This document shows, one piece after another, positions 1 to 64,000 of a stretch of 64,000 bases of DNA. How positions within the stretch are numbered: the first letter of the stretch is position 1; every line of letters starts with the position of its first letter. Origin of the DNA: Dehalococcoidia bacterium (GTDB lineage Bacteria; Chloroflexota; Dehalococcoidia; UBA2979); assembly GCA_965219085.1 (NCBI GenBank), contig OZ244720.1, forward strand, positions 2,304,001-2,368,000, in the 5' to 3' direction. The translations under genes were made by a program, and so were the position numbers. The notes under the pieces were generated by a model that saw only the letters and a list, made by a program, of their open reading frames with translations, made no database searches and was not told where the DNA came from.

Positions 1-62
1 ATCGCCCGTCGAGCCGTCGCGCGCGTGGTGGAACGATTGGTGAGGTGGCTGCGTAGTATTGA

Positions 63-2597
63 TTGACGCCTTCCGCGCGAAATGAGGCCCTCGTGAGCAC
101 ATGGCGCATCGCTACCCTGACCCTGCTTGCCGCGATCATTGGCCTCGTCGCCGCCGCGATGCCGCCGACGGCCCAGGCACAGCGTCCGCCCATCGACCCG
201 TGCACCGACTGCTGGTGGGTCGGGCCGGGCAACGCACGCCTCACCCACGCAGAGGCCGACGTGACCGTCGCCGACGGGCGCTACCGCACGCGCTGGACGC
301 TCACCTTCGAGCACCCCGGCAGGGGCGGCCTCGCCGAGGGGCGCGTGATCGCCCCGCTGCCCCCGGACAGCGTCGTGACCGATCTCACGCTGGCCGGCGG
401 CCCGCAGACCCTCGAGGGGCGGCTGCTCGGGGCGGGCGACGCCTCGCGCATCTACCAGGAGATCGTGAGCCGCCTCATCGACCCGGCGCTGCTGCGCTCG
501 CTCGGCGATGACCTCTACGAGATCCGCGCCTTCCCCGTGCCGGCCGGCGAGACACGCCGGGTGCGCTACACCGTGACGACCCCCCTCGCGGCCGAGTCCA
601 ACGAGGTGGTGGTCGAGGCGCCGTGGTCGCGGATGTCGCCGCGACCGGCCGCGGCCAGGATCACCGCGGCCATCGACGTGCCGTGGGAGGTGCGAACCGC
701 GATCGCGCCGGGGCACGTGCCCACTATCGAGCGGAGCGGACCGGGCACGCTCGACGTGTCCTGGGAGTCGCCCGCCGACTGGACGGCGGCTCGCGACTTC
801 CGCCTGCACCTCGCCGGCGGCGACGGCCTCGTTGCCGCACGCCTGCTCGCGCATAGGGAGGGCGATGAAGACGGCTACTTCGCGCTGCTACTCGCACCCT
901 CGCTGGACACGGGCGACCGCGTCGCGCGCGACATCGTGATCGTGGTTGACCGCAGCGGCTCGATGTATGGCGAGAAGATCAAGCAGGCCCGCGCCGCGGC
1001 TGCCGCTATCCTCGACGACCTCGGGAGCGAGGATCGCTTCGGCATCGTCAGCTTCGCCGACAGCGCGACCTCCTTCGCCGACGCACTGCAGCCCGCGTCC
1101 GCGGCGACTGCAGGCAAGGCCTGGATCGAACGCATCGAGGACAGCGGGGGCACCAACATCGCCGCAGCGCTGACCGAGGCGATGGATCTGTTGGGGAGCG
1201 ACCGGCCCGCGACGGTGGTGTTCCTCACCGACGGCCTGCCCACGGTCGGCATCGGCGACACCGACGGCATCGTCGCTGTCGCCCAGTCGGCCGCGCCCGC
1301 GAACGTGCAGCTCTTCGCGTTCGGCGTGGGCTTCGACGTCGATGCGGTGCTGCTCGACGCGCTGACCTCGCGCTTCACCGGCTCCAGCCACTACGTTACG
1401 CCGGACGAGCGCATCGACACCGAGGTGGGCAAGCTCAGCGAGCGCATCTCGACCCCCGTACTGCTCTCCACCGCGATCACGTTCGAGCTGCCCGAGGGCG
1501 TCGAGGCGCCGACGGTGCGCGCGCTCGCGCCCGCCAGTCCCGGCGGCATCTTCGTCGGCGAGCAGGTGCTCATCGCGGGCCGCTACGAGGGCTCGGGCGA
1601 TGTCACCGCAGTGCTGACCGGGCAGAGCGCCGAGGGCAAGCAGCGCTTCGAGTACGAACTGGCGCTGCCGGAGACCTCGGACGACCCGGGTATCGCCTTG
1701 CTGTGGGCGCAGCGCCGCATCGCCGACCTGCTGCGCGAGCTACGCATCGAGGGTGCGCGCGAGGGCCTCATCGAGTCCATCGTCGGCATCGCCAACCAGT
1801 TCGGCATCGTCACGCCGTACACGTCCTACCTCGCCGAGGAGCCCGAAGCGGTCTTCGAGGCGGAGGATGCAATGGCCGCCATGGCCGACGGCATGGCGGA
1901 CGACGACTCGTTCGGCGAGGCGGCCGTGCGAACGTCGGAGAGCGTGTCGGAGCTTGCCGAGGGGCAGGTCGAGCACTCGACGCCGTCGGCCGCGCGCCTC
2001 GTCGGCACCCGCACCTACTACCTGATCGGCGACACGTGGACCGAGGAGGGCTTCGACCGCTCCGGTCCGGAGCCCGACGAGGTGACGCTCGACGCTGCGA
2101 AGCTCGCTGAGCTGCAGTCCGGCGACCCGCAGCTCGTGGCTGCCTCGGCGCTCGGCCCGCGCGTGATCACCCTCGGCGCGACCGGCTGGGCGCTGCTCGT
2201 CTGGCCGGAGCCAACCGTCGAGGACACGACCACCGATACGGGGACGCCGACCGCGACAGAGACGCCGACCGCGACGGAGACGCCGACCGCGACTGAGACG
2301 CCGACCGACACTGAGACGCCGACCGACACGGAGACGCTGACCGACACGGAGACGCCGACCGACACGGAGACGCCGACCGCGACGGAGACGCCGACCCCGG
2401 ACACCGACTACGTAGTGCAGTCGGGTGACACGCTGTGGCGGATCGCCGCGGACTGCTACGGCGAGGGACGGCGCTGGCCGGAGATCTGGGACGCCAACCG
2501 CGACCGAGTCATGGACGACGGCCGCACGTTCAGCAACGCGAATCTCATCCGCATCGGGTGGACGCTGACCATCCCCGGCGGGTGCGAGGGTGAGTAG
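63..2597 (+). CDS. Secreted VIT + von Willebrand A domain protein with Thr/Pro/Glu linker and C-terminal LysM domain
   Basis: Signal-peptide-like N-terminus; VIT-like region (DPALL); vWA MIDAS DRSGS...GGTNI...LTDG; LWAQRRI...FGIVTPYTSYL motif; LysM YVVQSGDTLWRIA. Confidence 0.85.
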   Translation: MTPSARNEALVSTWRIATLTLLAAIIGLVAAAMPPTAQAQRPPIDPCTDCWWVGPGNARLTHAEADVTVADGRYRTRWTLTFEHPGRGGLAEGRVIAPLPPDSVVTDLTLAGGPQTLEGRLLGAGDASRIYQEIVSRLIDPALLRSLGDDLYEIRAFPVPAGETRRVRYTVTTPLAAESNEVVVEAPWSRMSPRPAAARITAAIDVPWEVRTAIAPGHVPTIERSGPGTLDVSWESPADWTAARDFRLHLAGGDGLVAARLLAHREGDEDGYFALLLAPSLDTGDRVARDIVIVVDRSGSMYGEKIKQARAAAAAILDDLGSEDRFGIVSFADSATSFADALQPASAATAGKAWIERIEDSGGTNIAAALTEAMDLLGSDRPATVVFLTDGLPTVGIGDTDGIVAVAQSAAPANVQLFAFGVGFDVDAVLLDALTSRFTGSSHYVTPDERIDTEVGKLSERISTPVLLSTAITFELPEGVEAPTVRALAPASPGGIFVGEQVLIAGRYEGSGDVTAVLTGQSAEGKQRFEYELALPETSDDPGIALLWAQRRIADLLRELRIEGAREGLIESIVGIANQFGIVTPYTSYLAEEPEAVFEAEDAMAAMADGMADDDSFGEAAVRTSESVSELAEGQVEHSTPSAARLVGTRTYYLIGDTWTEEGFDRSGPEPDEVTLDAAKLAELQSGDPQLVAASALGPRVITLGATGWALLVWPEPTVEDTTTDTGTPTATETPTATETPTATETPTDTETPTDTETLTDTETPTDTETPTATETPTPDTDYVVQSGDTLWRIAADCYGEGRRWPEIWDANRDRVMDDGRTFSNANLIRIGWTLTIPGGCEGE
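2238..2399 (+). repeat. 18-bp coding tandem repeat (about 9 units, TETPT[A/D])
   Basis: Repeated acggagacgccgacc(gcg/gac) units in the linker before the LysM domain. Confidence 0.9.
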
Positions 2598-2658
2598 GCC
2601 GGGCGCGTCGGTTGCCGACGGGGGTACGCACATGTGAGGATTCGAGGCGAGGACGCCG

Positions 2659-3327
2659 ATGCCGAAGCAGGTCACCAACGTCGCCGCCGACGACGCGCTC
2701 ACGACGATCTACCGGATCTCGCACGACGAGCAGGAAGAGGTCATCGCCGCGCGCGTCGCGGAGCGGCTCGGCATCAAGCCGGCCTCGGTGGCCGGCATGC
2801 TCACGCGGCTCCGCCGCGACCGCCTCGTCAACATCGATGGCCGCAAGCGCATCTCGCTCAGCAAGGCAGGATTCGAGCGCGCCGAGCACATGGTCCGCAG
2901 GCACCGCCTGGCCGAGTGCCTGCTCGTCGAGACGCTGGGCCTGGAGTGGTGGCGCGCCTACGAAGAGGCGCACCTCATGGAGCACGCCATCTCCGACGTG
3001 ACCGAGCCGCTGATCGTCGAGCGCCTCGGCGAGCCGACGGTGTCGCCGTTCGGCTACCCGATCCCCGGCACCGATCACCAACACCCGCTGTCCGGGCGGC
3101 GTCTCTCCTCCATCGAGGCCGGCGCGCGCGCCACCATCGAGCGGGTATACGAGGAGGAAGAGGAGCTGCTCCGCTTCTTCCACGAGGAGGGCATTCGGCC
3201 CAACGTCGAGTTCACCGTGCAGGATGTCGCCCCGTACCGCGGCACCGTCACCATCGCCCTCGACGGCCGCGAACTGGTGCTCGGCCTTGAGGCCGCGCAC
3301 CGCATCTGGGTGTGGGACGAGGACTGA
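2659..3327 (+). CDS. DtxR/MntR family metal-dependent transcriptional regulator with FeoA domain
   Basis: HTH SVAGMLTRL; RRHRLAE; EAHLMEHAIS; PFGYPIP; C-terminal FeoA-like domain. Confidence 0.9.
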   Translation: MPKQVTNVAADDALTTIYRISHDEQEEVIAARVAERLGIKPASVAGMLTRLRRDRLVNIDGRKRISLSKAGFERAEHMVRRHRLAECLLVETLGLEWWRAYEEAHLMEHAISDVTEPLIVERLGEPTVSPFGYPIPGTDHQHPLSGRRLSSIEAGARATIERVYEEEEELLRFFHEEGIRPNVEFTVQDVAPYRGTVTIALDGRELVLGLEAAHRIWVWDED

Positions 3328-3369
3328 ACCACCTTTCGGGTAACATAGTTGTGCCAGTAAGGTAGTCGT

Positions 3370-3585
3370 ATGAGCAGCGCGACGAGGATCATCAACGCGG
3401 TGCGTGGCTTGCGCGACGAAGCCGGCTTCGAGCCTGAGGAAGCCGACGCCATCGGCGTCGCCGCTGCTGAGGTAGCAGAGGCTGCGGCGGATCGGATGCT
3501 GATTCGGCTCGGTGCGTGGGTCCTCGGCGTAGTGGGCGTTGCCACTGCGATCATCATCGCGGTGATCCGGTTGAGCTTTTCCTAG
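3370..3585 (+). CDS. Small membrane-anchored protein, DUF1640/CCDC90-like
   Basis: LRDEAGFEPEEADAI head motif plus C-terminal hydrophobic helix. Confidence 0.55.
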   Translation: MSSATRIINAVRGLRDEAGFEPEEADAIGVAAAEVAEAAADRMLIRLGAWVLGVVGVATAIIIAVIRLSFS

Positions 3586-3613
3586 CCCCGACTCCGGTGA
3601 CGAATCCCGGTCG

Positions 3614-3657
3614 GCGCTATGCGCCGCGCATGACCTGCGCCGCCTCCACCATGTGCT
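3614..3657 (-). repeat. Duplicate of the metE 3' end (matches 3861-3904)
   Basis: 43/44 nt identical, including the stop codon; the one mismatch is synonymous (GTC/GTG Val). Confidence 0.9.
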
Positions 3658-3659
3658 AC

Positions 3660-3818
3660 ATCGGCCTCGCGACAGTCGAGGCGGCGGAGGCAGCAGCGGA
3701 TCGCATCGCAGATCGGCTGCTGATCTGGCTCGGTGCGTGGACGCTGGGGGTCGTGCTGGGCGTCGTCAGCATTGCCACCGCGATCATCACCGCGGTGATC
3801 CGATTGAGCCTGTCCTAA
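3660..3818 (+). pseudogene. Diverged 3'-half duplicate of the 3370-3585 small gene
   Basis: IGLATVEAAEAAADR...LGAW...ATAIITAVIRLSLS* versus IGVAAAEVAEAAADR...LGAW...ATAIIIAVIRLSFS*; N-terminal half missing. Confidence 0.8.
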
Positions 3819-3863
3819 CGCCCCTACTGCCTCGATCCCCGGCGCCGTACTCGCGCTGGTGCG

Positions 3864-6164
3864 CTATGCGCCGCGCATCACCTGCGCCGCCTCCACCATG
3901 TGCTCCAGCGCCGGCACCGTCTCCTCGTAGCGACGCGTCTTGAGGCCGCAGTCCGGGTTCACCCACAGCAGCCCGGGATCGAGCACCGACGCCGCCTCCT
4001 CGAGGCGGCCGACCATCTCGGCCGCCGACGGTACGCGCGGTGAGTGGATGTCGTACACGCCGAGCCCGAGGTCCTTGTCGTAGCCGCGGTCGCGGAAGCC
4101 GTCGAGGCTCTCCGCGTCGGAGCGCGCGTTGAACAGCAGCATCACGTCGGCCTCCATCTCGGAGACCGCGTCCAGCACATCGCCGAGGTGCACGTAGCAC
4201 ATGTGCGACTGGATCTGCGTGTCGTCGCGCACCCCCGCCGTCGCCAGGCGGAAGCACGGCACGGCCCAGCCGAGGTACGCCGGCCAGTCCGCGCGTCGCA
4301 GCGGCACGCCCTCGCGCAGCGCAGGCTCGTCGACCTGGATCACGCGGATGCCGGCTGCCTCGAGGTCCACGACCTCGTCGCGGATCGCGAGGGCGATCTG
4401 GCGGCACGTCTCCGCGCGGGGCTGGTCGTCGCGCACGAACGACCAGTTGAGGATCGTCACCGGCCCGGTGAGCATGCCCTTCACGGGGCGGTCGGTCAGC
4501 GACTGCGCGTACGTCGCCCAGCGCACCGTCATCGGGCCCGGGCGCGCCACGTCGCCGTACACGATCGGCGGCTTCACGTTGCGCGACCCGTACGACTGCA
4601 CCCACCCGAAGCGCGTGAACGCGAAACCGTCGAGTTGCTCGCCGAAGTACTCGACCATGTCGTTGCGCTCCGACTCGCCGTGCACGAGCACGTCGAGGCC
4701 GATGCGCTCCTGGAGCCGGATCACCTGCTCGATCTCGGCCTCGAGGAAGCCCTCGTACTCCTCGGCGGTGATGCGGCCGTTGGCGAAGCGGCGGCGCTCG
4801 CGCCGGATCTCCGGCGTCTGCGGGAACGAGCCGATCGTGGTGGTCGGGAACGGCGGCAGGCCGAGGCGCATGCGCTGCGCAGCACGGCGCTCCTCGACGC
4901 CCCCGTCGCGGTCGTAGTCGTCCGACGTGGTCGATGCGACCCGCTCGCGCACGGCGGGGTTGTGCGTCCGAGGCGAGTTGCGGCGCGACTCGAGCGCCGA
5001 GCGGTTCGCGGCGAGCTCATCGGGTGCGGCGTTCGGGTCGACGAGCGCGCGGCCGAGGACGGCGACCTCCTCGATCTTCTGGTTCGCGAACGCGAGCCAC
5101 GAGCGCAGCTCGGGGTCGAGGTCGGTTTCGAGGCCGAGCTCGATCGGCACGTGCAGCAGCGAGCACGACGCGCCGACGATGACGCGGTCCTCGCCGACGG
5201 CCGCGCCGATGTCGCGCAGCGTCGCGAGCGAGGCGTCGAGGTCGTTGGCCCAGACGTTGCGGCCATCGACGACGCCTGCGACGACGTGCTTGCCGCCCGG
5301 CAGGCCGTGGCGCTGCAGCAGCCCGAGGTTGCGCCGCCCGCGCACGAGGTCGAGGCCGATCGCCGCCACGGGCAGCTCGGTGAGCGTGCGGTACGCCTCG
5401 TCGACATTGCCGAAGTAGGTCTGCACCAGCAGCTTCGTCGAGCCGGCCGCCGTGGCCAGGCGCTCGTAGGCGCGGGTGAGCGCGGCCAGCTCCTCGGGTG
5501 TGCGGTCCTGCACGAGCACCGGCTCGTCGAGCTGCACCCACTGCGCGCCCGCCTCGTGCAGCAGCGCGAGCACCTCGGCGTAGACATCGAGCAGGCCCGG
5601 CAGCAGCGAGAGCAGGTCGAACCCGTCGTCGTGGTTGCCGTCGGCGTCGAAGCCGCGCGCGAGCAGCAGGAACGACACCGGCCCGAGCAGCACGGGCATC
5701 GTCTCGATGCCCGCCGCGCGCGCCTCGAGGTACTCGTCGAGCGGCTTGCGGTTGGCCAGCCGGAAGCGCGTGGCTGGCGACAGCTCGGGCACGAGGTAGT
5801 GGTAGTTGGTGTCGAACCACTTCACCATCTCGAGCGCGGTCACGTCGATGCCAGCGTCCTGCGCGCCGCGCGCCATGGCGAAGTAGGTGTCGAGGCCCCC
5901 GTCGCCGCCGTTGCGGTAGCGCGGCGGCGCCGCGTCGACCATCGCGATCGTGTCGAGCACGTGGTCGTAGTACGAGAAGGCGTTCGAGGGGATGAGGTCG
6001 ATCCCCGCGTCGCGCATGCGCGTCCACGCCTCCAGGCGCAGCGAGCGAGCGGTCGCCTCAAGGTCCTCGCGGCCCACTTCCCCGTCCCAGTAACCCTCGA
6101 CGGCGCGCTTGAGCTCGCGCCGCGCGCCGATGCGCGGATAGCCGGAGAGGGCGGACAGGGCCAT
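3864..6164 (-). CDS. metE: Cobalamin-independent methionine synthase
   Basis: GYPRIG, KWFDTNYHY, TTTIGSFPQT, RNDMVEYFGE, HMCY and NPDCGLKTR motifs. Confidence 0.97.
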   Translation of the reverse strand: MALSALSGYPRIGARRELKRAVEGYWDGEVGREDLEATARSLRLEAWTRMRDAGIDLIPSNAFSYYDHVLDTIAMVDAAPPRYRNGGDGGLDTYFAMARGAQDAGIDVTALEMVKWFDTNYHYLVPELSPATRFRLANRKPLDEYLEARAAGIETMPVLLGPVSFLLLARGFDADGNHDDGFDLLSLLPGLLDVYAEVLALLHEAGAQWVQLDEPVLVQDRTPEELAALTRAYERLATAAGSTKLLVQTYFGNVDEAYRTLTELPVAAIGLDLVRGRRNLGLLQRHGLPGGKHVVAGVVDGRNVWANDLDASLATLRDIGAAVGEDRVIVGASCSLLHVPIELGLETDLDPELRSWLAFANQKIEEVAVLGRALVDPNAAPDELAANRSALESRRNSPRTHNPAVRERVASTTSDDYDRDGGVEERRAAQRMRLGLPPFPTTTIGSFPQTPEIRRERRRFANGRITAEEYEGFLEAEIEQVIRLQERIGLDVLVHGESERNDMVEYFGEQLDGFAFTRFGWVQSYGSRNVKPPIVYGDVARPGPMTVRWATYAQSLTDRPVKGMLTGPVTILNWSFVRDDQPRAETCRQIALAIRDEVVDLEAAGIRVIQVDEPALREGVPLRRADWPAYLGWAVPCFRLATAGVRDDTQIQSHMCYVHLGDVLDAVSEMEADVMLLFNARSDAESLDGFRDRGYDKDLGLGVYDIHSPRVPSAAEMVGRLEEAASVLDPGLLWVNPDCGLKTRRYEETVPALEHMVEAAQVMRGA

Positions 6165-6290
6165 GGGAGGGCTCCTCGGGGCGTGGGGATTCGGGGCTCG
6201 CCGGGTGGGTACGACGATCGTAGCGCGGGCGGTCGTGGCGGGCTACGCGGAAGCGCGCCGCATTGCGAGGCACTCACGCGTTGTGGTGTC

Positions 6291-6296
6291 TATAAT
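6291..6296 (+). promoter_or_regulatory. Consensus -10 box TATAAT just upstream of hicA (probable leaderless transcript)
   Basis: TATAAT ends 6 nt before the ATG at 6303. Confidence 0.5.
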
Positions 6297-6302
6297 GGCG
6301 TC

Positions 6303-6545
6303 ATGCCGGGAACGCCGCTCCCGCAGCTACGTGCACGAGCCGGGAGCCTGACGGCACGCGACCTCGTGCGCGAGTTGCGGGCGCGAGGATGGGTCGAAAT
6401 GGAGCGGAGGCGCGGCAAGGGCAGCCACCGAGTGTTCCGGAAGCCAGGCAGGCGCCGGGTTGTGGTTCCCCGAAGGCCCGCGCGAGGGACGGTGTTCGGC
6501 ATCCTCGGGAGCATCGAGGCGGATGAGGAGGCGGATCATGACTGA
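6303..6545 (+). CDS. hicA: HicA family toxin
   Basis: LRARGW...GKGSHRVFRKP...VVVP motif; overlaps the hicB start. Confidence 0.85.
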   Translation: MPGTPLPQLRARAGSLTARDLVRELRARGWVEMERRRGKGSHRVFRKPGRRRVVVPRRPARGTVFGILGSIEADEEADHD

Positions 6546-7005
6546 AGAGGCGACGATCGAAGCGGGGGTACGGGCAGCGGTCGCTGCTCCGTACACGCGG
6601 CTCTTCACGCGCGAGGAAGACGGCAGGTACTCGACGAGCGTCCTTGAGCTGCCGGGCTGCTTCTCGTCCGGGGACACGCCCGAAGACGCGATGGAGATGC
6701 TGGACGAGGCGATCGAGTTGTGGGTCGAGGCGGAACTCGAAGATGGCCACGACATCCCGCCGCCGTCGCGGGCGGTAGAGTACTCGGGCCGCCTCACACT
6801 GCGCCTGCTCCCCTCGATCCACGAGCGGGCGGCGCTCCTCGCGCAACACGAGCGCGTGAGCCTCAACCGCTACCTCGCCAACGCGATCAGCTACTACGTC
6901 GGGCTTGGCAGCCCGCAGGCTACGCCCGCGACCGCCGCGAGCGGGCAGCCCGCGCTGATGGTGCGGGAGGAGCCAGGGAGGTGGGGTGTTACGAACGAGG
7001 GGTAG
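6538..7005 (+). CDS. hicB: HicB family antitoxin with C-terminal ribbon-helix-helix
   Basis: ELPGCFSSGDTPEDA; YSGRLTLRL..SIH..A...A..E.VSLN. Confidence 0.9.
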   Translation: MTEEATIEAGVRAAVAAPYTRLFTREEDGRYSTSVLELPGCFSSGDTPEDAMEMLDEAIELWVEAELEDGHDIPPPSRAVEYSGRLTLRLLPSIHERAALLAQHERVSLNRYLANAISYYVGLGSPQATPATAASGQPALMVREEPGRWGVTNEG

Positions 7006-7032
7006 CAGGCTCGTCGAGCCGTGCTTCTCTTG

Positions 7033-7860
7033 TCAGGCACACTCGGCGATGAGGTATAGCATGCCTGCGGCGGCGCTGTGGATCGCGAATTTCGCAATCG
7101 ACTCCGAGCCCGAAGCCGCACCATGCGCCGCGCCTTCCGAGCCCCCACGGAGGTGATAGAGCTTCTTGAGTGCCTCCACCACGTTCGGGTCAAGGTCATG
7201 CTTGGTGCGCAGTGTGTCGAGGGCGTGATCGAGTAGGATCTTCGAGTCGTTCAGGAGCTCTCGGCAGACTTCCTCGACGGCGCTCGCCGCAGCGTGAACG
7301 GCCTCCGGATAATCCGCTCCTCTCGCCGACGTAGACTTGGTCAGCGCGGAAACGAACTTCTCTTCAGCGTCGGCGAAGCGAGGATCACGAAGAAGCGCGT
7401 CGCGCGCCTCGTCGACGGCTTGGTTCTCGATATCTGTGCCCGCCTCAACAATGTCGTCGCCAGCGAACCGATAGGCGAAGCGTGACAATGTGAACGCTTC
7501 GTCACACCCGACCTTGAGGATGATGTACCCCACAGGCCACTGCGCGTTGGCAGCCTTGACGAGCAACTCCACGATCTCGAGGAACTCGCCGACGCTGTGT
7601 TGGCTGGTGAGCAGCCTTTGAATCAGATTTCGCCGGTTACTCCAGCTTGCATCCAAGAGTGACGGGTCGAGCGCTAGGGAGCCCCACACCACACGAAAGA
7701 AGTTCTGCGAATGAGAGCCATCGACTTCCCACATCTCGTGGATCACCGCCGCTAGTTGGTTCGCTAGCCCTGCGGGGATGGAATCACGGATGAGGCCAGC
7801 TTCTCCTCTTGCGAGGCGCGCCGACCTGCGCTCGATGAACGTTGTTCCTCCCGGGGTCAT
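7033..7860 (-). CDS. Hypothetical protein, AbiJ-NTD/HEPN-like putative defence protein
   Basis: Lower-GC ORF; C-terminus DYPEAVHAAASAVE...LYHLRG...AAHG resembles Abi/HEPN-type domains. Confidence 0.5.
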   Translation of the reverse strand: MTPGGTTFIERRSARLARGEAGLIRDSIPAGLANQLAAVIHEMWEVDGSHSQNFFRVVWGSLALDPSLLDASWSNRRNLIQRLLTSQHSVGEFLEIVELLVKAANAQWPVGYIILKVGCDEAFTLSRFAYRFAGDDIVEAGTDIENQAVDEARDALLRDPRFADAEEKFVSALTKSTSARGADYPEAVHAAASAVEEVCRELLNDSKILLDHALDTLRTKHDLDPNVVEALKKLYHLRGGSEGAAHGAASGSESIAKFAIHSAAAGMLYLIAECA

Positions 7861-7926
7861 GTCAGCTCCAGCCTGACCACCGTTGTCGGGGGATCGTCGC
7901 CAGGCCCAACTCGGCTGCCGCCAAAG

Positions 7927-11787
<3,861 letters not shown>

Positions 11788-11904
11788 GGGAGCCCCCGGA
11801 TACGGCGGGGGTCAGACGGATCGCAATGCGTGCCCGGCCCCCGGCGGCGAAGTCACTGCGAGAACTGATGAGGCGCGTATGCGCGCGAACCCGCAGGGGA
11901 GCAA

Positions 11905-11934
11905 ACGTTACCGAGATCGACTATCAGTTGTCAA
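11905..11934 (-). promoter_or_regulatory. Putative sigma70 promoter of nrdJ (TTGACA-18 nt-TAACGT)
   Basis: Perfect -35 at 11934-11929 and TAnnnT -10 at 11910-11905. Confidence 0.55.
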
Positions 11935-11982
11935 CGTGAGGAGACGCCTTAGCAATAAGGATAACGCGTCGGCCGAGGGGGC

Positions 11983-12042
11983 CTACCCGCTCCCCACGAT
12001 CGCCTCGAGGTCATCCGGCTGCTTCGGGATCGCGCCCGACAG
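11983..12042 (-). repeat. Diverged duplicate of the pepP 3' end (matches 12732-12791)
   Basis: LSGAIPKQPDDLEAIVGSG* versus LSGAIPKAPEDLEAIVGSG*; 51/60 nt identical. Confidence 0.92.
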
Positions 12043-12047
12043 CCGGC

Positions 12048-12419
12048 TCAGCGGATCTGCCGCACCCGGCCCGCCGACCCCCATGCCGTGTCCGCCGTCA
12101 GCACATCGGCGTCGAGGCGCTCGCCGAGAGCCATGCAGAGACGGTCCGCCAGCGACAGGTTCTCGCCGCGTCGCCAGCGGCGCGCGGCCCACTCGGCGTC
12201 CGCTTCCAGTACCGGCTCGACGCGGACCCCGTAGCCCGCCAGCAGCGCCCCGCGGGCCATAGGCCAGTCCCGGCCCGCTGCCAGCACCCACTGCGCTACC
12301 TCGGACCAGTTCGCGGCGCCGCACCTGGCGTCGCTGGCGAGCGCCGACTCGACCACGTCGGCGCCTTCCTCGCCATGCACGAAGGCGAGCACCGCCGACG
12401 CGTCAAGCACGACCGTCAC
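12048..12419 (-). CDS. vapC: VapC/PIN-domain toxin
   Basis: VVLDASAVLA...NWSEV...LSLADRLC...LTAD. Confidence 0.92.
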   Translation of the reverse strand: MTVVLDASAVLAFVHGEEGADVVESALASDARCGAANWSEVAQWVLAAGRDWPMARGALLAGYGVRVEPVLEADAEWAARRWRRGENLSLADRLCMALGERLDADVLTADTAWGSAGRVRQIR

Positions 12420-12661
12420 CCGGCGTCCTCGAGCTCAGCAGCGCGCCGCCGCTCCGCGAGCAGCTCGCCCACGAGGTCGAGACCGGCGAGGTCGGCGCGG
12501 ACGCGGTCGAGTAGCTGCTCGCGCGTCAGCAGGAGCAGACCGTCCGGCGTCTCGAGCAGCATGAGTTGCGTGCCCTCAACCAGCCCTCTGCGCGCGCGGA
12601 CCTCGGCGGGCACGACGACCCTGCCCCGGTCTCCCACAACGACGCTATACGTCCCATCCAT
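12416..12661 (-). CDS. vapB: AbrB/MazE/SpoVT family antitoxin
   Basis: VGDRGRVVVPAEVRARRGL; 4-nt overlap with vapC. Confidence 0.88.
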   Translation of the reverse strand: MDGTYSVVVGDRGRVVVPAEVRARRGLVEGTQLMLLETPDGLLLLTREQLLDRVRADLAGLDLVGELLAERRRAAELEDAG

Positions 12662-12731
12662 GGTGCGAGCGTACCACATCGTGATCGTTGGTGGGATCCG
12701 GGACGTGGTGGTGCGCAGGGCAGTCCGATGA

Positions 12732-14054
12732 CTACCCGCTCCCGACGATCGCTTCGAGGTCTTCCGGGGCCTTCGGAATCGCACCGGACAGCACGCGGTA
12801 GCCGTCGCGCGTGACCAGCACGTCGTCCTCGATGCGCACGCCGATGCCGCGCAGCCGCCGAGGCACGCCACGGATGCCGGGCGCGAAGTAGAGGCCCGGT
12901 TCCACCGTCAGCACCATGCCCGGCCGCAGCTCGACCGACTCCTCGCCCTCGCGGTAGCGGCCGACGTCGTGCACGTCCATGCCGAGCCAGTGCGAGGTGC
13001 CGTGCATGAAGAACGGCCCGAACGCGCGCTGCTCGATGAGCCCCGCGATGTCGCCGGACAGCACGCCGAGGTCGACGAGGCCCTCGGTGAGTACCTCGGC
13101 GGCCTTGTTATGCACGTCGTGGAAGCGCACGCCTGGCTTGATGAGCGCGGTCGCCTGCTCCTGTGCCTCCAGCACCAGTTCGTACACGTCGCGGGCGGCG
13201 GCGCGGAAGCGGCCGTCGACGGGGTAGGTGCGCGTAACGTCGGCGCCGTAGAAGTCGACCTCGGCGCCGGTGTCGACGAGCAGCAGCTCGTTGCGCGCCA
13301 TCTCGGCGCGGTTGGCGGTGTAGTGCAGCGTGCAGGCGTTCGCGCCGGCCGCGACGATCGAGGGGAAGCCGTCGCGCGGCGAGCCGAGCCGGCGGTACTC
13401 GGCCTCGAGGATCGCTTGCACCTCGTACTCATGCATGCCGGGCCGCGTCGCGCGCATCGCGGCCTCGATGCCGGCGCCGGTGATGTCGATCGCGCGCTGC
13501 AGGGCGGCGATCTCATCGCGCGACTTGATGACGCGCTGCGCCGCCACGAGCGGCGCGGGATCCATGATCGCCTCGATCGGGCGTGCGCCGCCCTGCGCGG
13601 CGGCGCGGCGCTGCGCCACGATCCGCGAGCACAGCCGCTCGACGCGCTCGTCGCTGCCGAGCGAGTAGTAGACGGTCCCCGCGCCCGCGAGCAGCTGCGG
13701 CAGCCGCCGTTCGAGCTCCTCGATCGGGTAGGCGGCGTCCGCGCCGAGCTCCTCGACGGCGCCGTCGACGCCGAGGCGGGCGCCCACCCAGACGGCCATC
13801 GCCGGGTCGTAGGGGCGCACGAAGAGCACGAACGGCTCGTCGTGGCCGGGCCTGAGCACGGCGACCGCGTCGGGCTCGTCGAAGCCGGTGAGGTAGTAGA
13901 ACGTCGAGGGCTGTCTGAACGGGTGCTCGACATCGCCGTTGCGCAGCGCGTCGTGCCCGGCCGCGAAGATCGCGGCGCTGCCCGGGCGGAGGCGTCGCAC
14001 CAGCCGCGACCGGCGTCGCGCGAAGGTCTCGGAGGGGAAGGCGTCGGAGGTCAT
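12732..14054 (-). CDS. pepP: Xaa-Pro aminopeptidase (aminopeptidase P)
   Basis: FRQPSTFYYLTG; DTGAE...ADVTRT; HGTSHWLGMDVHD; TVEPGLY; GVRIEDD. Confidence 0.95.
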   Translation of the reverse strand: MTSDAFPSETFARRRSRLVRRLRPGSAAIFAAGHDALRNGDVEHPFRQPSTFYYLTGFDEPDAVAVLRPGHDEPFVLFVRPYDPAMAVWVGARLGVDGAVEELGADAAYPIEELERRLPQLLAGAGTVYYSLGSDERVERLCSRIVAQRRAAAQGGARPIEAIMDPAPLVAAQRVIKSRDEIAALQRAIDITGAGIEAAMRATRPGMHEYEVQAILEAEYRRLGSPRDGFPSIVAAGANACTLHYTANRAEMARNELLLVDTGAEVDFYGADVTRTYPVDGRFRAAARDVYELVLEAQEQATALIKPGVRFHDVHNKAAEVLTEGLVDLGVLSGDIAGLIEQRAFGPFFMHGTSHWLGMDVHDVGRYREGEESVELRPGMVLTVEPGLYFAPGIRGVPRRLRGIGVRIEDDVLVTRDGYRVLSGAIPKAPEDLEAIVGSG

Positions 14055-15418
14055 CGCTCGCTGAGGCGCCCGCTGGCGGCGTACAGCATGACGAGGCCGA
14101 TGACGCCCGCCAGGACGGAGGCCACGAAGATCCCGACCTTTGCCTGTGTCAGCAGCAGCTCCGCCTCGAACGACAGCTCGGTCACGAACAGCGCCACGGT
14201 GAAGCCAATGCCGGCGATGAGGCCGACGGCGAACACGCCGAGCCAGGTCACGCCGGCGGGCAACTCGGCGCCGAGGCGCACCGCGATCCACGTCGCGAGC
14301 GTCACGCCGATCGGCTTCCCGACCAGCAGGCCGAGGCCGACCCCGAGCGCCAGCGAGGACGACGCTGCCTCCTCGAGCGCGCCGCCGCGCAGGTCAACGC
14401 CCGCGTTGGTGAAGGCGAAGAGCGGCACCACGAGGAACGCGGACCACGGCAGCAGGCGGTGCTCGATGCGGTCGAGGGGGGAGATCGCCCGCTCGCTGAG
14501 GTCGGTGAGCGTCAGCAACGCGCCCACCCGGTCCTGGCGTCTGCGCTCCTCGTCCTCCTCGCGTTCGGTGTCGCGGATGCGCCGCACCAGCGCCTCGATG
14601 AGGTCGGGCAGGGCGGCGCTGCGATACCACGGCTGCAGCGGCGTCATGATGCCGAGTGCGACGCCGAGGATCGTCGGATGGATGCCCGAATCGTGTGTCG
14701 TGATCCAGGCGAAGAGGCCGACCACGACATACAGCGGCAACAGCGTGATGCCGTTGACGTTCATCAGGAACATGAGCGCGAGCAGCCCGACCGTGAGCCC
14801 CAGCGCCGTGAGGTCGATGGTCTCCGTGTAGAAGACGGCGATCACGGCGATCGCCCCGATGTCGTCGACGATCGCGAGCGCGAGCAGCAGCACCTTGAGG
14901 CCCGCGGGCACCCTCGAGCCGACGATGGTGATGACGCCGACGGCGATGGCGATGTCGGTGGCCATCGGGATGGCCCAGCCGTCACGGGCGATGGGGTCCT
15001 GGACGATGGCGAAGAAGATGATGACCGGGACGACCATTCCGCCGGCCGCCGCCGCGATCGGCGCCCACACCTTGCGCCCGCCCGCCAACTCCCCGGCGAC
15101 GACCTCGCGCTTGATCTCGAGGCCGACGACGAAGAAGAAGATCACCATCAGGCCGTCGTTGACCCAGTGCTTCAGCCCGGTGTCGAGGTGGAAGAAGCCG
15201 AGGTCAATGGCGATGTGGTAGTCGATGAAGTCGCCGTAGAGGTCTGACAGCGGCGTGTTCGCCGCGATCATCGCGAAGATCACGGCGATGACGATGGCGA
15301 TGCCGCTGCTCGCCTCGGTCTGACCGAACTCCTGGAACGGTCGCACCAGCCGGTGGATACGCTCGCGACGCGCGGCGCGGGCGGCGTTCAGCATCGTTTC
15401 GTCGATCGGTGTGGTCAT
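14051..15418 (-). CDS. nhaA: Na+/H+ antiporter NhaA
   Basis: WVNDGLM...FFFVVGLEIKRE; WAIPMATDIA; LAIVDD; GIGFTVALF. Confidence 0.95.
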   Translation of the reverse strand: MTTPIDETMLNAARAARRERIHRLVRPFQEFGQTEASSGIAIVIAVIFAMIAANTPLSDLYGDFIDYHIAIDLGFFHLDTGLKHWVNDGLMVIFFFVVGLEIKREVVAGELAGGRKVWAPIAAAAGGMVVPVIIFFAIVQDPIARDGWAIPMATDIAIAVGVITIVGSRVPAGLKVLLLALAIVDDIGAIAVIAVFYTETIDLTALGLTVGLLALMFLMNVNGITLLPLYVVVGLFAWITTHDSGIHPTILGVALGIMTPLQPWYRSAALPDLIEALVRRIRDTEREEDEERRRQDRVGALLTLTDLSERAISPLDRIEHRLLPWSAFLVVPLFAFTNAGVDLRGGALEEAASSSLALGVGLGLLVGKPIGVTLATWIAVRLGAELPAGVTWLGVFAVGLIAGIGFTVALFVTELSFEAELLLTQAKVGIFVASVLAGVIGLVMLYAASGRLSER

Positions 15419-15496
15419 GGCGCCCGCCTCACGCCGGTGGGACCGGCCGCGCGGGCGTGCTCGCCACCGCGGGGCCGACGGTCGAGGCGCGCAATG

Positions 15497-15709
15497 CTAG
15501 CCGCGCGGTGCGCCCGGCAGGCGGTAGACCCGCTTGCTGCCGTCGCTCCCGACGATGACGCGGCCCTCGCGCTTCAGCACGCGCAGCGCCGAGGCGAGGT
15601 GCGCGCCGCTCAGGTCCGGGATCTGCTTGGCGAGCTGCGGCTTGGTCTTCTGCTCGCCGTCAGCCAGCGCCTCCATGATCTGCTCCTGGAGCTCCGCGAC
15701 GACCGCCAT
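15497..15709 (-). CDS. Small winged-helix protein, hypothetical
   Basis: 70 aa with HTH-wing pattern (TKPQLAKQI...LASALRVLKREGRV...VYRL); GGAG RBS upstream. Confidence 0.6.
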   Translation of the reverse strand: MAVVAELQEQIMEALADGEQKTKPQLAKQIPDLSGAHLASALRVLKREGRVIVGSDGSKRVYRLPGAPRG

Positions 15710-15814
15710 GCCATGTCTCCCGTGTACGCCGTGCTTGTTTCGCGGCTCACAGTCTGCCGGAGCCGCGCCGGGCGATCCACTGCCTCAGCGCCACCCCGCG
15801 GCTCTCGTGCAGCG

Positions 15815-15889
15815 TGGTGCCCCCGGGAGGATTCGAACCTCCGCACAGGGATTAGGAATCCCTTGCTCTATCCCCTGAGCTACGGGGGC
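15815..15889 (-). tRNA. tRNA-Arg(CCT)
   Basis: Cloverleaf GCCCCCG...AGGGA-TTCCTAA-TCCCT...TTCGAAT...CCA. Confidence 0.93.
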
Positions 15890-15971
15890 GCGGTGCGCTG
15901 CGATCGACTCACGGCGGACGTGGCGGCCTCGAGCGGGTGGCCGGCACGCCCGTCTGCAGGGCAACCGGGGT

Positions 15972-16370
15972 TCAGCCCGTCGCGCTGCCGCTCTCGGCCT
16001 GCGACACCGGGACGAAGCGCATCGACAGCGAGTTGACGCAGTGGCGCGTGTTCTTCGCCGTGAGCCGCTCGCCCATGAAGACGTGGCCGAGGTGGCCGCC
16101 GCAGCTCACGCACTCGATCTCGATGCGGGAGCCGTCCGGGTCGGGCAGCTGCCGCACGGCGCCGGGCACCTCGTCGTCGAAGGCGGGCCAGCCACAGTGC
16201 GCGTTGAACTTGTCCTCGGAGCGGTAGAGCGCGGCGTTGCAGCGGCGACAGATGTACGTGCCGGACTCGTAGAAGTCGTCGTACTCCCCGCTGAAGGGCG
16301 GCTCCGTGCCCTTGCTCTCGATGACGTATCGCTCCATCGGGTTGAGCTCGTTGTGCTTCGTCGTCGTCAT
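15972..16370 (-). CDS. msrB: Peptide methionine-(R)-sulfoxide reductase
   Basis: GTEPPFSG; CxxC pairs; GWPAF; GHLGHVF; RHCVNS. Confidence 0.96.
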   Translation of the reverse strand: MTTTKHNELNPMERYVIESKGTEPPFSGEYDDFYESGTYICRRCNAALYRSEDKFNAHCGWPAFDDEVPGAVRQLPDPDGSRIEIECVSCGGHLGHVFMGERLTAKNTRHCVNSLSMRFVPVSQAESGSATG

Positions 16371-16457
16371 GCCCTCGGTCCCTCCATGGATCTCTGGATC
16401 CAGTGTACGGCTGCGCGGTCTCCGCGGCGCACATCGAGGACTCCTGCGGGCCGATCG

Positions 16458-17651
16458 TCAGCGCGGCTGCAGCTCGATGCCGCCGGGCGAGTCGGGGTCG
16501 ACGACGAGCGCGGCGTCGCCGCGCAGCCAGCTCACGATCGCGTGGCCGACGAGGTCGCCGCGCCAGCCGCTCAGCAGCGGCAGGTCGGGCGGCGCGTCGC
16601 GGTCGCCCTCGAGCCACCAGCGCACGACCGCCTCGATGTCGCTGCGCGGCCCGACGAAGCGCGGCGCGACGTTCGCGGAGAGCGCGCGCGCCCGCACGAG
16701 CCCGTGGAGGGCCGCCGCCCAGACCTCGCCCTGGGGCGGCAGCGGCTTGCGCGCCTGGTCACGCTCCGGCGGGTCGTCGCGGCCATCGCGGATGGCGCGG
16801 ATCAGCGCGGCGCCGTGGCGGCGCACCAGCCCCGCTTCGACACCGCGCACCGAGCGCAGGCCATCCTCGGAGCCGGGCGCGGCGCGCGCCAGTTCGATCA
16901 GCGAGCGGTCGTTGAGCACGCGCGAGGGCGGCCGGTTGGCGCGCAGCGCCTCGCGCTCACGCCAGGCGGCGAGTTGCCGCAGGGCGCCGAGGGGTCGCGA
17001 GCGCAGCCCGGACCAGCCCTTGACGCGCCGGTACGCCTCCTCGGGCGGTGGCCGGTTCCATGCCGTCTCGGCGAGGCGGTCGCACTCCTCGAACACCGGC
17101 TGCAGCCGGCCGTCGGCGGTGAGCGCGGCGCGCTGCCGCTCCCAGATCGTGCCGAGGTAGCGCACGTCGTCGAGCGCGTATGTAAGCTGCTCGTCGGTGA
17201 GCGGGCGCCGCAGCCATTCGGTGTACTGCGAGCCCTTCTCGAGGTGCACGCCGATGGTGCTCTCGACGAGCGGCGCGTACCCGATCTGGTCGCCGTAGCC
17301 GAGGAACGCCGCGGCGATCTGCGTGTCGCGGAGGCTGCGCGCACGCACCGAGAAGCGGTGCGCGAGGATCGCGAGGTCGCCCTGCGCCGCGTGCGTGACC
17401 GTCTCGATCTCTTCGACGCCCACGAGCGTGAGCACGGGCGAGGGGTCGACCGCGAGCGGGTCGATGGCCGCGACCTCGAGGGCGTCGGTCCCGCCGCCGC
17501 CGTCCCACCCGACCTGCACAAGGCCGAGTTCCGGCACGTAGCGGTTCTCCGGCACGAATTCGAGGTCGAGCGTGAAGGCGCCGGCGGCGCGGATCGCCTC
17601 GGCGACCGCGGCGACGCCGTCCTCGGTGGTGACGAGCGCGCCGTCAGGCAG
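16458..17651 (-). CDS. rnd: Ribonuclease D (start codon uncertain; CTG assumed)
   Basis: DLEF, DTQIAA, WLRRPL...YALDDV and HRDC domain; no in-frame ATG/GTG/TTG between the tRNA-Ala 3' end and the conserved N-terminus. Confidence 0.88.
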   Translation of the reverse strand: MPDGALVTTEDGVAAVAEAIRAAGAFTLDLEFVPENRYVPELGLVQVGWDGGGGTDALEVAAIDPLAVDPSPVLTLVGVEEIETVTHAAQGDLAILAHRFSVRARSLRDTQIAAAFLGYGDQIGYAPLVESTIGVHLEKGSQYTEWLRRPLTDEQLTYALDDVRYLGTIWERQRAALTADGRLQPVFEECDRLAETAWNRPPPEEAYRRVKGWSGLRSRPLGALRQLAAWREREALRANRPPSRVLNDRSLIELARAAPGSEDGLRSVRGVEAGLVRRHGAALIRAIRDGRDDPPERDQARKPLPPQGEVWAAALHGLVRARALSANVAPRFVGPRSDIEAVVRWWLEGDRDAPPDLPLLSGWRGDLVGHAIVSWLRGDAALVVDPDSPGGIELQPR

Positions 17652-17674
17652 GCCGGATGCGTGTGTGGAGTGGG

Positions 17675-17750
17675 TGGTGGAGGCGAGGGGACTCGAACCC
17701 CTGACCTCGGCATTGCGAACGCCGCGCTCTCCCAACTGAGCTACGCCCCC
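17675..17750 (-). tRNA. tRNA-Ala(CGC)
   Basis: 76-nt cloverleaf, G3:U70 pair, anticodon loop TTCGCAA, encoded CCA. Confidence 0.95.
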
Positions 17751-17896
17751 ACGACCAGCAGTACGCCGAGACGCCCAGGTGGCGTCGCGGTGTACGCCAA
17801 TCGAGTATGGAACGCGCGACCCGGAGCGGCAACGCGGCGGGCTCGAACGCGGCGCGCCTTCGGGCGTACGCTGGGTAGTGCAGCCGAGAGCCTGAG

Positions 17897-18164
17897 CATG
17901 GTTACCGTCAATGTCCGCGACGCCAGCACTCACCTGTCACACGTGATCGCGCGAGCCGAAGCGGGCGAAGAGATCGTCATTACCCGCAATGGCGCCCCGG
18001 TCGTGCGCCTGACACCCGTTTCGCCGCGCGGACAGCGCGGACCCCGCGAGCCAGGTTCGTGGAAGGGCCGCATCTTCATCGATGACAGCTTCTTCGACCC
18101 GTTGCCGGACGAGGAGCTGGCGGCGTGGGACGGGCGTGCCGCAGGTGACGCACCGTCGCGCTGA
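17897..18164 (+). CDS. Phd/YefM family antitoxin (no intact toxin downstream)
   Basis: MVTVNVRDASTHLS..I.RAEAGEEIVITRNGAPV...PG..KG.I.IDDSFFDPLP. Confidence 0.85.
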
Positions 18165-18198
18165 CGAACTGCGCTTGCTCGCGGCCGCGAGCCCCGGC

Positions 18199-18816
18199 TC
18201 ACTCCTCCGAGTCGCCGTCGAGGAGCCCCGGCAGCAGTTCCACCACCATGCGCCCGCCCTCGGGATCGACCTCGACGACCACGTCGGCGATCGCGGGCAG
18301 CAGCAGGTCGCGCTCGCCGCGTCGGCGCACGATGTAGACGTCGTTCGCGCCGGTGCGCAGCACCTCCGCGAGCGCGCCGATGCGGTCCCCGCCGGTGTTC
18401 ACCACTTCGAGGCCGATGAGGTCGTGGACGTAGAACTCGCCCTCGGCGAGCTTGGGGAGCTCCGCTTCCTCGATCTCGATCAGCGTGCCCCGTAGCGCAT
18501 TGGCGGCGTGCGGATCCTCGTACCCCTCGAACATGACGCACGGGTAGCCCTTCGGGTAGCGGACATCGAGGACCGTGCGCGGCTCACCGCGGACCAGCAG
18601 GATCGCGCCCGGCTGGATGCGAGTGGGGTTCTGGGTGAGTGGTGTGACCTTGACGTGGCCGCGCAGGCCCCACGGCGAGTTGATGAGGCCGACGGCGACG
18701 CGGCCATGCCGCGGGGCGCGCTCCAGCGGGACGCGCCGCCGGGGAGGCGTGCGCGTGCGAGGTTTTGGCGGGCGCGCCGGCCTGGCGCGTCTGCGGCGGG
18801 CTGCCTGCCCGGCCAT
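18199..18816 (-). CDS. rimM: 16S rRNA processing protein RimM (start may be further downstream)
   Basis: WGLRGHVKV; EGEFYVHDLIGL; TGANDVY; synteny with rpsP and khpA. Confidence 0.92.
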   Translation of the reverse strand: MAGQAARRRRARPARPPKPRTRTPPRRRVPLERAPRHGRVAVGLINSPWGLRGHVKVTPLTQNPTRIQPGAILLVRGEPRTVLDVRYPKGYPCVMFEGYEDPHAANALRGTLIEIEEAELPKLAEGEFYVHDLIGLEVVNTGGDRIGALAEVLRTGANDVYIVRRRGERDLLLPAIADVVVEVDPEGGRMVVELLPGLLDGDSEE

Positions 18817-18822
18817 GGCGGG

Positions 18823-19050
18823 CTACTCGATGTTGAGGGAGGCGCGCACGCCCGCGCGGGTGCTGGCGACGTAGAGCAGCGAGCGCATGGCGTTGGCGAC
18901 GCGCCCGTCGCGGCCGATGATGCGGCCCTTGTCGTCGTCGGCGCACTGCACGTGGATCACGATGTGATCGCCGCGGTCCTCCTCCTCGACGACGACTTCC
19001 TCGGGCTGCGAGGCGATCGCGCGCACGAGGTACTCGATCAGTGAGACCAC
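18823..19050 (-). CDS. khpA: KH-domain RNA-binding protein
   Basis: DKGRIIGRDGR KH motif; lies between rpsP and rimM. Confidence 0.9.
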   Translation of the reverse strand: MVSLIEYLVRAIASQPEEVVVEEEDRGDHIVIHVQCADDDKGRIIGRDGRVANAMRSLLYVASTRAGVRASLNIE

Positions 19051-19053
19051 GGG

Positions 19054-19371
19054 TTAGTCCTCGCTCTCGGCGGCCGCGGCCGCCTCGCGCTCGGCGCGGC
19101 TGGGGTGCGTGAAGCGTTGCACCGGGGGTTCCTCGATCAGCCCCTGCTTGTGCAGCAGCCGATGGACCGTCTCGCTGGGCTTCGCGCCCTGCTCGAGCCA
19201 GTGGCGGACGCGCTCTTCCTTGAGCACGAGCTCCTTCTCGGCCGAGCGCGGGTTGTAGTGCCCGATGATCTCGACGAAGTCGCCGTCGCGCGGAGCGCGC
19301 TGGTCGGCGACGACGACGCGGTAGTAGGGGGCCTTCGATCGGCCGGTGCGGCGAAGCCGGATGCGGAGCAC
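19054..19371 (-). CDS. rpsP: 30S ribosomal protein S16
   Basis: RIRLRRTG...PYYRVVVAD...RDG...GHYNP. Confidence 0.97.
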   Translation of the reverse strand: MLRIRLRRTGRSKAPYYRVVVADQRAPRDGDFVEIIGHYNPRSAEKELVLKEERVRHWLEQGAKPSETVHRLLHKQGLIEEPPVQRFTHPSRAEREAAAAAESED

Positions 19372-19453
19372 GGAACCTCCAGGTGACGCTCGGCTGACGG
19401 CCCGCCGGGCGGGCAGGACGCCTGCGACAGGCTACCGCGCGCGCCTGCTAACG

Positions 19454-22400
19454 TCAGCAACGACGCCGCGCGACACTCGGGCGGGCGCGCGTCCCGTGGT
19501 CGGCGGCGTCAGAAGCGGAGCGCGGCCTGCCGCGCCGCTCCCGGCGGCTGACGCTCGTCGTCAGACGGGCTGGGCAGTTCGTCGGCGGTGAAGAGCGCCG
19601 AGCCGCAGACTTCGTCGAGCAGCACCGCGCCCCCGGCTGGAGCCGCACCGTCTCCTCCAACACCCAGAGCAGTTCGAGCAGTTCGCCGGCGAACTCCCAG
19701 CGATCAGGGCGGATCTCGTCAAGGTCCGAAGACTTCCGGCCCGAGCGATCGCGCTTGCGCCGGTCCAGCCACGACTTGACGACGTGCAGACCGGAGACGG
19801 AGTAGTCATAGACCTCCGGGCTGACGGGCGCGAACTCGCCGTCGCCGACGCGCAGCACGCGCTCGGCCTCGTCGTAGGAGTGGCCCTCCGGCAGCGGCGT
19901 CGGAGGCACCTCCTTCGTGTTGCGGGCCTCGCCGTGCGGGACGCCCGGCGGGCGACCGGGGCCGATGAAGCGCTCGCCGTAGGTGTGGAGGTGCAACAAG
20001 CGCTCGCCGAGGTCGGCGACGCGCGCGAACAGCGCGCCGTCCTTTGTGATCGGAAGCCGCGGCGGCGGCTGCTCCAGCTCGTCCCAGAAGCGCTCGACAT
20101 ACGAGGGTTGGGCGAGGATGCCGTAGGCGTATACGAACAGGCGCTCCGCCGTGGGGGGCCGCCCGTGCGCCTCGCCGATGCGCTCAAGGAGGCTCCCGGT
20201 GACGTTGGGCTCTGTCGCGTCCGCGTCGCGGTACAGGGGAATGACGTCCTTCGCTCCGCGGCCGCAAAAGTGGTCGAGGTCCGGGATGGCAGCCGATGCG
20301 GTCGCCGCCGGACCTGTGCCGAGGACTTTGGTCAGTAAGCTAGTGACATAAACCTGTCGTTCGCTATGGGCGCGATGCAAGGCTGGGCGACAGAAGTCGC
20401 CCAGCCTTGCATCGCGCAAGATGTGCTGACGGTCCAAGGACCTGTAGGCGTACGGTGCTAGACCGGGCGGCGGTGAATCGCGACGAAGTGACGCGATGGA
20501 CGGTTCAGTACGGTCGCCCACGAGTGGTGGGTACTCGCGGCGAATCGTACGGTCCCGTGTCTCGCGGAATAGATCCGCTCGCCCATCCGTGGAGTGTTCG
20601 AGCAGTGCCCGCCACCGGTCTGTAAGCGCCTGTGGCGTCTCGGCTATCGGCCACGTTCGTTTGAACTGCATGCCCGAGTGCTGCCACGGGAAGACATCGA
20701 TGATCGCGGGCCAGTCGAAGTAGCCGCCGGGTTCGGCTGGCATGAACGGCGCATCCCACCCTTCCGCGCAGTCGCGCCAGTCGAGGTCGTCGAGCGATTC
20801 GGCGGCGTCGAGCGCGCCGAGCTTCTGCTGCTCGCTGCCGGTGAGCCGCACCCTGTGGATCTTCGCGGGCTCTGCAGGTTCGGGCTTGCCGTTGCGGACG
20901 CCGATGGCGATGGCGACGGGCGTTCGGATGGCGAAGACGTTCTCCGTCTTGCGCGCCCCGAGGCTGTCGCCCTCGAGATCGATGATCCACAACTCGTCGA
21001 ATACCTCGCGCATCTTACGGCGCATCCCGGCGAAGGCCGGGCCGCGCAGGTACGACGAGGCAGTGATGAACGTGACGATACCGGCGTCGTTCGTCGAATC
21101 GAGCACCTTCCAGAGCGCCCAGCGCCAGAAGTAGACGTAGTCGTTGTAGAGGTTCTTGAGGTGGACGCCGCCGCCAGCCTCGCGCACGGGGGCCAGGAAG
21201 TCCTCAAGCAGTGGGTCGGCGTCCTCGTCCTCGTCGCCGTAGCGTACCCATCCGCCTTTGCGGCGATCGGGGTCATCGTCCGGGCCGCGCTGCTCGCGGT
21301 CATACGGCGGATTGCCGAGGCAGACGAAGATGCGTGTCTCCCGCTTCACATCCCTCGCACGCTCGCGCTCGTCAGTGAGGGCCTTGTAGAGCACGCCTTC
21401 CGCCAGCCGCGACTGGACGTTCGGGGACTCCAGTGTGTCGGCGAGGTAGACGAGCGGGTTACGGTCGGTCACGCCCAGTTCGCGCAGCCGCTGGGTGAGG
21501 CGCAACTGTGCGACCGCGTAGGGCCCGACGAGGATCTCGAAGGCGTGCAGCCGCCCCGCCAGGTCGCGCAGCCGCCCCGGCACGCCGCCCTCGCCAAGCC
21601 GGTCGCGCGCCGCCTCCGCCGCGCGCTGGAGCACCGCGAGGGGGTACGTGCCCGTGCCGCAGGCCGGGTCGAGCACCTCGACGCCGTCGTCGGCGAACCC
21701 CATCGGCTTGTTGAAGCGGGTGCGCAGCAGCTCCTCCGCGAAGCGCACCTGCGCGCGCACGACCTCGACGGGCGTGAAGTAAACTCCTCGGTTCTTGCGC
21801 AGCTCCGCGTCGTACGCGCCAAGAAAGTGTTCGTAGAAATACAACCACGGGTCGCGGTCGATCTCCTCCGAGGGGTTGAATGCGCCTTGCCATCCGCGCC
21901 CGGCGAGCAAGGCGCGGGCCTCGACGACGCCGACGGCCCGCTCCAGCAGGTCGATCGGCATCGACAGCTCTTCGCGGGCCTCGCGGTTCTCCAGCAGGTC
22001 CAGGGCGGTCGCCAGCAGGTCGTGCTGCCGCTCCCGTAGCCGGTCCGAGGCGAGCGCCTGGCGGAGGTTCTCCGCGCCCTCGAAGCGCGCCAGCAGCAGC
22101 GCGTACGTCACCGTCTGAGCATAGGCGTCCGCGAATTGTGCCGCGTTCGCGTCCGCGAAGAGCACGCCGCGCCACTCGCCGGCGATCTGGCTGACCGCGC
22201 TGCCCTCGCGGTCGAGCGCCTCGTGCACCTCGTCGCGGAGCAGGCGGGCGAGCGGGGCGAGGAACTCGGCGAGCCCGCGCGCCGTTCGTGGCGTAATCGG
22301 CTCGTGCATCAGGAAGTCGCGCAGCAACCGTTCGAGCTTCGTCAGCGCCGCCGCGTTGAGGCCCATCGCGCCCTCAGCGCTCACGTCGTCGGCGATGCGC

Positions 22401-22801
22401 ACACGCTCGCCGACGGGCTCGCCGCTGCGGAACAGGCTCCACTCGGAGCCGTCGGTGTAGATCAGGTTGGGCAGCGCCTGGAATCGCACCCACTGCCGGT
22501 GATCGCGTCCGCGCAAGCGCTCCGGCCTCGCGCCGCGTCCCGGCGGCTTGAGTTCGACGTGGCCGCAAAGCAGGCCGTCGGCGGTGACGCCGAGGTCGGG
22601 CCGCCCGATGTGGCCCTCGGCGCGAGCCTCCGTGCGCGAGGCGACCTCGATGGCCCACGCGTCGCCGCAAGCGCGCAGTAACTCGCCGACGGGCGCCTTG
22701 AGCTGGTCCTCGGGTTGCGCCGTGACGGGCAGCGCGAAGTTCGCCGCTACGGCTGCAGCGAAGTCCCGGACGGCGTCCTCGAACGGCTGGCCGACTGTCA
22801 T
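19454..22801 (-). CDS. Type IIG/ISP-like fused restriction endonuclease-N6-adenine methyltransferase (probable frameshift near 19632; true stop probably at 19509)
   Basis: N-terminal PD...ELK nuclease motif; DPACGTG; NPPY; ISP-type C-terminal specificity domain; no helicase motifs seen. Confidence 0.85.
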   Translation of the reverse strand: MTVGQPFEDAVRDFAAAVAANFALPVTAQPEDQLKAPVGELLRACGDAWAIEVASRTEARAEGHIGRPDLGVTADGLLCGHVELKPPGRGARPERLRGRDHRQWVRFQALPNLIYTDGSEWSLFRSGEPVGERVRIADDVSAEGAMGLNAAALTKLERLLRDFLMHEPITPRTARGLAEFLAPLARLLRDEVHEALDREGSAVSQIAGEWRGVLFADANAAQFADAYAQTVTYALLLARFEGAENLRQALASDRLRERQHDLLATALDLLENREAREELSMPIDLLERAVGVVEARALLAGRGWQGAFNPSEEIDRDPWLYFYEHFLGAYDAELRKNRGVYFTPVEVVRAQVRFAEELLRTRFNKPMGFADDGVEVLDPACGTGTYPLAVLQRAAEAARDRLGEGGVPGRLRDLAGRLHAFEILVGPYAVAQLRLTQRLRELGVTDRNPLVYLADTLESPNVQSRLAEGVLYKALTDERERARDVKRETRIFVCLGNPPYDREQRGPDDDPDRRKGGWVRYGDEDEDADPLLEDFLAPVREAGGGVHLKNLYNDYVYFWRWALWKVLDSTNDAGIVTFITASSYLRGPAFAGMRRKMREVFDELWIIDLEGDSLGARKTENVFAIRTPVAIAIGVRNGKPEPAEPAKIHRVRLTGSEQQKLGALDAAESLDDLDWRDCAEGWDAPFMPAEPGGYFDWPAIIDVFPWQHSGMQFKRTWPIAETPQALTDRWRALLEHSTDGRADLFRETRDRTIRREYPPLVGDRTEPSIASLRRDSPPPGLAPYAYRSLDRQHILRDARLGDFCRPALHRAHSERQVYVTSLLTKVLGTGPAATASAAIPDLDHFCGRGAKDVIPLYRDADATEPNVTGSLLERIGEAHGRPPTAERLFVYAYGILAQPSYVERFWDELEQPPPRLPITKDGALFARVADLGERLLHLHTYGERFIGPGRPPGVPHGEARNTKEVPPTPLPEGHSYDEAERVLRVGDGEFAPVSPEVYDYSVSGLHVVKSWLDRRKRDRSGRKSSDLDEIRPDRWEFAGELLELLWVLEETVRLQPGARCCSTKSAARRSSPPTNCPARLTTSVSRRERRGRPRSASDAADHGTRARPSVARRRC

Positions 22802-22877
22802 GCGGGCAGTCTAGCGCGGCGGCTGGCCGCTTGACGCTCCGGCCGCCGCGCGTTGGCGAACCCGCCCGAGGCGCGGT

Positions 22878-24212
22878 CTACAGCCCGAGCAGCTTGCCGA
22901 GGCCTCCGGGCCCCTTGCCGCTGGTCATGACCTGCATCAGTTTCTTCGCCTCGCGGTACTGGTTCAAGAGACGGTTCACGTCGGCCGGCTGCATCCCGCA
23001 TCCAGCGGCGATGCGACGACGCCTCGATCCGTCGATGATCTCCGGCCGCCGGCGCTCCGAGGGGGTCATCGAGAGGATGATCGCCTCGCTGCGCTTCCAG
23101 AACCGTTCGTCGATGTCGGGGATCTGCATCTGCTGCTTCATCTGCCCCGCGCCCGGCAGCATGTCGAGCAGGCCCGAGAGCGGGCCCATCTGCTGCACCT
23201 GCTGCATCTGCTGCAGGAAGTCCTCGAGGTCGAACTCGCCGCGCTGCATGCGCCGCGCGACATCGCGGGCCTCGGTCTCCCCGATCGTCTCCTTCGCCTT
23301 CTCGACCAGCGACACCACGTCGCCCATGCCGAGGATGCGCGAGGCGAAGCGGTCCGGGTGGAACACCTCGAGCGCCTCGAGGCGCTCGCCGGTGGTGATG
23401 AACTTGATGGGCAGCCCGGTCACCTCGCGCACCGACAGCACGGCGCCGCCGCGCGTGTCGGAGTCGACCTTGGTGACGACGATGCCCGTGCCCTCGACGG
23501 CGTCGTCGAAGTCGCGGGCGAGGGTGACGGCCTCCTGGCCGGTCATCGCGTCGACGACGATCAGCACCTCGGTCGGGTCGATCTCGTCGGCCAGCGCGGC
23601 CAGTTCGTCGGCGAAGTCATCGTCGAGGGCGACCGCGCCACGGGTGTCGATGACCATCGCGGTCGCGCCGCTGCGCCGCGCCTCGGCCAGCGCGCGTTTG
23701 GCGATCACCGGCGCGGGCGCCTCGGTCTCCTCGGTGTAGACGGGCACGCCGATCTGCTCGCCGAGCACGCGCAGCTGCTCGGAGGCGGCCGCTCGCTGGA
23801 AGTCGGTCGCGACGAGGAGCGGGCGCAGGCCGTCCTGCTGCAGGTGCAGCGCGAGGCGCCCGGCAAGTGTCGTCTTGCCCGAGCCCTGCACGCCGCACAC
23901 GAGGATCTTCGTCGGCCCCTTCTCGGCGCGCAGCATCGGCTCCTCGTTGCCGCCGAGGATCTCGACCAGCTGGTCGTGGACGATGCCGATGACCTGCTGC
24001 CCGGGCGTGATCGATTGCAGCACCTCGGCGCCGTTCGCCCGCTCGCGCACGCGCGCGATGAAGTCGCGCACGACGCGGAAGTTGACGTCGGCCTCCAGCA
24101 GCGCGACGCGCACCTCGCGCATCGCGGTGTCGAGGTCGGCCTCGGTAATGCGACCGCCGCGGCCGAGGCGGGCGAAGGTGGACTGGAGTCGTTCGCTGAG
24201 GGTTTCGAGCAT
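22878..24212 (-). CDS. ffh: Signal recognition particle protein
   Basis: ALLEADV; GVQGSGKTT; DAMTGQ; RILGMGD; M-domain SMTPSER...SRRRRIAAG. Confidence 0.96.
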   Translation of the reverse strand: MLETLSERLQSTFARLGRGGRITEADLDTAMREVRVALLEADVNFRVVRDFIARVRERANGAEVLQSITPGQQVIGIVHDQLVEILGGNEEPMLRAEKGPTKILVCGVQGSGKTTLAGRLALHLQQDGLRPLLVATDFQRAAASEQLRVLGEQIGVPVYTEETEAPAPVIAKRALAEARRSGATAMVIDTRGAVALDDDFADELAALADEIDPTEVLIVVDAMTGQEAVTLARDFDDAVEGTGIVVTKVDSDTRGGAVLSVREVTGLPIKFITTGERLEALEVFHPDRFASRILGMGDVVSLVEKAKETIGETEARDVARRMQRGEFDLEDFLQQMQQVQQMGPLSGLLDMLPGAGQMKQQMQIPDIDERFWKRSEAIILSMTPSERRRPEIIDGSRRRRIAAGCGMQPADVNRLLNQYREAKKLMQVMTSGKGPGGLGKLLGL

Positions 24213-24337
24213 CGTGGGGGAGTGTAGCAGCGCGAGCGATCCTCGAGCCCCGCAGGCGGCTGCAGTGCGTTGGCGAGGAGTGGGCGAGCGGCGCGCGTTG
24301 CTAGCGCTGCCGGGGCGGTATAACGTTTGTTGCTGCC

Positions 24338-24784
24338 ATGCTGCGTGCTGCGAACCTCTGGATCTGCTGCCTGCTCGGGGCGCTCGTGGTCGCGGCGTGC
24401 GGCGGGGGCCTCAGCGTGTTCTCGATGGAGGTTGGGGACTGCTTCGACGATCCGTCCGCCCAGTCCACCGAGTTGTCGGAGGTCGACGAAGTCCCGTGCT
24501 CGGAGAGCCACGACAACGAGGTCTACGCGATCGCCGACCACCCCGCGGGAGATGACGCGGCGTTTCCCGGCGAGGACGCGCTGGATTTCTACGGCTGGGG
24601 CTACTGTCTCAGCGAGTTCGAGAGCTACGTCGGAATCGCCTACGAGGACTCTCGCCTGGACTTGAGCTACATCTTCCCGCTGCGAGACGGATGGGAACGC
24701 GACGGCGATCGCGAGTTCGTCTGCTTCCTCTACGACCTGAACCTCGAGAAATTGTCCGGGTCGATGCAGGGGAGCGGCGAGTAA
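24338..24784 (+). CDS. Lipoprotein with septum-formation-family Cys-rich domain
   Basis: Lipobox VAAC; EVGDCF...VPCSESHDNEV...C...GDREFVC. Confidence 0.7.
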   Translation: MLRAANLWICCLLGALVVAACGGGLSVFSMEVGDCFDDPSAQSTELSEVDEVPCSESHDNEVYAIADHPAGDDAAFPGEDALDFYGWGYCLSEFESYVGIAYEDSRLDLSYIFPLRDGWERDGDREFVCFLYDLNLEKLSGSMQGSGE

Positions 24785-24991
24785 CCCCCACGCTCCGGGT
24801 CCTGGCGCATTGCCCCAGCCCCACCCCGCTGTGCCACCCGCGCATCCAGAACCCGGCGAGGCAGTCCAAGTCGCGAAGCTGCCTCTCCGCGGAGGGTCTA
24901 AGCTAGCGCCCGCTCCCACCGCAGTGCCCGCGTATGCGCCGCGGCCCGCTTGGCCGACCATCGTGCCGCGCGTGGGACAGGTGCGTCGCTG

Positions 24992-25287
24992 GTGGATGTC
25001 GAGTTCCGCACGCGCCGACTTGAGCGCTGCTTCGAGCACCTCAACCTCGCCATACGGGAGTGGGGCCCGGAGGTAGGCCCGCGCTACGTCGAGCGCGTCA
25101 GGGCACTGTATCGGGCGCGCGGCTTCGAGTTCCTGTACGGATTCAGAGTGCTCGGGCTCCATCCCTCAGGGGCGATCGACGCGGTCAGTACGCGCTGCGA
25201 CTGACTGGCCGGGTGCGGCTGATCATCGAACGGGGAGACGACCCTGATACTGTGATCGTCGTCGAGGTGGTGGACTATCATGACTAG
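24992..25287 (+). pseudogene. higB: HigB/RelE-like toxin, copy 1 (frameshift near 25165)
   Basis: VDVEFRTRRLERC...GLHP, continuing in another frame as LRGDRRGQYALRLTGRVRLI...VEVVDYHD. Confidence 0.8.
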
Positions 25288-25594
25288 CGTGACAAGCACA
25301 GCACGGCGCCTGGTCGTCTCGGATGCCGTGATCCACCCCGGCGAGCTCCTCGCCGAGGAGCTTGAGGTACGCGGCATGACTCAGCGCGAGCTCGCGCTCG
25401 CGATGGGGCGGCCGCCGCAGCTCATCAGCGAGATCGTCCGTGGCCGTAGGGGTATCTCGGCGGAGACGGCGCTCCAGCTCGAGGCCACGCTCGGCACTGC
25501 GGCTCACATCTGGGTCGGGCTCGACGCCGACTACCGCCTCGCCCTCGCGCAGCAGCGGTCACGTAGCCGCCCCGACGCGTCGGGTCTAAGCTAG
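25280..25594 (+). CDS. higA: HigA family antitoxin, copy 1
   Basis: IHPGELLAEELE...MTQRELA...ISEIVRGRRGISAETA. Confidence 0.92.
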   Translation: MTSVTSTARRLVVSDAVIHPGELLAEELEVRGMTQRELALAMGRPPQLISEIVRGRRGISAETALQLEATLGTAAHIWVGLDADYRLALAQQRSRSRPDASGLS

Positions 25595-25679
25595 CTCTCC
25601 GCTCCCACCTCAGCCTGCACAGATCCGCGAGTCGGCGCCCGGCTGACTGCAGCGGCTTGTGCGCGAGGGGTGTGCGCCG

Positions 25680-25977
25680 GTGGAGGTACGGTTCCGCACG
25701 CGAACGCCTCGAGCGGTGTGCCGGACACGTGGGAGCGGCGGTGCGCGCATGGGGCCCCGAGGTTGGTCCGCGCTACATCGAGCGGGTCCAGCTCCTCCAG
25801 GAGGTTCCGTCTGTGGAGACACTGTTCCGTTTCCGCGCGGTGGGCTTCCACCCCCTCCGTGCCGACCGTCGAGGACAGTTCGCTCTCCGGCTCACCGGTC
25901 GGATGCGGCTGATCATCGAGCGTGGGCCGGACGACCGCTCGCTGACGGTGGTCGAGGTGGTTGACTATCATGACTAG
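25680..25977 (+). pseudogene. higB: HigB/RelE-like toxin, copy 2 (extra base near 25703)
   Basis: VEVRFRTR, then a frameshift to RLERC...WGPEVGPRY...HPLRADRRGQFALRLTGRMRLI...DYHD. Confidence 0.8.
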
Positions 25978-26248
25978 CGTGACTCAGACAAAGATCGTTC
26001 CCGACATCGCGATCCCGCCAGGCGAACTCCTCGCCGAGGAGCTTGAGGCGCGCGGCATGACGCAGCGCGACCTCGCAACGCTCATGGGGCGCCCACCGAA
26101 GGTGATTAGCGAGATCGTCCGGGGCCGGAAGGCGATTACGCCGCGCACGGCCATCCAGATCGAGGAAGCTCTCGGTACACCCGCGAGCGTATGGGTCGGC
26201 CTTGAGGCGCAGTACCGCCTCGTGCTCGCCCGCCAAGAAGTCGCGTAG
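25970..26248 (+). CDS. higA: HigA family antitoxin, copy 2
   Basis: IPPGELLAEELE...MTQRDLA...ISEIVRGRKAIT. Confidence 0.92.
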   Translation: MTSVTQTKIVPDIAIPPGELLAEELEARGMTQRDLATLMGRPPKVISEIVRGRKAITPRTAIQIEEALGTPASVWVGLEAQYRLVLARQEVA

Positions 26249-26294
26249 CGACCCTCGACGCCAACTCGGGCAGGTCGAGGGCTGCGCAAGGGGG

Positions 26295-27314
26295 CTACTC
26301 CAGCCCACGCTCCGCCATCAGCGCGCACACATCCGCCAGCCGGCACGCGTAGCCGTACTCGTTGTCGTACCACGCCATCGTCTTCACCATCCGGCCGCCG
26401 TCGACGACCATCGTCGCCGGCAGGTCGAAGATCGAGGAGCCGGGGTGGCTCTTGAAGTCCGTCGACACCAGTTCCTCGCGCTCCACGTAGAGCACGCCCT
26501 CCATGGGGCCTGACGCCGCCGACTGGAAGGCCTCGTTGATCTCGCCCACCGAGGCGCGCTGCGCCAGGTCCGTCGCGAGGTCGACGACCGAGACGGTCGG
26601 CGTCGGCACGCGGTAGGCGAGGCCCGTCAGCTTGCCCTCGAGCTCCGGCATGATCTTTGACACCGCGCTCGCCGCGCCCGTCGAGGTCGGGATGATGTTG
26701 AGCCCGGCGGCGCGCGCGCGCCGCAAGTCCTTGTGCTTCGAGTCCATCAGGTTCTGGTCGCGCGTGTAGGAGTGGATCGTGGTCATCAGCCCGCGCTCCA
26801 CGCCGAAGGCGTCGTGCAGCACCTTCACGACGGGCACGACGCAGTTCGTCGTGCACGAGCCGGCGCTGATCACGTGGTGGCTGGCGGGGTCGTACTCGTC
26901 GTGGTTGACGCCGTAGATGACCATCCAGTCCTCGCCGCGGCCGGGGGCCGAGATGAGCACCTTCTTCACGCCGTCGCGGAGGTGCAGCGCCGCGCTGTCG
27001 CGGTCGCGGAACGCCCCGCTCGACTCGACGACCACGTCGACGCCGGCGGACGCCCAGTCGATGGTGGCGGGGTCGGAGCCCTCGAAGACGCGCACCTCGT
27101 GGCCGTCGATCGAGAAGCAGCCGTCGCCGTCGACGACCTCGGCGGGGAAGCGGCCGTAGTCGGAGTCATAACGCAGCAGGTGGGTGTGCATGTCGACGGG
27201 CGAGCGCCCGTTGATCGCGACGATCTCGAAGTCCTCGCGGTTGCGTTCCCACCAGGCGCGCAGGAACTGGCGCCCGGTGCGGCCGAAGCCGTTGATCCCC
27301 ACCCGCATGGCCAT
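26295..27314 (-). CDS. gap: Glyceraldehyde-3-phosphate dehydrogenase (type I)
   Basis: GINGFGR; SCTTNC; NIIPTSTGAA; WYDNEYGY. Confidence 0.96.
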   Translation of the reverse strand: MAMRVGINGFGRTGRQFLRAWWERNREDFEIVAINGRSPVDMHTHLLRYDSDYGRFPAEVVDGDGCFSIDGHEVRVFEGSDPATIDWASAGVDVVVESSGAFRDRDSAALHLRDGVKKVLISAPGRGEDWMVIYGVNHDEYDPASHHVISAGSCTTNCVVPVVKVLHDAFGVERGLMTTIHSYTRDQNLMDSKHKDLRRARAAGLNIIPTSTGAASAVSKIMPELEGKLTGLAYRVPTPTVSVVDLATDLAQRASVGEINEAFQSAASGPMEGVLYVEREELVSTDFKSHPGSSIFDLPATMVVDGGRMVKTMAWYDNEYGYACRLADVCALMAERGLE

Positions 27315-27403
27315 GGCGTCGACATCCTCTCGGTCCGGGGAGGCTGTGATCTGATTCTACCGCGCCAAGGCCTCTCGGCGATGGCGTATCAACGCCCGAT
27401 CGC

Positions 27404-28300
27404 CTACAGGAGCACGCGTTTCGTCGCGTCGCCCGGGCGGCGGCGGAAGTCCGTGAGCAGGTGTCGGCGCCGCCCCGACTCGTCGATGTGCTCCTCGAGC
27501 CGGCAGCGCTGGCCCTCGAGCAGGTGGACGTCGACCTCCCGCACGTGCGCGACGACCTCGTCGCGCAGCTCGCGCGAGGCCGGGAAGTGCCCGGCGGCGT
27601 GCATGGCGATGTGCAGCTGGCGCGTCCCGATGCGCAGCAGCCAGCCGAGCAGCAGCTCGGCCCAGCCGAGGTGGAACGCCTCGTCGCCGAAGATCAGCGG
27701 GTAGCGACGCTCGGACGCCTCGTTCGCCGTAAAGAGCGCCGTCGGCCCGAAGTTGGGGCGGCCGAGGTCGCTGGCGGCGCGGTAGATGGCGCGCAGGTGC
27801 TCGTCGCCGGCGATGGCCTCGCCGCCGAAGTAGTGCCCGAGCCCCACGTCCTCGGCGCGCGCCTGCTCGTGGCGGGCGTAGGCCTGGTGCGCCCACTCCA
27901 GGAACGACTCGATCTCCCCGGGCAGGGCGGACTGCGCGGCGACGTGCTCGATCGCCTGGCGGACGAGCGGGACGGCGCTCTGGTATGCGCCGCGCCGCAC
28001 CAGCGACGCGGCGTCCGAGGTGCATAGGAACGCCCGGCTCCACAGCGAGGCGAGCGCGGCCATCGTCATCGTGCGCGCGCTGGGCGTGTAGCCGCTGGCG
28101 GCGAAGCGCGCCTGCACGTCGAGGCCCGCTTCGAGCAGGCGCAGGTCGTCGCCGAGCACGAAGCCGGTCTGCCGCCACGCGTCCTCGGCGGCGTCGGAGA
28201 GCGCATCGGGCTTGCCGGGCAGCGTCCACGAGTCGGGGACGCGCATGCCGGAGACGCGCTGCGGAGCGCCGAGGGGCGAGAGGTCGCCGTTGAAGGTCAT
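27404..28300 (-). CDS. Hypothetical protein (about 298 aa)
   Basis: Host-like codon usage; ATG at 28300; no recognisable family. Confidence 0.65.
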   Translation of the reverse strand: MTFNGDLSPLGAPQRVSGMRVPDSWTLPGKPDALSDAAEDAWRQTGFVLGDDLRLLEAGLDVQARFAASGYTPSARTMTMAALASLWSRAFLCTSDAASLVRRGAYQSAVPLVRQAIEHVAAQSALPGEIESFLEWAHQAYARHEQARAEDVGLGHYFGGEAIAGDEHLRAIYRAASDLGRPNFGPTALFTANEASERRYPLIFGDEAFHLGWAELLLGWLLRIGTRQLHIAMHAAGHFPASRELRDEVVAHVREVDVHLLEGQRCRLEEHIDESGRRRHLLTDFRRRPGDATKRVLL

Positions 28301-28327
28301 GCCCTCATTCTGGCCGATCGGACAGCT

Positions 28328-28375
28328 GCGGGGCAGGTTCTCGGTGTGCGTGCATGGTGGGTCCGAGGTGTACTC
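28328..28375 (-). repeat. Duplicate of the helicase 3' region (matches 30701-30748)
   Basis: 44/48 nt identical, all four mismatches synonymous; both copies encode EYTSDPPCTHTENLPR. Confidence 0.93.
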
Positions 28376-28474
28376 GCTGATGGCGCAGGCGCCCCCGCCC
28401 ATGCCATGATGTCCTGCGGACGGAGAGCCAGCAGCGAGTGTCGAGTGAACGTCATGGCGCTGCCAAGAGCTATC

Positions 28475-28550
28475 TGGTGCCGGGGGCCGGGCTTGAACCG
28501 GCGACGCGCGGTTTTCAAGACCGCCGCTCTACCCACTGAGCTACCCCGGC
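28475..28550 (-). tRNA. tRNA with anticodon TGA (nominally Ser) on a short-variable-loop Thr/Phe-like body
   Basis: GCCGGGG-TA-GCTC AGTGGGTA GAGC-G-GCGGT CTTGAAA ACCGC-GCGTC-GCCGG TTCAAGC CCGGC-CCCCGGC-A-CCA; 76 nt, all stems paired. Confidence 0.9.
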
Positions 28551-28565
28551 TTCGGTAGGCGGTGC

Positions 28566-28600
28566 GAGGCGGGCTCCTCTTTACACGGCGAGCCCGCCTC
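28566..28600. terminator. 11-bp inverted repeat between the hypothetical gene and the odd tRNA
   Basis: GAGGCGGGCTC...GAGCCCGCCTC; no clear U-tract. Confidence 0.45.
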
Positions 28601-28611
28601 CACCGAATCCG

Positions 28612-29058
28612 CTAGAATGGTAGGTCGTCCACCTCCGGCTTCTTAAATTGGTACAGCGCTGGCTCTTCCTCACCGACACGCTCGATGCTGGCATGGCCTT
28701 GGAGCACCGCGTTGAGCGTCCGCAGCGGCACATTCAGGTGGGCGTCCCGCAGCGTGGTCGCGATTGTGGCGCGTGTGAGTGGCTTTCCAGCTTCGAGGAG
28801 GACTTCCACGATTGCCTTGGCGGGATCCGCTCGTACGAACCGGAATTCGCCGGTGGCGCCGGTCCCGGGTGGCCACCCTGCGATGCGGTGCGGTCCGCCC
28901 CCGAGTCGCTCCCACGCAGCGTCTCTGAGGGCTGCGTACTTGATGGCGGCCACATTGAAATTGATCCGGGCCTGACTCAACTGCGTATTCGCGTCAGCCA
29001 ATTGTTCTTCGGCGTCTGCGATGGATCGGAGAATTGCATCTGTGTAGTCGTCGTTCAC
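28612..29058 (-). CDS. Hypothetical coiled-coil plus winged-HTH protein (accessory, lower GC)
   Basis: N-terminal heptads; AIVEVLLEAGKPLTRATI HTH-like motif; C-terminal DDLPF. Confidence 0.55.
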   Translation of the reverse strand: MNDDYTDAILRSIADAEEQLADANTQLSQARINFNVAAIKYAALRDAAWERLGGGPHRIAGWPPGTGATGEFRFVRADPAKAIVEVLLEAGKPLTRATIATTLRDAHLNVPLRTLNAVLQGHASIERVGEEEPALYQFKKPEVDDLPF

Positions 29059-29288
29059 TCGTATACACCTCTCTGAGAGATCGAGTATATGACGGATGTC
29101 AACCACCGATCTATCTAATATCGCTAGTGGGTTACGAATGATGGAACAGAGTGCTCTTGTGCTGCGCGTACGTCCCCACAGAAGCCGCGCGCCATGTGGG
29201 GCACTGCTGGTAGATCCTGTCCCTCCGGTGCCCCAGTGCATCGGGCCGTGGGAGCGAGCGGTCTAGCCCCGAACGGGGCTGAACTCAG

Positions 29289-30652
29289 GGTCACGTCCCT
29301 GCAAGTGGTGTAACAGTGCACCATCCTGATCATTTGCTAGCTGGCGGTCTGCAGTAGCACCTCCTCGCCTGAGGCGACCTCGGCCACGGCCGCCGGCAGC
29401 GGCTGCAGCATCGTCATGTAGCGCCGCCCCTCCGCCCACTCGTCGTGCTGCTCGGCGAGCACGGCGCCGACCAGCCGCACGACGGCGGCACGGTTGGGGA
29501 AGATGCCGACCACGTTGGTGCGCCGCCGGATCTCCTTGTTGAGGCGTTCCAGCGGGTTGTTCGACCAGACCTGCCGCCAGTGGACCGGGAAGGCCGTAAA
29601 CGCCAGGATCTCCGGCCCGGCGTCGGCGAGCAGCGCCGCGGCCTCGGGGAAGCGCTCGGCGAGCTGCTCCACCACGCGGGCGTGTTGGGCCTGCACCTCG
29701 GCCGCCGAGGACTGCTCGTAGATCGTCCGCACCGTCGTCGCCACCAGCTTCTCGGCGCTCTTCGGCACCCGGGTCAGCAGGTTGCGCATGAAGTGCGTGC
29801 GGCAGCGCTGCCAGGAGGCGCCGGCGAAGACCGTCGCGATCGCCTCCCTGAGGCCCTGGTGCGCGTCCGAGGTGACGAGCTCGACGCCGGACAGGCCGCG
29901 CGCCACGAGCCCGCGCAGGAAGCTCAGCCAGAACGCCCCGTCCTCGGAGGTGCCGACGTCGATGCCCAGCAGCTCGCGCTTGCCGGAGGCGTTGACGGCG
30001 GTGGCGACGACCACGGCCACCTGCACGACGCGGCCCTCCTCGCGCACGAGCTGGGTGAGCGCGTCGAGCCAGAGGTAGCGGTAGGGGCCCGAGTCGAGGG
30101 GCCGCTCGAGGAAGCTCGAGACGACCTCGTCGAGTTCAGCGCAGATGCGCGAGACCTGGCTCTTGGAGATGCCGTCGCAGCCGAGCGAGCGCACGAGGTC
30201 GTCGACGCGACGGGTCGAGACGCCCTCGACGTAGGCCTGCGTGACCACGGAGACCAGGGCGCGCTCCGAGCGCCGCCGCGGCTCGAGCAGCGAGGGGAAG
30301 TAGCTGCCCTCGCGCAGCTTCGGGATGCCCAGTTCGATCGTGCCCACACGCGTGTCCCAGCGCCGCGGCCGGTAGCCGTTGCGCCGGGTCAGGCGCGTCT
30401 CGCTGCGCTCGCCGTGGGCGGCGCCGATCTGCTCGGAGACCTCGGCGTCCATCACCGCCTGGGCGAGCACCGCGACCGCCTCGCGCAGAAAGTCGAGGTC
30501 CGCTCCGTCCGCCTGCTTGCGCAGCAGTTCCAACAAGTCCACGCTCTCCTTGACCACAGTCGTCCTCCTCCACGTGACTCTTCTTCTTGTGAAGGATGGC
30601 GCTGTGGTCTCCTACGTCTACCTCCTGTGACACCACTTCCTGGGACGCTACT
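29289..30652 (-). mobile_element. IS256-family insertion sequence
   Basis: Imperfect terminal IRs (GTCACGTCCCTGCAAGTGGTGTAACA / GTAGCGTCCCAGGAAGTGGTGTCACA); flanking direct repeat GAACTCAG at 29281-29288 and 30653-30660, extendable to 10 bp. Confidence 0.9.
29337..30557 (-). CDS. IS256 family transposase
   Basis: RNGYR; GVSTRRV; LDAL; SDAHQGL; WQRCRTH; NNPLERLNKEIRRR. Confidence 0.96.
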   Translation of the reverse strand: MVKESVDLLELLRKQADGADLDFLREAVAVLAQAVMDAEVSEQIGAAHGERSETRLTRRNGYRPRRWDTRVGTIELGIPKLREGSYFPSLLEPRRRSERALVSVVTQAYVEGVSTRRVDDLVRSLGCDGISKSQVSRICAELDEVVSSFLERPLDSGPYRYLWLDALTQLVREEGRVVQVAVVVATAVNASGKRELLGIDVGTSEDGAFWLSFLRGLVARGLSGVELVTSDAHQGLREAIATVFAGASWQRCRTHFMRNLLTRVPKSAEKLVATTVRTIYEQSSAAEVQAQHARVVEQLAERFPEAAALLADAGPEILAFTAFPVHWRQVWSNNPLERLNKEIRRRTNVVGIFPNRAAVVRLVGAVLAEQHDEWAEGRRYMTMLQPLPAAVAEVASGEEVLLQTAS

Positions 30653-30676
30653 GAACTCAGTGCGTGGGCGGCTGCT

Positions 30677-33532
30677 TCACGCTCTGACGTACGCCGATCG
30701 GCGCGGCAGGTTCTCGGTGTGCGTGCACGGCGGATCCGAGGTGTACTCGGTGCACCCAAGGAACTGGCCGTAGCGCCCGTACCGCGTGACCAGCACGCCG
30801 ACGCCGCACGTCCGGCACACCGTCGGCGGGCGGGCGCACGAGGCGTTGGTGCACCTCGCGCGGCCGTCGGCGGGGATGGCGTAGCCGGCGTTGCAGTTGG
30901 CGCACCTCGGGGCGAGGTGCCTGCACATCGGGTGGTTCGAGCAGCGCAGGTTCCTGCCGCTCTGCGAGGCGACCAACTTGCCGCCGAGACACCGAGGGCA
31001 CTCGGGCGCGTCGTCTCCGGGGAGCTCGCCGAGCTGGCGCAGATCGGCGCCGTCGCGCCGTAGCTCGGTGACGAACGCCGACGGAAGCTGCGGGTCGGTG
31101 ACGAGGTAGGCGCCGCGCCGCGCGCGCGTCATCGCGACGTAGAACAGGCGGCGCTCCTCGGCGTGCGGGAACCCCGTCGCCGCGCCCGAGGGGAGCACGA
31201 GGTCCAGCAGCGGGTCGTCCTCGACCTGTGACGGGAAGCCGCGACGCTCGTTCTTGAGGTCGAGCACCACGGCGTAGTCGGCCTCGCGGCCCTTCGCGCG
31301 GTGCACGGTGCTGAACTCGACGCGGAGAGGCGCGACGCCCGCCGGGGGGCGCGCGCTGTTCCGGTAGCGGCCGAGGACGAGCACGGAGGGCGAGTCGTGG
31401 CGGTCGGCCGCGGCGCGCTCCTTGATGTCCTGCAGCGCGCGCCAGAGGCCGCGGCCGGGATCGCCGTCGGCGACGATGGTGACACCGTCGTCGCGGTTCT
31501 CGCGAGCCGACCGCAGCGGGCGCTGCGTCTGCGCGGGGTTGCGCTGCACGAAGGCCGTCGAGGGCCGGAGGATGCCGTCGGCGAAGCGGAAGGTCTGGCT
31601 GAGCGTGCGCTGCCGCACGTGGCCGAGGTAGTCGCCGCAGTTGCGCACCAGCCCCACGTCGCTCCCGGCGAAGCGGTAGATCGACTGCCAGTCGTCGCCG
31701 ACGAGGAAGTACGCGGTGTCCGGCCCCTTCAGCGCTTCGATCAGTCGCATCCGTCCCGCGGAGATGTCCTGGAACTCGTCGACGAGGATGTGGCGGTACG
31801 ACGCCCGCCACGCACCCTCGCGTATGAGCGCGGCGGCGCGGTTGATGAGGTCGTGGAAGTCGACCGCGTTCTCCTCGGCGAGCATCGCCTCGTAGCGCTC
31901 GCGCACCTGCTCGAAGACGGCGAGGAAGCTCTCGCTGCGCCGCCGGTCCGAGGAGGCGCGGGCGCGCTCGCGCAACTCGGCGGGCGAGGCGCCGCTGGTC
32001 TTCACGTGGTGGAGGAACGTGGTGAGCAGGCGCGCCAGCCACGAGATCAGCCAGCGGCCGAGCCGTGCGATGACGGAGCGCATCGGGATCGGCTCGAACG
32101 CGACGCCCGCCGCCTCGAGCTGCTGCTGCAGCACGTCGCGGAGCACGCCATTGCGATGCTGCCAGCTGTACGTCTCGATGAGTCGCGTTCCGAGTTCCGC
32201 GTGGATGCGGCGCTTCCATTCGACCCCCTCGGTGTAGCGCTTCCACGTCGGGGGCGGCCGGCCGTTCTCGTCGAGCGCGAAGTGCTCGATGTAGATGTCG
32301 TGGGCAGGGAGGTAGAAGTCCGGCCGGTACTGGCTGTACTCCTGGGTCGCCGTCCGCTCCGGGAACTGCTGCTCGTAGCGGAACGCGACGCCGTGCAGGG
32401 TCAGGAAGTTCGCGATCTCCAGCTCCTCGACGCTCTTCACGAGGTCGCCGCTGAGCGTGCGCAACTCCGAGTTGCGCACGTACTCGTAGTACTCGCCGGC
32501 GCTATTGAAGCTGAACGGTGACCGGTACGGCGCGCGGTGATGCGCGACGAAGTCCGTGACGACGCCCGACTGCCGCGGGTCGCCCAGGAGGTCCCGGAGC
32601 GCCTCGTCGACGGCGCGTTGGAAGGCCGCGTCGTCCTGAGCGAGCCGGGAGATGGTCGGGGCCACGCTGGTGTCGGCGATGACGCGGCGGCCGAAGGCGT
32701 GGAACGTGAACACGTTGGTCGCCTTGAGGTCGGCGGGGAGCCGCTGGCGCACCTCTGCCGCGGCGGCGGCGTTGAACGCCAGCACGAGGATCTCGTCGGG
32801 TGGCACGCCCTCGTTGCGCACGAGGTGCGCGACCTTGCCGATGATTACCGCGGTCTTGCCCGTGCCGGCGCCCGCGAGGACGAGCGTGGCGTCCTCGTCG
32901 GTCGCGATGGCGAGCGCCTGCTCGTCGGTGAGCGCGACGCGGAGCGCCGTGCGGGCGGCGGCCTGCACGGCTGGGACTCGCTCCGCCGCGAAGCGCTCGT
33001 TCGCACGCTCGCGCGCGGCCTCGAACGCCCCGGCGGGTTCGAGCGGCGCGAGCCGGCGGAGGGCGTCGGCGGCGTGCGGCGGCAAGTGGTCGCGTGCGAA
33101 CGCCCCGTGGCACTCCCGCACCACCGAGGCGAGCTCCTCGTCGAGCGTGCCGACCGCGGATCGACGCGCGTAGCGGCCGCCGTCGAGGAACCGACGCAGC
33201 GCGGTGTCGACCCGCACCAACTCGGGACCGACGGTCGAGGCGCGGTGGGCGGCCGCCGCGCGCGCGGCTTCGACCACCGCCAGGGCCGACGGCTCATCGA
33301 GGCCCCCGATCGTGTGCCGGGCGCCGTCGGCGGTGCGGATCGTGAGCCTGTGCCAGAACCAGGAGCGGCGCACCTCGATCGCGTCGACAGAGCCGACGGG
33401 GATCGCCGTCGGGGTGCTCGCACCTGCGTTGACGCGCAGGGTCTCGCTGCTGATCGAGATGGCCGAGGGGCCGGGCTGCCAGAGGCGATAGAGCGAGGCA
33501 CTGCGGGCGCTCGCGCGTGGAGTCATTTCCAT
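30677..33532 (-). CDS. UvrD/HelD (helicase IV-like) SF1 helicase with inserted nuclease-like domain and C-terminal zinc ribbons
   Basis: AGAGTGKT; DEFQD; GDDWQSIYRF; STVHRAKGRE; EERRLFYVAMTRA; KS..E..IANFL and YRPDFYL...IEHF; CxxC repeats. Confidence 0.9.
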   Translation of the reverse strand: MEMTPRASARSASLYRLWQPGPSAISISSETLRVNAGASTPTAIPVGSVDAIEVRRSWFWHRLTIRTADGARHTIGGLDEPSALAVVEAARAAAAHRASTVGPELVRVDTALRRFLDGGRYARRSAVGTLDEELASVVRECHGAFARDHLPPHAADALRRLAPLEPAGAFEAARERANERFAAERVPAVQAAARTALRVALTDEQALAIATDEDATLVLAGAGTGKTAVIIGKVAHLVRNEGVPPDEILVLAFNAAAAAEVRQRLPADLKATNVFTFHAFGRRVIADTSVAPTISRLAQDDAAFQRAVDEALRDLLGDPRQSGVVTDFVAHHRAPYRSPFSFNSAGEYYEYVRNSELRTLSGDLVKSVEELEIANFLTLHGVAFRYEQQFPERTATQEYSQYRPDFYLPAHDIYIEHFALDENGRPPPTWKRYTEGVEWKRRIHAELGTRLIETYSWQHRNGVLRDVLQQQLEAAGVAFEPIPMRSVIARLGRWLISWLARLLTTFLHHVKTSGASPAELRERARASSDRRRSESFLAVFEQVRERYEAMLAEENAVDFHDLINRAAALIREGAWRASYRHILVDEFQDISAGRMRLIEALKGPDTAYFLVGDDWQSIYRFAGSDVGLVRNCGDYLGHVRQRTLSQTFRFADGILRPSTAFVQRNPAQTQRPLRSARENRDDGVTIVADGDPGRGLWRALQDIKERAAADRHDSPSVLVLGRYRNSARPPAGVAPLRVEFSTVHRAKGREADYAVVLDLKNERRGFPSQVEDDPLLDLVLPSGAATGFPHAEERRLFYVAMTRARRGAYLVTDPQLPSAFVTELRRDGADLRQLGELPGDDAPECPRCLGGKLVASQSGRNLRCSNHPMCRHLAPRCANCNAGYAIPADGRARCTNASCARPPTVCRTCGVGVLVTRYGRYGQFLGCTEYTSDPPCTHTENLPRRSAYVRA

Positions 33533-33638
33533 GCGCGTGATTATTCCAGAGATCGCGCATGTGATTGAGTGCCGACCGCACGACACACGGCCCCGGGGCG
33601 CGGGGGCCTCGGGCTGCTCGGGAGACGGGAGCGAGGCG

Positions 33639-34970
<1,332 letters not shown>

Positions 34971-35025
34971 TCATCGGCCGACGGCATGCCGCGGACAAGG
35001 CGGGCGGCGAGGGCTCGGCGCGAGG

Positions 35026-35937
35026 CTAGTTGGCGCGCGGGTGGGCCTGTTCGAAGACCTCGCGGAGGTGGCTGTCGGCGAGGCGCGTGTAGATCTGCGT
35101 CGTCGAGACGTTGGCGTGGCCGAGCAGCTCTTGCACGTCGCGGACGGAAGCGCCGCCCCGCAGCATGTGGGTGGCGAAGGAGTGGCGGAGGGTATGCGGC
35201 GTGACGCGGCTGCCGATCTCGGCGGCTTTCGCGTAGTTCTTGAGGATCATCCAGAAGCCTTGCCGCGTGAGCCGCTCCCCGCGCCGGTTCACGAACAGCG
35301 CCTCCTGCGGCCGGGCCTTGAGCAGCCTCGGGCGTGACTCGTCCAGATAGCGCTCCACGGCGTCCATCGCCTTGTCGTAGACGGGGATGGTGCGCTCGCG
35401 GTCGCCCTTGCCGATGCAGCGCACCGAACCGGGCCGCGGCGTGAGGTGCAGGCTGTCGAGGTTGAGCGAGACGAGCTCGGTGACGCGCATCCCGGTGGCG
35501 TACATCAACTCGAGCATGCTGGAGTCGCGGATCGCCTCGGGGGTGTCGGAGGTGAGGGGCTGCCGCAGGAGCGCGTCGATCTCCTGGGTGCTGAGCGGCT
35601 TGGGCGTGGCCTTGGGCGCGCGCGGCGAGTCGATCGAGGCGGTGGGGTTCTCGGTAAGGTCGCCGTGGTCGAGCAGATAGCCGCAAAACGACTTCACGGC
35701 CGCGACCTTGCGGGCGATGGTGGCCGGCGCGTAGCCGCGCTCGCCGAGCCAGCCGACGTAGCCGGTGATCAGGTCACGGTCGATGGAACTGGCCTTGGGG
35801 ACCTCGCCGTTGTCGGCGCGCTCGGTGGCGAAGGAGGCGAAGCGGGTCAGGTCGTTCCGGTAGGCGTCGATGGTGTTCCGGGAAGATCCGCGCTCGGCGG
35901 ACATGTAGTGCAGGAACGCGTCGATCCGATCCTCCAC
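35026..35937 (-). CDS. xerD: Site-specific tyrosine recombinase XerD
   Basis: YATGMRVTEL; GKGDRER; LTRQGFW; HTLRHSFATH; LLGHANVSTTQIY. Confidence 0.9.
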   Translation of the reverse strand: MEDRIDAFLHYMSAERGSSRNTIDAYRNDLTRFASFATERADNGEVPKASSIDRDLITGYVGWLGERGYAPATIARKVAAVKSFCGYLLDHGDLTENPTASIDSPRAPKATPKPLSTQEIDALLRQPLTSDTPEAIRDSSMLELMYATGMRVTELVSLNLDSLHLTPRPGSVRCIGKGDRERTIPVYDKAMDAVERYLDESRPRLLKARPQEALFVNRRGERLTRQGFWMILKNYAKAAEIGSRVTPHTLRHSFATHMLRGGASVRDVQELLGHANVSTTQIYTRLADSHLREVFEQAHPRAN

Positions 35938-36049
35938 CCGGGGCCCCCCACCACGCTCACCGGCTCGATCCTGCGCGGCGCGAGTATACAGGGACGTGAT
36001 CTCGGCTGGGGAAAATCGCGTCTGCCGCAAATCGGTTATTTCTCGATTG

Positions 36050-36754
36050 TCAAGCGGGTTTGCCGCCCTCGTCGGGAAATGCGCCCTCTCCAATCAGCGG
36101 CACGAAGCGGCAGCCGCCCAGCGATCTCCGCCGCAGCCGCTCGCCGCGCTTTGTGATCACGAGCAGCTCCTGCTCCGCCCGACGCCCCACCGGGATCACG
36201 AGGCGCCCGCCCTCCGCGAGCTGGTCGACGAGGGTCGTGGGCACCTCGGGCGCGGCGGCCGTCACCACGATCGCGTCGAACGGTCCGTCGTCCGGCGCGC
36301 CGAGGGCCGTACCGGCCGGCCGACAGCGCACGTTGCGAATCCCGAGGCGGCGCAGCGTCGCCCGCGCGCGGCGGAGCAGCGCGCCGACGCGCTCGACGGT
36401 GACGACCTCGCGCGCGAGGCGCGCGAGCACGGCCGCCTGGTAGCCGGATCCGGTACCGAGCTCGAGCACGCGCTCCTCGCCGTCGAGGGCGGCGGCCTCG
36501 GACATCATGGCCACGATCAGCGGCTGCGAGATCGTCTGCCCGCTACCGATCGGCAGCGCGCCGTCGTCGAAGGCGTGGCGTCGCAGGCCCGCCGGGACGA
36601 ACTCGTCCCGTGGTACGGCGCGCATCGCGTTCAAGACGCGCCGGTCGCGGACGTGGCGGCGGATGAAGCGCAGCATGCGCTCCTCGGCGCGGTCGCGCCC
36701 AGCGTCTGCCGGGCTGGGTCCTGCGCCGTTGCCGCCGCGCGTGCCGGGGGCCAT
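36050..36754 (-). CDS. pcm: Protein-L-isoaspartate O-methyltransferase
   Basis: GQTISQP; LELGTGSGYQAA; FDAIVVTAA; RFVPL. Confidence 0.94.
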   Translation of the reverse strand: MAPGTRGGNGAGPSPADAGRDRAEERMLRFIRRHVRDRRVLNAMRAVPRDEFVPAGLRRHAFDDGALPIGSGQTISQPLIVAMMSEAAALDGEERVLELGTGSGYQAAVLARLAREVVTVERVGALLRRARATLRRLGIRNVRCRPAGTALGAPDDGPFDAIVVTAAAPEVPTTLVDQLAEGGRLVIPVGRRAEQELLVITKRGERLRRRSLGGCRFVPLIGEGAFPDEGGKPA

Positions 36755-36773
36755 CGAGTCGGGTCCGGCGCCG

Positions 36774-38660
36774 CTACAGCGAGCGCTTGACGGTCTCCGC
36801 CAAGCGCGTGCTGAAGCCCTCGACCGCCGCGATGTCGTCGACGCTCGCCTGGCGCAGCGCCTTCACCGAGCCGAACGTGCGCAGCAGCGCGCGCTTGCGC
36901 TTCGGGCCGACGCCGGGGATGGCGTCTAGGGCCGAGCGGCGCGTCTGCTTGCCGCGCAGCGTGCGGTGGTAGGTGATGGCGAAGCGGTGCGCCTCGTCGC
37001 GCACGCGCTGGAGCAGGTAGAGCGCCTGTGACGTGCGAGGCAGCACGATCGGCTCGTCGACGTCGGCGACGAAGACCTCCTCCTCGCGCTTCGCCAGCCC
37101 GCACACCGGCACGTCCCCGAGCGCGAGGTCGCGCATCACGTCGAGCGCCGCGCCGAGCTGCCCCTTGCCGCCGTCGATGACGACGAGGTCGGGCGTGACG
37201 TCCCACGGGCTCGGCTCGTCCGGCTCCGGCGGCTCGTCTGCGGCAGGCGTGGCGTCCGCGGGCAGCGCCTTTGTCTCCTCGCGCGAGCGGGCGAGACGCC
37301 CGAAGCGCCGCGTCAGAACCTCGCGCATCGAGGCGAAGTCGTCCTGGCCCTCTACGGTCTTGATGCGAAAGCGCCGGTACTCCTGGTTGCGCGGGCTGCC
37401 GTCCTCGAACACCACCATCGACGCCACCGTGTTGGTGCCCTGGATGGTCGAGATGTCATAACACTCGATGCGTCGAGGCGGCTCCGGCAGGTCGAGCTCG
37501 TCCTGCAGCAGCGAGATCGCCGCAGCGGTCTTGTCGCGGTTGGCGAGCCAGCGCACGCGCTGCATCGCCAGCGCCTCGCGCGCGTTCTCCTCGGCGGTCG
37601 CCACCAGCGCGCGCAGCTCGCCGCGCTCCGGCACCGCGATGTCGACCGCGCGCCCGCGGCGCTCGCGCAGCGCCGCCCGCAGCTCCTCGCGGTCGGCGGG
37701 GGCGTGCGACAGCAGCACGGTGCGCGGGATGTACGTTGCCGACTCGAAGAACTGCGCGAGGAACGCGCCCAGCACCTCGGCGTCGGTCGCGTCGGTCGCG
37801 CCATCGAGGGTGAACGAGTCGGTGTCCGCGACCACGGTGCCACGCACGAAGAAGACGTGGACACACGCCTCGTCGCCCTCGCGCGCGAGCGCGAAGATGT
37901 CGGCGTCGAGCGACGAGGTGGTGGCCATGCGCTGGCGCTCGGTGACGCTGCGGATCGCGTCGGCCTGGTCGCGCAGGCGGGCGGCGCGCTCGAACTCGAG
38001 GGTGTCGGCGGCCGCGCGCATCTCCCCCTCGACGCCCTGCAGCACCTCGCTACTGCGGCCCTCGAGGAAGAGCAGCGTCTGGTCGATGACGCCTCGGTAC
38101 TCGTCCTCGGTGCAGTAGCTCGTGCACGGCGCGATGCAGCGCTTGATGTAGTAGTCGAGGCAGGGGCGGGGGTCGGTGCCGGTGATCTCCTTCGAGCACG
38201 ACCGCCACGGGAACAGCTTCTTGACCACGTCGAGCGTGCGCCGCACCGAGCCCGCCGAGGCGTACGGCCCGAAGTAGCGCGCACCATCCTGCTCGACGCG
38301 GCGGGTGATGGTGACGCGCGGCCAGTCGTGCTGGACATCGACCCTGAGGTATGGGTAGTGCTTGTCGTCCTTGAGCCGGACGTTGAAGACGGGCTGGTGG
38401 CGCTTGACGAGCGTCGCTTCGAGCATCAGCGCCTCGGCCTCGTTGGCGGTCACGACGTGGTCGAGCGTCTCGATCTGCTCGACGAGCGTGCGCACCTTCG
38501 GCTCGAGGCTGCGGCCGGAGCCGAAGTAGGAGCGGACGCGCGCGCGCAGGCGCTTGGCCTTGCCGACGTAGATCACCTCGGCGCGGGCGTTCTTCATAAT
38601 GTAGACGCCTGGGCGCTCGGGGAGGGCGCGCGCCTGGTGGAGCACGGTGGAGGAGGTCAT
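36774..38660 (-). CDS. uvrC: Excinuclease ABC subunit C
   Basis: PGVY...IYVGKAK; ECYDIS; DGGKGQ; RDEAHRFAI; HhH GVGPKR. Confidence 0.97.
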   Translation of the reverse strand: MTSSTVLHQARALPERPGVYIMKNARAEVIYVGKAKRLRARVRSYFGSGRSLEPKVRTLVEQIETLDHVVTANEAEALMLEATLVKRHQPVFNVRLKDDKHYPYLRVDVQHDWPRVTITRRVEQDGARYFGPYASAGSVRRTLDVVKKLFPWRSCSKEITGTDPRPCLDYYIKRCIAPCTSYCTEDEYRGVIDQTLLFLEGRSSEVLQGVEGEMRAAADTLEFERAARLRDQADAIRSVTERQRMATTSSLDADIFALAREGDEACVHVFFVRGTVVADTDSFTLDGATDATDAEVLGAFLAQFFESATYIPRTVLLSHAPADREELRAALRERRGRAVDIAVPERGELRALVATAEENAREALAMQRVRWLANRDKTAAAISLLQDELDLPEPPRRIECYDISTIQGTNTVASMVVFEDGSPRNQEYRRFRIKTVEGQDDFASMREVLTRRFGRLARSREETKALPADATPAADEPPEPDEPSPWDVTPDLVVIDGGKGQLGAALDVMRDLALGDVPVCGLAKREEEVFVADVDEPIVLPRTSQALYLLQRVRDEAHRFAITYHRTLRGKQTRRSALDAIPGVGPKRKRALLRTFGSVKALRQASVDDIAAVEGFSTRLAETVKRSL

Positions 38661-38748
38661 GCGTCCAGTGTAGCGCCGCGTGGAAGTAACCCCGCCGCTG
38701 CCGATGGCGGTGCGAGCCTGCTAGGCTGTCTTGTGTAGTGGGGCTGGC

Positions 38749-39534
38749 ATGACGGACAACGCCGCCGAGCGACCGTGGCTGCGGTTCCGCATCACGGGGA
38801 ACGATCCCGGCGGAGTGGATGTCCGCGCACTGGCGGACATCCTCGAGGAGTTGGCCCGCGCGACCCGCTTCATCGCGGACGAGCTGATCGGGCTCGGTCG
38901 CCCGCGCGGCGCGCTGAGCCAACTCGAGCGCTCTCTCGCCGCGTTTCGGGTGGTCTCGGTCTCGCTCGGGAGCCTCGATATGGCACTGGCGGCACCGCCG
39001 CTGGCGGCGACAGGAGACGAGGCCGGGCAAGAGGCCGACTCGCTCACGCCCGACATGGTGGCCGGGGCGCTCATCGAGGAGATCGAGGCGGTGTCGCGGG
39101 TCGAACTCAGCCCTCTGGGCGGGTACGAGCGAAGGCACGCCGTCGAACGCCTGATGTGCTCCGCAGCCCGAATCGGCGACTCAGTCGATGTGGCGCACTG
39201 CCCGGCTGAGGGCCGCGACATGCGAGCGCAGGTGCAGTTGACCCGGGCGGTATTGGTGACTGCCGGACTCACGTCGGCGCCGCGCGCCGACTCGAACCGG
39301 AACGCGGGGAAGCAAGTGGTGTGGCTGCGGCGGCAGTTGCACGTGCGCGACATCGAACGGCAGGGCGGCCTCGCCCACCCCCCCCAATCCATTGAGGAGT
39401 TGGCCCGCGAGCAGGGCTTGCTCGACAGGCCGCCCGCCGACTACCCGACGCTGCTCGCTGATCTGTGGGAGACCGAGGAGGAGGCGGCAGCTTTTCGCGA
39501 GGAGATCCGGAGAGGGCGTAGCGCCTCGCAGTGA
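38749..39534 (+). CDS. Hypothetical protein with antitoxin-like C-terminus, coupled to a PIN toxin
   Basis: GTGA overlap with the PIN gene; C-terminal SIEELAREQG...LWETEEEAAAFREEIRR. Confidence 0.55.
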   Translation: MTDNAAERPWLRFRITGNDPGGVDVRALADILEELARATRFIADELIGLGRPRGALSQLERSLAAFRVVSVSLGSLDMALAAPPLAATGDEAGQEADSLTPDMVAGALIEEIEAVSRVELSPLGGYERRHAVERLMCSAARIGDSVDVAHCPAEGRDMRAQVQLTRAVLVTAGLTSAPRADSNRNAGKQVVWLRRQLHVRDIERQGGLAHPPQSIEELAREQGLLDRPPADYPTLLADLWETEEEAAAFREEIRRGRSASQ

Positions 39535-39956
39535 CCACGGGACAGCCCCGCGACTTCGTGGTTGCTGACACATCGGTGCTTTCGTACTTCACACGCCGGG
39601 TGCCACCCGAGCCTGCGTATCGTGAGATGTTGGCGGGCCGGACCATCGGGCTCTCGTACTTCGTCCGCGCCGAATTAGAAGGCGCGACCTGGGATCCGCC
39701 GCAGCGTGACCGTCTGAATGCCGTGTACGAGGAGTGCATCAATCTTGCTCCGGGCACCGCGACTACGATCTGGTACAACAGGGGTCACGCCATGCGCAGC
39801 CAACTCAAACTGGCCCGGGACGTCGGTGACATGGATCTCTGGATCATCGCCTACGCGGCCGAGTACGCAGTCCCGTACATGTCGCACGATCGCAGGGCGT
39901 GTGAGATAGCCCGCGCCCTCGGCGTTGAGGTGCTCACAGCGCTCGGCCAGGCCTGA
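39531..39956 (+). CDS. PIN-domain (VapC-like) toxin
   Basis: VVADTSVLS; AEL; DLWIIAYA; SHD. Confidence 0.8.
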   Translation: MTTGQPRDFVVADTSVLSYFTRRVPPEPAYREMLAGRTIGLSYFVRAELEGATWDPPQRDRLNAVYEECINLAPGTATTIWYNRGHAMRSQLKLARDVGDMDLWIIAYAAEYAVPYMSHDRRACEIARALGVEVLTALGQA

Positions 39957-40096
39957 TCCCGCGCGCGAGTAGCGCGCGCGGTGACGTCGCGGCTCACACG
40001 TACGGAGGCACGAGCCGAGCGTGCGCGCCGTAGCACCGCCGTCGCCGCACGGGGTATCCTCGGTGTGCGACCCCGCGACTTCGCCGGAGGAATCGG

Positions 40097-40333
40097 ATGC
40101 CGGAGCAGTACAAGCTGCCGTACACCCTGAGAGCGCCATCCGAGGAGACCGAGGATATGTACCTGGCGGAGGTGCCCGTGCTCCCGGGTTGCCGGGCGTG
40201 GGGCGCGACCGCCGAAGAGGCTCTGCATAACCTCGAAGGCGTGGCTGCGGACTTCATCGCCTCCTGCGAGCAGCACGGTGATCCCCTTCCCGCAGCCATT
40301 GCCGAAGCCGGGGAGCTCGTAGTCGCCGTGTGA
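40097..40333 (+). CDS. hicB: HicB family antitoxin (short form)
   Basis: YLAEVPVLPGCRAWGATAEEAL. Confidence 0.88.
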   Translation: MPEQYKLPYTLRAPSEETEDMYLAEVPVLPGCRAWGATAEEALHNLEGVAADFIASCEQHGDPLPAAIAEAGELVVAV

Positions 40334-40539
40334 CCTATCGGGATCTGGCCCGCAAGCTGAGAGCCCTCGGCTGCGAGTTCGATCGCCAGTCGCGCGGCTC
40401 TCACGAAATCTGGCGTAATCCCGCCAACGGCGCGCGGACGACTGTCCCGAATTGGGGAGGCAAGGACCTGCGTACCGGGACGATCCGAGCGATCGTGCGG
40501 GATCTTCGCGTGGACACGAGGGCCTTCGACGAGGCCTGA
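40330..40539 (+). CDS. hicA: HicA family toxin
   Basis: KLRALGC...RGSHEIW.NP...TTVP...GTIRAI. Confidence 0.9.
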   Translation: MTYRDLARKLRALGCEFDRQSRGSHEIWRNPANGARTTVPNWGGKDLRTGTIRAIVRDLRVDTRAFDEA

Positions 40540-40611
40540 TCCCGCCCACCGCATCGCATTGACCGCGGCCGCGCCCCTCCATACGCTCGCCGGGCACGAG
40601 GAGGCCCCAGC

Positions 40612-41830
40612 GTGGACTTCGAGCCGGCATACACGCCCGAACAACGAGGCTTCCGCACCGAGGTGCGCGACTGGCTCGACGATCACGTCCCTCAGATCGA
40701 GGGCGATCAGGACTCGGACGAGAACTACCCGAAGTAGCGCCAGCTCGGCCGCGACCTCGGCGAGAAGGGCTGGCTCCGGCCCACCGCACCCACGGAGTAC
40801 GGCGGCGGCGGACTGACCATCGACCACGCCATCGTCCTCGCCGAGGAGATGGACCGGCACAACCTCAGCATGCCGCCGTACTACGACAGCGGCGGCAGCC
40901 TCGGCGGCGCCAGCATCCTCGTCTGGGGCAGCGAGGAGCAGAAGCGCCGGCTCCTGCCCCCGATCTTCCGCGGCGAGACCGTCACCTGGCAGCTCCTGAC
41001 CGGCCCCGAGGCAGGCTCCGACCTCGCCTCGACACAGACCGACGCCGTCCGCGACGCCGACGAGTACGTCATCAACGGCACCAAGATCTTCATCGGCGGC
41101 TCGCACGATGCCGACTCGTTCTGGACTATCGCGCGCACCGACCGCGATGCGCCGCGCCACCAGAACGTGAGCTGGTTCATGATCCCCGCCGACCTGCCCG
41201 GCATCACCGTCGATCGCATGTACCTGCTCGGCGATGGCGGCGAGGGCATCGGCAGCGGCTACAAGAACACGATCTACTTCGACAACGTGCGCGTCCCCAT
41301 CGAGAACCTCGTCGGCGGCGAGAACAACGGGTGGGCAGTCGCCAGGACGCACCTCGAACTCGAGCACGGCTCCGCGGGCGCATCGGCCGCAACGTGATGT
41401 TCGAGCGCACGCGTGAGCGGCTGCGCTCGCTGCCCTCGAACGGCTCGCACCCGCTCGACGATGCGGAGTCGCGCGGCCTCCTCGCCGACGTGTTCATGGA
41501 GACCGGAGTGCAGCGGCTGCTCGACCTGCGCAACTTCTGGATGAACCGCTCGCACGAGGAGATGAGCTACGAGGGCCCGCAGGCCTCGTACTTCCGCAAG
41601 ATGAGCAACCTCCGCGTCGCGCAGACACTGATGGAGCTGCTCGGCCCCTACACGCTGCTCGACGACACCGGGGAGTTCGACGACGCGCAGGGCTGGTTCG
41701 CCTCGTTCCAGCGCAACGCGATCGTGCAGCTGCACCCGGCGGGACGGCGGACATCCAGAAGGTGATCATGGCCCGCCGCATCGGCATCGGCCGCGAGGTG
41801 CGCGAGCGCGCCGGCAAGACCGTCGAGTAG
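40612..41830 (+). pseudogene. Acyl-CoA dehydrogenase, interrupted (in-frame TAG at 40735; frameshifts near 41378 and 41740)
   Basis: MDFEP...FRTEVRDWL; PEAGSDLAS; NGTKIF; FDNVRVP; GT.DIQK.IMARRIG when the frames are joined. Confidence 0.8.
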
Positions 41831-41836
41831 CCGGCC

Positions 41837-42984
41837 GTGGACCTCTCACTCACCGAGGAACAGCAGCTCCTCAAGCAGGGCGTCGAGGATTTCGTGGCAC
41901 GTGAGGCGACGCGCGAGGAGGTCGTCGGCTCGCCGACAGCGACCTCGGCTTCTCGCCGGAGCACTACACGCGCATCGCCGAACTCGGCTGGCTCGGCGCG
42001 GCCATGCCGGAGCGCTACGGCGGCGCGGGCATGGGACTGACCGACGCTGCCGTGCTGTTCGAGGCCTTCGGCTACGCGGCGCTGCCCGGCCCGTTCGTCT
42101 CCTCGGCCGTCGTCTCGGCGCTCATCGTCGAGGAGGCGGGGAGCGAGGAGCAGCGCGCGGCGCTGCTGCCGCGCATCGCCAGCGGGCAGGCGATCGCCGT
42201 GCTCGCGCTCACCGAGGCCGCCTACGGCTGGGGCCCCGAGGGCGTGCACATGCGCGCCCACGTGAGCGGCGGCGACTACGTCCTCGACGGCGTCAAGCTG
42301 TTCGTACACGACGCGATGGGCGCGACGCACTTCATCGTGGCCGTCCGTACCAGCGACGCCGCAGGGCTCTCCCTGCTGCTCGTCGACGCCTCGGCGCCGG
42401 GCGTCTCCGTACGCCGCCTCGATAGCTTCACGGGCTCGGAGTGCGTCGTGCGCTTCGAGGGCGTGCGCGTGCCGGTCTCGGCCGTGCTCGGCGAGGTCGG
42501 AGGGGCCGAGGCACCGTTGGAGCGTGCGCAGGCGCGCGCGACGCCGGTGCTCTGCGCCTACCAGGTCGGTGGCGGCCAGGCAGCGTTCGACATGGCCGTC
42601 GCCTACAGCCGCGAGCGGCGGCAGTTCGGCCAGCCGATCGGCCGCTTCCAGCACGTCCAGCACCACATCATCCAGCTCGTGAACCACGTCGACGCGTCAC
42701 GCTGGACGACCTACGAGGCGCTGTGGCGGCTCGACGAAGGCAAGCCGGGAGGCGAGGTCGCCTCGCACCTCGCGAAGGCGGTGACGAGCGAGGGGTTCGT
42801 GCAGGCCGTGAACTTCTCGCACGAGGTGCACGCGGGCGCGGGCGTGATGCACGAGTACGGGCTGACGCTCTACACGCAGCTCTCGCGCTCGTTGTACCAC
42901 CACCTCGGCAGCCCGCGTTGGCGCCGCCGCCGGCTCGGCGACCTCCTCGTCGGCCACGACCTTGGCCCCGACCCACTCGACTGA
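41837..42984 (+). pseudogene. Second acyl-CoA dehydrogenase subunit (frameshift near 41927)
   Basis: MDLSLTEEQQLL in one frame, then ELGWLG..MPERYGG...R.QFGQPIGRFQ...HAGAG in the next. Confidence 0.75.
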
Positions 42985-43062
42985 CCGTGTGCCGGTCGAG
43001 TGGTTCGGCGTCGGTGCCTGATCCCGGCGCTGTAGAATGCAGGTGCGCCGGAGCGACCAGAG

Positions 43063-43620
43063 ATGACGACCACCGAGACCAAGCTCCTGACGGCCGACGA
43101 CTTGCTGCGGCTCTACAGCCAGGGCGTGCGCGGCGAACTGATCCGGGGGGTGCTCGCCGAGACCATGTCGACGGGACAGTTGCACGGCAGGATCGTCGCA
43201 AAGCTGGTCGCGGCGCTGGTCAACTTCGTCGACGCGGCGGAGCTTGGCACCGTCGTCACTTCCGACTCGGGTGTGCGGCTCGAGCGCGACCCGGACACGG
43301 TGCGCGAGCCGGACATCGGCTTCACGTCAGTAGCGCGGCTGCCGCTCGACGAGGTCGTCGGAGGCTACGCGGAGGTGGTGCCGGACCTCGTGGTCGAAGT
43401 CTCGTCGCCGGGCGACACCCGGCGCGCGGTCAACGACAAGGCGCGGATGTGGCTGAGCTACGGTGCGCGCCTCGTCTGGGTGGTGCACCCGGACACGCGC
43501 ACGGTCGATGTGCACAGGCCGGATCAGGCCGCCTCGACCCTCAGCGAGGACGAGACCCTCGACGGCATGGACGTGCTGCCCGGCTTCACCTGCGCGGTGA
43601 GCACCGTCTTCGGGGCGTAG
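43063..43620 (+). CDS. Uma2 family (PD-(D/E)xK) endonuclease-like protein
   Basis: ELIRG; VREPDIGF; PDLVVEVSSP; K...WL.YG..LVWVV.P; DVLPGF. Confidence 0.9.
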   Translation: MTTTETKLLTADDLLRLYSQGVRGELIRGVLAETMSTGQLHGRIVAKLVAALVNFVDAAELGTVVTSDSGVRLERDPDTVREPDIGFTSVARLPLDEVVGGYAEVVPDLVVEVSSPGDTRRAVNDKARMWLSYGARLVWVVHPDTRTVDVHRPDQAASTLSEDETLDGMDVLPGFTCAVSTVFGA

Positions 43621-43625
43621 CGCGC

Positions 43626-44068
43626 CTACTCCTCACCCGCCTCCGCCATCTGCTGCGCCAGTTCGTCCATGTCGATGTCCTCGATGTGGGTGGCGATGGA
43701 CCAGCGGTTGCCGGACGGCTCGAGGATGCGGGTGATACGGGTGCCGTAGACCTGATCCTCGGGGTCGGCGACGGCCGTGGCGCCGGCCTTGACGGCCATG
43801 ACGTACGTGCTGTCGACGTCCTCGACGTAGAGGTGGATCTGCGCGTCGGTCGCGGGGAAGTCGGGCGGTGTCACGTCCGCGACCATTACCACCGAGTCAC
43901 TGATCTCGACCTCGGCGTGACCGATCTCACCGCCGGGCATGGTCATGCGCATGCGCTCGACCGCCCCGAATGCAGTCGCGAGGAAGTCGAGGAACGCCGC
44001 GGCGTCTTCGACGACGCAGTAGGGGTAATCGCGGCGTAGCCGTCCGGGATCGGCTTGGCGGCGGGCAT
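43626..44068 (-). CDS. VOC/PhnB glyoxalase-family protein (probable frameshift near 44024)
   Basis: MPAAKPIPDGYAAIT joined to PYCVVEDAAAFLDF...AFGA...HLYVEDVD...AGAT...YG.R. Confidence 0.8.
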
Positions 44069-44168
44069 GGCGCCTCCCTCGATAGATGGGCCGACGAGGT
44101 CGTGGCACGCGCACGCATTCGGTGCGCGCAAGGTGGCGAGTGAACCGCTGAGGCAACCGGAGACGCGC

Positions 44169-44200
44169 CGCGCCCGCCCGCCGTGAGGCGGGCGGGCGCG
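44169..44200. terminator. 14-bp perfect GC hairpin with GTGA loop downstream of the nitronate monooxygenase gene
   Basis: CGCGCCCGCCCGCC-GTGA-GGCGGGCGGGCGCG. Confidence 0.55.
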
Positions 44201-44231
44201 AATCTGCGCTACGTGCGCGGAGGGTCGGCGG

Positions 44232-45341
44232 CTACGCGCCGATGGGCTGGCCGCTGAAGCGCTCGGCCGCCTCCTGCGCCTCCTCCATCAGGTCGAAGAT
44301 GACCTGCCGCGCGGGCTTGATCGACGTGATGTGACCCACGCCCTGCCCGGCCGGCGGGCCGCTCCAGTCCTCGAGGTGGTGGTCGTCGATGGCCTGCTTG
44401 ATCTCCGCCACCAGCATCGGCTGGAGCGGCATCGGCAGCGGGTCCGGGGCTTCCGGCGTGTCCCACGCCTCGGTCCACTTCGAGCGCACCTGGCGCACCG
44501 GCTTGCCGGTGGTCGCGCGCGACTGCACGGCGTCCTCGATGACGGCGTTCAGCAGCTTCTGCTTGGCGTACATCTCCGTCTCGGACTCGTTCGTGGCCTG
44601 CCAGATCGTGCCGCACCAGACGCCGTCGGCGCCCATCGCGACCGCGGCCGCAATGTGCGTGCCGGTGGTGACGCCGCCGGCGGCGAGGATCAGGCTGTCC
44701 GGGTTCAGTTCGTTGCGCGCCTTCACGACCTCGGGCACCAGCGAGAAGGTGCCGATGCGGCCACTGTGGCCGCCGGAGTCGCCGCCCTGCGCGATGATCG
44801 TGTCGACCTTCGCGTCGAGCTCACGCACCGCCTGACGCCGCAGCCCGATCAGGCCCCACACCTTCGTCCCCGCGGCGTGCGCGCGGTCGAGGATGAACGC
44901 GGGGCTGCCGAGGCCGGAGGCGAAGATCGGCACGTGGTTGTCCAGCACGACCTCGAGCTGGCGCTGCGCCTTCTCCATCAGGCCGGCGTCGATGCCGCCC
45001 TCGGGCTCCTGCTTCGGAGGCGGGATGTCGTTGTCGCGCATCAGCCCCGTGACGAAGTCGCGGTGCTCCTGCGGGATCATCTCCTCCAGGTCTTCCATGT
45101 TGCCCTGCACGAACGAGGCCGGAACCAGCAGGTCGACGCCGAACGGCTTGTCGCCGACGCGCTCGCGAATCCAGCGCACGTCGCTCTCGATCTCCTCGGG
45201 CGTCGAGCCGGTCGCGCCGAGTACGCCGATGCCGCCGGCGTTGACGACCGCGGCGATGACATCCTTGGTGTGCGCGAACGCGACGATCGGGAACTCGGCC
45301 CCGTACTCCTCGCACAGTCGCGTGCGGAGTGGGTCTGCCAT
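44232..45341 (-). CDS. Nitronate monooxygenase / 2-nitropropane dioxygenase family flavoprotein
   Basis: AVVNAGGIGVLG; PFGVDL; IAQGGDSGGH; AAGG; GADGVWCGT; PAGQGVG. Confidence 0.9.
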   Translation of the reverse strand: MADPLRTRLCEEYGAEFPIVAFAHTKDVIAAVVNAGGIGVLGATGSTPEEIESDVRWIRERVGDKPFGVDLLVPASFVQGNMEDLEEMIPQEHRDFVTGLMRDNDIPPPKQEPEGGIDAGLMEKAQRQLEVVLDNHVPIFASGLGSPAFILDRAHAAGTKVWGLIGLRRQAVRELDAKVDTIIAQGGDSGGHSGRIGTFSLVPEVVKARNELNPDSLILAAGGVTTGTHIAAAVAMGADGVWCGTIWQATNESETEMYAKQKLLNAVIEDAVQSRATTGKPVRQVRSKWTEAWDTPEAPDPLPMPLQPMLVAEIKQAIDDHHLEDWSGPPAGQGVGHITSIKPARQVIFDLMEEAQEAAERFSGQPIGA

Positions 45342-45503
45342 AGCTGTACCTCCCATGTGGTGTGCTGCGGCCGGCGCCCCGGCCGGGCGGCGGCTTCCTG
45401 TACCGCCGCGAACATAGAACGCCGTTACTGCCCTTGCAATGCACGAGGCGCCTACGGCGCGTGCGCGCCTCGCGCGCTACGCTGCGCAGCGCGGCGGCCG
45501 CTG

Positions 45504-46154
45504 ATGGAACTGCGACTCTTCCCGCTGCATACCGTGCTCTTCCCCGGCATGGCCTTGCCGCTCAACGTCTTCGAGCCGCGCTACCTGCAACTCGTCGACG
45601 AGTGCACGCGCGACGACGAACCGTTTGGCGTCGCGCTCATCCGTGAGGGCCCCGAGGTCGGCGGCTTCGCCGCCCCGGTCGACGTCGGCACGACGGCGCG
45701 CATCGAGCGCGCCGAGCCGGGCATGCTCAACGCGGTCTCGCTCCTCGCGCGCGGCGAGCAGCGCTTCCGCATCACGGAGCTGCATCACGACCGCCCGTAC
45801 CTGTGGGCCGATGCCGAGCTCATCGAGGAACCCTCGCGCGACGCGCCCGCGGAGCTGCGCGAGCGGGCCCGCGAGCAACTCATCGCCTTCGCGCGGCTAC
45901 GCTCGCAGGCCCGCGGCGAGTACGAGCGCGACCCGGGTTCCGACCCGCCCGAGGGCGCCGGGGCGCTCGCCGACGCCATCTGCGCGACCGGCGCCGGCGC
46001 GGCCGACGAGCGCCAGCGGCTCCTCGAAACGCTTGACCCCGTCGATCGCCTCACGCGCGCGGTCGAGATGTTCGAGGAGATCCTCGAACTGCTGCGCCGC
46101 CGCGTCGGCGAGGCGGCGGTGCAACGCTGGAACGAGCCGGGGGGCCTCAACTGA
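45504..46154 (+). CDS. Lon protease N-terminal (substrate-binding) domain protein
   Basis: LFPLHTVLFPG...FEPRY...FGVALIREG...VGTTARI...GEQRFRI. Confidence 0.88.
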   Translation: MELRLFPLHTVLFPGMALPLNVFEPRYLQLVDECTRDDEPFGVALIREGPEVGGFAAPVDVGTTARIERAEPGMLNAVSLLARGEQRFRITELHHDRPYLWADAELIEEPSRDAPAELRERAREQLIAFARLRSQARGEYERDPGSDPPEGAGALADAICATGAGAADERQRLLETLDPVDRLTRAVEMFEEILELLRRRVGEAAVQRWNEPGGLN

Positions 46155-46233
46155 CGCGGCGCAGGTGCGCGCTGCGCCCCGCGCGGTACGCTGTCCCGGT
46201 GCGCGCGCCGGCCGTGCGGCGGGGGGTGTGGCG

Positions 46234-47256
46234 GTGAGCCTGACATTCGGCGTCCTCGACCAATCCCCGATCCGCGAGGGCGGTACCGCCGCCGAGGCGC
46301 TGGCCGAGACGATCGAGCTCGCGAAGGCGACCGAGCGGCTCGGCTACAGCCGCTACTGGCTCGCCGAGCACCACAACAGCCGCGGCCTCGCGAGCTCAGC
46401 GCCCGAGGTGCTGATCGCGCGCGTCGCCGCGGAGACCTCGACGATGCGTATCGGCTCCGGCGGCGTGATGCTCTCGCACTACGCGCCGCTCAAGGTCGCC
46501 GAGAACTTCCGCACGCTCGAGACGCTCTACCCCGGCCGCATCGACCTCGGCGTCGGGCGCGCGCCGGGCTCCGATGGCCGCACGGCGCAGGCGCTGACGC
46601 ACGGGCCGGGCGCGCTCGGCATCCAGCACTACCCGCATCAGGTCGCCGACCTGCTGCGCTTCGTCTCCAACCAGCTGCCGGAGGGCCACTACTTCACCGG
46701 CATCCAGGCCACCCCGCTCGGCCCCACGGTGCCGCAGCCGTGGATGCTTGGCTCCTCGCTCGAGAGCGCGAGCATGGCGGCCGAGTTCGGGGTGCCGTAC
46801 TCGTTCGCGCACTTCATCAACGAGGCGTGGGCGGGCGAGGCGATCACGCTCTACCGCCGCATCTTCCGCCCCTCGCCGTGGCTCGACGAACCGCGAGTGA
46901 GCGTCGGCGTCTCGGTGATCTGCGCCGACACCGACGAGCGCGCCGAGGAGCTGGCGATGAGCCGTTGGATGTGGCGGCTGCGCAACCGGCAGGGCCGCTC
47001 TTACGGCGTCCCGTCGGTCGAGTCCTCCATGGCCGAGGAGCTGAACGAGGCTGAGCGCGAGTACATCGACTTCCAGCGCAAGCACGCGCTCGTCGGCGGG
47101 CCGGAGCGCGTGAAGGAGCGCATGGAAGCCCTCGCCGCCGAACTCACCGCCGACGAGTTCATCGTCGTCACCATCACCTACGACTTCGCGGACCGCCTCC
47201 GGTCGTACGAGTTGCTGGCGGACGTGTTCGGGTTGGAGGGGCGAGCGAGCGAGTAG
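46234..47256 (+). CDS. Luciferase-like monooxygenase (LLM class flavin oxidoreductase)
   Basis: LDQSPI; RYWLAEHH; RIGSGGVML; RIDLGVGRAPG. Confidence 0.92.
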   Translation: MSLTFGVLDQSPIREGGTAAEALAETIELAKATERLGYSRYWLAEHHNSRGLASSAPEVLIARVAAETSTMRIGSGGVMLSHYAPLKVAENFRTLETLYPGRIDLGVGRAPGSDGRTAQALTHGPGALGIQHYPHQVADLLRFVSNQLPEGHYFTGIQATPLGPTVPQPWMLGSSLESASMAAEFGVPYSFAHFINEAWAGEAITLYRRIFRPSPWLDEPRVSVGVSVICADTDERAEELAMSRWMWRLRNRQGRSYGVPSVESSMAEELNEAEREYIDFQRKHALVGGPERVKERMEALAAELTADEFIVVTITYDFADRLRSYELLADVFGLEGRASE

Positions 47257-47296
47257 CCCGGCGTCGCCGCCTCACCGTCGCGCCGCGCGCCCGCCG

Positions 47297-47827
47297 TCAG
47301 TCGTACCTACCGTTGGCGTACGTCGGCCGGTCGAGCCGCTCGAAGATGTGCGGCCAGAGGACGTCCCGGCCCGGTTCGACCGGGCCGATGCGATCCTCGA
47401 CGAGATCCTCATCAGACGCGGTCTCGCACATCCAGACTCGACAAGTGGGCGGCTCCTCCCGCGTCTCGGGGCGGAAGGCGAACATCGCGAGAGCGCCGGT
47501 CGATTCGTCGTCAGCCAACACCGAGGGCGCGTCGAAGCCGAGCAACCGCGTCTCGTTGTGGCGGCCTCCGTGGTACTCGCTGTTGTACCAGACGGCCCGG
47601 ATCGTCTGGACGTAGGGGTGGCTGTCGATCGCCATCTCGATCGGTACCGCCGGGTTCGTCCTGCCAGCCCAGAACAGCTTCGAGCTCACCCGGAGCATGA
47701 CCTGCCTCGGGACGAAGAGGCCGGCGGGGTCATCCTCGACAGCGATGGCCGGGTGCGGCAGACGCGTCGCGTACAGCGGGTCGCCGGTGAGCATGATCTC
47801 GTCGAGCCACGCGACCACGTTTCGCAC
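47297..47827 (-). CDS. Stand-alone EcoRII N-terminal (effector-binding)-like domain
   Basis: NP...IDSH...RAVWYN...RHNETRL.GF...STGALAMFAF...CRVWMC...EDLVEDRIGPVEPG; no catalytic domain. Confidence 0.65.
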   Translation of the reverse strand: MRNVVAWLDEIMLTGDPLYATRLPHPAIAVEDDPAGLFVPRQVMLRVSSKLFWAGRTNPAVPIEMAIDSHPYVQTIRAVWYNSEYHGGRHNETRLLGFDAPSVLADDESTGALAMFAFRPETREEPPTCRVWMCETASDEDLVEDRIGPVEPGRDVLWPHIFERLDRPTYANGRYD

Positions 47828-47959
47828 GAGCCGTATCCCTTCCGCACTTCCCTCGAACGGTCCAGATCATACGACGCGTGGTCGCCTCCACCCCTGGATC
47901 GATTGCGTTCGTTATCCTGGCGAACCGGAGCGCGTGCCCGCGAGGCTGAGGGGGATCGT

Positions 47960-48664
47960 GTGGAGCTCGGCAACCTCGAACCCGGGGCCATCATCAGCTA
48001 CCACCAGATGTGCACCGAGGAACACGAGGTGCGGCTACAGCGCGGGATGAACTTCCGCCTCGACCCTCGGTACAGCGTCATGCTGATGAGCCGTCGTGAG
48101 GGCGCGCCGTACGCGGATAGCGTCGAAGACGGGGGCGAGACCCTCATCTACGAGGGGCACGACGCTTCCCGGACGCGAGGTGGACCCGACCCCGCGAGCA
48201 TGGACCAACCTCTCGCCTATGCGTCAGGCCGAGCCACGCAGAATGGCCTATTTCGCGGGGCGGCTCTCGCGTACAAGGAGGGTCGCGCCGAAGCGGAGCA
48301 CGTGAAGGTCTACGAGAAGCTCCTGCGGGGGACGTGGGTCTTCAACGGCGTGTTCCGGCTCACCGACTGCTGGAGCGAGGAGCGCGCGGGTCGCGCGGTG
48401 TTCAAGTTCCGTCTCGAGCCTGCGGAAGAAGACGCTGAACCGGCCCGCCCGGCACTGAGGGAGCGTAGTCGCATGATCCCCTCGGCGGTGAAACGCGAAG
48501 TGTGGGAGCGCGACCGTGGCCGGTGTGTGATCTGCGGCGCGACCGACGAGCTCCATTTCGACCATGACATCCCGTACTCCGCCGGCGGCTCCTCGATCGC
48601 CGCGGAGAACATTCGCATCCTCTGCGCGCGCCACAATCTCGAGAAGAGTGACCGCATCGAGTGA
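47960..48664 (+). CDS. HNH endonuclease with SRA-like N-terminal domain (putative modification-dependent restriction)
   Basis: LQRGMNF...PYAD...LIYEGHD; C-terminal VWERD.GRCV.CG...HFDH.IP...N...LC..HN..K. Confidence 0.8.
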   Translation: MELGNLEPGAIISYHQMCTEEHEVRLQRGMNFRLDPRYSVMLMSRREGAPYADSVEDGGETLIYEGHDASRTRGGPDPASMDQPLAYASGRATQNGLFRGAALAYKEGRAEAEHVKVYEKLLRGTWVFNGVFRLTDCWSEERAGRAVFKFRLEPAEEDAEPARPALRERSRMIPSAVKREVWERDRGRCVICGATDELHFDHDIPYSAGGSSIAAENIRILCARHNLEKSDRIE

Positions 48665-48695
48665 TATACCCGCGTCGGCTTGGTGCGTGGGCTGC

Positions 48696-49355
48696 TTAAG
48701 GGCGGCGCCGCAACGCGTGGTCGAGGCGATCAGCGAGGGCGTGGTCGCCGATATCGCGGAGTTGGCCGGGGAGTTCTGGGCGCGAATACGGGAAGACGCC
48801 CGCCTCGCTCAGCGCGGCGCGGGCGAGGTGTGTGAGCATCGATATCTCCAGCTCAGCGGCGGCGTCATGGTCGCCGACCGCGAACATGTCGTCGCGGAGG
48901 CGCTGCACCTTCTGTGCGCGCACGCGCGCTTCGTCGGCCGACGGCAGAGCGAGGCGATCGTTCCAGTTCGCACGCAACGCGGTCCACCTACCGTCGCGCT
49001 CGAAGAGCGGTCGGCCGAACCGTACGGTCCACGAAAGGTAGTCGTGGCCCGACTTGAGCAGTCGGGGCACATCGGCTTGCTCGTATTGCCGTAAGTCCAC
49101 ATCCATCGGCGGCCGACGTAATGCGGGGCGAAGCTTCCGGTACACCAGCACGAGGTCGAGGTCGTCGATACGTTCCACGTCACGCACTGCCGAACCGGTG
49201 GCGACGATCGCATCGATCGCGACATCGCGGCGAGCGGCGGCTGCGGCGTCGCGTGTCCATTCCCACGCGGCCTTGCTCGGCCACGACCGCACGGTGGCGA
49301 GCGCGCCGTCCGACGTCGGTACCGTCACGCCTCGCGGTGTCAGTTGGTTCGTCAT
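48696..49355 (-). CDS. Nucleotidyltransferase (MNT)-domain protein
   Basis: TGSAVR...DDLDLVLV motif; ATGA overlap with the upstream HEPN-like gene. Confidence 0.7.
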   Translation of the reverse strand: MTNQLTPRGVTVPTSDGALATVRSWPSKAAWEWTRDAAAAARRDVAIDAIVATGSAVRDVERIDDLDLVLVYRKLRPALRRPPMDVDLRQYEQADVPRLLKSGHDYLSWTVRFGRPLFERDGRWTALRANWNDRLALPSADEARVRAQKVQRLRDDMFAVGDHDAAAELEISMLTHLARAALSEAGVFPYSRPELPGQLRDIGDHALADRLDHALRRRP

Positions 49356-49735
49356 CGCGCCAGCAACTCCGCCACGTAGCCAACATACTCTTCGATGGCA
49401 GCAGCGATCTCTTCGGGGTTGAGGTCGTCGGGGCGATCAGTGTCCCCGTATGCCTCATGCTTCCGCGTCTGGTTCAGGGCAACGAGCAGATCAGCCATGT
49501 CTGGAAGGCCGTGCTCTTCATGGAGCCGCTGCGCGGCCTCTTCCTTGGCCCAGTGGGAACGGGGCCGTCGCCAGCCGAGGTGTAATGCAGCGGCTACTAC
49601 GCTCGCCTCCAAGCAATAGAAGCCATACGTGGAGAGGTCCGCCCAGTCCGTAGGCTCATCCCAAGAGTCCCACACCCGTTGAAGGTGCGAGTTGGCCAGT
49701 TGAAGGGAGTGCTCGGCTGTCTGTTCCGTGCTCAA
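49352..49735 (-). CDS. HEPN-like protein
   Basis: FYCLEASV.A...SH...LNQTRKHEAYGD; paired with the MNT gene. Confidence 0.6.
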   Translation of the reverse strand: MSTEQTAEHSLQLANSHLQRVWDSWDEPTDWADLSTYGFYCLEASVVAAALHLGWRRPRSHWAKEEAAQRLHEEHGLPDMADLLVALNQTRKHEAYGDTDRPDDLNPEEIAAAIEEYVGYVAELLAR

Positions 49736-49789
49736 GACGCCGCCTCTTCTTGCCCGTTGATTGTATCTAATCGCAGTCGGTAGCCAAGA

Positions 49790-50629
49790 CTAACTCTCAT
49801 ACCCCCTCGCCGCCCCCACCAACCGCAGCGCGTGCGCGTGCGCGGCGACGTCGTGGACGCGGACGACGTGGACGCCGTGCGAGGCGGCGAGGACGTTGAA
49901 GGCGAGGGTCGCCTCGAACTGGCCCGGGGCGTCCTGACGCTTCTCGTAGCCGAGCGCCTCGGCGAGGAAGCCCTTGCGGGAGGCGGAGATGAGCACCGGG
50001 TAACCCGTCGCGACGAGGTCGGGCAGGCCGCCGAGGAGGCGCAGGTTGTCGTCCAGCGACTTGCCGAACTCGAAGCCCGGGTCCAGCCACGGGCGCGGCG
50101 CGCCCGCGGCATCGAGGGCGGACGCGCGGTCGAGCAGGAAGTCGCGCACCTCGGCCACGATGTCGTCATAACGCTGGTCGGCGTCGTAGTGGCGCTGCGG
50201 GCGGCCGCGCATGTGCATCACGATCGGCGTCGCGCCGTACTCCGCGGCGACCCCAGCCATCTCGGGGTCGACGAAACCCGTCACGTCGTTGAGGCCGTCG
50301 ACGCCGGCGGCGGCTGCGGCGCGCGCGACCTCGGCCGTCCAGCTGTCGACGGTGACGGGGATGCCGTCGGTCACGAGCGCCTCGATGACCGGGCAGACGC
50401 GCTCGATCTCCTCTTGCGGCGCGATCGGTGCGGCGCGCGAGGAGGTGGAGTGCGCGCCGACGTCGATGATCGCGGCACCCTCGGCGACGAGCGCGCGCGC
50501 CCGCGCGAGCGCCTTCGAGGGGTCGACGACTGAGCCGGCGACGGGCGAGTCGGGGGAGAGGTTGAGGATCGCCATGATCGCGGTGCGATCGGTGGTGTCG
50601 ATGCGGTGCTTGCCAAGTTCGAGCAGCAC
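49790..50629 (-). CDS. folP: Dihydropteroate synthase
   Basis: MAILNLSPDS; IDVGA; NDVTG; VMHMRG.P; DPGF.FGK; SRKGF; RVHDV. Confidence 0.92.
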   Translation of the reverse strand: MLLELGKHRIDTTDRTAIMAILNLSPDSPVAGSVVDPSKALARARALVAEGAAIIDVGAHSTSSRAAPIAPQEEIERVCPVIEALVTDGIPVTVDSWTAEVARAAAAAGVDGLNDVTGFVDPEMAGVAAEYGATPIVMHMRGRPQRHYDADQRYDDIVAEVRDFLLDRASALDAAGAPRPWLDPGFEFGKSLDDNLRLLGGLPDLVATGYPVLISASRKGFLAEALGYEKRQDAPGQFEATLAFNVLAASHGVHVVRVHDVAAHAHALRLVGAARGYES

Positions 50630-50765
50630 GCCCTCGTCCCTCGTCGGCGGCGGGGGTGCGCCCCCCTGCCTCGGTCCTCAGTCTACGTGCGGCGAGGGCT
50701 ACGGGCGGCGGGCTGTCGCAGCGCGGGGCGGCGTCGTAGAGTCTCCGCGGAGCTCGGATGAAGCC

Positions 50766-50972
50766 GTGCAGTACACCGTCGTAATCGAAGAGACCGAGAA
50801 CGGCTACTCGGCGTACGCGCCCGACGTGCCGGGCTGCGTTGCCGCAGGCGACACCGTGTCGGAAGTCGAGGATCTCATCCGGGAGGCGCTCGCCTTCCAC
50901 ATCGAATCGCTCGGGGAACACGGGGAGCCGGTGCCGGAACCGCGGGCCTCCGCCGTACTGGTCGAGGTCTAG
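50766..50972 (+). CDS. hicB: Orphan short HicB family protein
   Basis: YTVVIEETENGYSAYAPDVPGCVAAGDT...IREALAFH; no adjacent hicA. Confidence 0.85.
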   Translation: MQYTVVIEETENGYSAYAPDVPGCVAAGDTVSEVEDLIREALAFHIESLGEHGEPVPEPRASAVLVEV

Positions 50973-51038
50973 CTCGGGCATTGGTCTGACGGCGGGTCGT
51001 AGAGTCGCCGGGAACACGGACGGGAGCAGCGAGGCGTC

Positions 51039-51842
51039 ATGGTGGGCGAAGACATCACGGAGGCTGTGGGCGAGCCCGTCCTCGTCGCACTCGACTTCAC
51101 CGCCGTCGAGCTGCGCGTGCTCTTCACCGACATGCAGGGCGCGCCCCTCGAACGTGGCGCGTGGCCGCTGCCGCCCCTGCCCGACGAGGACGCGTGGGCG
51201 TGGCAGGTCGGCGGGCGCATCGCGACGCTGTTCGCCACCGAGGGGTCGCGGCGCTCGGCGCTCGCCATCGCCGTCGCCGCGCCCGGCGTCGTCGACCCGC
51301 TTTCCGGGACGCTCGCCCACTCGACCGGGCAGGACACGTGGGACGGACTCGCGGTCGTCGAGGCGCTGCGACGCCACATCGACACGCCCATCGCGTGCGA
51401 GAGCCGCACCAACGCGGCGCTGATCGGCGAGCGCTGGCATGGCGCAGCCTCGGGCGCCGACGACGTGCTTTACGTCTCGCTGCGCGGGACGCCCGAGGCG
51501 GCTCTGATGGCCGGTGGGCGGCCGGTGCGCGGCGCTCGCTTCTCCGCCGGCAACCTGCCGGCGATGCCCGAGCTCGAGCCGGGCCAGCCCATCGGCGACG
51601 AGGACCTCGAGACCGCCTCGGGGCTGCTCGCGGACGCCTCGGCGCTGCTGGGCCCGGAGCTCGTCGTGATCGACGGTGAGGACGGGCACACGCGGCGGCT
51701 GATCCCGCTGCTCCAGCGCGTGCTGGACGAGGTGGCGCCGGGACCGCGCGTCGTCGCCTCGGAGCTGGGGGACACCGCCGCGCTGCTCGGTGCGGCACGC
51801 CTCGCCTCCCGCCTCGCGTACGAGGGCGACCGCAAGCCGTGA
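51039..51842 (+). CDS. ROK family protein
   Basis: AVAAPGVVD; NAALIGE; LGPELVVIDG; AALLGAA; motifs degenerate. Confidence 0.75.
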   Translation: MVGEDITEAVGEPVLVALDFTAVELRVLFTDMQGAPLERGAWPLPPLPDEDAWAWQVGGRIATLFATEGSRRSALAIAVAAPGVVDPLSGTLAHSTGQDTWDGLAVVEALRRHIDTPIACESRTNAALIGERWHGAASGADDVLYVSLRGTPEAALMAGGRPVRGARFSAGNLPAMPELEPGQPIGDEDLETASGLLADASALLGPELVVIDGEDGHTRRLIPLLQRVLDEVAPGPRVVASELGDTAALLGAARLASRLAYEGDRKP

Positions 51843-52267
51843 GCGTGCCGCCGCCGGAGCCACGAAGTGTGCGCGGGCAGCCCGCGCGGCCGTACCAACT
51901 GCGGCTCGACGCCGAGCGCGTTGGCACGCTGCTCGGCGCGGTGGCGTGGGTGCTCGGGGCGCTCGAGATCATGCGCGACCGCGGCCACGCCGAGGCGAGC
52001 GAGGAGTTCCACGAGCTGCAGGAGCAGCTCAAGCCGCGGCTGGAGTTGATGCTCATGAACGTCGCGGCGGCGCGGCAGGCGGTCGAAGACGAGGCGGACC
52101 CGGAGCTCGCCCAGCGCGTCGAGGCGGCCTACGCGCAGGTCCGCGAGGCGTTCGAGCGCTGGATCACCCTCACCGCTTCGGACACCGCGAGCGTGGCCAT
52201 CGGCCAGCGGCTGGCGGAGCTCGTCGATGACGCCGATGACGCCGGCGAGGCGGACGCGCAGACGTAG
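51839..52267 (+). CDS. Hypothetical helical protein
   Basis: GTGA overlap with the ROK gene; host-like codon usage. Confidence 0.6.
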   Translation: MSVPPPEPRSVRGQPARPYQLRLDAERVGTLLGAVAWVLGALEIMRDRGHAEASEEFHELQEQLKPRLELMLMNVAAARQAVEDEADPELAQRVEAAYAQVREAFERWITLTASDTASVAIGQRLAELVDDADDAGEADAQT

Positions 52268-52300
52268 CGCCCGGCCGCACGAGTTCCTCGATAGCCTGTG

Positions 52301-54019
52301 TCAGTGGCCGACGTAGCGTGAGGCGAGCGGGTAGCGGCGGTCGCGGCCGAAGGCGCGCGGCGTGATCTTTACCCCCGGCGGCGACTGCCGCCGCTTGTAC
52401 TCGTTGCGGTTGATGAGGTCGATCACGCGGCGCACGATCGCCGGCTCGTAGCCGCCGCCCACGATCTCCTCGAACGACGCGTCATCCTCGACGTACGCCT
52501 CGATGATCGGGTCGAGCACCTCGTACGGCGGCAGCGAGTCGGTGTCGAGCTGGTCGGGGCGGAGCTCGGCCGAGGGCGGCTTGTCGATGACGACCTGCGG
52601 GATCACCTCGCCGCGGGTGTTGCGGTGGCGCGAGAGCGCGTAGGCGAGGGTCTTCGGCACGTCCTTGATGACCGCGAAGCCGCCGGCCATGTCGCCGTAG
52701 AGCGTTGCGTAGCCGCAGGCGTACTCGGACTTGTTGCCCGTGGTGAACACGAGCGTCCCGAACTTGTTCGACAGCGCCATGACGAGCATGCCGCGCAGCC
52801 GCGACTGCAGGTTCTCCTCCGCCGTGCCCTCGGCCGTCCCCTCGAACGGCCGCGCGAGCGTATCGAGGGCGGCCTGGTGCAGCGCCTCGATCGGCATCGT
52901 GATCAACTCGATGCCGAGCCGGTCCGCGAGGTCCTGCGCGTCGGCGATCGAGCCCTCCGAGGAGTAGCGCGATGGCAGCGAGACGCCGCGCACGTGCTCC
53001 GGCCCGAGCGCGTCGACCGCCACGGCAGCCACGAGCGAGGAGTCGATGCCGCCGGAGAGCGCGACGATCGCGTCCTCAAACCCGCTCTTGCGGGTGTAGT
53101 CGCGGGTGCCGACGACGAGCGCGTCGTAGGTCTCGGCAAGGGGATCCGGCGGTTCGAGTTCCGTCGGCGGCGCCGGCAGTCGGTCGGCGTCGGAGGCGCC
53201 GGTGATGTGCAGTGGCGGGGCGGGCTCGACGGCGTGGCGCTCGCGGCGCAGCCGCGACTCGTGGAGCCGCACCTGCCGCACCTCGTCGACCGGGATGTCG
53301 GCGACCACGAGGTCCTCGCGCATGGAGGCGCCGCGGGCGAGCACCGACCCACGCGCGTCGATGACGAGCGAGTTGCCGTCGAACACCAGCTCATCCTGCC
53401 CGCCGACCTGGTTCACGTAGGCGATCGCGATGTGGTCGTCGGTGGCGCGGGTGGCGAGCATGCGCTCGCGCTCGCGCGTCTTGCCGGCGTGGAACGGCGA
53501 GGCGTTGATGTTCACGATCACCTCGGCGCCGTCGAGCGCGGCGTCGTGGGCGGGGCCGTCGGCGTACCAGATGTCCTCGCACACCGTCACGGCCACCTCG
53601 ACGCCGCCGATGAGGAAGCGAGGCGTCTCGCGGCCGGGGTGGAAGTAGCGCTGCTCGTCGAACACGCCGTAGTTGGGGAGGCGGTGCTTGCGGTAGCGCG
53701 CGGCGATCGCCCCTTCGTGGACGATGGCGGCGCTGTTATAGAGCACGCCGTCGAACTCCACGCACCCGACGACGAGCGGCGGCAGCCCCTCGGCGTCGCG
53801 CGCGAGGGCGGCGAGCGCGGCCTCGGCCTCGTCGATGAACGGCGCGCGTACCAGCAGGTCCTCGGGCGGGTAGCCGGTCACGGCCAGCTCCGGGAAGGCG
53901 ACGAGGTCGGTGTCGAGCGCCGCGGCGCGGCGCGCGGCGTCGAGGATGCGTGCGCGGTTGCCGTCGAAGTCGCCGACGGTGGTGTTGATCTGCGCGAGTC
54001 CCACCCGCATGTGCCGCAT
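52301..54019 (-). CDS. nadE: Glutamine-dependent NAD+ synthetase
   Basis: FPELAVTGYPPEDL; LPNYGVFDE; CEDIW; LSGGIDS; TGNKSE; PSAELRP; EYKRRQ. Confidence 0.96.
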   Translation of the reverse strand: MRHMRVGLAQINTTVGDFDGNRARILDAARRAAALDTDLVAFPELAVTGYPPEDLLVRAPFIDEAEAALAALARDAEGLPPLVVGCVEFDGVLYNSAAIVHEGAIAARYRKHRLPNYGVFDEQRYFHPGRETPRFLIGGVEVAVTVCEDIWYADGPAHDAALDGAEVIVNINASPFHAGKTRERERMLATRATDDHIAIAYVNQVGGQDELVFDGNSLVIDARGSVLARGASMREDLVVADIPVDEVRQVRLHESRLRRERHAVEPAPPLHITGASDADRLPAPPTELEPPDPLAETYDALVVGTRDYTRKSGFEDAIVALSGGIDSSLVAAVAVDALGPEHVRGVSLPSRYSSEGSIADAQDLADRLGIELITMPIEALHQAALDTLARPFEGTAEGTAEENLQSRLRGMLVMALSNKFGTLVFTTGNKSEYACGYATLYGDMAGGFAVIKDVPKTLAYALSRHRNTRGEVIPQVVIDKPPSAELRPDQLDTDSLPPYEVLDPIIEAYVEDDASFEEIVGGGYEPAIVRRVIDLINRNEYKRRQSPPGVKITPRAFGRDRRYPLASRYVGH

Positions 54020-54217
54020 CGCCGCTCCGTCCGTCGAGAAAGCGTACGAGGTACGCGAACTCCACGCGCCTGATCGTACGCGATGCCGTCGCGCTGCCGC
54101 AACGCGCCCCCGCACGCCCCGCGTTGCCGTCGGCGACCCTCCGAGGGGGACGCGCTATCCTCGTGGCGCGCATGCTGGCGGTCTCGTGGCGGCCTCGCGC
54201 GGAAGGCGGGTGCAGGC

Positions 54218-55159
54218 GTGCACATCGACGTGACCGGATGGCTCCTCGAGGCTTCGGTGGTCGCGCACGAGGGCACCCACGCCGGGCAGAGCATCTGGGA
54301 GCGCTGGCACTTCGACCCCGAGCTGGTCATCCCGGTCGTGCTGCTCACCGGCCTCTACCTGCGAGGGCTCTGGGTGTGGCGTAACCGCACCCGTCAGCAC
54401 CCGCGCTGGCGCACCGCTTGCTACCTGCTGGGCATGTTCGGGCTCCTCGCGTCCGTCGAGTCGCCCCTCGACGCCGCTGCCGAGCACCACTTCTCGATGC
54501 ACATGATCCAGCACGAGATCCTCATGATGCTCGTGGCGCCGCTGATCCTGCTCGGAGCGCCGACGACCCCGGTGCTGCGAGGCATCCCGCGCGGCGTGCG
54601 GCGTCGCTTCGTCCGTCCGGTCGTGCGCCGGCGCGAGGTCTATGTCCTGTACCGCCTCGTCACGCACCCGGTCGTGGCGCTCGCGACCTTCACCGCCGTG
54701 CTGGGGCTGTGGCACTTCGCGCCCGGCTGGTACGACGCCGCGATCCGGGACGACTTCGTCCACGACGTGCAGCACTTCTCCTTCACGCTCGTCGGCGTGC
54801 TGATCTGGTGGAACGTCATCGACCCGAAGCCGCTGCGGTCGCGGCTCGGCTACGTGGGGCGGATGGGGTTCCTGGTGGTGGCGAGCACGCCGAAGTCGTT
54901 CCTCGGCGCGGTCATCGTCTTCGCCGAGGCCCCGCTGTACCAATTCTGGTCCGAGGTCGAACCGCTGTTCGCGCTCACGCCGCTCGAGGACCAGGAGCTG
55001 GGTGGCCTGCTGATGTGGGTACCGAGCCAGATGATGTTCCTGCTCGCCCTGGGCGTGGTGTTCGCGGTGTGGGCGCAGAAGTCCGAGGAGCGCCAGCGCA
55101 TCGAGGACGAAGCGCGCCTCGCCGCCACACAGGCCGCCTCGTCGGGCTCGGGCGGCTAA
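54218..55159 (+). CDS. ctaG: Cytochrome c oxidase assembly factor CtaG (Caa3_CtaG family)
   Basis: FSMHMIQH...APLILLG; WHFAP; HDVQH; DQELGGLLMW. Confidence 0.85.
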   Translation: MHIDVTGWLLEASVVAHEGTHAGQSIWERWHFDPELVIPVVLLTGLYLRGLWVWRNRTRQHPRWRTACYLLGMFGLLASVESPLDAAAEHHFSMHMIQHEILMMLVAPLILLGAPTTPVLRGIPRGVRRRFVRPVVRRREVYVLYRLVTHPVVALATFTAVLGLWHFAPGWYDAAIRDDFVHDVQHFSFTLVGVLIWWNVIDPKPLRSRLGYVGRMGFLVVASTPKSFLGAVIVFAEAPLYQFWSEVEPLFALTPLEDQELGGLLMWVPSQMMFLLALGVVFAVWAQKSEERQRIEDEARLAATQAASSGSGG

Positions 55160-55303
55160 GCCCCGCGCACTCGCAGTCTTTCCGTCATCACGTCGTCCAG
55201 GCGCCAACGAGGCGCGACGACTCGAGCGCCGTCGCGCGCCGGCCGCCCGCAGACACGTATCTCGTTCAGCCTCTCGGGGCATCGGATGGCCCGGGGCAGC
55301 CAA

Positions 55304-55325
55304 GAGGCCCGCTTGCGCGGGCCTC
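55304..55325. terminator. Hairpin between convergent ctaG and the cox operon
   Basis: GAGGCCCGC-TTGC-GCGGGCCTC. Confidence 0.5.
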
Positions 55326-55361
55326 GAGCGTGGGTGAGCCGTCCCCCCGTGGGGGAGTGGA

Positions 55362-55682
55362 CTAGATGATGTCGGTGATGTCCGTCCAGAAGAGCGCGAT
55401 CAGCGCGATGAGGACGCCGCCGGCGAGCACGAACGATCCGGTGAACACCTGGCTGAGCAGCCGGTGCTCGAACCGCAGGTGCATGTAGAACGCCACCACG
55501 ATCACGAACTTGACCGCCGAAAGGATGATCAGGAGCGGGATCAGGGCGTTGCCGAGGTCCACCCAGAGCGAGGCGGCCAACTCGGCGACGGTGATGGCGG
55601 TGAGGAGGACGCCGATCCAGACGTACTGCATCGGCTGGAGGCCATGTTCCTCCTCGACGCCTTGATCGCTATGCATGCTCAT
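55362..55682 (-). CDS. ctaF: Cytochrome c oxidase subunit IV
   Basis: Three TM helices; KF..VV.FYMHLRFE; last gene of the operon. Confidence 0.85.
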   Translation of the reverse strand: MSMHSDQGVEEEHGLQPMQYVWIGVLLTAITVAELAASLWVDLGNALIPLLIILSAVKFVIVVAFYMHLRFEHRLLSQVFTGSFVLAGGVLIALIALFWTDITDII

Positions 55683-55710
55683 CGAGCGCTCCCGTCCCTG
55701 CTCGGCGCGC

Positions 55711-56421
55711 TTACGCCGGGATGAGGTACAGGACCGTGAAGATCACGATCCAGACGATGTCGACGAAGTGCCAGTACAGCCCCGCGATCTCCACCTGGAA
55801 GCCCGGCTCGGAGCCCAGCCCCCGGCGGCGGAATGAACCCAGCAGCAGCGAGCCGAGGATGATCACGCCGACCGCGACGTGGGTGCCGTGGAATCCCGTC
55901 AGCACGAAGAACGAGGCTCCGAACTGGCTTGTTTCGAGCGTCAGCCCTTCCTGCCCGAACGTGCGGAACTCGAAGACCTGGTAGCCGAGGAACATCACGC
56001 CCAGCAGCATCGTGACGAGCAGCCAGAACTTCATCATCATCGGCCGGTTGTGCTGCGCCCCGTAGACCGCGAGCACCATGGCGACACTGCTCATGAGCAG
56101 GACGAACGTGCTCTGCGAGGTCAGCGGGATGTCGAAGATGCCCTCGCAGACCGAGATGCCGGCCTCGGCTGCCGGGTGGCAGAAGTGCGAAGCCACCTCG
56201 CTGACATCGCCGCTGGCGATGGCCGCCTCGAGGGTCGCGGTGACGACGTGGGTCTCGCTCGGGAAGGGCGGGAGGGTGATCTCGCCCTTGAAGATCAGGT
56301 AGGTCGCGATTAGCGAGCCGAAGAAGAGGCACTCCGAGCCGAGGAAGATCCACATCAGGAGCTTCCGGCTGTCGATGCCAGTGGTGGTGTGGTGCTCTAC
56401 TTGGTGTTCGGCTGCTGCCAC
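55711..56421 (-). CDS. ctaE: Cytochrome c oxidase subunit III
   Basis: WIFLGSEC; TGFHGTHV; LYWHFVDIVW. Confidence 0.93.
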   Translation of the reverse strand: MAAAEHQVEHHTTTGIDSRKLLMWIFLGSECLFFGSLIATYLIFKGEITLPPFPSETHVVTATLEAAIASGDVSEVASHFCHPAAEAGISVCEGIFDIPLTSQSTFVLLMSSVAMVLAVYGAQHNRPMMMKFWLLVTMLLGVMFLGYQVFEFRTFGQEGLTLETSQFGASFFVLTGFHGTHVAVGVIILGSLLLGSFRRRGLGSEPGFQVEIAGLYWHFVDIVWIVIFTVLYLIPA

Positions 56422-56441
56422 GAGGTGTTCCGTTCCCGGTT

Positions 56442-58241
<1,800 letters not shown>

Positions 58242-58282
58242 CTTCGGTGCCTTCCGCTACGGCCGCCTGGTGCGGCGCGCGG

Positions 58283-59344
58283 CTACTTCAGCTCGCTGAG
58301 GTACTGGGCGATAGCCCGGATGTCCTCGGCTGAGATCTCTTCCTCGAACGGCCGCATGAACCGGAGCGGCTGGTCCTTGTCGGTGATGTCGTTCTCGGGG
58401 TTGATGCCCGGCTTGACCTCACCAGGGTTGCTGATCCACTTCACGAGGTTCTCGATGTTGTTGTCGAGGATACCCGCGGCGATGGTCTGGCGGCTGCCGA
58501 CGTGCGTCAGGTCCGGGCCGAAGTCGGCGATGCTCGCCGCCGTGCCGCGGACAGTGTGGCACTCCGCGCAGCGCACCACGAACAGGGTCGCGCCGAGTTG
58601 GCCAAGCTCCGAGGTGGGCTCCACGGCGTCGGCGAGCTCGTTCGCTGCCCACGCGTCGAACTCCTCGGCGGTGTGCACGAAGACGCGGAAGCGCATGTTG
58701 GCATGCGAGGCGCCGCAGAACTCGAAGCACTGCCCGAGGAAGGCGCCCTCCTGCACGGTGTTCGGTGTGAACCACAGGTCGTTCTCGTGGCCGGGGACCA
58801 TGTCCACCTTGCCGACCAGCTGCGGAATCCAGAACGAGTGGATGACGTCGTCGGAGTAGAGCTTCACGTGGACCGGCTGGTCCACCTCGAGGTGCAGCTC
58901 GTTGGCGGTGGTGATGCCGAGCTCGGGGTACTTGAACTCGAACCACCACTGCTTGCCGGTCGCCTCGACCACCATCGAGCCCTCGGGCGGAGAGTCTGTG
59001 GTGTCGGCGATGACTTGCCAGGTGGGGACGAGCATCACGAGCACGATGGCGACGGGGATGATCGTCCACAGCACCTCGAGCCGGGTGTTGCCGTGGATCT
59101 GGTTCGCCACACGGCCAGGGCGCTCGCGGTAGCGCACGGCGAGCCAGAGCGTGATGAGCATGATCGCGACGAACACGAACATGGAGAGCCAGAAGACGAT
59201 CTCGTAGACGCCCTGGATGGCCTCCGCGACGTCAGACTTCGGCTCGATGGTGGTCAGTGGGTCGGAGCAGGAGGCGAGCAGCACCATCGGTGCCGCCGCT
59301 ACGAGGATCAGTAGTCGACGCGCCCAACGTTGGGAGATGCGCAA
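58283..59344 (-). CDS. ctaC: Cytochrome c oxidase subunit II with fused cytochrome c (caa3 type)
   Basis: Lipobox LASC; QWWFEF; DVIHSFW; CFEFCGASHANM CuA site; CAECH heme motif; TTG start after GAGGAGG. Confidence 0.93.
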   Translation of the reverse strand: MRISQRWARRLLILVAAAPMVLLASCSDPLTTIEPKSDVAEAIQGVYEIVFWLSMFVFVAIMLITLWLAVRYRERPGRVANQIHGNTRLEVLWTIIPVAIVLVMLVPTWQVIADTTDSPPEGSMVVEATGKQWWFEFKYPELGITTANELHLEVDQPVHVKLYSDDVIHSFWIPQLVGKVDMVPGHENDLWFTPNTVQEGAFLGQCFEFCGASHANMRFRVFVHTAEEFDAWAANELADAVEPTSELGQLGATLFVVRCAECHTVRGTAASIADFGPDLTHVGSRQTIAAGILDNNIENLVKWISNPGEVKPGINPENDITDKDQPLRFMRPFEEEISAEDIRAIAQYLSELK

Positions 59345-59586
59345 CAGGGCCTCCTCGCTCACTCGGCACGCGCCCCGATACCCGTGCGCCGGTGCGCCGG
59401 TGCGCCGGTATCGTAACGCCGCGTGGCGGGCTCCGCACGGCGCAGTCCCCCTGCGCCTCGGTACGATTATCATCGGGCCGATCAGTGGTCAAGGCCGCCG
59501 ACCCCCTGATCCGGGGATCCGAGCCCCTCCCGACCGCCCTGATCGTTGATCGCCGCACCCGCGGCGACTAGCCTCAATGACGGCTT

Positions 59587-60144
59587 ATGGCAACGATCCT
59601 CCGCGCAATCCAGGGCCGTCTGCTCGTGATCGCCACCGGCGCGGGCCTGCTCGCGCTCCTCGCGACGCTCGTCATCGCCATGACCCGGGATGTCGGCCAG
59701 GAACGCCTCGGCGACGTGGACCCCGGCATCGAGCGGGTCCGCGCGTTCACGCTCCCCACCCTCGACGGCGAGCGCGTGGCCATCGCCGACTACGCCGACG
59801 GGCCGGTCTTCGTCTACTTCTGGGCGTCGTGGTGCGCCCCGTGCGCGAGCGAGGCGCCGCTGATCGAGCGGCTCTGGGCCGAGTACGAACCGCAGGGCTA
59901 CACCTTCATCGGGATCAACATCCTCGACAGCGAGCGTGGCGCGCGGGAGTTCGTCGAACGGCACGGGCTGACCTTCCCGATGATGATCGATGGGGACGGC
60001 GACGTGTATTTTGACTTCGGCGTGAACGGCGTCCCCGAAGCCTACTTCCTCCAGCCGGGCCTCGACGTGACGCGCAAGTACATCGGCGAGCTCCGAGAGC
60101 AGGACTTCCGCGACATGCTCGAAGATATCCGGCCGGTCTCGTGA
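59587..60144 (+). CDS. TlpA/ResA/CcmG-like thioredoxin
   Basis: TM anchor; FWASWCAPC; GVPE. Confidence 0.9.
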   Translation: MATILRAIQGRLLVIATGAGLLALLATLVIAMTRDVGQERLGDVDPGIERVRAFTLPTLDGERVAIADYADGPVFVYFWASWCAPCASEAPLIERLWAEYEPQGYTFIGINILDSERGAREFVERHGLTFPMMIDGDGDVYFDFGVNGVPEAYFLQPGLDVTRKYIGELREQDFRDMLEDIRPVS

Positions 60145-60608
60145 ACCGCGCAGCGCTCGGACGGCTGCTCGGGAGCACGCGCGCGCGGCTCGTCGCCGTG
60201 CTCGCCCTCGCGACGATCGTGATCGGCGTGCTCGCCGTGCAGGCCGCGGACTCGTCGCTGTCCTACTACGTCACGCCCGAGGAGTTCGCGCAGGAGATCG
60301 ACACCGAGGGTCGGCGCTGGCGCGTCGGCGGGCGCGTGGTCGACGGCTCGATCGTCGAGGACGAGCGCGGCCGCCCCATCGCGTGGGTGGTCGAGGGCGA
60401 GCAGGGTGACCGGATGGAGATCACCATCGCCGACGCCGGCGTGGTGATCCCCGACCTGTTCAGCCCGCGCGCCTTCGTCGTCGTGGAGGGCGTGGCGGCC
60501 GCGGCGGGCCGCCTCGAGGCGTCGAGCGTGATCGTGCGGCACGAGCCGGAGTTCGTGACGGACCCCGACGACGCCTCGATCGCCGCGCCCGATTCCTCCG
60601 AGGAGTGA
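60141..60608 (+). CDS. ccmE: Cytochrome c maturation heme chaperone CcmE
   Basis: YYVTP; RVGG.V..GS; PDLF...VVVEG; C-terminal HEPEF. Confidence 0.82.
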   Translation: MNRAALGRLLGSTRARLVAVLALATIVIGVLAVQAADSSLSYYVTPEEFAQEIDTEGRRWRVGGRVVDGSIVEDERGRPIAWVVEGEQGDRMEITIADAGVVIPDLFSPRAFVVVEGVAAAAGRLEASSVIVRHEPEFVTDPDDASIAAPDSSEE

Positions 60609-62617
60609 TGAACCTCGTCGCCACGCTCGGCGCGTCGGCGCTGCTGACGGCGCTGGCAGCGTCGTTGTTCGCCGTCGGCGCAGCGGTGTTGGGCCAGCGA
60701 CTCGCGCGACCATCGCTGATCGCGGCGGCGCGGCGCGCCATCGTCGTCACCGCGGCGCTGACGACGCTCGCGATTGGTGTGGTCGCGTACGCGCTGCTGA
60801 CGGACGACTTCTCGATCGCCCACGTCGTGGCGGTGTCGTCGCGCGACATGCTGCCGCACATGAAGTGGGCCGCGCTCTACAGCGGGCAGCCCGGCTCGTT
60901 GCTGTTCTGGACGTGGCTGCTCTCGCTCATGCTCGCGGCGTTTGCGCTGCTCACTGTGCCGCGCATCCCCTGGGGGGCCGCACACGCCACGGCGGCAAGC
61001 GGCGCGATCCTCGCGGCGTTCCTCGTGCCGGCCGTCTTCCTCGCCTCACCGTTCGAGGTGAGCGCGGTCACACCCGAGGATGGGGTGGGGCTCAACCCGC
61101 TGCTCGTCGACCCGGCGATGCTGGTGCACCCGCCGTTCATGCTCGCCGGGCTCGTGAGCACCGCCGTGCCGTTCGCGCTGGGCGCGGCGGCGCTGCTCTC
61201 CGGGCGCATCGACGGACGCTGGATCCGCGCCGTGCGCCCGTGGGCGCTCTGGTCGTGGCTGCTGCTCAGCGTCGGTAACATCCTCGGCGCGTGGTGGGCG
61301 TACACGACGCTCGGGTGGGGCGGCTTCTGGGGCTGGGACCCGGTCGAGAACTCGGCGATCCTGCCGCTCCTGCCGATGACCGCCTTCGTGCACTCGCTCA
61401 TGGTCCAGGAGCGCCGGGGGATGCTGAAGCTGTGGAACCTCGCGCTCGTCTTCGCCGCCTTCGCGCTCGCCGTGTTCGGCACCTTCAACGTCCGCAGCGG
61501 CCTCGTGGCCTCCGTGCATTCGTTCGCGCTGTCCGACGTGGGCCCGTACTTCCTCGTGGTGTTGGCGGCCACGCTCGTGGCGTCGATCGTGCTGCTGGGC
61601 TGGCGCAGCGGGCGGCTGCGCGCGGACCACGACTTCGATTCGCTCGCGTCACGGGAGAGCTCACTCATCGTCAACAACTACCTGTTCACGATCGGAGCGC
61701 TCGTCATCCTCGGCGCGACGCTCTTCCCGGTGTTCTCGGAACTCGTCGAGGGCGCCCGCATCACGGTCTCCGCGCCGTTCTACAACGACGTCATCGGGCC
61801 GCTCGTGATCGCGCTGCTCGCGCTCATCGCCGTCGGGACCGTGCTGCCGTGGCGGCGCGCGGCGGGCACGACGCTGATCCGTCGCTTCCGCGTCCCGCTC
61901 GCCGTGCTCGCCGGCAGCGCCGCGGTGCTCGCCGCACTCGGCATGCACGACCGCTTCGCGCTCGCCGCGGTCAGCGTCTCGATCGCGCTCGGCTACGTCA
62001 CGCTGCGCGAGTTCGCGATCGGCGCGCGCGGGCGGCGCGCGGCTGGGGGGCGCAGTTGGCCCGCGGCGCTGCTCGCGCTGTTCAGGCGCGACCGACGCCG
62101 CTACGGCGGGTACCTCGTGCACCTCGGGGTGGCGATGATGGCGGTCGCCGCCGTCAGCGCGAACGTCTACCAGGCGCAGTCGCGCGGCATCGTCGCGCCG
62201 GGCGCGTCGTTCGAGGTCGGCGGCTACAGCGTGGAGTTCGAGGGCCTGCGCGAGCGCGCGGGCACGGCGAACGGCATCGAGACCGAGGTGCTCGCGTCGC
62301 TCACCGTGCGCCGCGACGGCGAGACGGTCACCACGCTCGCGCCTGGTCGGCGCTTCTTCCGCAACTTCCCCGACCAGCCGATGGCGATGGTCGATGTCGA
62401 CACGGGGTGGCGTGAGGACATCTACGTGTTCCTGCAGGGATGGGACGAGGAGGGCGTGGCGGAGATCAACGCATTCGTGAACCCGCTCATGGCGTGGCTG
62501 TGGATCGGTGCGGGTGTCTACGTCCTCGGCGGCATCGTCGTGTTCGCCCCGCAGCCCGCGCGCGAGCGGGCGCCCGTGCCGGCCGTGCCCCCCTCGGGCG
62601 CGACGCGGAGTGCGTGA
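60608..62617 (+). CDS. ccmF: Cytochrome c heme lyase CcmF
   Basis: GSLLFW; GLNPLL; HPP; WWAY..LGWGGFWGWDPVEN; SVHSFA; YGGYLVH. Confidence 0.96.
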   Translation: MNLVATLGASALLTALAASLFAVGAAVLGQRLARPSLIAAARRAIVVTAALTTLAIGVVAYALLTDDFSIAHVVAVSSRDMLPHMKWAALYSGQPGSLLFWTWLLSLMLAAFALLTVPRIPWGAAHATAASGAILAAFLVPAVFLASPFEVSAVTPEDGVGLNPLLVDPAMLVHPPFMLAGLVSTAVPFALGAAALLSGRIDGRWIRAVRPWALWSWLLLSVGNILGAWWAYTTLGWGGFWGWDPVENSAILPLLPMTAFVHSLMVQERRGMLKLWNLALVFAAFALAVFGTFNVRSGLVASVHSFALSDVGPYFLVVLAATLVASIVLLGWRSGRLRADHDFDSLASRESSLIVNNYLFTIGALVILGATLFPVFSELVEGARITVSAPFYNDVIGPLVIALLALIAVGTVLPWRRAAGTTLIRRFRVPLAVLAGSAAVLAALGMHDRFALAAVSVSIALGYVTLREFAIGARGRRAAGGRSWPAALLALFRRDRRRYGGYLVHLGVAMMAVAAVSANVYQAQSRGIVAPGASFEVGGYSVEFEGLRERAGTANGIETEVLASLTVRRDGETVTTLAPGRRFFRNFPDQPMAMVDVDTGWREDIYVFLQGWDEEGVAEINAFVNPLMAWLWIGAGVYVLGGIVVFAPQPARERAPVPAVPPSGATRSA

Positions 62618-63135
62618 CGATGCACGTGGCGCTCCGCGTCGTCCTCGGAGCGCTTGCCGCGGCGGTCGTCGCTGCCCTCGCTGCCACATGGGCGACCGGC
62701 TCCCTCGACACGCTCAGGCGCGCGGATGCGCAGGACTTCGAGGCGCAGGCGCTGCAGATCGAGCAGCAGCTGATGTGCCCGCGCTGCATCAACGTCCGCC
62801 TCGACCACTGCGAGCTGACGATCTGCCAGGACATGCGGGCCGAGATCCGCGACCAGCTCGCGGCCGGGCGCGGCGGCGACGACATCCTGCTCTACTTCTC
62901 GGACCGCTTCGGCGACGTGGTGCTCGCCGAATTGCCGCGCGAGGGCTTCAATCTCTGGCTCTTCGGCTGGGTGGGCGGCTCGATCCTGCTCGTCGCGGTC
63001 CTCGGCGCAGCGGCCCTGTGGCGGATGCGGCGCGGCGCGACGCTCGCACCGGCGGGAGCGGGCGGCGCCCTCGACGCGTCCGAGGAGCGCTGGCTGGACG
63101 AGCAGCTGCGCAGGACGGCGGAGAGGCGCGACTGA
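62614..63135 (+). CDS. ccmH: Cytochrome c biogenesis protein CcmH
   Basis: LMCPRC; MRAEIR; YFSDRFG.VVL. Confidence 0.85.
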   Translation: MTMHVALRVVLGALAAAVVAALAATWATGSLDTLRRADAQDFEAQALQIEQQLMCPRCINVRLDHCELTICQDMRAEIRDQLAAGRGGDDILLYFSDRFGDVVLAELPREGFNLWLFGWVGGSILLVAVLGAAALWRMRRGATLAPAGAGGALDASEERWLDEQLRRTAERRD

Positions 63136-63419
63136 TGGAGTGGCTGGTGCTCGCGCTGTTCGCCGCCCTCGCCGCGGCGGTCATCGGCCTGCCGCTCCTG
63201 CGCCCCCGCGAGGCCGCGCTCGAGGGCGTTGACGGCGCCGAGCTGGTCGAGGAGCGCCGCACCCTGGTCGCCGAACTGCGCGAGCTCGACGACGACGTGG
63301 CGAGCGGCCGCATCTCCGCCGACGAGCGGCGCGATGGCCGGCGCGCCCTCGCGCCACGTCTGCGCGCCGTCACCGAGGCGCTGCGCGACGCGGGCCTCGA
63401 TCCGCGCGGCGGCGCGTGA
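63135..63419 (+). CDS. Small membrane protein resembling the CcmI/CycH N-terminus
   Basis: TM helix then LRELDDD...GRIS; translationally coupled to ccmH. Confidence 0.55.
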   Translation: MEWLVLALFAALAAAVIGLPLLRPREAALEGVDGAELVEERRTLVAELRELDDDVASGRISADERRDGRRALAPRLRAVTEALRDAGLDPRGGA

Positions 63420-64000
63420 CCCTGTTCGCGCGCGCCCTCGTCGCATGCGCCGCCGCGGTGTGCGCGCTGTCCGGCGGGCTCGCCTCGGCGCAGCAGCCCG
63501 AGGGGCGCATCACGGGCGTCGTGCGCGTCGGCGACTCGGGGCCCGCGACCGAGCCGGTCACGGTGCAGCTCTTCGTGCTCGGCGATGCTGGCGTGCAGTC
63601 GGCTCAGGAGACGACCACCGAGGCGGGACGGTTCGCGTTTGACGTGGGGCCCGACATCGCGCTCTCGTACGTCGTGCGCGCGGTGTATGACGGCGTGCAG
63701 TACCTCGCGCCGCCCGTACTGCTGTCGCGCGAGCTCCCGACCGCCGAGGTCGAGATCGTGGTGTACGCGAAGACGACCGAGCCGCCTCCGCTGACCATCG
63801 AGCGCACGACGGTGACCGTGCTGGGCCTCGACCGGACGGACGCGCGGATCACGTTCGTGCGAGCGGACGAGGTGCGCAATCCGTCGGACCGCATCTTCGT
63901 CGGAGACGCCGAAGGCGTGACGCTGCGCATCCCACTCCCCGACGGCGCGGTCGTCGCCGAGAGCGGCGTCGAGGGCGACACGCGTGTCGAGGGCGGCACG
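63416..64000 (+). CDS. Secreted protein with carboxypeptidase-regulatory-like beta domain (truncated by window edge)
   Basis: GTGA overlap; signal-peptide-like start; GRITGVV...TT.AGRF.F...Y.GV.Y. Confidence 0.55.
   Translation, partial: MTLFARALVACAAAVCALSGGLASAQQPEGRITGVVRVGDSGPATEPVTVQLFVLGDAGVQSAQETTTEAGRFAFDVGPDIALSYVVRAVYDGVQYLAPPVLLSRELPTAEVEIVVYAKTTEPPPLTIERTTVTVLGLDRTDARITFVRADEVRNPSDRIFVGDAEGVTLRIPLPDGAVVAESGVEGDTRVEGGT

Follow-up and report, generated by a model that had tools for sequence, protein, structure and literature searches.

Phages, ICEs and integrase-less cis-mobilizable derivatives integrate into the 3' ends of genes, and a block of identity that runs from inside a gene to the gene end is the classical sign of such integration. 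Another class, insertion with long target duplication, was reportedly described by Nobusato et al. in 2000. The accessible text of Furuta, Abe and Kobayashi (2010, PMC2853133) describes this class for restriction-modification (RM) systems, including one of an actinobacterium (Clavibacter), and gives its mechanism as unknown; the accessible part of a 2013 review names RM systems only (PMC3874152). At rhs, CDI and T6SS effector-immunity loci, C-terminal displacement is described in the available sections of Kirchberger et al. (2017, PMC5361080), where homology-facilitated illegitimate recombination (HFIR) is proposed. In E. coli conjugation with one-sided homology, the lacZ end was duplicated in 56 of 60 clones, with duplications of 109–950 bp in the 14 clones sequenced. 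The authors ascribe these to a single crossover with a circular molecule, which, according to the accessible text, is commoner than true HFIR (Amarir-Bouhram et al. 2011, PMC3240628). The arrangement reported here has precedents in PMC2853133 (long target duplication) and PMC5361080 (closely similar displacement at rhs/T6SS).

The window (the whole stretch of 64,000 nt that was analysed) contains five genes followed by a small accessory segment and a second copy of the gene's 3' end. All five pairs lie at the coordinates at which the first-pass annotation had placed them, and in each case the second copy is downstream of the gene, past the cargo, as had been claimed. Pfam confirmed the bracketed genes as metE, Xaa-Pro aminopeptidase (pepP), GAPDH (gap), a UvrD-type helicase and a PIN-domain gene. 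The copies match at 43/44 positions (metE), 51/60 (pepP), 32/42 (gap), 44/48 (helicase) and 14/14 (PIN), and the repeats measure 44–50, 61, 42, ~60–67 and 14 nt, respectively. Direct repeats longer than 30 bp, as required by Furuta et al. (2010), are thus present at metE, pepP, gap and the helicase and absent at PIN. A codon reading gives the same numbers of synonymous mismatches as reported before: 1/1 for metE, 5/9 for pepP and 4/4 for the helicase. Four of the five pairs are far above chance, including the diverged gap pair (local score 34, while none of 300 shuffles exceeded 25). In this genome the PIN pair, of 14 nt, is a weak case. By chance, 0.04 occurrences of the 14-mer are expected in the window, and two matches were found in 0/100 shuffles.

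The same architecture, a cassette directly after a housekeeping gene and then a second copy of the gene's last 30–130 bases, recurs throughout the genome. In a genome-wide self-search of gene tails, 99 of 2833 tails contain a stretch of 36 nt that is matched at 29 or more positions no more than 5 kb downstream, a clear excess over the 3 of the reverse complement control (genes as called by a crude custom program, 2841 genes at 85% coverage). A set of 320 short isolated repeat pairs includes 20 in which the other copy of a tail lies in intergenic DNA downstream and 1 in which it lies upstream. Sixteen of 220 short isolated direct-repeat pairs end 0–6 nt past the stop codon of the duplicated gene, compared with 1.35 on average and never more than 6 in 300 random shifts and with 2 in the wrong-strand control. 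For tail pairs this amounts to 16 of 21, where 5.2 are expected with insertion points uniform over the native spacer. Head-type pairs show no enrichment (7 versus a null of 7.7).

Related genomes, in which empty sites were likewise to be sought, carry clean ones with one repeat copy at five sites, an empty site being recognized by flank alignments that overlap by about the repeat length. Besides pepP and the helicase (see below), these are site 1103144 (empty in G014, G007 and G016, overlap 45–54 nt), site 2828420 (G018, 80 nt) and site 441512 (G007 and G008, 91–93 nt). The phenomenon is general, genome-wide and polymorphic among relatives, as had been supposed, and not a set of five coincidences.

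That the pattern reflects fortuitous similarity, misassembly or a chimera of strains is very improbable. The PIN pair is short, and hicA natively contains part of it. The source community includes close relatives, and a Logan joint of 12010 to 12770, found in four runs, is an empty-site form. However, the shuffle, shift and reverse-complement controls argue against such an origin, as do occupied orthologous sites in other species. Identical independent Logan contigs from three runs (maybe of the source sample) span both metE copies (3003–4219) and both pepP copies (11603–12843). In a run from a second study, 11603–12686 is covered by three pieces with 1–13 differences.

The pepP locus contains the following features.

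12732–14054, minus strand: Xaa-Pro aminopeptidase (pepP; Pfam Peptidase_M24 and AMP_N)
12732–12792, minus strand: real pepP tail, an outlier allele (KAPED versus KQPDD in close relatives)
12416–12679, minus strand: MazE/AbrB-type antitoxin of the cargo (Pfam MazE_antitoxin, E 4.4e-5, slightly below the curated cut-off)
12048–12419, minus strand: VapC-type PIN toxin of the cargo (Pfam PIN, E 2.5e-10)
11983–12043, minus strand: displaced pepP 3' end, terminating precisely at TAG (51/60)

The cargo consists of two small adjacent genes (PIN and MazE-like), as expected for a type II toxin–antitoxin (TA) pair. Homologous vapBC loci are found in other taxa (80 loci, 63–78% amino-acid identity), and an antitoxin homologue is located upstream of vapC in 80/80. 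In G014 the site is empty, with a single repeat copy and flank alignments that overlap by 68 nt; it is also empty in G007 and G003. In an alignment of the tail with 10 relatives, the displaced copy carries the states of the close relatives and is identical to the real tail of G018 at 60/63 positions. The gene-attached tail, on the other hand, deviates from the close relatives at 7 of the 9 mismatches. Judged from these alignments, the gene-attached tail looks foreign and the displaced copy looks native.

An origin of the cassettes by homology-anchored capture without an integrase, either by a single crossover of a circularised foreign fragment or by HFIR, has about an even chance of being correct. 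A DNA fragment of a related lineage would bring a conserved gene end with accessory genes behind it and would circularise; end-joining is plausible since Ku is encoded in the genome. The circle would then enter the resident gene end via one homologous crossover. In the closely related alternative, HFIR, homologous pairing at one end would be combined with an illegitimate join at the other. The outcome would be an intact gene with a partly imported tail, the cargo, and the displaced native tail on native downstream DNA. The repeat would begin at varying positions within the gene and end with the stop codon, since donor and recipient are homologous only up to there. Two tails would permit precise loss, leaving clean empty sites, as well as re-acquisition via ordinary homologous recombination, and would let another unit be added at a tail already in use (metE, gap). 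TA and defence-type modules would be the variable, addictive genes between core genes. Capture of a circle had been the first candidate mechanism of the first-pass annotation and has a precedent, in the accessible text of PMC3240628, in the circle whose single crossover duplicated a gene end. For the present structures we infer circular intermediates, the involvement of RecA and Ku and the direction of each event. In Logan contigs neither a donor nor a circle was seen, and the back-joining joint is not among the 15 of 102 joints listed.

The helicase locus is more complex.

30677–33670, minus strand: UvrD-type helicase with a C-terminal zinc ribbon (Pfam)
30693–30752, minus strand: repeated helicase tail (from the junction sequences)
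29289–30652, minus strand: IS256-family insertion sequence, transposase 29337–30557 (Pfam Transposase_mut, E 4e-132)
28612–29241, minus strand: cargo ORF, 209 aa from the longest start (no significant Pfam or NCBIfam match)
28475–28550, minus strand: tRNA-like gene of the cargo, 76 nt, anticodon TGA (ARAGORN and Rfam, 69 bits)
28313–28379, minus strand: displaced native helicase 3' end (44/48)

The repeat given previously was too short; it actually extends over ~60–67 nt. It ends 16 nt short of the helicase stop codon, and the final five codons past CGATCGGC derive from the cargo side. The displaced copy carries a 7-nt insertion and is still contiguous with the start codon (ATG at 28300) of gene 27404–28300, which lies downstream. 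In the empty site of G014 the helicase stop overlaps the downstream ATG (ATGA), and the flank alignments overlap by 59 nt. The IS256-family element has its own 10-bp target duplication, CTGAACTCAG, one at each end, and eight more full-length copies in the genome; it is a later, secondary insertion into the helicase cargo. The tRNA-like gene has no long variable arm and is absent from the loci of the 17 relatives scanned. A normal tRNA-Ser(tga) of 90 nt is present elsewhere in the genome. Both helicase tails of this genome (G000) have ACCTCGGA and GCACACC, states that are missing in G014, G018 and G008. The foreign allele that had been expected in these tails is therefore not seen, and in-place duplication or later conversion fits the shared states better than a foreign tail.

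At metE and gap, the simple order of tail, cargo and tail assumed before is not found; the cargo enclosed by the tails is paralogous to the unit past the second tail.

3864–6164, minus strand: metE, cobalamin-independent methionine synthase (Pfam Meth_synt_1 and Meth_synt_2, E 1e-121 to 1e-149)
3861–3910, minus strand: real metE tail
3630–3818, plus strand: ORF B, a 5'-truncated paralogue of ORF A (unit alignment 175/207)
3611–3663, minus strand: displaced metE 3' end, the final 14 codons, the stop codon and 3 nt more (43/44 versus 3861–3904)
3370–3585, plus strand: ORF A, 71 aa, with a hydrophobic C-terminal segment (codon-usage scan of this report), convergent with metE
26295–27314, minus strand: glyceraldehyde-3-phosphate dehydrogenase, gap (Pfam Gp_dh_N and Gp_dh_C)
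26295–26349, minus strand: real gap tail
25741–26248, plus strand: unit TA2, a small ORF and an HTH_3 antitoxin-like gene (25979–26248; Pfam HTH_3, E 1.8e-11)
25591–25641, minus strand: displaced, diverged gap 3' end (32/42)
24992–25594, plus strand: unit TA1, a small ORF without known family and an HTH_3 antitoxin-like gene (25328–25594; Pfam HTH_3, E 8e-9)

The displaced metE tail sits within a longer repeated unit (3457–3663), which shares 175 of 207 aligned positions with 3675–3910. ORF A, for which no Pfam or NCBIfam family was found, is the unit past the displaced tail; a possible ATG of ORF B falls within the tail copy. At gap, TA2 is the cargo enclosed by both tails, and only the HTH partner of each gene pair has a recognised family. 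The units 25061–25578 and 25750–26261 have 382 of 498 positions in common. G009, G011 and G004 have a single unit, 82–86% identical to TA1; at metE, G016 has a single unit.

The layout tail-X'-tail-X at both loci is that expected from a local tandem duplication over the gene end and its neighbour, followed by divergence and involving no foreign DNA. In agreement with such a duplication, a third tail copy past unit A is absent (score 14 versus a null mean of 14.3), and the gap units (TA1 and TA2, 77% identical) and gap tails (76%) are equally diverged. As an account of the cassettes in general, tandem duplication is nevertheless improbable. At pepP, the helicase and most sites genome-wide, the cargo is unrelated to the DNA past the second tail. 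The alignment of G007 is continuous from 25599 in the tail copy to 28347; this genome has the tail copy, TA2 and gap without an adjoining TA1. At metE, G014, G007 and G003 have two small-ORF units with no detectable tail copy, and the tails in the window are 98% alike versus ~80% for the rest of the unit. Furthermore, random endpoints should not cluster at stop codons.

The fifth locus comprises two blocks.

38749–39956, plus strand: 261-aa ORF and PIN-domain gene (39531–39956; Pfam PIN, E 7e-7)
40097–40545, plus strand: hicB (40097–40333), hicA (40330–40539) and the second 14-mer (40532–40545), by sequence likeness

No known family was found for the 261-aa ORF. The names hicB and hicA are based on a reading of the translations and on Pfam HicB_lk_antitox and HicA_toxin matches of a different pair elsewhere; the pair in the window has no NCBIfam match. 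The block 38684–40020 is unmatched in G007 and G003 and is also missing in G018, G016 and G008, where ~60 unmatched bases stand instead. In G007, which has no PIN gene here, hicA already ends with most of the 14-mer (GCCTGATCC, then a slipped GCC). The 14-mer is thus largely native to hicA and, in this genome, not clearly a displaced PIN tail. Genuine displaced PIN tails of 70–115 nt are found at this locus in relatives. In G009, PIN is followed by ~950 bp and a 115-nt tail copy, whereas in G011, G012 and G001 hicBA adjoins a 70–98-nt PIN tail and the PIN body is gone, a deletion type. The locus in relatives shows both outcomes expected under homology-anchored capture.

Whether the two copies are different alleles was examined for four tails pooled. 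In 41 mismatch columns, the real genes of relatives have the state of the copy in 33 and that of the real tail in 32; both states are found in 24. These counts are weakened by the 70% GC of the genome, which lets third positions toggle between G and C, by the non-independence of the relatives, and because the copy's state would still turn up in relatives if it was the real tail that had changed. Third codon positions make up 22 of the 41 columns, an excess that selection acting solely on the real tail could also produce. Support for an evolution of both copies as coding sequence comes from pepP and from the four pooled tails. At site 2828420 the copy, with native-like downstream bases, resembles the allele of G003 and G008, and the real tail that of G018. 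Sites 441512 and 1591483 show a mixed donor-type versus recipient-type pattern.

A rival reading is a true in-place insertion with long target duplication, in which two staggered breaks 30–130 nt apart would be filled in around the insert. Both copies would be native and identical at the start, as proposed for RM systems. The architecture and the empty sites fit the published definition, as far as it is given in the accessible text of PMC2853133. An origin of both copies from one resident target is consistent with the helicase, metE and site 1103144, and contrary to pepP and site 2828420. At metE, as at the helicase, both tails have a state specific to G000, here a GCA codon. Site 1103144 has a conserved real tail and, in G018, a decaying displaced copy, which is what plain target duplication would predict. 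Several repeat pairs are 99–100% identical, and a single cargo family (124 aa, PaREP1-like) is found at two targets, each with its own local repeat. However, long target duplication does not predict that 16 of 21 tail pairs have one break at the stop codon, that a pristine displaced copy accompanies an outlier functional tail at pepP, or that 24 of 41 columns have both states in relatives. In addition, the toxins encoded by the cargos are predicted to be RNases or Fic proteins rather than DNA cutters. It is considered a possible but unlikely explanation.

The cargos range from 0.2 to 2.3 kb and are mostly type II TA pairs, Fic and other selfish or defence genes (VapBC, HicAB, HigB-like plus HTH, MNT/HepT, Fic and others). 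Six of the eight two-gene cargos elsewhere in the genome are recognised TA pairs. Among the scanned cargo proteins of G000, Pfam matched no integrase family; the cargos of relatives were compared as DNA only. The scanned cargos also matched no restriction or modification family, and the same Pfam search of G000 inserts gave no mobility gene save the IS256-family element. The description of the cargos as integrase-free stands for those scanned, with the qualification that the helicase cargo contains a transposase.

Several features recall remnants of integrase elements, or cassettes mobilised in trans by a site-specific recombinase, with the repeats as attL/attR and a replacement gene end. These features are the identity block running to the gene end (0–6 nt past the stop in 16 of 21 tail pairs), the two unrelated cargos with the identical boundary CGATCGGC at the helicase, the tRNA-like gene in one cargo, and the reuse of the pepP site by related vapB(C) cassettes in G000 and in G018, G016 and G008, apparently in separate events. 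Such an origin is rather improbable given that the scanned G000 cargos hold no integrase and the genome only two tyrosine recombinases (PF00589 matches), of which one, in the window, scores above the XerD cut-off. Large serine recombinases are not known to leave long direct repeats, and the eight in the genome are located elsewhere, none of them linked to any site. Additionally, there are ~20 different target genes, no common junction motif was recognized by eye among 19 junctions, and the repeat length at one single site varies from 23 to ~65 nt.

Homology-anchored capture has difficulties of its own. Alone, it leaves the start of the cargo at the donor stop codon unexplained, even with tails 94–97% alike. 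A homology of 30–60 nt is short for RecA, and head-type pairs are not enriched although the capture model is symmetric; both count against it. The GCA codon, common to both metE tails and unique to G000, likewise counts against a foreign tail there. A minimal integrase-free mobile element, that is, a TA or defence cassette using the last 30–130 nt of a housekeeping gene, under coding selection, as its attachment site, is conceivable but doubtful. It would exit as a circle through recombination of the two tails and would home to the same gene in other lineages by host homologous recombination, with the gene restored. The stop-codon boundary, the allele-like copies, the reoccupation of pepP and helicase sites and the empty sites would then be parts of one life cycle.

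Tail-bracketed integrase-free cassettes are a little-known route of gene gain that is unusually frequent in this high-GC genome. The interpretation given by the first-pass annotation is supported in part: the generality, the absence of integrases from the scanned cargos and, for pepP and the four pooled tails, the coding evolution of both copies hold up, whereas the existing precedents, the repeated units at metE and gap, the weak PIN pair and the helicase tails limit it. It has long been asked how TA pairs and small defence modules of the chromosome can be mobile without a transposase or an integrase. This genome has ~20 tail-type scars of insertion that can be dated, out of 60 cassettes of at least 200 bp with flanking repeats in 3.3 Mb, and in sister species the sites may be empty, hold other cargos or be decayed, so that the question becomes directly testable. 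If gene-end homology suffices to capture and re-export accessory genes, some of what is taken for target duplication elsewhere among bacteria may be allelic recombination. Short displaced tails could then mark past gene flow, and an orphaned 3' end located intergenically, downstream of the gene to which it belongs, could serve as an annotation flag.

Elements that integrate into gene 3' ends likewise have a replacement end on the element side, a displaced native end on the far side and bounding direct repeats, and may accrete in tandem at one site. The present cassettes differ in having no integrase in the scanned cargos, many unrelated targets and cargos of only 0.2–2.3 kb. The lacZ-end duplications share the insert between variable-length duplicates of part of a gene end; there, according to the accessible text, a laboratory plasmid in E. 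coli and long homology are involved (PMC3240628), whereas here the structures are natural, the repeats measure 23–130 nt and the intermediate is putative. In C-terminal displacement, as set out in the available sections of PMC5361080, a homology-anchored module also shifts the old 3' end downstream, orphaned 3' regions occur in strings, no integrase is involved and successive insertions occur at one site. There, variable toxin domains and immunity genes are displaced; here, these are short conserved housekeeping tails with the same residues, at many unrelated genes. Insertion with long target duplication (PMC2853133) agrees in the small unit without mobility genes, in direct repeats of variable length (>30 bp), of which the empty site of a related genome has just one copy, and in a cargo of the post-segregational-killing type. 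It differs in that its cargo is RM, compared with TA, Fic and similar genes here. Furthermore, the inner boundary here is the stop codon of the gene, the copies resemble different alleles at least at pepP, and dozens of instances are present in a single 3.3-Mb genome.

All five direct-repeat pairs noted in the first-pass annotation are present at its positions, with 43/44 (metE), 51/60 (pepP), 32/42 (gap), 44/48 (UvrD-type helicase) and 14/14 (PIN toxin gene) matches. The identities of the genes are backed by Pfam, and the counts of synonymous mismatches (metE 1/1, pepP 5/9, helicase 4/4) were reproduced on reading the codons. The gene-attached 3' end is termed the real tail and the second copy, downstream beyond the cargo, the displaced tail. 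The sites and cargos are composed as follows.

metE site: ORF A, displaced metE tail, ORF B (a 5'-truncated paralogue), real tail, metE
pepP site: MazE/AbrB-like antitoxin and PIN toxin, on the pepP strand (Pfam)
gap site: two paralogous units, TA1 and TA2, each a small ORF and an HTH_3 gene
helicase site: 76-nt tRNA-like gene, an ORF of no known family and an IS256-family element
PIN site: after the PIN gene, a pair reading by sequence as hicB and hicA
recognised two-gene cargos outside the window: VapBC (three), HigB-like with HTH (one), HicAB (one), MNT/HepT (one)
single-gene cargos, including: Fic (two), NYN, DUF3800, STAND-like ATPase, GNAT with a weak PIN_3 match, EEP nuclease

The studied genome (G000) is a single contig of 3.31 Mb with 70% G+C, of which the window occupies bases 2304001–2368000. 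Its gene set consists of 2841 calls from our own codon-usage scan, a crude one with 85% genome coverage. Among the 18 other species of the genus (G001–G018), G003, G007, G008, G014, G016 and G018 are ~85–90% identical to G000 in shared genes and the remaining species ~77–82%.

The genome-wide self-search proposed in the first-pass annotation revealed an excess of tail repeats downstream. Of 2833 gene tails, 99 recur within 5 kb downstream when a recurrence is defined as 29 or more matches in a 36-nt window; the same DNA in reverse complement gives 3. Tandem paralogues make up many of these 99 matches. Three arrays of 3–7 members with ~590–630 aa each (genome 1018–1027 kb, 1213–1229 kb and 2231–2242 kb) are the source of many of the tail-to-tail matches in this first scan. 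A blastn self-scan yielded 320 short isolated direct-repeat pairs; pairs bracketing at least 200 bp number 60. After strand-aware sorting of the 320 pairs, the other copy of a tail lies in downstream intergenic DNA in 20 cases and upstream in one. In 16 of 220 pairs the repeat has its inner end 0–6 nt beyond the stop codon, whereas 300 random shifts gave a mean of 1.35 and a maximum of 6, and the wrong-strand control gave 2. Among the tail pairs the proportion is 16 of 21, with 5.2 expected for insertion points distributed uniformly over the native spacer. Duplicated 5' ends were considered as a mirror class (9 vs 1 in the first sorting), but the shift control shows no enrichment at gene starts (7 vs 7.7).

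Six of the eight two-gene cargos outside the window are recognised toxin-antitoxin pairs. Pfam detects no integrase and, IS copies apart, no transposase in these scanned cargos; a search of 10 cargo and neighbour proteins against NCBIfam gave nothing useful. That the cargos are one repeated transposon family is ruled out, as most of them, IS copies aside, are unique in the genome. Two tyrosine recombinase genes are present in the genome, and the one in the window (35026–36093) scores as XerD and belongs to a block conserved in all relatives. Eight large serine recombinases are found elsewhere, and the genome has one Ku gene.

The vapBC pair of the pepP site (window 12048–12679) has homologues in 80 loci with 63–78% amino-acid identity, whose hosts are mostly Acidimicrobiia bins and a few other phyla. 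The nearest homologues of one cargo toxin are from Acidimicrobiia metagenome bins. In these other taxa pepP adjoins none of the 80 loci, and flanking repeats reached 30 bits at 1 of 74 testable loci (inverted control 0), none of them convincing. Thus, the flanking repeats are not intrinsic to the vapBC cassette. A single pepP tail without cargo is found in G014, G007, G003 and the distant species. In G018, G016 and G008 the antitoxin is present without the toxin, together with a decayed tail remnant of 25–27 nt carrying a common derived T. Since this T is absent from the displaced copy in G000, the G000 insertion is probably a separate event. The gene-attached pepP tail of G000 differs from its close relatives at 7 of the 9 mismatches (KAPED vs KQPDD in the relatives); the displaced copy and the real tail of G018 are identical at 60 of 63 positions.

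Among the Logan contigs aligned to 3000–13200, those from three runs of one study, which may represent the source sample, are identical to the window over 3003–4219 and 11603–12843 and cover both tail copies at the metE and pepP sites. One run from a second study matches 11603–12686 in three pieces with 1–13 differences. The empty-site form, a joint of 12010 to 12770, occurs in four runs (shorter side of 24 letters, 10 unlike letters) and probably derives from a co-occurring relative. Small shares of the stretch match sponge and marine metagenome runs and carry no weight as evidence here. The class II ribonucleotide reductase gene (7927–11787, minus strand) contains three perfect or near-perfect tandem 27-nt units (CCCGCGGGGTATCCCCGCATCAGTGGA) in frame at 10708–10788 (and 11467–11493). 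The alignments of the relatives break exactly at these repeats, and similar units occur at several further places in the genome.

Four tails taken together comprise 41 mismatch columns, 22 of them at third codon positions. The state of the displaced copy is found in real genes of relatives in 33 columns, the state of the real tail in 32 and both states in 24. The uniform-mutation null (16% coincidence) is too generous for a G+C-rich genome and related comparators, and the columns therefore lend moderate support to two pre-existing alleles. Against two alleles, the helicase tails share states specific to G000, as do the metE tails, and the displaced copy at genome position 1103144 simply decays. 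In-place insertion, with the tail copied on the spot as a long target duplication, is a serious rival to the capture of a foreign gene end and may account for some sites. At genome position 2828420 the displaced copy resembles the G003/G008 allele and is followed by native-like bases after the stop codon, the real tail is similar to the allele of G018, and G018 itself has an empty site. The same architecture is seen in another species: at the G014 locus L095 (2202–2296 and 3089–3400), downstream of the orthologue of the gene at genome position 2827024, the first ~100 nt of native downstream DNA are doubled around an insert of ~800 bp.

G014 has a clean empty site at the helicase, whose stop codon shares bases with the start codon of the following gene (ATGA); there the two flank alignments run 59 nt into each other. 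The native helicase tail of G000 lies beyond the cargo, still fused to the start codon of the next gene, and the functional helicase finishes with five cargo-side codons. G008 and G018 have a different cargo of ~480 bp at the same insertion point, with an exact 23-nt repeat in G008. The boundary CGATCGGC is common to all three insertions. The cargo of G008 and G018 shows 67–71% DNA identity to a G000 cargo after a different gene (genome 1103194–1103635), which is flanked by its own 50-nt repeat. The IS256-family element carries its own 10-bp target duplication; thus it came later and did not make the 60-nt helicase repeat.

The tRNA-like gene of this cargo (window 28475–28550, minus strand, 76 nt; anticodon TGA, for the serine codon UCA) encodes its CCA end and lacks a long variable arm. 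A tRNA scan of the loci of 17 relatives found no counterpart at the helicase locus. An ordinary 90-nt tRNA-Ser(tga) is also present in the genome. In G000 the displaced helicase tail contains a 7-nt insertion that brings it into frame with the downstream gene (27404–28300), and the upstream ATG at 28402 could provide this gene with an N-terminal extension of old helicase codons. In the genus's more distant species the helicase gene (30677–33670) has no match at this locus; the gap neighbour there is ~470 bp away from the enolase gene, and a helicase with 72–74% identity is located elsewhere.

The metE repeat sits within a gapped tandem unit (3457–3663 vs 3675–3910) with 175 of 207 aligned positions identical. 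A single unit is present in G016; G014, G007 and G003 have two small-ORF units, with no detectable tail copy. A third metE tail beyond the outer unit was not found (score 14, null mean 14.3). Near the 3' end of an 834-aa ORF (93–2597, plus strand), at least nine copies of an 18-nt unit (2192–2425) form a Thr/Pro/Asp/Glu-rich repeat.

At the gap site identity is 77% between TA1 and TA2 and 76% between the two tails. The G007 alignment begins exactly at the displaced gap tail (25599) and extends across TA2 and gap; TA1 is absent beside them. A single TA1-like unit is found in G009, G011 and G004, and similarity begins at the gap stop codon in six relatives (G001, G002, G010, G012, G015 and G017). 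Judged by these alignments, the units seem to have reached the same tail one after another, not to stem from a single local duplication. Beyond the outer unit, the search for a third gap tail gave an 11-nt match only (p ~0.06).

The PIN pair, counted in the first-pass annotation as a fifth case, is indeed a perfect 14-mer, but it is weak evidence for a displaced tail because most of it is native to hicA in G007, which lacks PIN at this place. The PIN sites of relatives are the stronger evidence. In G009, PIN is followed by ~950 bp, a 115-nt PIN tail and native downstream DNA, and in G011, G012 and G001 hicBA lies directly against a PIN tail of 70–98 nt with no PIN body. A flanking repeat of the block 38684–40020 was sought, with only a weak likeness of ~12 nt. 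The acyl-CoA dehydrogenase at 40612–41765 is apparently split into three ORFs (40612–40737, 40849–41397 and 41394–41765), the middle one covering only ~95–240 of the ~380-residue family profiles; this may reflect a frameshift.

Homology-anchored capture fits the data best, because of the stop-codon boundary, the allele-like copies, the lack of integrases and the occurrence of outcomes of both kinds, duplication and deletion. The entering fragment would consist of a gene end and neighbouring genes. It could enter by circularisation and a single crossover or by homology-facilitated illegitimate recombination, and the native tail would be pushed downstream. With two tails in place, a cassette could be lost precisely, regained by ordinary recombination or joined by further units (accretion). 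We infer the steps that involve circles, RecA and Ku. In E. coli, 56 of 60 clones obtained with one-sided homology carried a gene-end duplication (PMC3240628).

In the open literature searched, toxin-antitoxin cassettes were not found described in this mode, although Furuta et al. may tabulate further non-RM examples. The architecture described here agrees with the published criteria for 'insertion with long target duplication' (PMC2853133). It departs from them in cargo type and, at some sites, in whether the two copies share an origin. C-terminal displacement at rhs and T6SS loci (PMC5361080) is a parallel to this architecture.

What the first reader, a model, noticed from the sequence alone, without database searches (positions are those of the whole stretch)
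28328..30748. Segment carrying the odd tRNA and an HTH gene is bracketed by helicase-tail repeats
Seen: 48 bp encoding EYTSDPPCTHTENLPR is repeated 2.37 kb apart with four purely synonymous differences, and GCCGATCG is also shared just beyond it. Without the IS256 the enclosed unit is about 1 kb: a hairpin, a lower-GC coiled-coil/HTH ORF, a second hairpin and the tRNA. Inference: the tRNA is cargo rather than the integration target, the reverse of the usual island geometry, and the ORF and tRNA may form a functional pair.
Basis: partly seen in the sequence, partly recalled or inferred. Interest (0 to 1): 0.7.

Follow-up and report, generated by a model that had tools for sequence, protein, structure and literature searches.

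The report
Imported odd-tRNA cassette at helicase tail
A small imported DNA cassette, carrying a regulator-like gene and an extra tRNA whose body and anticodon do not match, sits between two copies of a helicase gene's tail, and the same gene-plus-odd-tRNA pair recurs on jumping elements in distant relatives.

Summary
A 52-nt direct repeat (28328-28379 / 30701-30752, 90% identical; four third-position synonymous differences in the 48 coding bases) brackets a class-I tRNA(UGA), a 148-aa winged-helix gene and a later IS256 insertion. A congener (G014) has the empty site, with the helicase stop overlapping the next gene's start. Other congeners carry different cargo there. The winged-helix gene was found in 1 of 99 genomes of the order.

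The ORF and tRNA form a conserved pair. Of 15 homologue loci, 9 have a tRNA 24-61 nt downstream on the same strand, usually behind a strong hairpin. Most of these tRNAs pair one isotype's body with another's anticodon: Phe-like/UGA here; Leu-like/CCA, Ala-type G3:U70/UAA and Glu-like/UUG elsewhere. Canonical isoacceptors coexist where checked. The proteins of the eight best-matching pairs end in the host SSB's C-terminal tip (DDLPF). In one genus the pair sits inside a DDE transposon with inverted ends and a target duplication.

How the cassette entered the G000 site, and what the tRNA does (miscoding, decoy or other), are inferred, not shown. I found no published description.

The parts
26295..27314 (-). 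gap, type I glyceraldehyde-3-phosphate dehydrogenase; core flank of the variable interval
   Evidence: NCBIfam TIGR01534 405 bits, cutoff 367; collinear in 9 of 9 fetched relatives
27404..28300 (-). 298-aa conserved gene of unknown family (P0002 without the upstream extension); its start and ribosome-binding region lie in the repeated junction
   Evidence: No Pfam, NCBIfam or PADLOC family; 78-90% DNA identity in 9 of 9 fetched relatives
28297..28379 (-). Repeat copy 1: displaced helicase-tail fragment (52-nt core 28328-28379) plus the leader of the next gene (GCCGATCG at 28313-28320). It is in frame with the next gene, with no stop between.
28380..28474 (-). 95-nt G+C-rich spacer between the tRNA and repeat copy 1
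   Evidence: fold not better than shuffles (z -0.69)
28475..28550 (-). Supernumerary class-I tRNA, anticodon UGA, CCA encoded, body closest to tRNA-Phe
   Evidence: ARAGORN; Rfam 69.2 bits; 80-84% identical to Dehalococcoidia tRNA-Phe(GAA); canonical 90-nt tRNA-Ser(UGA) and tRNA-Phe(GAA) lie elsewhere in the genome
28553..28611 (-). Strong hairpin between the ORF stop and the tRNA 5' end; the same element is present in the homologous modules
   Evidence: -38.7 kcal/mol, z -4.46; homologues z -5.67, -4.52, -4.31, -1.18
28612..29058 (-). 148-aa protein: long N-terminal helix, winged helix-turn-helix, acidic C-terminal tip DDLPF identical to the host SSB tip
   Evidence: AlphaFold2 pLDDT 94.2; Foldseek finds only generic winged-helix hits; family of 290 clusters; SSB tails
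29096..29266 (+). 56-aa divergent ORF starting MST; possibly a decayed remnant of the small divergent coiled-coil gene seen in the homologous modules
   Evidence: no Pfam family; position and start as in L029-L033; homology not shown
29289..30652 (-). IS256-family insertion sequence (transposase 29337-30557), a later secondary insertion with a 9-bp target duplication at 29280-29288 / 30653-30661
30677..30752 (-). Repeat copy 2: the functional last 25 codons and stop of the helicase (52-nt core 30701-30752; GCCGATCG 30693-30700)
30677..33535 (-). UvrD-type, helicase IV-like gene with two C-terminal zinc ribbons. It is itself variable among congeners. The start is taken at the MEMTPRAS methionine, because the longer ORF overlaps eno.
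   Evidence: Pfam UvrD-helicase 2.4e-47, Zn_ribbon_Top1; NCBIfam helicase IV 345.7 bits, below the 543 cutoff; present next to P0002 in 3 of 9 fetched relatives
33639..34964 (-). eno (enolase); the other core flank of the variable interval
   Evidence: TIGR01060 641.5 bits; matched in 8 of 9 fetched relatives

Best explanation
The segment between the two helicase-tail copies is horizontally acquired cargo, about 0.95 kb before a later IS256 insertion. It landed exactly where the 3' end of a helicase IV-like gene overlaps the ribosome-binding site and start codon of the next gene. Because both genes need that overlap, it is present twice: copy 2 still ends the helicase and copy 1 still leads the next gene. 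The most likely route (inferred) is a single crossover between this junction and a cassette that carried a related helicase tail, using host recombination, since the segment encodes no recombinase. The cargo is one member of a conserved module: a dimer-like winged-helix protein with the SSB C-terminal tip, then a strong hairpin, then an extra tRNA. The tRNA is probably made from the same transcript, because only 12-15 nt separate hairpin and tRNA. In this family the tRNA's body and anticodon belong to different amino acids; here the body is Phe-like and the anticodon UGA reads the Ser codon UCA. I infer that the protein controls, or works with, a tRNA that misreads or blocks one sense codon. 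Shown here: the repeat, the empty site, the cargo status, the conserved pairing, the mismatch at sequence level, the shared SSB tip, and transposon carriage in other genomes. Inferred: the crossover mechanism, co-transcription, the tRNA's charging state and its cellular effect.
For: Repeat and frames. Empty site in G014 with an ATGA overlap. The same junction is duplicated around other cargo: a 24-nt perfect repeat around a PaREP1 gene in G008, and about 47 nt including the start codon around a Type ISP-like methylase gene in G016. The helicase keeps the same length in all four helicase-bearing genomes, 8 residues after LP. At two of the five differing sites each G000 copy shares its state with functional tails of other species: copy 1 with G014, copy 2 with G008/G018. 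The four synonymous differences have P=0.0038 under random substitution. Cargo status: family in 1 of 99 genomes of the order, 6 of 400 other class genomes, 1 of 400 other phylum genomes; lower G+C. Pairing: 9 of 15 homologue loci have a tRNA 24-61 nt downstream on the same strand. Tip and tRNA together in 8 loci; neither in 4. Mismatch: G000 tRNA 80-84% identical to tRNA-Phe(GAA); L029 class-II Leu-like with CCA; L030/L032 G3:U70 Ala-type acceptor stem with UAA; L031/L036 Glu-like D arm with UUG; L035 class-II with UGU. Canonical isoacceptors coexist in G000, G049 and G367. SSB tails: GDIEPEDIPF and EGDVEPDDLPF, against SDVEPDDVPF and PEVDDLPF in the module proteins. Transposon carriage: 18-nt inverted ends, 6-bp duplication, DDE_Tnp_1 gene, different chromosomal sites, and the tRNA swapped between conserved flanks.
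Against: There is no recombinase, transposase (other than the unrelated IS256) or inverted ends in the G000 segment. No circular form was seen, and no contig bridges an empty site in near-identical strains (one search gave no verdict). The ends of the tail remnant differ between genomes (after GGCAGGT, TTCTCG, GGTG, GTGTG, GTGTA, or 35 nt further in G000), which does not fit one precise recombination site. Both G000 copies share YTSDP..TH, which no other species has, so duplication or gene conversion within the lineage is possible. Synonymous-only differences are partly expected if changes accumulated in the selected copy. No promoter-like or terminator-like site was found in 28250-29330. PheRS is known (recalled) to read the anticodon, so the G000 tRNA may be poorly charged or uncharged. 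Exceptions to the pairing: L076 has a tip-like GDLPF end and no tRNA; L075 has no tip but a tRNA. Nothing on expression: no RNA run holds the stretch.
Confidence: 0.6

Rival explanations
1. Scar plus allele replacement. The copy next to the downstream gene is not an attachment site but an old remnant of the helicase tail, kept because it holds that gene's translation start region. Cargo in the eno-to-P0002 interval turns over by homologous recombination in the flanking core genes and by illegitimate deletions and insertions. The longer, more similar remnant in G000 comes from gene conversion or a lineage-internal duplication.
For: All five helicase-less relatives examined keep a remnant upstream of the P0002 start: about 35-45 nt (..TENLPRRSDRMRA*) in G007, G003 and G016, and a shorter, more diverged one in G004 and G009, which are only 79% identical to G000. 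Remnant end points differ between genomes. The proximal part of copy 1 is the '+7 nt' variant shared with G018, G004 and G009, so it is old. Both G000 copies share residues found in no other species. Cargo differs in nearly every genome: Type ISP-like methylase, PaREP1, 358-aa, 315-aa and low-G+C ORFs.
Against: It does not explain why the distal 40 nt of copy 1 carry states seen in other species' functional tails (AGC, CCA as in G014) while copy 2 carries others (ACC, CCG as in G008/G018). It does not explain why all four differences are synonymous. It does not explain why three different cargos are each flanked by direct repeats of the junction. It still needs an unexplained first insertion.
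Confidence: 0.3
2. Site-specific integration in trans. The repeat is an att site, with the palindrome GCCGATCGGC near its core, used by a recombinase encoded elsewhere. The cassette would then be a non-autonomous element like a CIME or a Xer-dependent (dif-type) module.
For: Direct repeats flank a recombinase-less cassette; the same sequence flanks other cassettes in G008 and G016; GCCGATCGGC is a perfect 10-nt palindrome.
Against: Repeat lengths and end points differ from genome to genome (24, about 47, 52-68 nt). No second copy of the repeat core occurs in the window. No recombinase was identified. In other genomes the module moves by a DDE transposon instead.
Confidence: 0.12
3. The tRNA does not miscode. 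It is a decoy or sponge for an anticodon nuclease or tRNA-modifying enzyme, since its anticodon arm resembles that of the host's tRNA-Ser(UGA). Or it is an uncharged tRNA that stalls ribosomes at one codon. Or it serves a non-translational role such as a primer or protein-bound RNA, with the winged helix binding the RNA rather than DNA.
For: The anticodon arm GCGGUCUUGAAAACCGC is close to that of the canonical tRNA-Ser(UGA), GCGGUCUUGAACACCGU. A Phe-type body with a non-Phe anticodon is expected (recalled) to be a poor PheRS substrate. The nearest folds include Z-alpha-type nucleic-acid binders. The neighbourhood holds defence-type cargo in relatives.
Against: Several module tRNAs keep exactly the elements of synthetases that ignore the anticodon (G3:U70 with A73; Leu-type class-II body with A73). 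A mere decoy would not need these. No nuclease gene is linked to the module in the loci examined.
Confidence: 0.25
4. The tRNA is an ordinary core tRNA and the usual target of an island; the repeat is chance or an assembly artefact.
For: None found. Contigs of the holder runs confirm the assembly.
Against: A canonical tRNA-Ser(UGA) exists elsewhere. No relative has the tRNA here. The repeat core has 0 chance matches in 100 shuffles.
Confidence: 0.02

Closest known systems
tRNA(ProX)/ProRSx pairs of Streptomyces and Kitasatospora (sections 17, 18 and 23 of PMC11415595 read; PMC10404621 seen in a search listing only)
   Same: An extra bacterial tRNA combines the identity of one amino acid with the anticodon of another and is genetically linked to a dedicated protein gene. 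Canonical tRNAs coexist. Distribution is sporadic.
   Different: The partner here is a 148-aa winged-helix protein with an SSB-type tip, not a synthetase paralogue. The tRNA bodies come from several isotypes (Phe-, Leu-, Ala-, Glu-, Gln-like) rather than one. U33 is kept in 7 of the 8 best-matching module tRNAs. The pair rides on transposons or cassettes. Charging is untested.
Recombinase-less cassettes flanked by att-type repeats (CIMEs of Streptococcus; Xer-dependent dif modules of Acinetobacter plasmids; recalled, not read here)
   Same: Small cargo of one or two genes bounded by direct repeats of the target site, no integrase inside, and different cassettes at the same site in relatives.
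   Different: No defined recombinase site or fixed crossover point. The repeat is the coding 3' end of a helicase overlapping the next gene's start. End points vary.
Genomic islands integrated into the 3' end of a tRNA or protein gene, which rebuild that end
   Same: The target gene's 3' end is duplicated, the gene stays intact, and the displaced copy lies at the far end of the insert.
   Different: The tRNA is inside the insert as cargo. There is no integrase. The insert is only about 1 kb.
IS elements with passenger genes (DDE_Tnp_1, IS4/IS5-type)
   Same: In L030, L031, L032 and L036 the module lies with a DDE transposase between 18-nt inverted ends, with a 6-bp duplication in L030 and L031.
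   Different: The G000 copy has neither that transposase nor those ends. Its neighbouring IS256 is unrelated and secondary.
tRNA genes of phages and mobile elements that offset host anticodon nucleases (recalled; the DARNA preprint 10.64898/2026.02.22.705581, abstract and section 5 read, shows SSB-linked tRNA cleavage as a defence)
   Same: A supernumerary tRNA with the anticodon of a host tRNA on mobile DNA; a link to SSB biology through the protein's tip.
   Different: The body predicts another amino acid or none, so it cannot simply replace the host tRNA. No phage or plasmid copy was found.

Membership tests
tRNA (Rfam RF00005) | Cloverleaf scoring above the gathering threshold | tested here: met
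   69.2 bits against 29, full model 1-71; 7-bp acceptor stem, 7-nt anticodon loop with U33, CCA encoded
tRNA-Ser (isoacceptor implied by anticodon UGA) | Class-II structure with a long variable arm, required by SerRS (recalled) | tested here: not met
   76 nt with a 5-nt variable loop; the genome's canonical tRNA-Ser(UGA) is 90 nt
tRNA-Phe | GAA anticodon (major PheRS determinant, recalled) and a Phe-type body with A73 | tested here: inconclusive
   Body 80-84% identical to Dehalococcoidia tRNA-Phe, same acceptor stem as the G028 tRNA-Phe, A73; but the anticodon is UGA, not GAA
Hybrid-identity (mistranslating) tRNAs | Identity elements of one amino acid combined with the anticodon of another | tested here: met
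   At sequence level: G3:U70 + A73 with UAA (L030, L032); Leu-type class-II body + A73 with CCA (L029); Phe-like body with UGA (G000)
Hybrid-identity (mistranslating) tRNAs | Charged with the non-cognate amino acid and used by the ribosome | not testable with these tools
   Needs aminoacylation assays and proteomics
tRNA(ProX)/ProRSx system | Linked synthetase paralogue; Pro-type body; A33 | tested here: not met
   The linked gene is a winged-helix protein; bodies are not Pro-type; U33 present
IS256 family | Mutator-type transposase, terminal inverted repeats, 8-9 bp target duplication | tested here: met
   PF00872 at 4.7e-132; 23-nt arms 87% complementary; TGAACTCAG on both sides; six more copies
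Integrase-bearing genomic island | Tyrosine or serine recombinase gene between the att repeats | tested here: not met
   Between the repeats lie only the tRNA, the 148-aa ORF, a 56-aa ORF and IS256
DNA helicase IV (NCBIfam NF008276 equivalog) | Score above the curated cutoff | tested here: not met
   345.7 bits against 543; it is a UvrD/REP-type helicase (PF00580 2.4e-47) with Zn_ribbon_Top1. GajB and RTasHel models of PADLOC match only through the shared helicase core.
HARE-HTH (PF05066) | Pfam match | tested here: not met
   0 families for the G000 protein; weak matches in 4 of 60 family members, best E 7e-4
SSB | OB fold plus acidic C-terminal tip | tested here: not met
   The fold is helix + winged helix, with no OB fold. 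Only the tip is shared: DDLPF, against the host SSB's ..EPDDLPF.

The most novel reading that the evidence does not exclude
A mobile two-gene system not described before. A winged-helix protein mimics the SSB C-terminal tip and governs an identity-switched tRNA. When released, that tRNA deliberately recodes one sense codon: UCA to Phe or a stall here; UGG to Leu, UUA to Ala, CAA to Glu in relatives. On this reading the module acts as a toxin-like effector for addiction or abortive infection, or as a switch for adaptive mistranslation. The tRNA itself is an exchangeable cassette within a fixed frame.
Probability: 0.3. Interest if true: 0.85.

Novelty: new variant of a known kind. Interest (0 to 1): 0.72.

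Why it matters
Natural tRNAs that break the code's pairing of identity and anticodon are rare in bacteria, and the role of the few known ones is open. This is a family of such tRNAs with several different body/anticodon combinations. Each is tied to the same small protein and the same hairpin, and the pairs are carried on mobile DNA. That gives a testable handle on why cells or mobile elements keep miscoding, or codon-blocking, tRNAs. The SSB-tip mimicry suggests a link to replication or recombination proteins. The G000 locus also shows how cargo can enter an overlapping gene pair without breaking either gene, by duplicating the overlap. The eno-gap interval of this genus is a natural series of such events.

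Tried and rejected
Core tRNA or integration target: rejected.

Phage or plasmid origin: three scans of viral contigs were tried. tblastn of the G000 protein against plasmids and phages, and of P0011 against plasmids, gave no match.

Metagenome scan with the close-relative alignment A3 found nothing.

Transposon ends of the L030 type in the G000 segment: none within 2 mismatches of an 11-nt core.

Promoter and terminator scan of 28250-29330: 0 and 0.

Fold search: only generic winged-helix matches, none at E<=0.001. The protein atlas gave only 'hypothetical protein' clusters.

Sequencing runs: no RNA holder listed. X5 and X7 (other studies) cover the P0002 gene up to 28318/28295 and the helicase tail from 30693, but no contig joins across, so there is no verdict on an empty site in close strains. 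Parts without cover are not used as evidence.

Canonical tRNA-Trp in G337 was not found with the G000 tRNA-Trp query; that genome has 150 contigs and is 95% complete.

Literature: five searches listed no paper on a winged-helix gene paired with anomalous tRNAs. Supplementary files were not consulted. [quoted passage not shown]

Full report
**1. What is at the locus**

On the minus strand the order is as follows:
- eno, 33639-34964
- a UvrD-type, helicase IV-like gene, 30677 to about 33535
- an IS256-family element, 29289-30652
- a 148-aa ORF, 28612-29058
- a hairpin
- a tRNA, 28475-28550
- a 95-nt spacer
- a 298-aa gene of no known family, 27404-28300
- gap, 26295-27314

The helicase ends in two zinc ribbons; Pfam Zn_ribbon_Top1 covers aa 952-990 of the 997-aa ORF.

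**2. The repeat**

The repeat finder reports 28328-28379 against 30701-30752: 52 nt, 90% identical. It is by far the best repeat in 27300-31300. A 23-nt exact core occurs twice in the window and in none of 100 shuffles.

Both copies read EYTSDPPCTHTENLPR. The four differences in those 48 nt are all third-position and synonymous. A fifth, just upstream, changes T to S.

Aligned with the junctions of relatives, the likeness continues past GCCGATCGG to the helicase stop and the next gene's ATG, with a 7-nt indel. About 76-83 nt are therefore duplicated.

Copy 1 is in frame with the downstream gene and has no stop.

The IS is secondary. It has 23-nt inverted ends, a TGAACTCAG duplication, and six other copies at 94-100% identity. 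Without it the insert is about 0.95 kb, with lower G+C (0.51-0.66 against 0.71-0.76).

**3. Relatives**

Among 40 relatives no match beyond tRNA-sized pieces was listed over the insert. Eight of those pieces were fetched: seven are tRNA-Phe(GAA) and one is tRNA-Met.

Nine loci were fetched and compared:
- G014 has helicase and downstream gene directly joined. Its helicase ends ..ENLPRRSDRMRA and the TGA overlaps the ATG. This is the empty site.
- G008 and G018 have the helicase plus a PaREP1-family ORF on the other strand. In G008 this ORF is flanked by a perfect 24-nt repeat of the junction.
- G004 has the PaREP1 ORF but no helicase.
- G016 has a 1110-aa Type ISP-like methylase gene flanked by a repeat of about 47 nt that includes the start codon.
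- G007, G003 and G009 have other ORFs.
- G006 was not resolved.

All five helicase-less genomes keep a remnant of the helicase tail in front of the downstream gene. Where the remnant ends differs from genome to genome.

The eno-to-P0002 interval is thus a cargo hotspot. The tail/leader overlap is the piece that always survives.

**4. How the insert got there**

The segment has no recombinase and none of the transposon ends found elsewhere.

Three observations favour a crossover with a cassette that carried a related, once-functional helicase tail:
- The differences are synonymous only (P=0.0038 under random substitution).
- At two differing sites each copy shares its state with functional tails of other species.
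- Three different cargos are each flanked by direct repeats of the junction.

Three observations count against it:
- Both G000 copies share YTSDP..TH, which is unique to G000.
- The proximal part of copy 1 is an old '+7 nt' variant also seen in G018, G004 and G009.
- Remnant end points vary.

A scar-plus-gene-conversion history therefore remains a serious rival. Contigs of public runs confirm the assembly but give no bridging empty-site contig.

**5. The ORF and the tRNA are a pair**

The ORF's family is rare. It was found in 1 of 99 genomes of the order (G000 only), in 6 of 400 other class genomes, and in 1 of 400 other phylum genomes. In a library of 1.84 billion representatives it forms 290 clusters at E<=0.001.

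Adding the loci from genome and metagenome scans gives fifteen distinct loci.

Nine of them have a tRNA 24-61 nt downstream on the same strand: G000, L029, L030, L031, L032, L033 (=L038), L035, L036 and L075.

A strong hairpin precedes the tRNA in G000, L030, L033 and L035 (z -4.3 to -5.7); it is weaker in L029.

Eight of these nine proteins end in [DE][DE][LIV]PF. Four tip-less homologues (L025, L034, L039, L069) have no tRNA. L037 has too little downstream sequence to tell. L076 ends in GDLPF and has a transposase gene instead of a tRNA. L075 is tip-less but has a 92-nt class-II tRNA(UAG) inside an extended stem.

**6. The tRNAs are anomalous**

| Locus | Body | Anticodon |
|---|---|---|
| G000 | class-I, 80-84% identical to Dehalococcoidia tRNA-Phe(GAA) | UGA |
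| L029 | class-II, 78% identical to tRNA-Leu(CAA), A73 | CCA |
| L030, L032 | acceptor stem of tRNA-Ala with G3:U70 and A73 | UAA |
| L031, L036 | Glu-type D arm | UUG |
| L033 | Gln-like, U1-A72 | CCA |
| L035 | class-II | UGU |

The G000 genome also has a canonical 90-nt tRNA-Ser(UGA) and a tRNA-Phe(GAA).

Canonical isoacceptors coexist in the hosts checked: Trp in G049 and class-II Leu(UAA) in G367. The module tRNA of G400 reads UUG, and its canonical tRNA-Gln was not looked for.

That AlaRS and LeuRS ignore the anticodon, while PheRS reads it, is recalled knowledge. It makes miscoding likely for the Ala- and Leu-bodied members and uncertain for G000.

**7. The protein**

AlphaFold2 on a 60-sequence alignment gives pLDDT 94.2: a helix from residue 4 to 52, a winged helix from 79 to 138, and a flexible tail.

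Foldseek finds only generic winged-helix matches: a Z-alpha-like viral protein, Fur DNA-binding domains and forkhead. Pfam gives weak HARE-HTH matches in 4 of 60 members.

The tail copies the host SSB tip:

| Genome | SSB ends | Module protein ends |
|---|---|---|
| L032 genome | GDIEPEDIPF | SDVEPDDVPF |
| G000 | EGDVEPDDLPF | PEVDDLPF |

Of the 149 listed family representatives examined (P0008-P0156), 59 end in the strict tip motif.

**8. Mobility elsewhere**

L030 and L032 share about 2.03 kb (76% identical) between unrelated flanks: prfA/prmC on one side, rpsF-ssb-rpsR on the other.

The element is bounded by 18-nt inverted ends (GAGCTTGTTGCGAAACTC type) in L030, L031 and L032, and the left end is also seen in L036. 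It has a 6-bp duplication in L030 and L031 and encodes a DDE_Tnp_1 transposase.

L031 is inverted relative to L030. Between conserved flanks its tRNA is a different one.

No phage or plasmid copy was found.

**9. Comparison and verdict**

The nearest described case I could read is the tRNA(ProX)/ProRSx pairing (PMC11415595, sections 17, 18 and 23). The partner gene, the variety of tRNA bodies and the vehicle all differ here. Five literature searches found no description of this module.

The mechanism of entry and the action of the tRNA remain inferences.

Noticed in passing
window 27404-33670 and relatives' loci L013-L021: The eno-to-gap interval is a cargo hotspot in this genus. Depending on the genome it holds a helicase IV-like gene, a PaREP1 ORF, a Type ISP-like methylase, a 358-aa ORF, a 315-aa proline-rich ORF with hydrophobic ends (looks secreted or membrane-bound by eye), or a low-G+C ORF. 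A helicase-tail remnant is always kept before the downstream gene.
   Followed up: partly
L030 4535-4608 vs L031 ~4544-4617 (alignment A6): Within the same transposon frame (same ORF end, hairpin and downstream sequence) two congeners carry unrelated tRNAs: Ala-type/UAA against Glu-like/UUG. The tRNA therefore behaves as an exchangeable cassette.
   Followed up: partly
L075 1994-2107: A divergent tip-less homologue is followed by a 92-nt class-II tRNA(UAG) embedded in a ~19-bp (by eye) extended stem (TCTGGGGCGTGGCGGGGGG...CCCCCCGCCACGCCCCAGA).
   Followed up: no
G000:C1:724791-725626 and 2621588-2622433 (outside the window): Four extra SSB paralogues lie in two tandem pairs. All end in ADDQPF rather than the DDLPF of the main SSB at C1:1510270-1510692.
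   Followed up: no
window 11217-11313: ARAGORN calls a 97-nt 'tRNA-???' with a four-base anticodon (gtgg). Several other over-long calls (93-101 nt) occur in the genome. These may be false calls or intron-bearing genes.
   Followed up: no
window 28300-28402: Repeat copy 1 is in frame with the downstream gene from an ATG at 28402, with no stop. The gene could therefore carry a 34-residue N-terminal extension containing half a zinc ribbon. Before the insertion, helicase and downstream gene may have been one reading frame in this lineage.
   Followed up: no
L015 (G018) 6255-7217: In G018 the helicase frame that ends in ..ENLPRPSASAGG is open for only 320 codons, so the gene may be broken there.
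   Followed up: no
L030 6804-6845: Next to the right transposon end lies a solo copy of the left end. Together they form an 18-bp/6-nt-loop palindrome, so the element seems to have inserted beside an older end.
   Followed up: no

What the first reader, a model, noticed from the sequence alone, without database searches (positions are those of the whole stretch)
28475..28550. Intact class-I tRNA with a serine (UGA) anticodon: candidate mistranslating tRNA
Seen: a 76-nt cloverleaf with all four stems fully paired, encoded CCA, anticodon loop CU-UGA-AA, a 5-nt variable loop, G1-C72/C2-G71 and discriminator A73. Established: bacterial tRNA-Ser has a long variable arm (the main SerRS determinant) and G73, so this RNA should not be serylated. 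The body resembles tRNA-Thr(UGU), whose loop CUUGUAA is one base away, or tRNA-Phe. It lies in the accessory segment bounded by helicase-tail repeats. Inference: it could insert a non-Ser residue at UCA/UCG codons, serve as an anticodon-nuclease decoy or uncharged regulator, or be a recent mutant.
Basis: partly seen in the sequence, partly recalled or inferred. Interest (0 to 1): 0.8.

Follow-up and report, generated by a model that had tools for sequence, protein, structure and literature searches.

The report
Mismatched tRNA paired with regulator gene
An intact extra tRNA that carries a serine anticodon on a phenylalanine-type body belongs to a rare, horizontally acquired two-gene unit (a small DNA-binding protein followed by a tRNA) that recurs in Chloroflexota with tRNAs whose anticodons do not fit their bodies, so it may be a natural device for deliberate misreading of the genetic code.

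Summary
Window 28475-28550 (minus strand) encodes a perfect 76-nt class-I cloverleaf with anticodon UGA, A73 and an encoded CCA. It is extra to the genome's canonical Ser(UGA), Thr(UGU) and Phe(GAA) genes. Its body is closest to tRNA-Phe, not tRNA-Thr. It is not a lone mutant. It lies 61 nt downstream of a 148-aa gene (P0001), whose product is predicted to be an antiparallel coiled-coil dimer with a winged helix, ending in the same tip as the host SSB (DDLPF). I obtained DNA for 16 distinct P0001-family loci. In 10 of them a hairpin and then a tRNA follow the gene on the same strand, all with A73 and 7-nt anticodon loops. Their anticodons (UGA, CCA, UGG, CUC, UUG, UAA, GUC, UGU) are uncoupled from the tRNA body; five types even have the wrong structural class. 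One such tRNA is conserved between two genera, and differs only in its loops, while the flanking genes are 78% identical. The module is compositionally foreign in this genome and was not found in 98 family relatives. Best reading: a regulated dual-identity tRNA. Charging, expression and decoding are untested. Closest known: allo-tRNAs and tRNAProX.

The parts
28475..28550 (-). 76-nt class-I tRNA, anticodon UGA, tRNA-Phe-type body, A73, encoded CCA
   Evidence: nearest relatives are tRNA-Phe
28561..28605 (-). strong hairpin between the P0001 stop codon and the tRNA (about 16 pairs; the intergenic 61 nt fold at -38.5 kcal/mol)
   Evidence: a hairpin lies at the same place in the other module loci
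28612..29058 (-). P0001: 148-aa protein (GTG start at 29058 behind GAGAGG). Long N-terminal helix (residues 2-52) plus winged helix (79-138), C-terminal tip VDDLPF
   Evidence: GC3 70.5% against 93-98% for neighbouring genes
29059..29316 (-). upstream region of P0001 (58% GC). It holds TTGACA inside the palindrome-like GTGGTTGACAT 48 nt before the start, but no -10 box at the usual spacing
29317..30622 (-). IS256/Mutator-family insertion sequence (transposase 29337-30557), multi-copy in the genome, inserted between the helicase and P0001
   Evidence: PF00872, E 4e-132; short-read contigs break at 29316 and 30623; 8 further full-length copies at 94-100% identity and one partial at 84% in the genome
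28328..28379 (.). direct repeat, copy 1: a remnant of the helicase 3' end in front of ORF P0002
30701..30752 (.). direct repeat, copy 2: the true 3' end of the UvrD-type helicase gene
30677..33670 (-). UvrD/GajB-like helicase with C-terminal zinc ribbons. Itself variable among relatives: absent at this site in G007 and G003, present in G008

Best explanation
The feature is a genuine, structurally intact, supernumerary tRNA gene. It has a tRNA-Phe-type body whose anticodon arm reads UGA. It is the RNA gene of a small, horizontally acquired two-gene module, laid out as follows: a sigma-70-type promoter with palindromic operator-like sites (seen in the relatives), then P0001, then a strong hairpin, then the tRNA. 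P0001 is a dimeric winged-helix protein that ends in an SSB C-terminal-tip mimic. The module recurs sporadically in Chloroflexota. Its tRNA always keeps a full cloverleaf, a 7-nt anticodon loop and A73, but its anticodon is uncoupled from its body. Inferred mechanism: the tRNA is co-transcribed with P0001 by read-through of the hairpin and released by RNase P. P0001 autorepression and the hairpin keep it low or conditional. When made, it acts on the ribosome as a dual-identity tRNA that reads UCA (and by wobble UCG) with a non-serine residue. Phe is the best guess and Thr the second. Shown: the anatomy, the linkage, conservation of a sister tRNA, foreign origin, and the supernumerary status. 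Inferred: transcription, charging and decoding.
For: Intact cloverleaf, 69.2 bits. Canonical Ser(UGA), Thr(UGU) and Phe(GAA) exist elsewhere in the genome.
Linkage. Of 16 distinct loci with a P0001 relative for which DNA was obtained, 10 have a tRNA 24-61 nt after the stop codon on the same strand, with a hairpin between. All 10 have A73, and all 7 class-I ones have 20-21 of 21 stem pairs.
The anticodons are UGA, CCA (two different bodies), UGG, CUC, UUG, UAA (two genera), GUC and UGU. Five types have the wrong structural class: class I with Ser or Leu anticodons, and class II with Trp, Asp or Thr anticodons.
The hosts keep canonical genes. Class-II Leu(UAA) is present in G367, G894 and G400, and canonical Trp is present in G049.
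Purifying selection. Between G367 and G894 the tRNA is 94.6% identical (70/74) and all 4 changes lie in the D, variable or T loops, whereas the P0001 gene is 77.8% and the downstream IS 76.9% identical. Between G049 and G1030 the same scaffold shows a compensatory 51-63 swap but carries a different anticodon.
The G367/G894 tRNA carries G3.U70 and A73, and the G337 tRNA is 79% identical to its host's Leu(CAA). These are bodies whose synthetases ignore the anticodon (recalled knowledge).
P0001. The model has pLDDT 92.5 and shows a helix plus a winged helix. A homodimer is predicted at ipSAE 0.83 against a best control of 0.01; this mark was reached by 20 of 30 solved homodimers and 1 of 23 solved monomers; the runs agree in at least 96% of contacts and pLDDT is at least 89.
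A TTGACA-N16-18-TAnnnT promoter with a TGT..ACA palindrome over the -35 is present in 8 of 10 module loci, and 3 have a second palindrome after the -10.
Foreign origin. P0001 GC3 is 70.5% against 93-98% for its neighbours. No full-length match was found in 98 other genomes of the family (one weak partial hit, G168, not examined).
Against: No RNA data: no RNA run was listed, so expression is unknown. In this genome the P0001 promoter lacks a recognisable -10 at the usual spacing, so this copy may be silent.
Compared with Phe tRNAs the tRNA has lost G34 and A35. It also differs at 45, 59 and 60 from the E. coli Phe identity set (recalled), so PheRS may charge it poorly or not at all.
Most module anticodons read common codons. 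UCG is 17.4 per 1000 codons here, so efficient misreading would be very toxic.
The number of class mismatches (5 of 9 types) is about what random assignment of anticodons to bodies would give (my estimate: 3.7 expected). It therefore shows uncoupling, not design.
Between G049 and G1030 the anticodon loop changes faster than the rest (4 of 7 positions against 6 of about 67). That also fits relaxed constraint.
Two members have C33 instead of U33.
P0001's SSB-tip mimic points to DNA metabolism, not translation.
P0001 does not clearly avoid the partner's codons: 0 UCA/UCG here, but 4 UUG in G367.
Confidence: 0.45

Rival explanations
1. The tRNA is not used for decoding. It is a tRNA-shaped element that serves the module, for example as an RNase P/RNase Z processing and stability signal for the P0001 transcript, as an RNA partner of P0001, or as a structured DNA site. 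Its fold is under selection but its anticodon is free to drift.
For: The anticodon varies among otherwise similar scaffolds: G049 against G1030, and G367 against G400, where the D and anticodon arms differ but the acceptor and T arms are alike. The class mismatches are no more frequent than random assignment would give (my estimate). C33 occurs in 2 of 10. P0001 has an SSB-tip mimic and a generic nucleic-acid-binding winged helix. The hairpin plus tRNA lie at a fixed distance from the stop codon.
Against: All 10 keep a 7-nt loop with C32 and A37. Nine keep A38 and 8 keep U33. The loops equal the canonical loops for their anticodons: CUUAAAA as in the hosts' Leu(UAA), and CUCCAAA as in the hosts' Trp. 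Nine of 9 types carry sense anticodons. G3.U70 is kept in both UAA copies. CCA is encoded in most.
Confidence: 0.25
2. In this genome the module is a decaying, silent passenger. The family may be functional elsewhere, but this copy does nothing because it was recently acquired and has a damaged promoter and an IS next door.
For: No -10 box at the usual spacing; the distance from TTGACA to the start is about 45 nt, against 49-84 nt in the other loci. IS256 lies 258 nt upstream. The copy sits in a variable slot that differs in G003, G007 and G008. No full-length P0001 match was found in 98 other genomes of the family.
Against: P0001 is full length with all family-conserved residues and the DDLPF tip. 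The tRNA has 21 of 21 stem pairs. The hairpin is intact. Promoters of this GC-rich lineage may not fit the E. coli consensus.
Confidence: 0.15
3. The tRNA is made but cannot be charged. It works as a permanently deacylated tRNA: either a codon-specific trigger of the stringent response, or a decoy for an anticodon nuclease or other tRNA-targeting toxin.
For: The body/anticodon mismatch removes anticodon-dependent recognition by both PheRS and SerRS (plus recalled identity rules). The neighbourhood holds defence-type genes: a Type IIG/ISP restriction enzyme, a GajB-like helicase and two HTH_3 genes.
Against: Sister modules use Leu-like and G3.U70 bodies that should be charged whatever the anticodon. 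Other module loci sit among housekeeping genes, not in defence islands. No nuclease gene is linked.
Confidence: 0.12
4. It is a recent point mutant of one of the genome's own Thr or Phe genes, or an assembly error.
For: CUUGAAA is one base from the Thr loop CUUGUAA.
Against: Identity to the genome's own Phe is only 54-59 of 76, and to its own Thr(CGU) 56-58 of 76. Separate Thr(UGU) and Phe(GAA) genes exist. Short-read contigs agree with the assembly. The tRNA is linked to a conserved protein family.
Confidence: 0.03

Closest known systems
allo-tRNAs (Mukai et al. 2017, PMC5389517; review PMC7609411; passages read)
   Same: Natural bacterial tRNAs whose anticodons (35 of 64 reported) do not match their aminoacylation identity. 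Some carry G3:U70. They are found near transposable elements and toxin-antitoxin genes. Some insert the 'wrong' amino acid in E. coli and others are inactive.
   Different: allo-tRNAs have an 8/4 or 9/3 acceptor/T geometry, a long variable arm and mostly Ser identity, and are reported from Clostridia, Proteobacteria and Acidobacteria. The tRNAs here are ordinary 7/5 cloverleaves of several body types (Phe-, Leu- and Ala-like and others) in Chloroflexota, and are tied to one conserved protein gene. The allo-tRNA figures and supplements showing their gene neighbours could not be seen.
tRNAProX with ProRSx of Streptomyces/Kitasatospora (Schuntermann et al. 2023, PMC10404621, abstract and outline read; review PMC11415595, passages read)
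   Same: Dual-identity tRNAs (Pro body with Ala, Asn or Thr anticodons) encoded next to a dedicated protein gene. They mistranslate when expressed and are patchily distributed.
   Different: There the partner is a synthetase isoform and the body is always Pro. Here the partner is a small winged-helix protein with an SSB-tip mimic, no synthetase gene is nearby, and the bodies vary.
Type II toxin-antitoxin operons (general knowledge, recalled)
   Same: An upstream gene for a dimeric DNA-binding autorepressor with palindromes over its promoter, a potentially toxic product encoded downstream, a small mobile unit and a patchy distribution.
   Different: The downstream product is a tRNA, not a protein. 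No neutralising contact is known. This is a resemblance only.
Engineered mistranslating tRNAs that read UCA/UCG as another residue to block phages and gene transfer (recalled; related preprint PMC13596443 seen only in a search listing)
   Same: A tRNA with a UGA-type anticodon that would insert a non-Ser residue at UCR codons.
   Different: The engineered hosts have no UCR codons. This host uses UCG at 17.4 per 1000 codons.

Membership tests
canonical bacterial tRNA-Ser | long variable arm (class II) | tested here: not met
   5-nt variable loop GCGUC; the genome's real Ser(UGA) is 90 nt long
canonical bacterial tRNA-Ser | discriminator G73 | tested here: not met
   A73; the four canonical Ser tRNAs of the genome have G73
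tRNA-Phe | anticodon GAA | tested here: not met
   UGA; against 8 Phe tRNAs the differences are G34U, A35G and a 31-39 A-U to U-A swap
tRNA-Phe | body (acceptor stem, D arm, A73) like that of Phe tRNAs | tested here: met
   Of 11 best-hit loci examined, 8 are Phe(GAA) and 3 Met. 84% identity to the Phe of G028, with an identical acceptor stem. Within the own genome the margin is small: Met 74%, Thr 74%, Phe 70-79%
tRNA-Phe | tertiary identity nucleotides U45, U59, U60 (E. coli set, recalled) | tested here: not met
   C45, G59, C60; whether this host's PheRS needs them is unknown
tRNA-Thr(UGU) | G35 and U36, G1-C72, C2-G71 (E. coli set, recalled) | tested here: not met
   G35, G1-C72 and C2-G71 are present but position 36 is A; the host's own Thr tRNAs have U73, not A73
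allo-tRNA | 12-bp acceptor branch arranged 8/4 or 9/3 | tested here: not met
   7/5 arrangement
allo-tRNA | anticodon unrelated to aminoacylation identity | tested here: met
   Ser anticodon on a non-Ser body
tRNAProX/ProRSx | tRNA-Pro body and a neighbouring ProRS isoform | tested here: not met
   Phe-type body; no synthetase domain in the 10 neighbouring proteins scanned
P0001-tRNA module (defined in this report) | P0001-family gene, then a hairpin, then a tRNA with A73 on the same strand within about 60 nt | tested here: met
   61 nt, hairpin -38.5 kcal/mol, A73; the same layout holds in 9 other distinct loci
P0001-tRNA module (defined in this report) | sigma-70-type promoter with a TGT..ACA palindrome over the -35 | tested here: inconclusive
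   Present in 8 of 10 loci. Here only TTGACA within GTGGTTGACAT is found, without a -10
winged-helix DNA-binding regulators (for P0001) | winged-helix fold | tested here: met
   pLDDT 92.5; VIA Z 9.8, rmsd 1.9 over 65 residues to 7vwv_A, and many Fur/PadR/MarR/forkhead domains at Z 8-9.5; Foldseek E 5.6e-3 at best. A shared fold shows no function
SSB C-terminal tip motif (for P0001) | acidic residues followed by [LI]PF at the C-terminus, as in the host SSB | tested here: met
   P0001 ends EVDDLPF and the host's main SSB ends EPDDLPF. 78 of 178 family proteins in hand end in [DE][DE][LIVMF]P[FLWY] within the last 8 residues. Binding to SSB partners is not testable here

The most novel reading that the evidence does not exclude
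The P0001-tRNA unit is a toxin-antitoxin-like or abortive-infection switch whose effector is an RNA: a dual-identity tRNA that corrupts the proteome. P0001 would be both repressor and sensor. Its SSB-tip mimic would report the state of the SSB interactome, for example replication stress or phage proteins that bind SSB tails. When P0001 is titrated away, the strong promoter would fire and read through the hairpin into the tRNA.
Probability: 0.2. Interest if true: 0.92.

Novelty: new variant of a known kind. Interest (0 to 1): 0.8.

Why it matters
Natural tRNAs that deliberately break the codon-amino-acid rule are known from only a few systems (allo-tRNAs, tRNAProX, the Candida Ser/Leu tRNA). 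This finding adds ordinary-looking 7/5 tRNAs of several body types in Chloroflexota. More importantly, it ties them to one conserved, unannotated protein family: at least 377 representative sequences, no Pfam domain, a predicted dimeric winged helix, and an SSB-tip mimic. That linkage gives a handle for finding many more such tRNAs and a testable regulatory circuit. It also bears directly on the open question of whether bacteria use mistranslation on purpose, for stress tolerance, addiction of mobile elements or defence.

Tried and rejected
Thr origin. The host's Thr tRNAs have U73 and are no closer than Phe, so this is not favoured.

Anticodon-arm graft from tRNA-Ser(UGA). The arm is 15 of 17 identical to the host's Ser(UGA), but equally close to the host's Trp and Tyr arms, which share the stem GCGGU/ACCGC. 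It is therefore not diagnostic.

'+1 shifted anticodon' idea (GAA, GUA or CAA sitting at positions 35-37). It fits G000, L066 and L059 but not the other members. I dropped it as a general rule.

Integration-site (att) reading. No integrase was found in any flank scanned, P0001 lies 5' of the tRNA, and no flanking direct repeats were found in the 6 other loci searched. Only G000 has the 52-nt repeat, and it exists only twice in the genome.

Census of class-I UGA tRNAs by pattern. There were 19 loci in 185,579 species genomes and 14 in viral contigs. ARAGORN calls a tRNA(tga) at 9 of the 19 and 8 of the 14. The rest are intron-containing or broken tRNA-like pieces. None of the 33 loci encodes a P0001 relative in the flanks held.

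Viral contigs. There is no P0001 relative among them: 24 pattern matches, 0 confirmed.

Fused or longer forms of P0001. None was found (weak evidence). The weak hit in G885 is the coiled coil of MutS2. G887 has the same size and score and I assume it is the same. Both were dropped from the counts, as was the weak partial hit in G168, which was not examined.

PHROGs and PADLOC gave nothing for P0001 or P0002. Pfam gave nothing either.

Codon avoidance in P0001 genes is not decisive.

The simple promoter/terminator scan of 28300-29400 found no sites.

No RNA holder was listed for the stretch, so nothing can be said on expression. Runs X5 and X6 hold only small parts of the stretch.

The class-II module tRNAs (L079, L066) had no close canonical relative in the 5 genomes searched. 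Their 'Tyr- or Leu-like' label rests only on the long variable arm plus A73.

Literature searches found no description of this protein-tRNA module. They cover only the held open-access library.

As a result the DNA context of most family members could not be read, including the closest one (P0030, 72% identical).

Full report
THE OBSERVATION. Window 28475-28550, minus strand, encodes a 76-nt tRNA. ARAGORN calls it Ser(tga) and the Rfam tRNA model scores 69.2 bits. All 21 stem pairs are standard. The anticodon loop is CUUGAAA and the variable loop is 5 nt (GCGUC). It has G1-C72, C2-G71, A73 and an encoded CCA. Logan contigs of a run that holds the organism cover 27674-29316 without a difference. 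A second sample has 6 differences over 28050-29316 whose places I could not all see. The first run may be the source sample. The genome is 3.306 Mb in one contig at 69.8% GC. It has a separate canonical 90-nt Ser(UGA) with G73, plus Thr(UGU), Phe(GAA) and a tRNA-Sec. The tRNA is therefore real, intact and extra.

WHICH BODY. A search of 40 relatives found no orthologue. The best hits were 84% identity (G028) and 78-80% in eight more genomes. In the 18 same-genus genomes the best hits were only 75-79%. Of 11 best-hit loci examined, 8 are tRNA-Phe(GAA) and 3 are tRNA-Met. Aligned with 8 Phe tRNAs, the query differs mainly in the anticodon arm: A31-U39 becomes U31-A39, with G34U and A35G. Its acceptor stem is identical to that of the Phe tRNA of G028. 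Within its own genome the margin is small: with the anticodon loop masked, Met is 74%, Thr(CGU) 74% and Phe 70%, or 79% for Phe if the anticodon stem is masked too. The host's Thr tRNAs have U73. I call the body Phe-type, and foreign to this genome.

THE SURROUNDINGS. The tRNA lies in a slot that varies among congeners. G007 and G003 have about 1150 bp of unrelated DNA between the homologues of window 28347 and 33639. G008 has the helicase, but 508 bp where this genome has the tRNA, P0001 and an IS. The slot is bounded by a 52-nt direct repeat of the helicase 3' end (28328-28379 and 30701-30752, 90% identical), which occurs only twice in the genome. An IS256-family element (29317-30622) is one of at least 9 full-length copies. 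Nearby are a Type IIG/ISP restriction enzyme, the GajB-like UvrD helicase and two HTH_3 genes.

THE KEY FINDING. The ORF just upstream of the tRNA on the same strand is a real gene (P0001). Its true start is the GTG at 29058, behind GAGAGG, giving 148 aa. It has relatives in 5 of 400 other genomes sampled from the class and in 1 of 400 sampled from the phylum. In the order around G367, 4 of 202 genomes have real matches, after dropping two MutS2 coiled-coil hits. In the order around G337, 5 of 93 have matches. None of 98 other genomes of its own family has a full match. Four metagenome loci carry relatives and no viral contig does. Source names and the Atlas place the family in Chloroflexota/Dehalococcoidia. 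That the window's genome is Dehalococcoidia in the GTDB sense is my inference.

A full HMMER scan finds 377 representatives at E <= 1e-3, and 105 at E <= 1e-30, among 1.84 billion proteins. All are about 145-200 aa and none has a Pfam domain.

THE LINKED tRNAs. DNA was obtained for 16 distinct loci. One further metagenome locus, L067, repeats the tRNA, the intergenic spacer and the protein tail of G049. Ten of the 16 have a tRNA 24-61 nt after the stop codon on the same strand, with a hairpin (-14 to -38 kcal/mol) in between. The ten are:
- G000: class I, Phe-type body, anticodon UGA.
- G337: class II, 79% identical to its host's Leu(CAA), anticodon CCA.
- G049: class I, U1-A72, anticodon CCA.
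- G1030: the same scaffold as G049, but anticodon UGG and C33.
- G1045: U1-A72, anticodon CUC.
- G400: anticodon UUG and C33.
- G367 and G894: class I, G3.U70, anticodon UAA.
- G926: class II, anticodon GUC.
- Metagenome L066: class II, anticodon UGU.

All ten have A73. The seven class-I ones have 20-21 of 21 stem pairs. The six loci without a tRNA (G183, G514, G1064, G1054, L068, L069) mostly also lack the family's C-terminal tip. By my estimate, a tRNA starting in so narrow a window by chance has a probability of about 2e-4 per locus.

These tRNAs are extra to the canonical ones. Class-II Leu(UAA) is present in G367, G894 and G400, and a canonical Trp in G049.

SELECTION. Between G367 and G894, which belong to different genera, the tRNA is 70/74 identical and all four changes lie in the D, variable and T loops. 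The P0001 gene is 77.8% and the downstream IS 76.9% identical. Between G049 and G1030 the scaffold keeps pairing through a 51-63 A-U to U-A swap, yet the anticodon loop differs at four positions. Between the congeners G367 and G400 the acceptor and T arms are alike but the D and anticodon arms are different. So the fold is maintained and the anticodon-bearing half turns over.

All ten loops are 7 nt with C32 and A37. Nine have A38 and eight have U33. Where compared, the loops equal the canonical loop of the isotype that the anticodon names. Five of nine types have the wrong structural class. By my estimate random assignment would give about 3.7, so the data show uncoupling of anticodon and body, not a designed mismatch.

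THE PROTEIN. The AlphaFold model (pLDDT 92.5) has a 50-residue N-terminal helix and a winged helix at residues 79-138. Fold searches give only generic winged-helix matches: VIA Z 9.8, rmsd 1.9, 65 residues, with many Fur, PadR, MarR, forkhead and Z-alpha domains at Z 8-9.5, and Foldseek E 5.6e-3 at best.

Two copies are predicted to pair antiparallel along the helix. The ipSAE is 0.83 against a best control of 0.01. This mark was reached by 20 of 30 solved homodimers and 1 of 23 solved monomers. The runs share at least 96% of contacts and pLDDT is at least 89. The model supports pairing but does not show it.

The protein ends EVDDLPF. The host's main SSB ends EPDDLPF. Of 178 family proteins in hand, 78 end in [DE][DE][LIVMF]P[FLWY]. 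That this tip binds SSB partner proteins is recalled knowledge and was not tested.

Upstream of the gene, 8 of 10 module loci have TTGACA-N16-18-TAnnnT with a TGT..ACA palindrome over the -35, and three have a second palindrome after the -10. This is the layout of an autorepressed operon. In G000 only the -35 with its palindrome is recognisable.

P0001 is compositionally foreign here: GC3 is 70.5% against 93-98% for its neighbours.

HOW IT MOST LIKELY WORKS. Shown: a conserved gene-hairpin-tRNA unit, with tRNAs that are structurally sound, supernumerary and uncoupled in anticodon. Inferred: the tRNA is transcribed from the P0001 promoter through the hairpin and cut out by RNase P. P0001 limits its level. 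The tRNA then decodes the codon named by its anticodon with the amino acid dictated by its body.

For the G3.U70 and Leu-like members, charging should not depend on the anticodon (recalled identity rules). For the G000 tRNA, PheRS has lost two of three anticodon contacts, while ThrRS gains G35 next to G1-C72 and C2-G71. I therefore rank Phe first, then Thr, then uncharged.

Against efficient misreading: UCG is the commonest Ser codon here (17.4 per 1000; UCA is 2.0 per 1000). So the tRNA must be weak, rare or conditional. The hairpin, the C33 variants elsewhere and the repressor layout fit that.

The rivals remain open: a non-decoding tRNA-shaped element, a silent copy in this genome, or an uncharged decoy or trigger. 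No RNA data were available.

COMPARISON WITH WHAT IS KNOWN. allo-tRNAs share the uncoupled anticodons, the occasional G3:U70 and the company of transposons and TA genes. But they have 8/4 or 9/3 geometry, long arms and other host phyla (PMC5389517 and PMC7609411, passages read). tRNAProX share the idea of a dual-identity tRNA next to a dedicated protein, but that protein is a ProRS isoform (PMC10404621, abstract and outline; PMC11415595, passages). Six literature searches found nothing on a winged-helix/SSB-tip protein linked to such tRNAs. The searches cover only the held library, and the figures and supplements of the allo-tRNA paper could not be seen.

VERDICT. This is a new variant of a known kind. 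Interest is high because the protein linkage makes the phenomenon searchable and testable. The mechanism remains inferred.

Noticed in passing
window 11217-11313 (+): ARAGORN reports a 97-nt 'tRNA-???' with a 4-base anticodon (gtgg). Rfam finds no tRNA there at the gathering score. Probably a false call; a similar one lies elsewhere in the genome.
   Followed up: no
window 25163-25548 and 25853-26229: Two tandem, diverged copies (72-90% identical pieces, 681-690 nt apart) of a small gene pair. The second gene of each is an HTH_3 (XRE/HigA-like) protein. Possibly duplicated toxin-antitoxin-type cassettes.
   Followed up: partly
window 27404-28402 (-) and 30677-33670 (-): ORF P0002 (332 aa, no Pfam, PHROG or PADLOC match) begins with 16 residues identical to the helicase C-terminus (EYTSDPPCTHTENLPR). 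Relatives G007, G003 and G008 keep a shorter remnant of about 27 nt of the same helicase tail in front of their P0002 genes, even where no helicase is present. The slot looks like a recombination hot spot.
   Followed up: partly
window 19454-22801 (-): Large Type IIG/ISP restriction-methylase (PADLOC REase_MTase_IIG, 1110 bits), next to ffh and close to two ordinary tRNAs, Arg-CCU and Ala-CGC.
   Followed up: no
L029, L041, L043, L045, L050, L053 (Xenophilus genome and viral contigs): A group of near-identical tRNA-like sequences whose D arm, anticodon arm and variable loop almost equal the window's tRNA: GGCGGTCTTGAAATCCGCGCGTC, against ...AAAACC... in the window. Their 3' acceptor strand does not pair. 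They look like prophage attachment-site relics. The likeness of the anticodon arms is unexplained.
   Followed up: no
L035:373-449 (Chloroflexi MAG) and L023 (Dehalococcoidia MAG): Two further class-I tRNAs with UGA anticodons in the same phylum. L035 has a perfect Phe-type acceptor stem, but a C31.A39 mismatch and two G.U pairs in the anticodon stem. No P0001 relative lies in the short flanks held.
   Followed up: partly
L062, L063, L078, L079 (family f14 genomes): The same DDE_Tnp_1 (IS4/IS5-type) transposase element starts 15-22 nt after the module tRNA in all four genomes, although the tRNAs differ (UAA, UUG, GUC). Either the IS targets this spot, or the protein gene, tRNA and IS travel together.
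   Followed up: partly
L062:1972-1999 vs L078 hairpin: The loop of the intergenic hairpin is inverted between G367 and G894 (TGTCAG against CTGACA) while the stem is unchanged.
   Followed up: no
G000:C1:724794-725632 and 2621591-2622439: Besides the main SSB, the genome has four more SSB-domain ORFs in two tandem pairs, all ending ADDQPF.
   Followed up: no
L066:362-397: Two tandem 18-nt AT-rich palindromes (ATGTTTTAATATTAACAT / ATATATTAATATTAAAAT) lie just upstream of the promoter of the P0001 homologue. Possibly extra operators.
   Followed up: no
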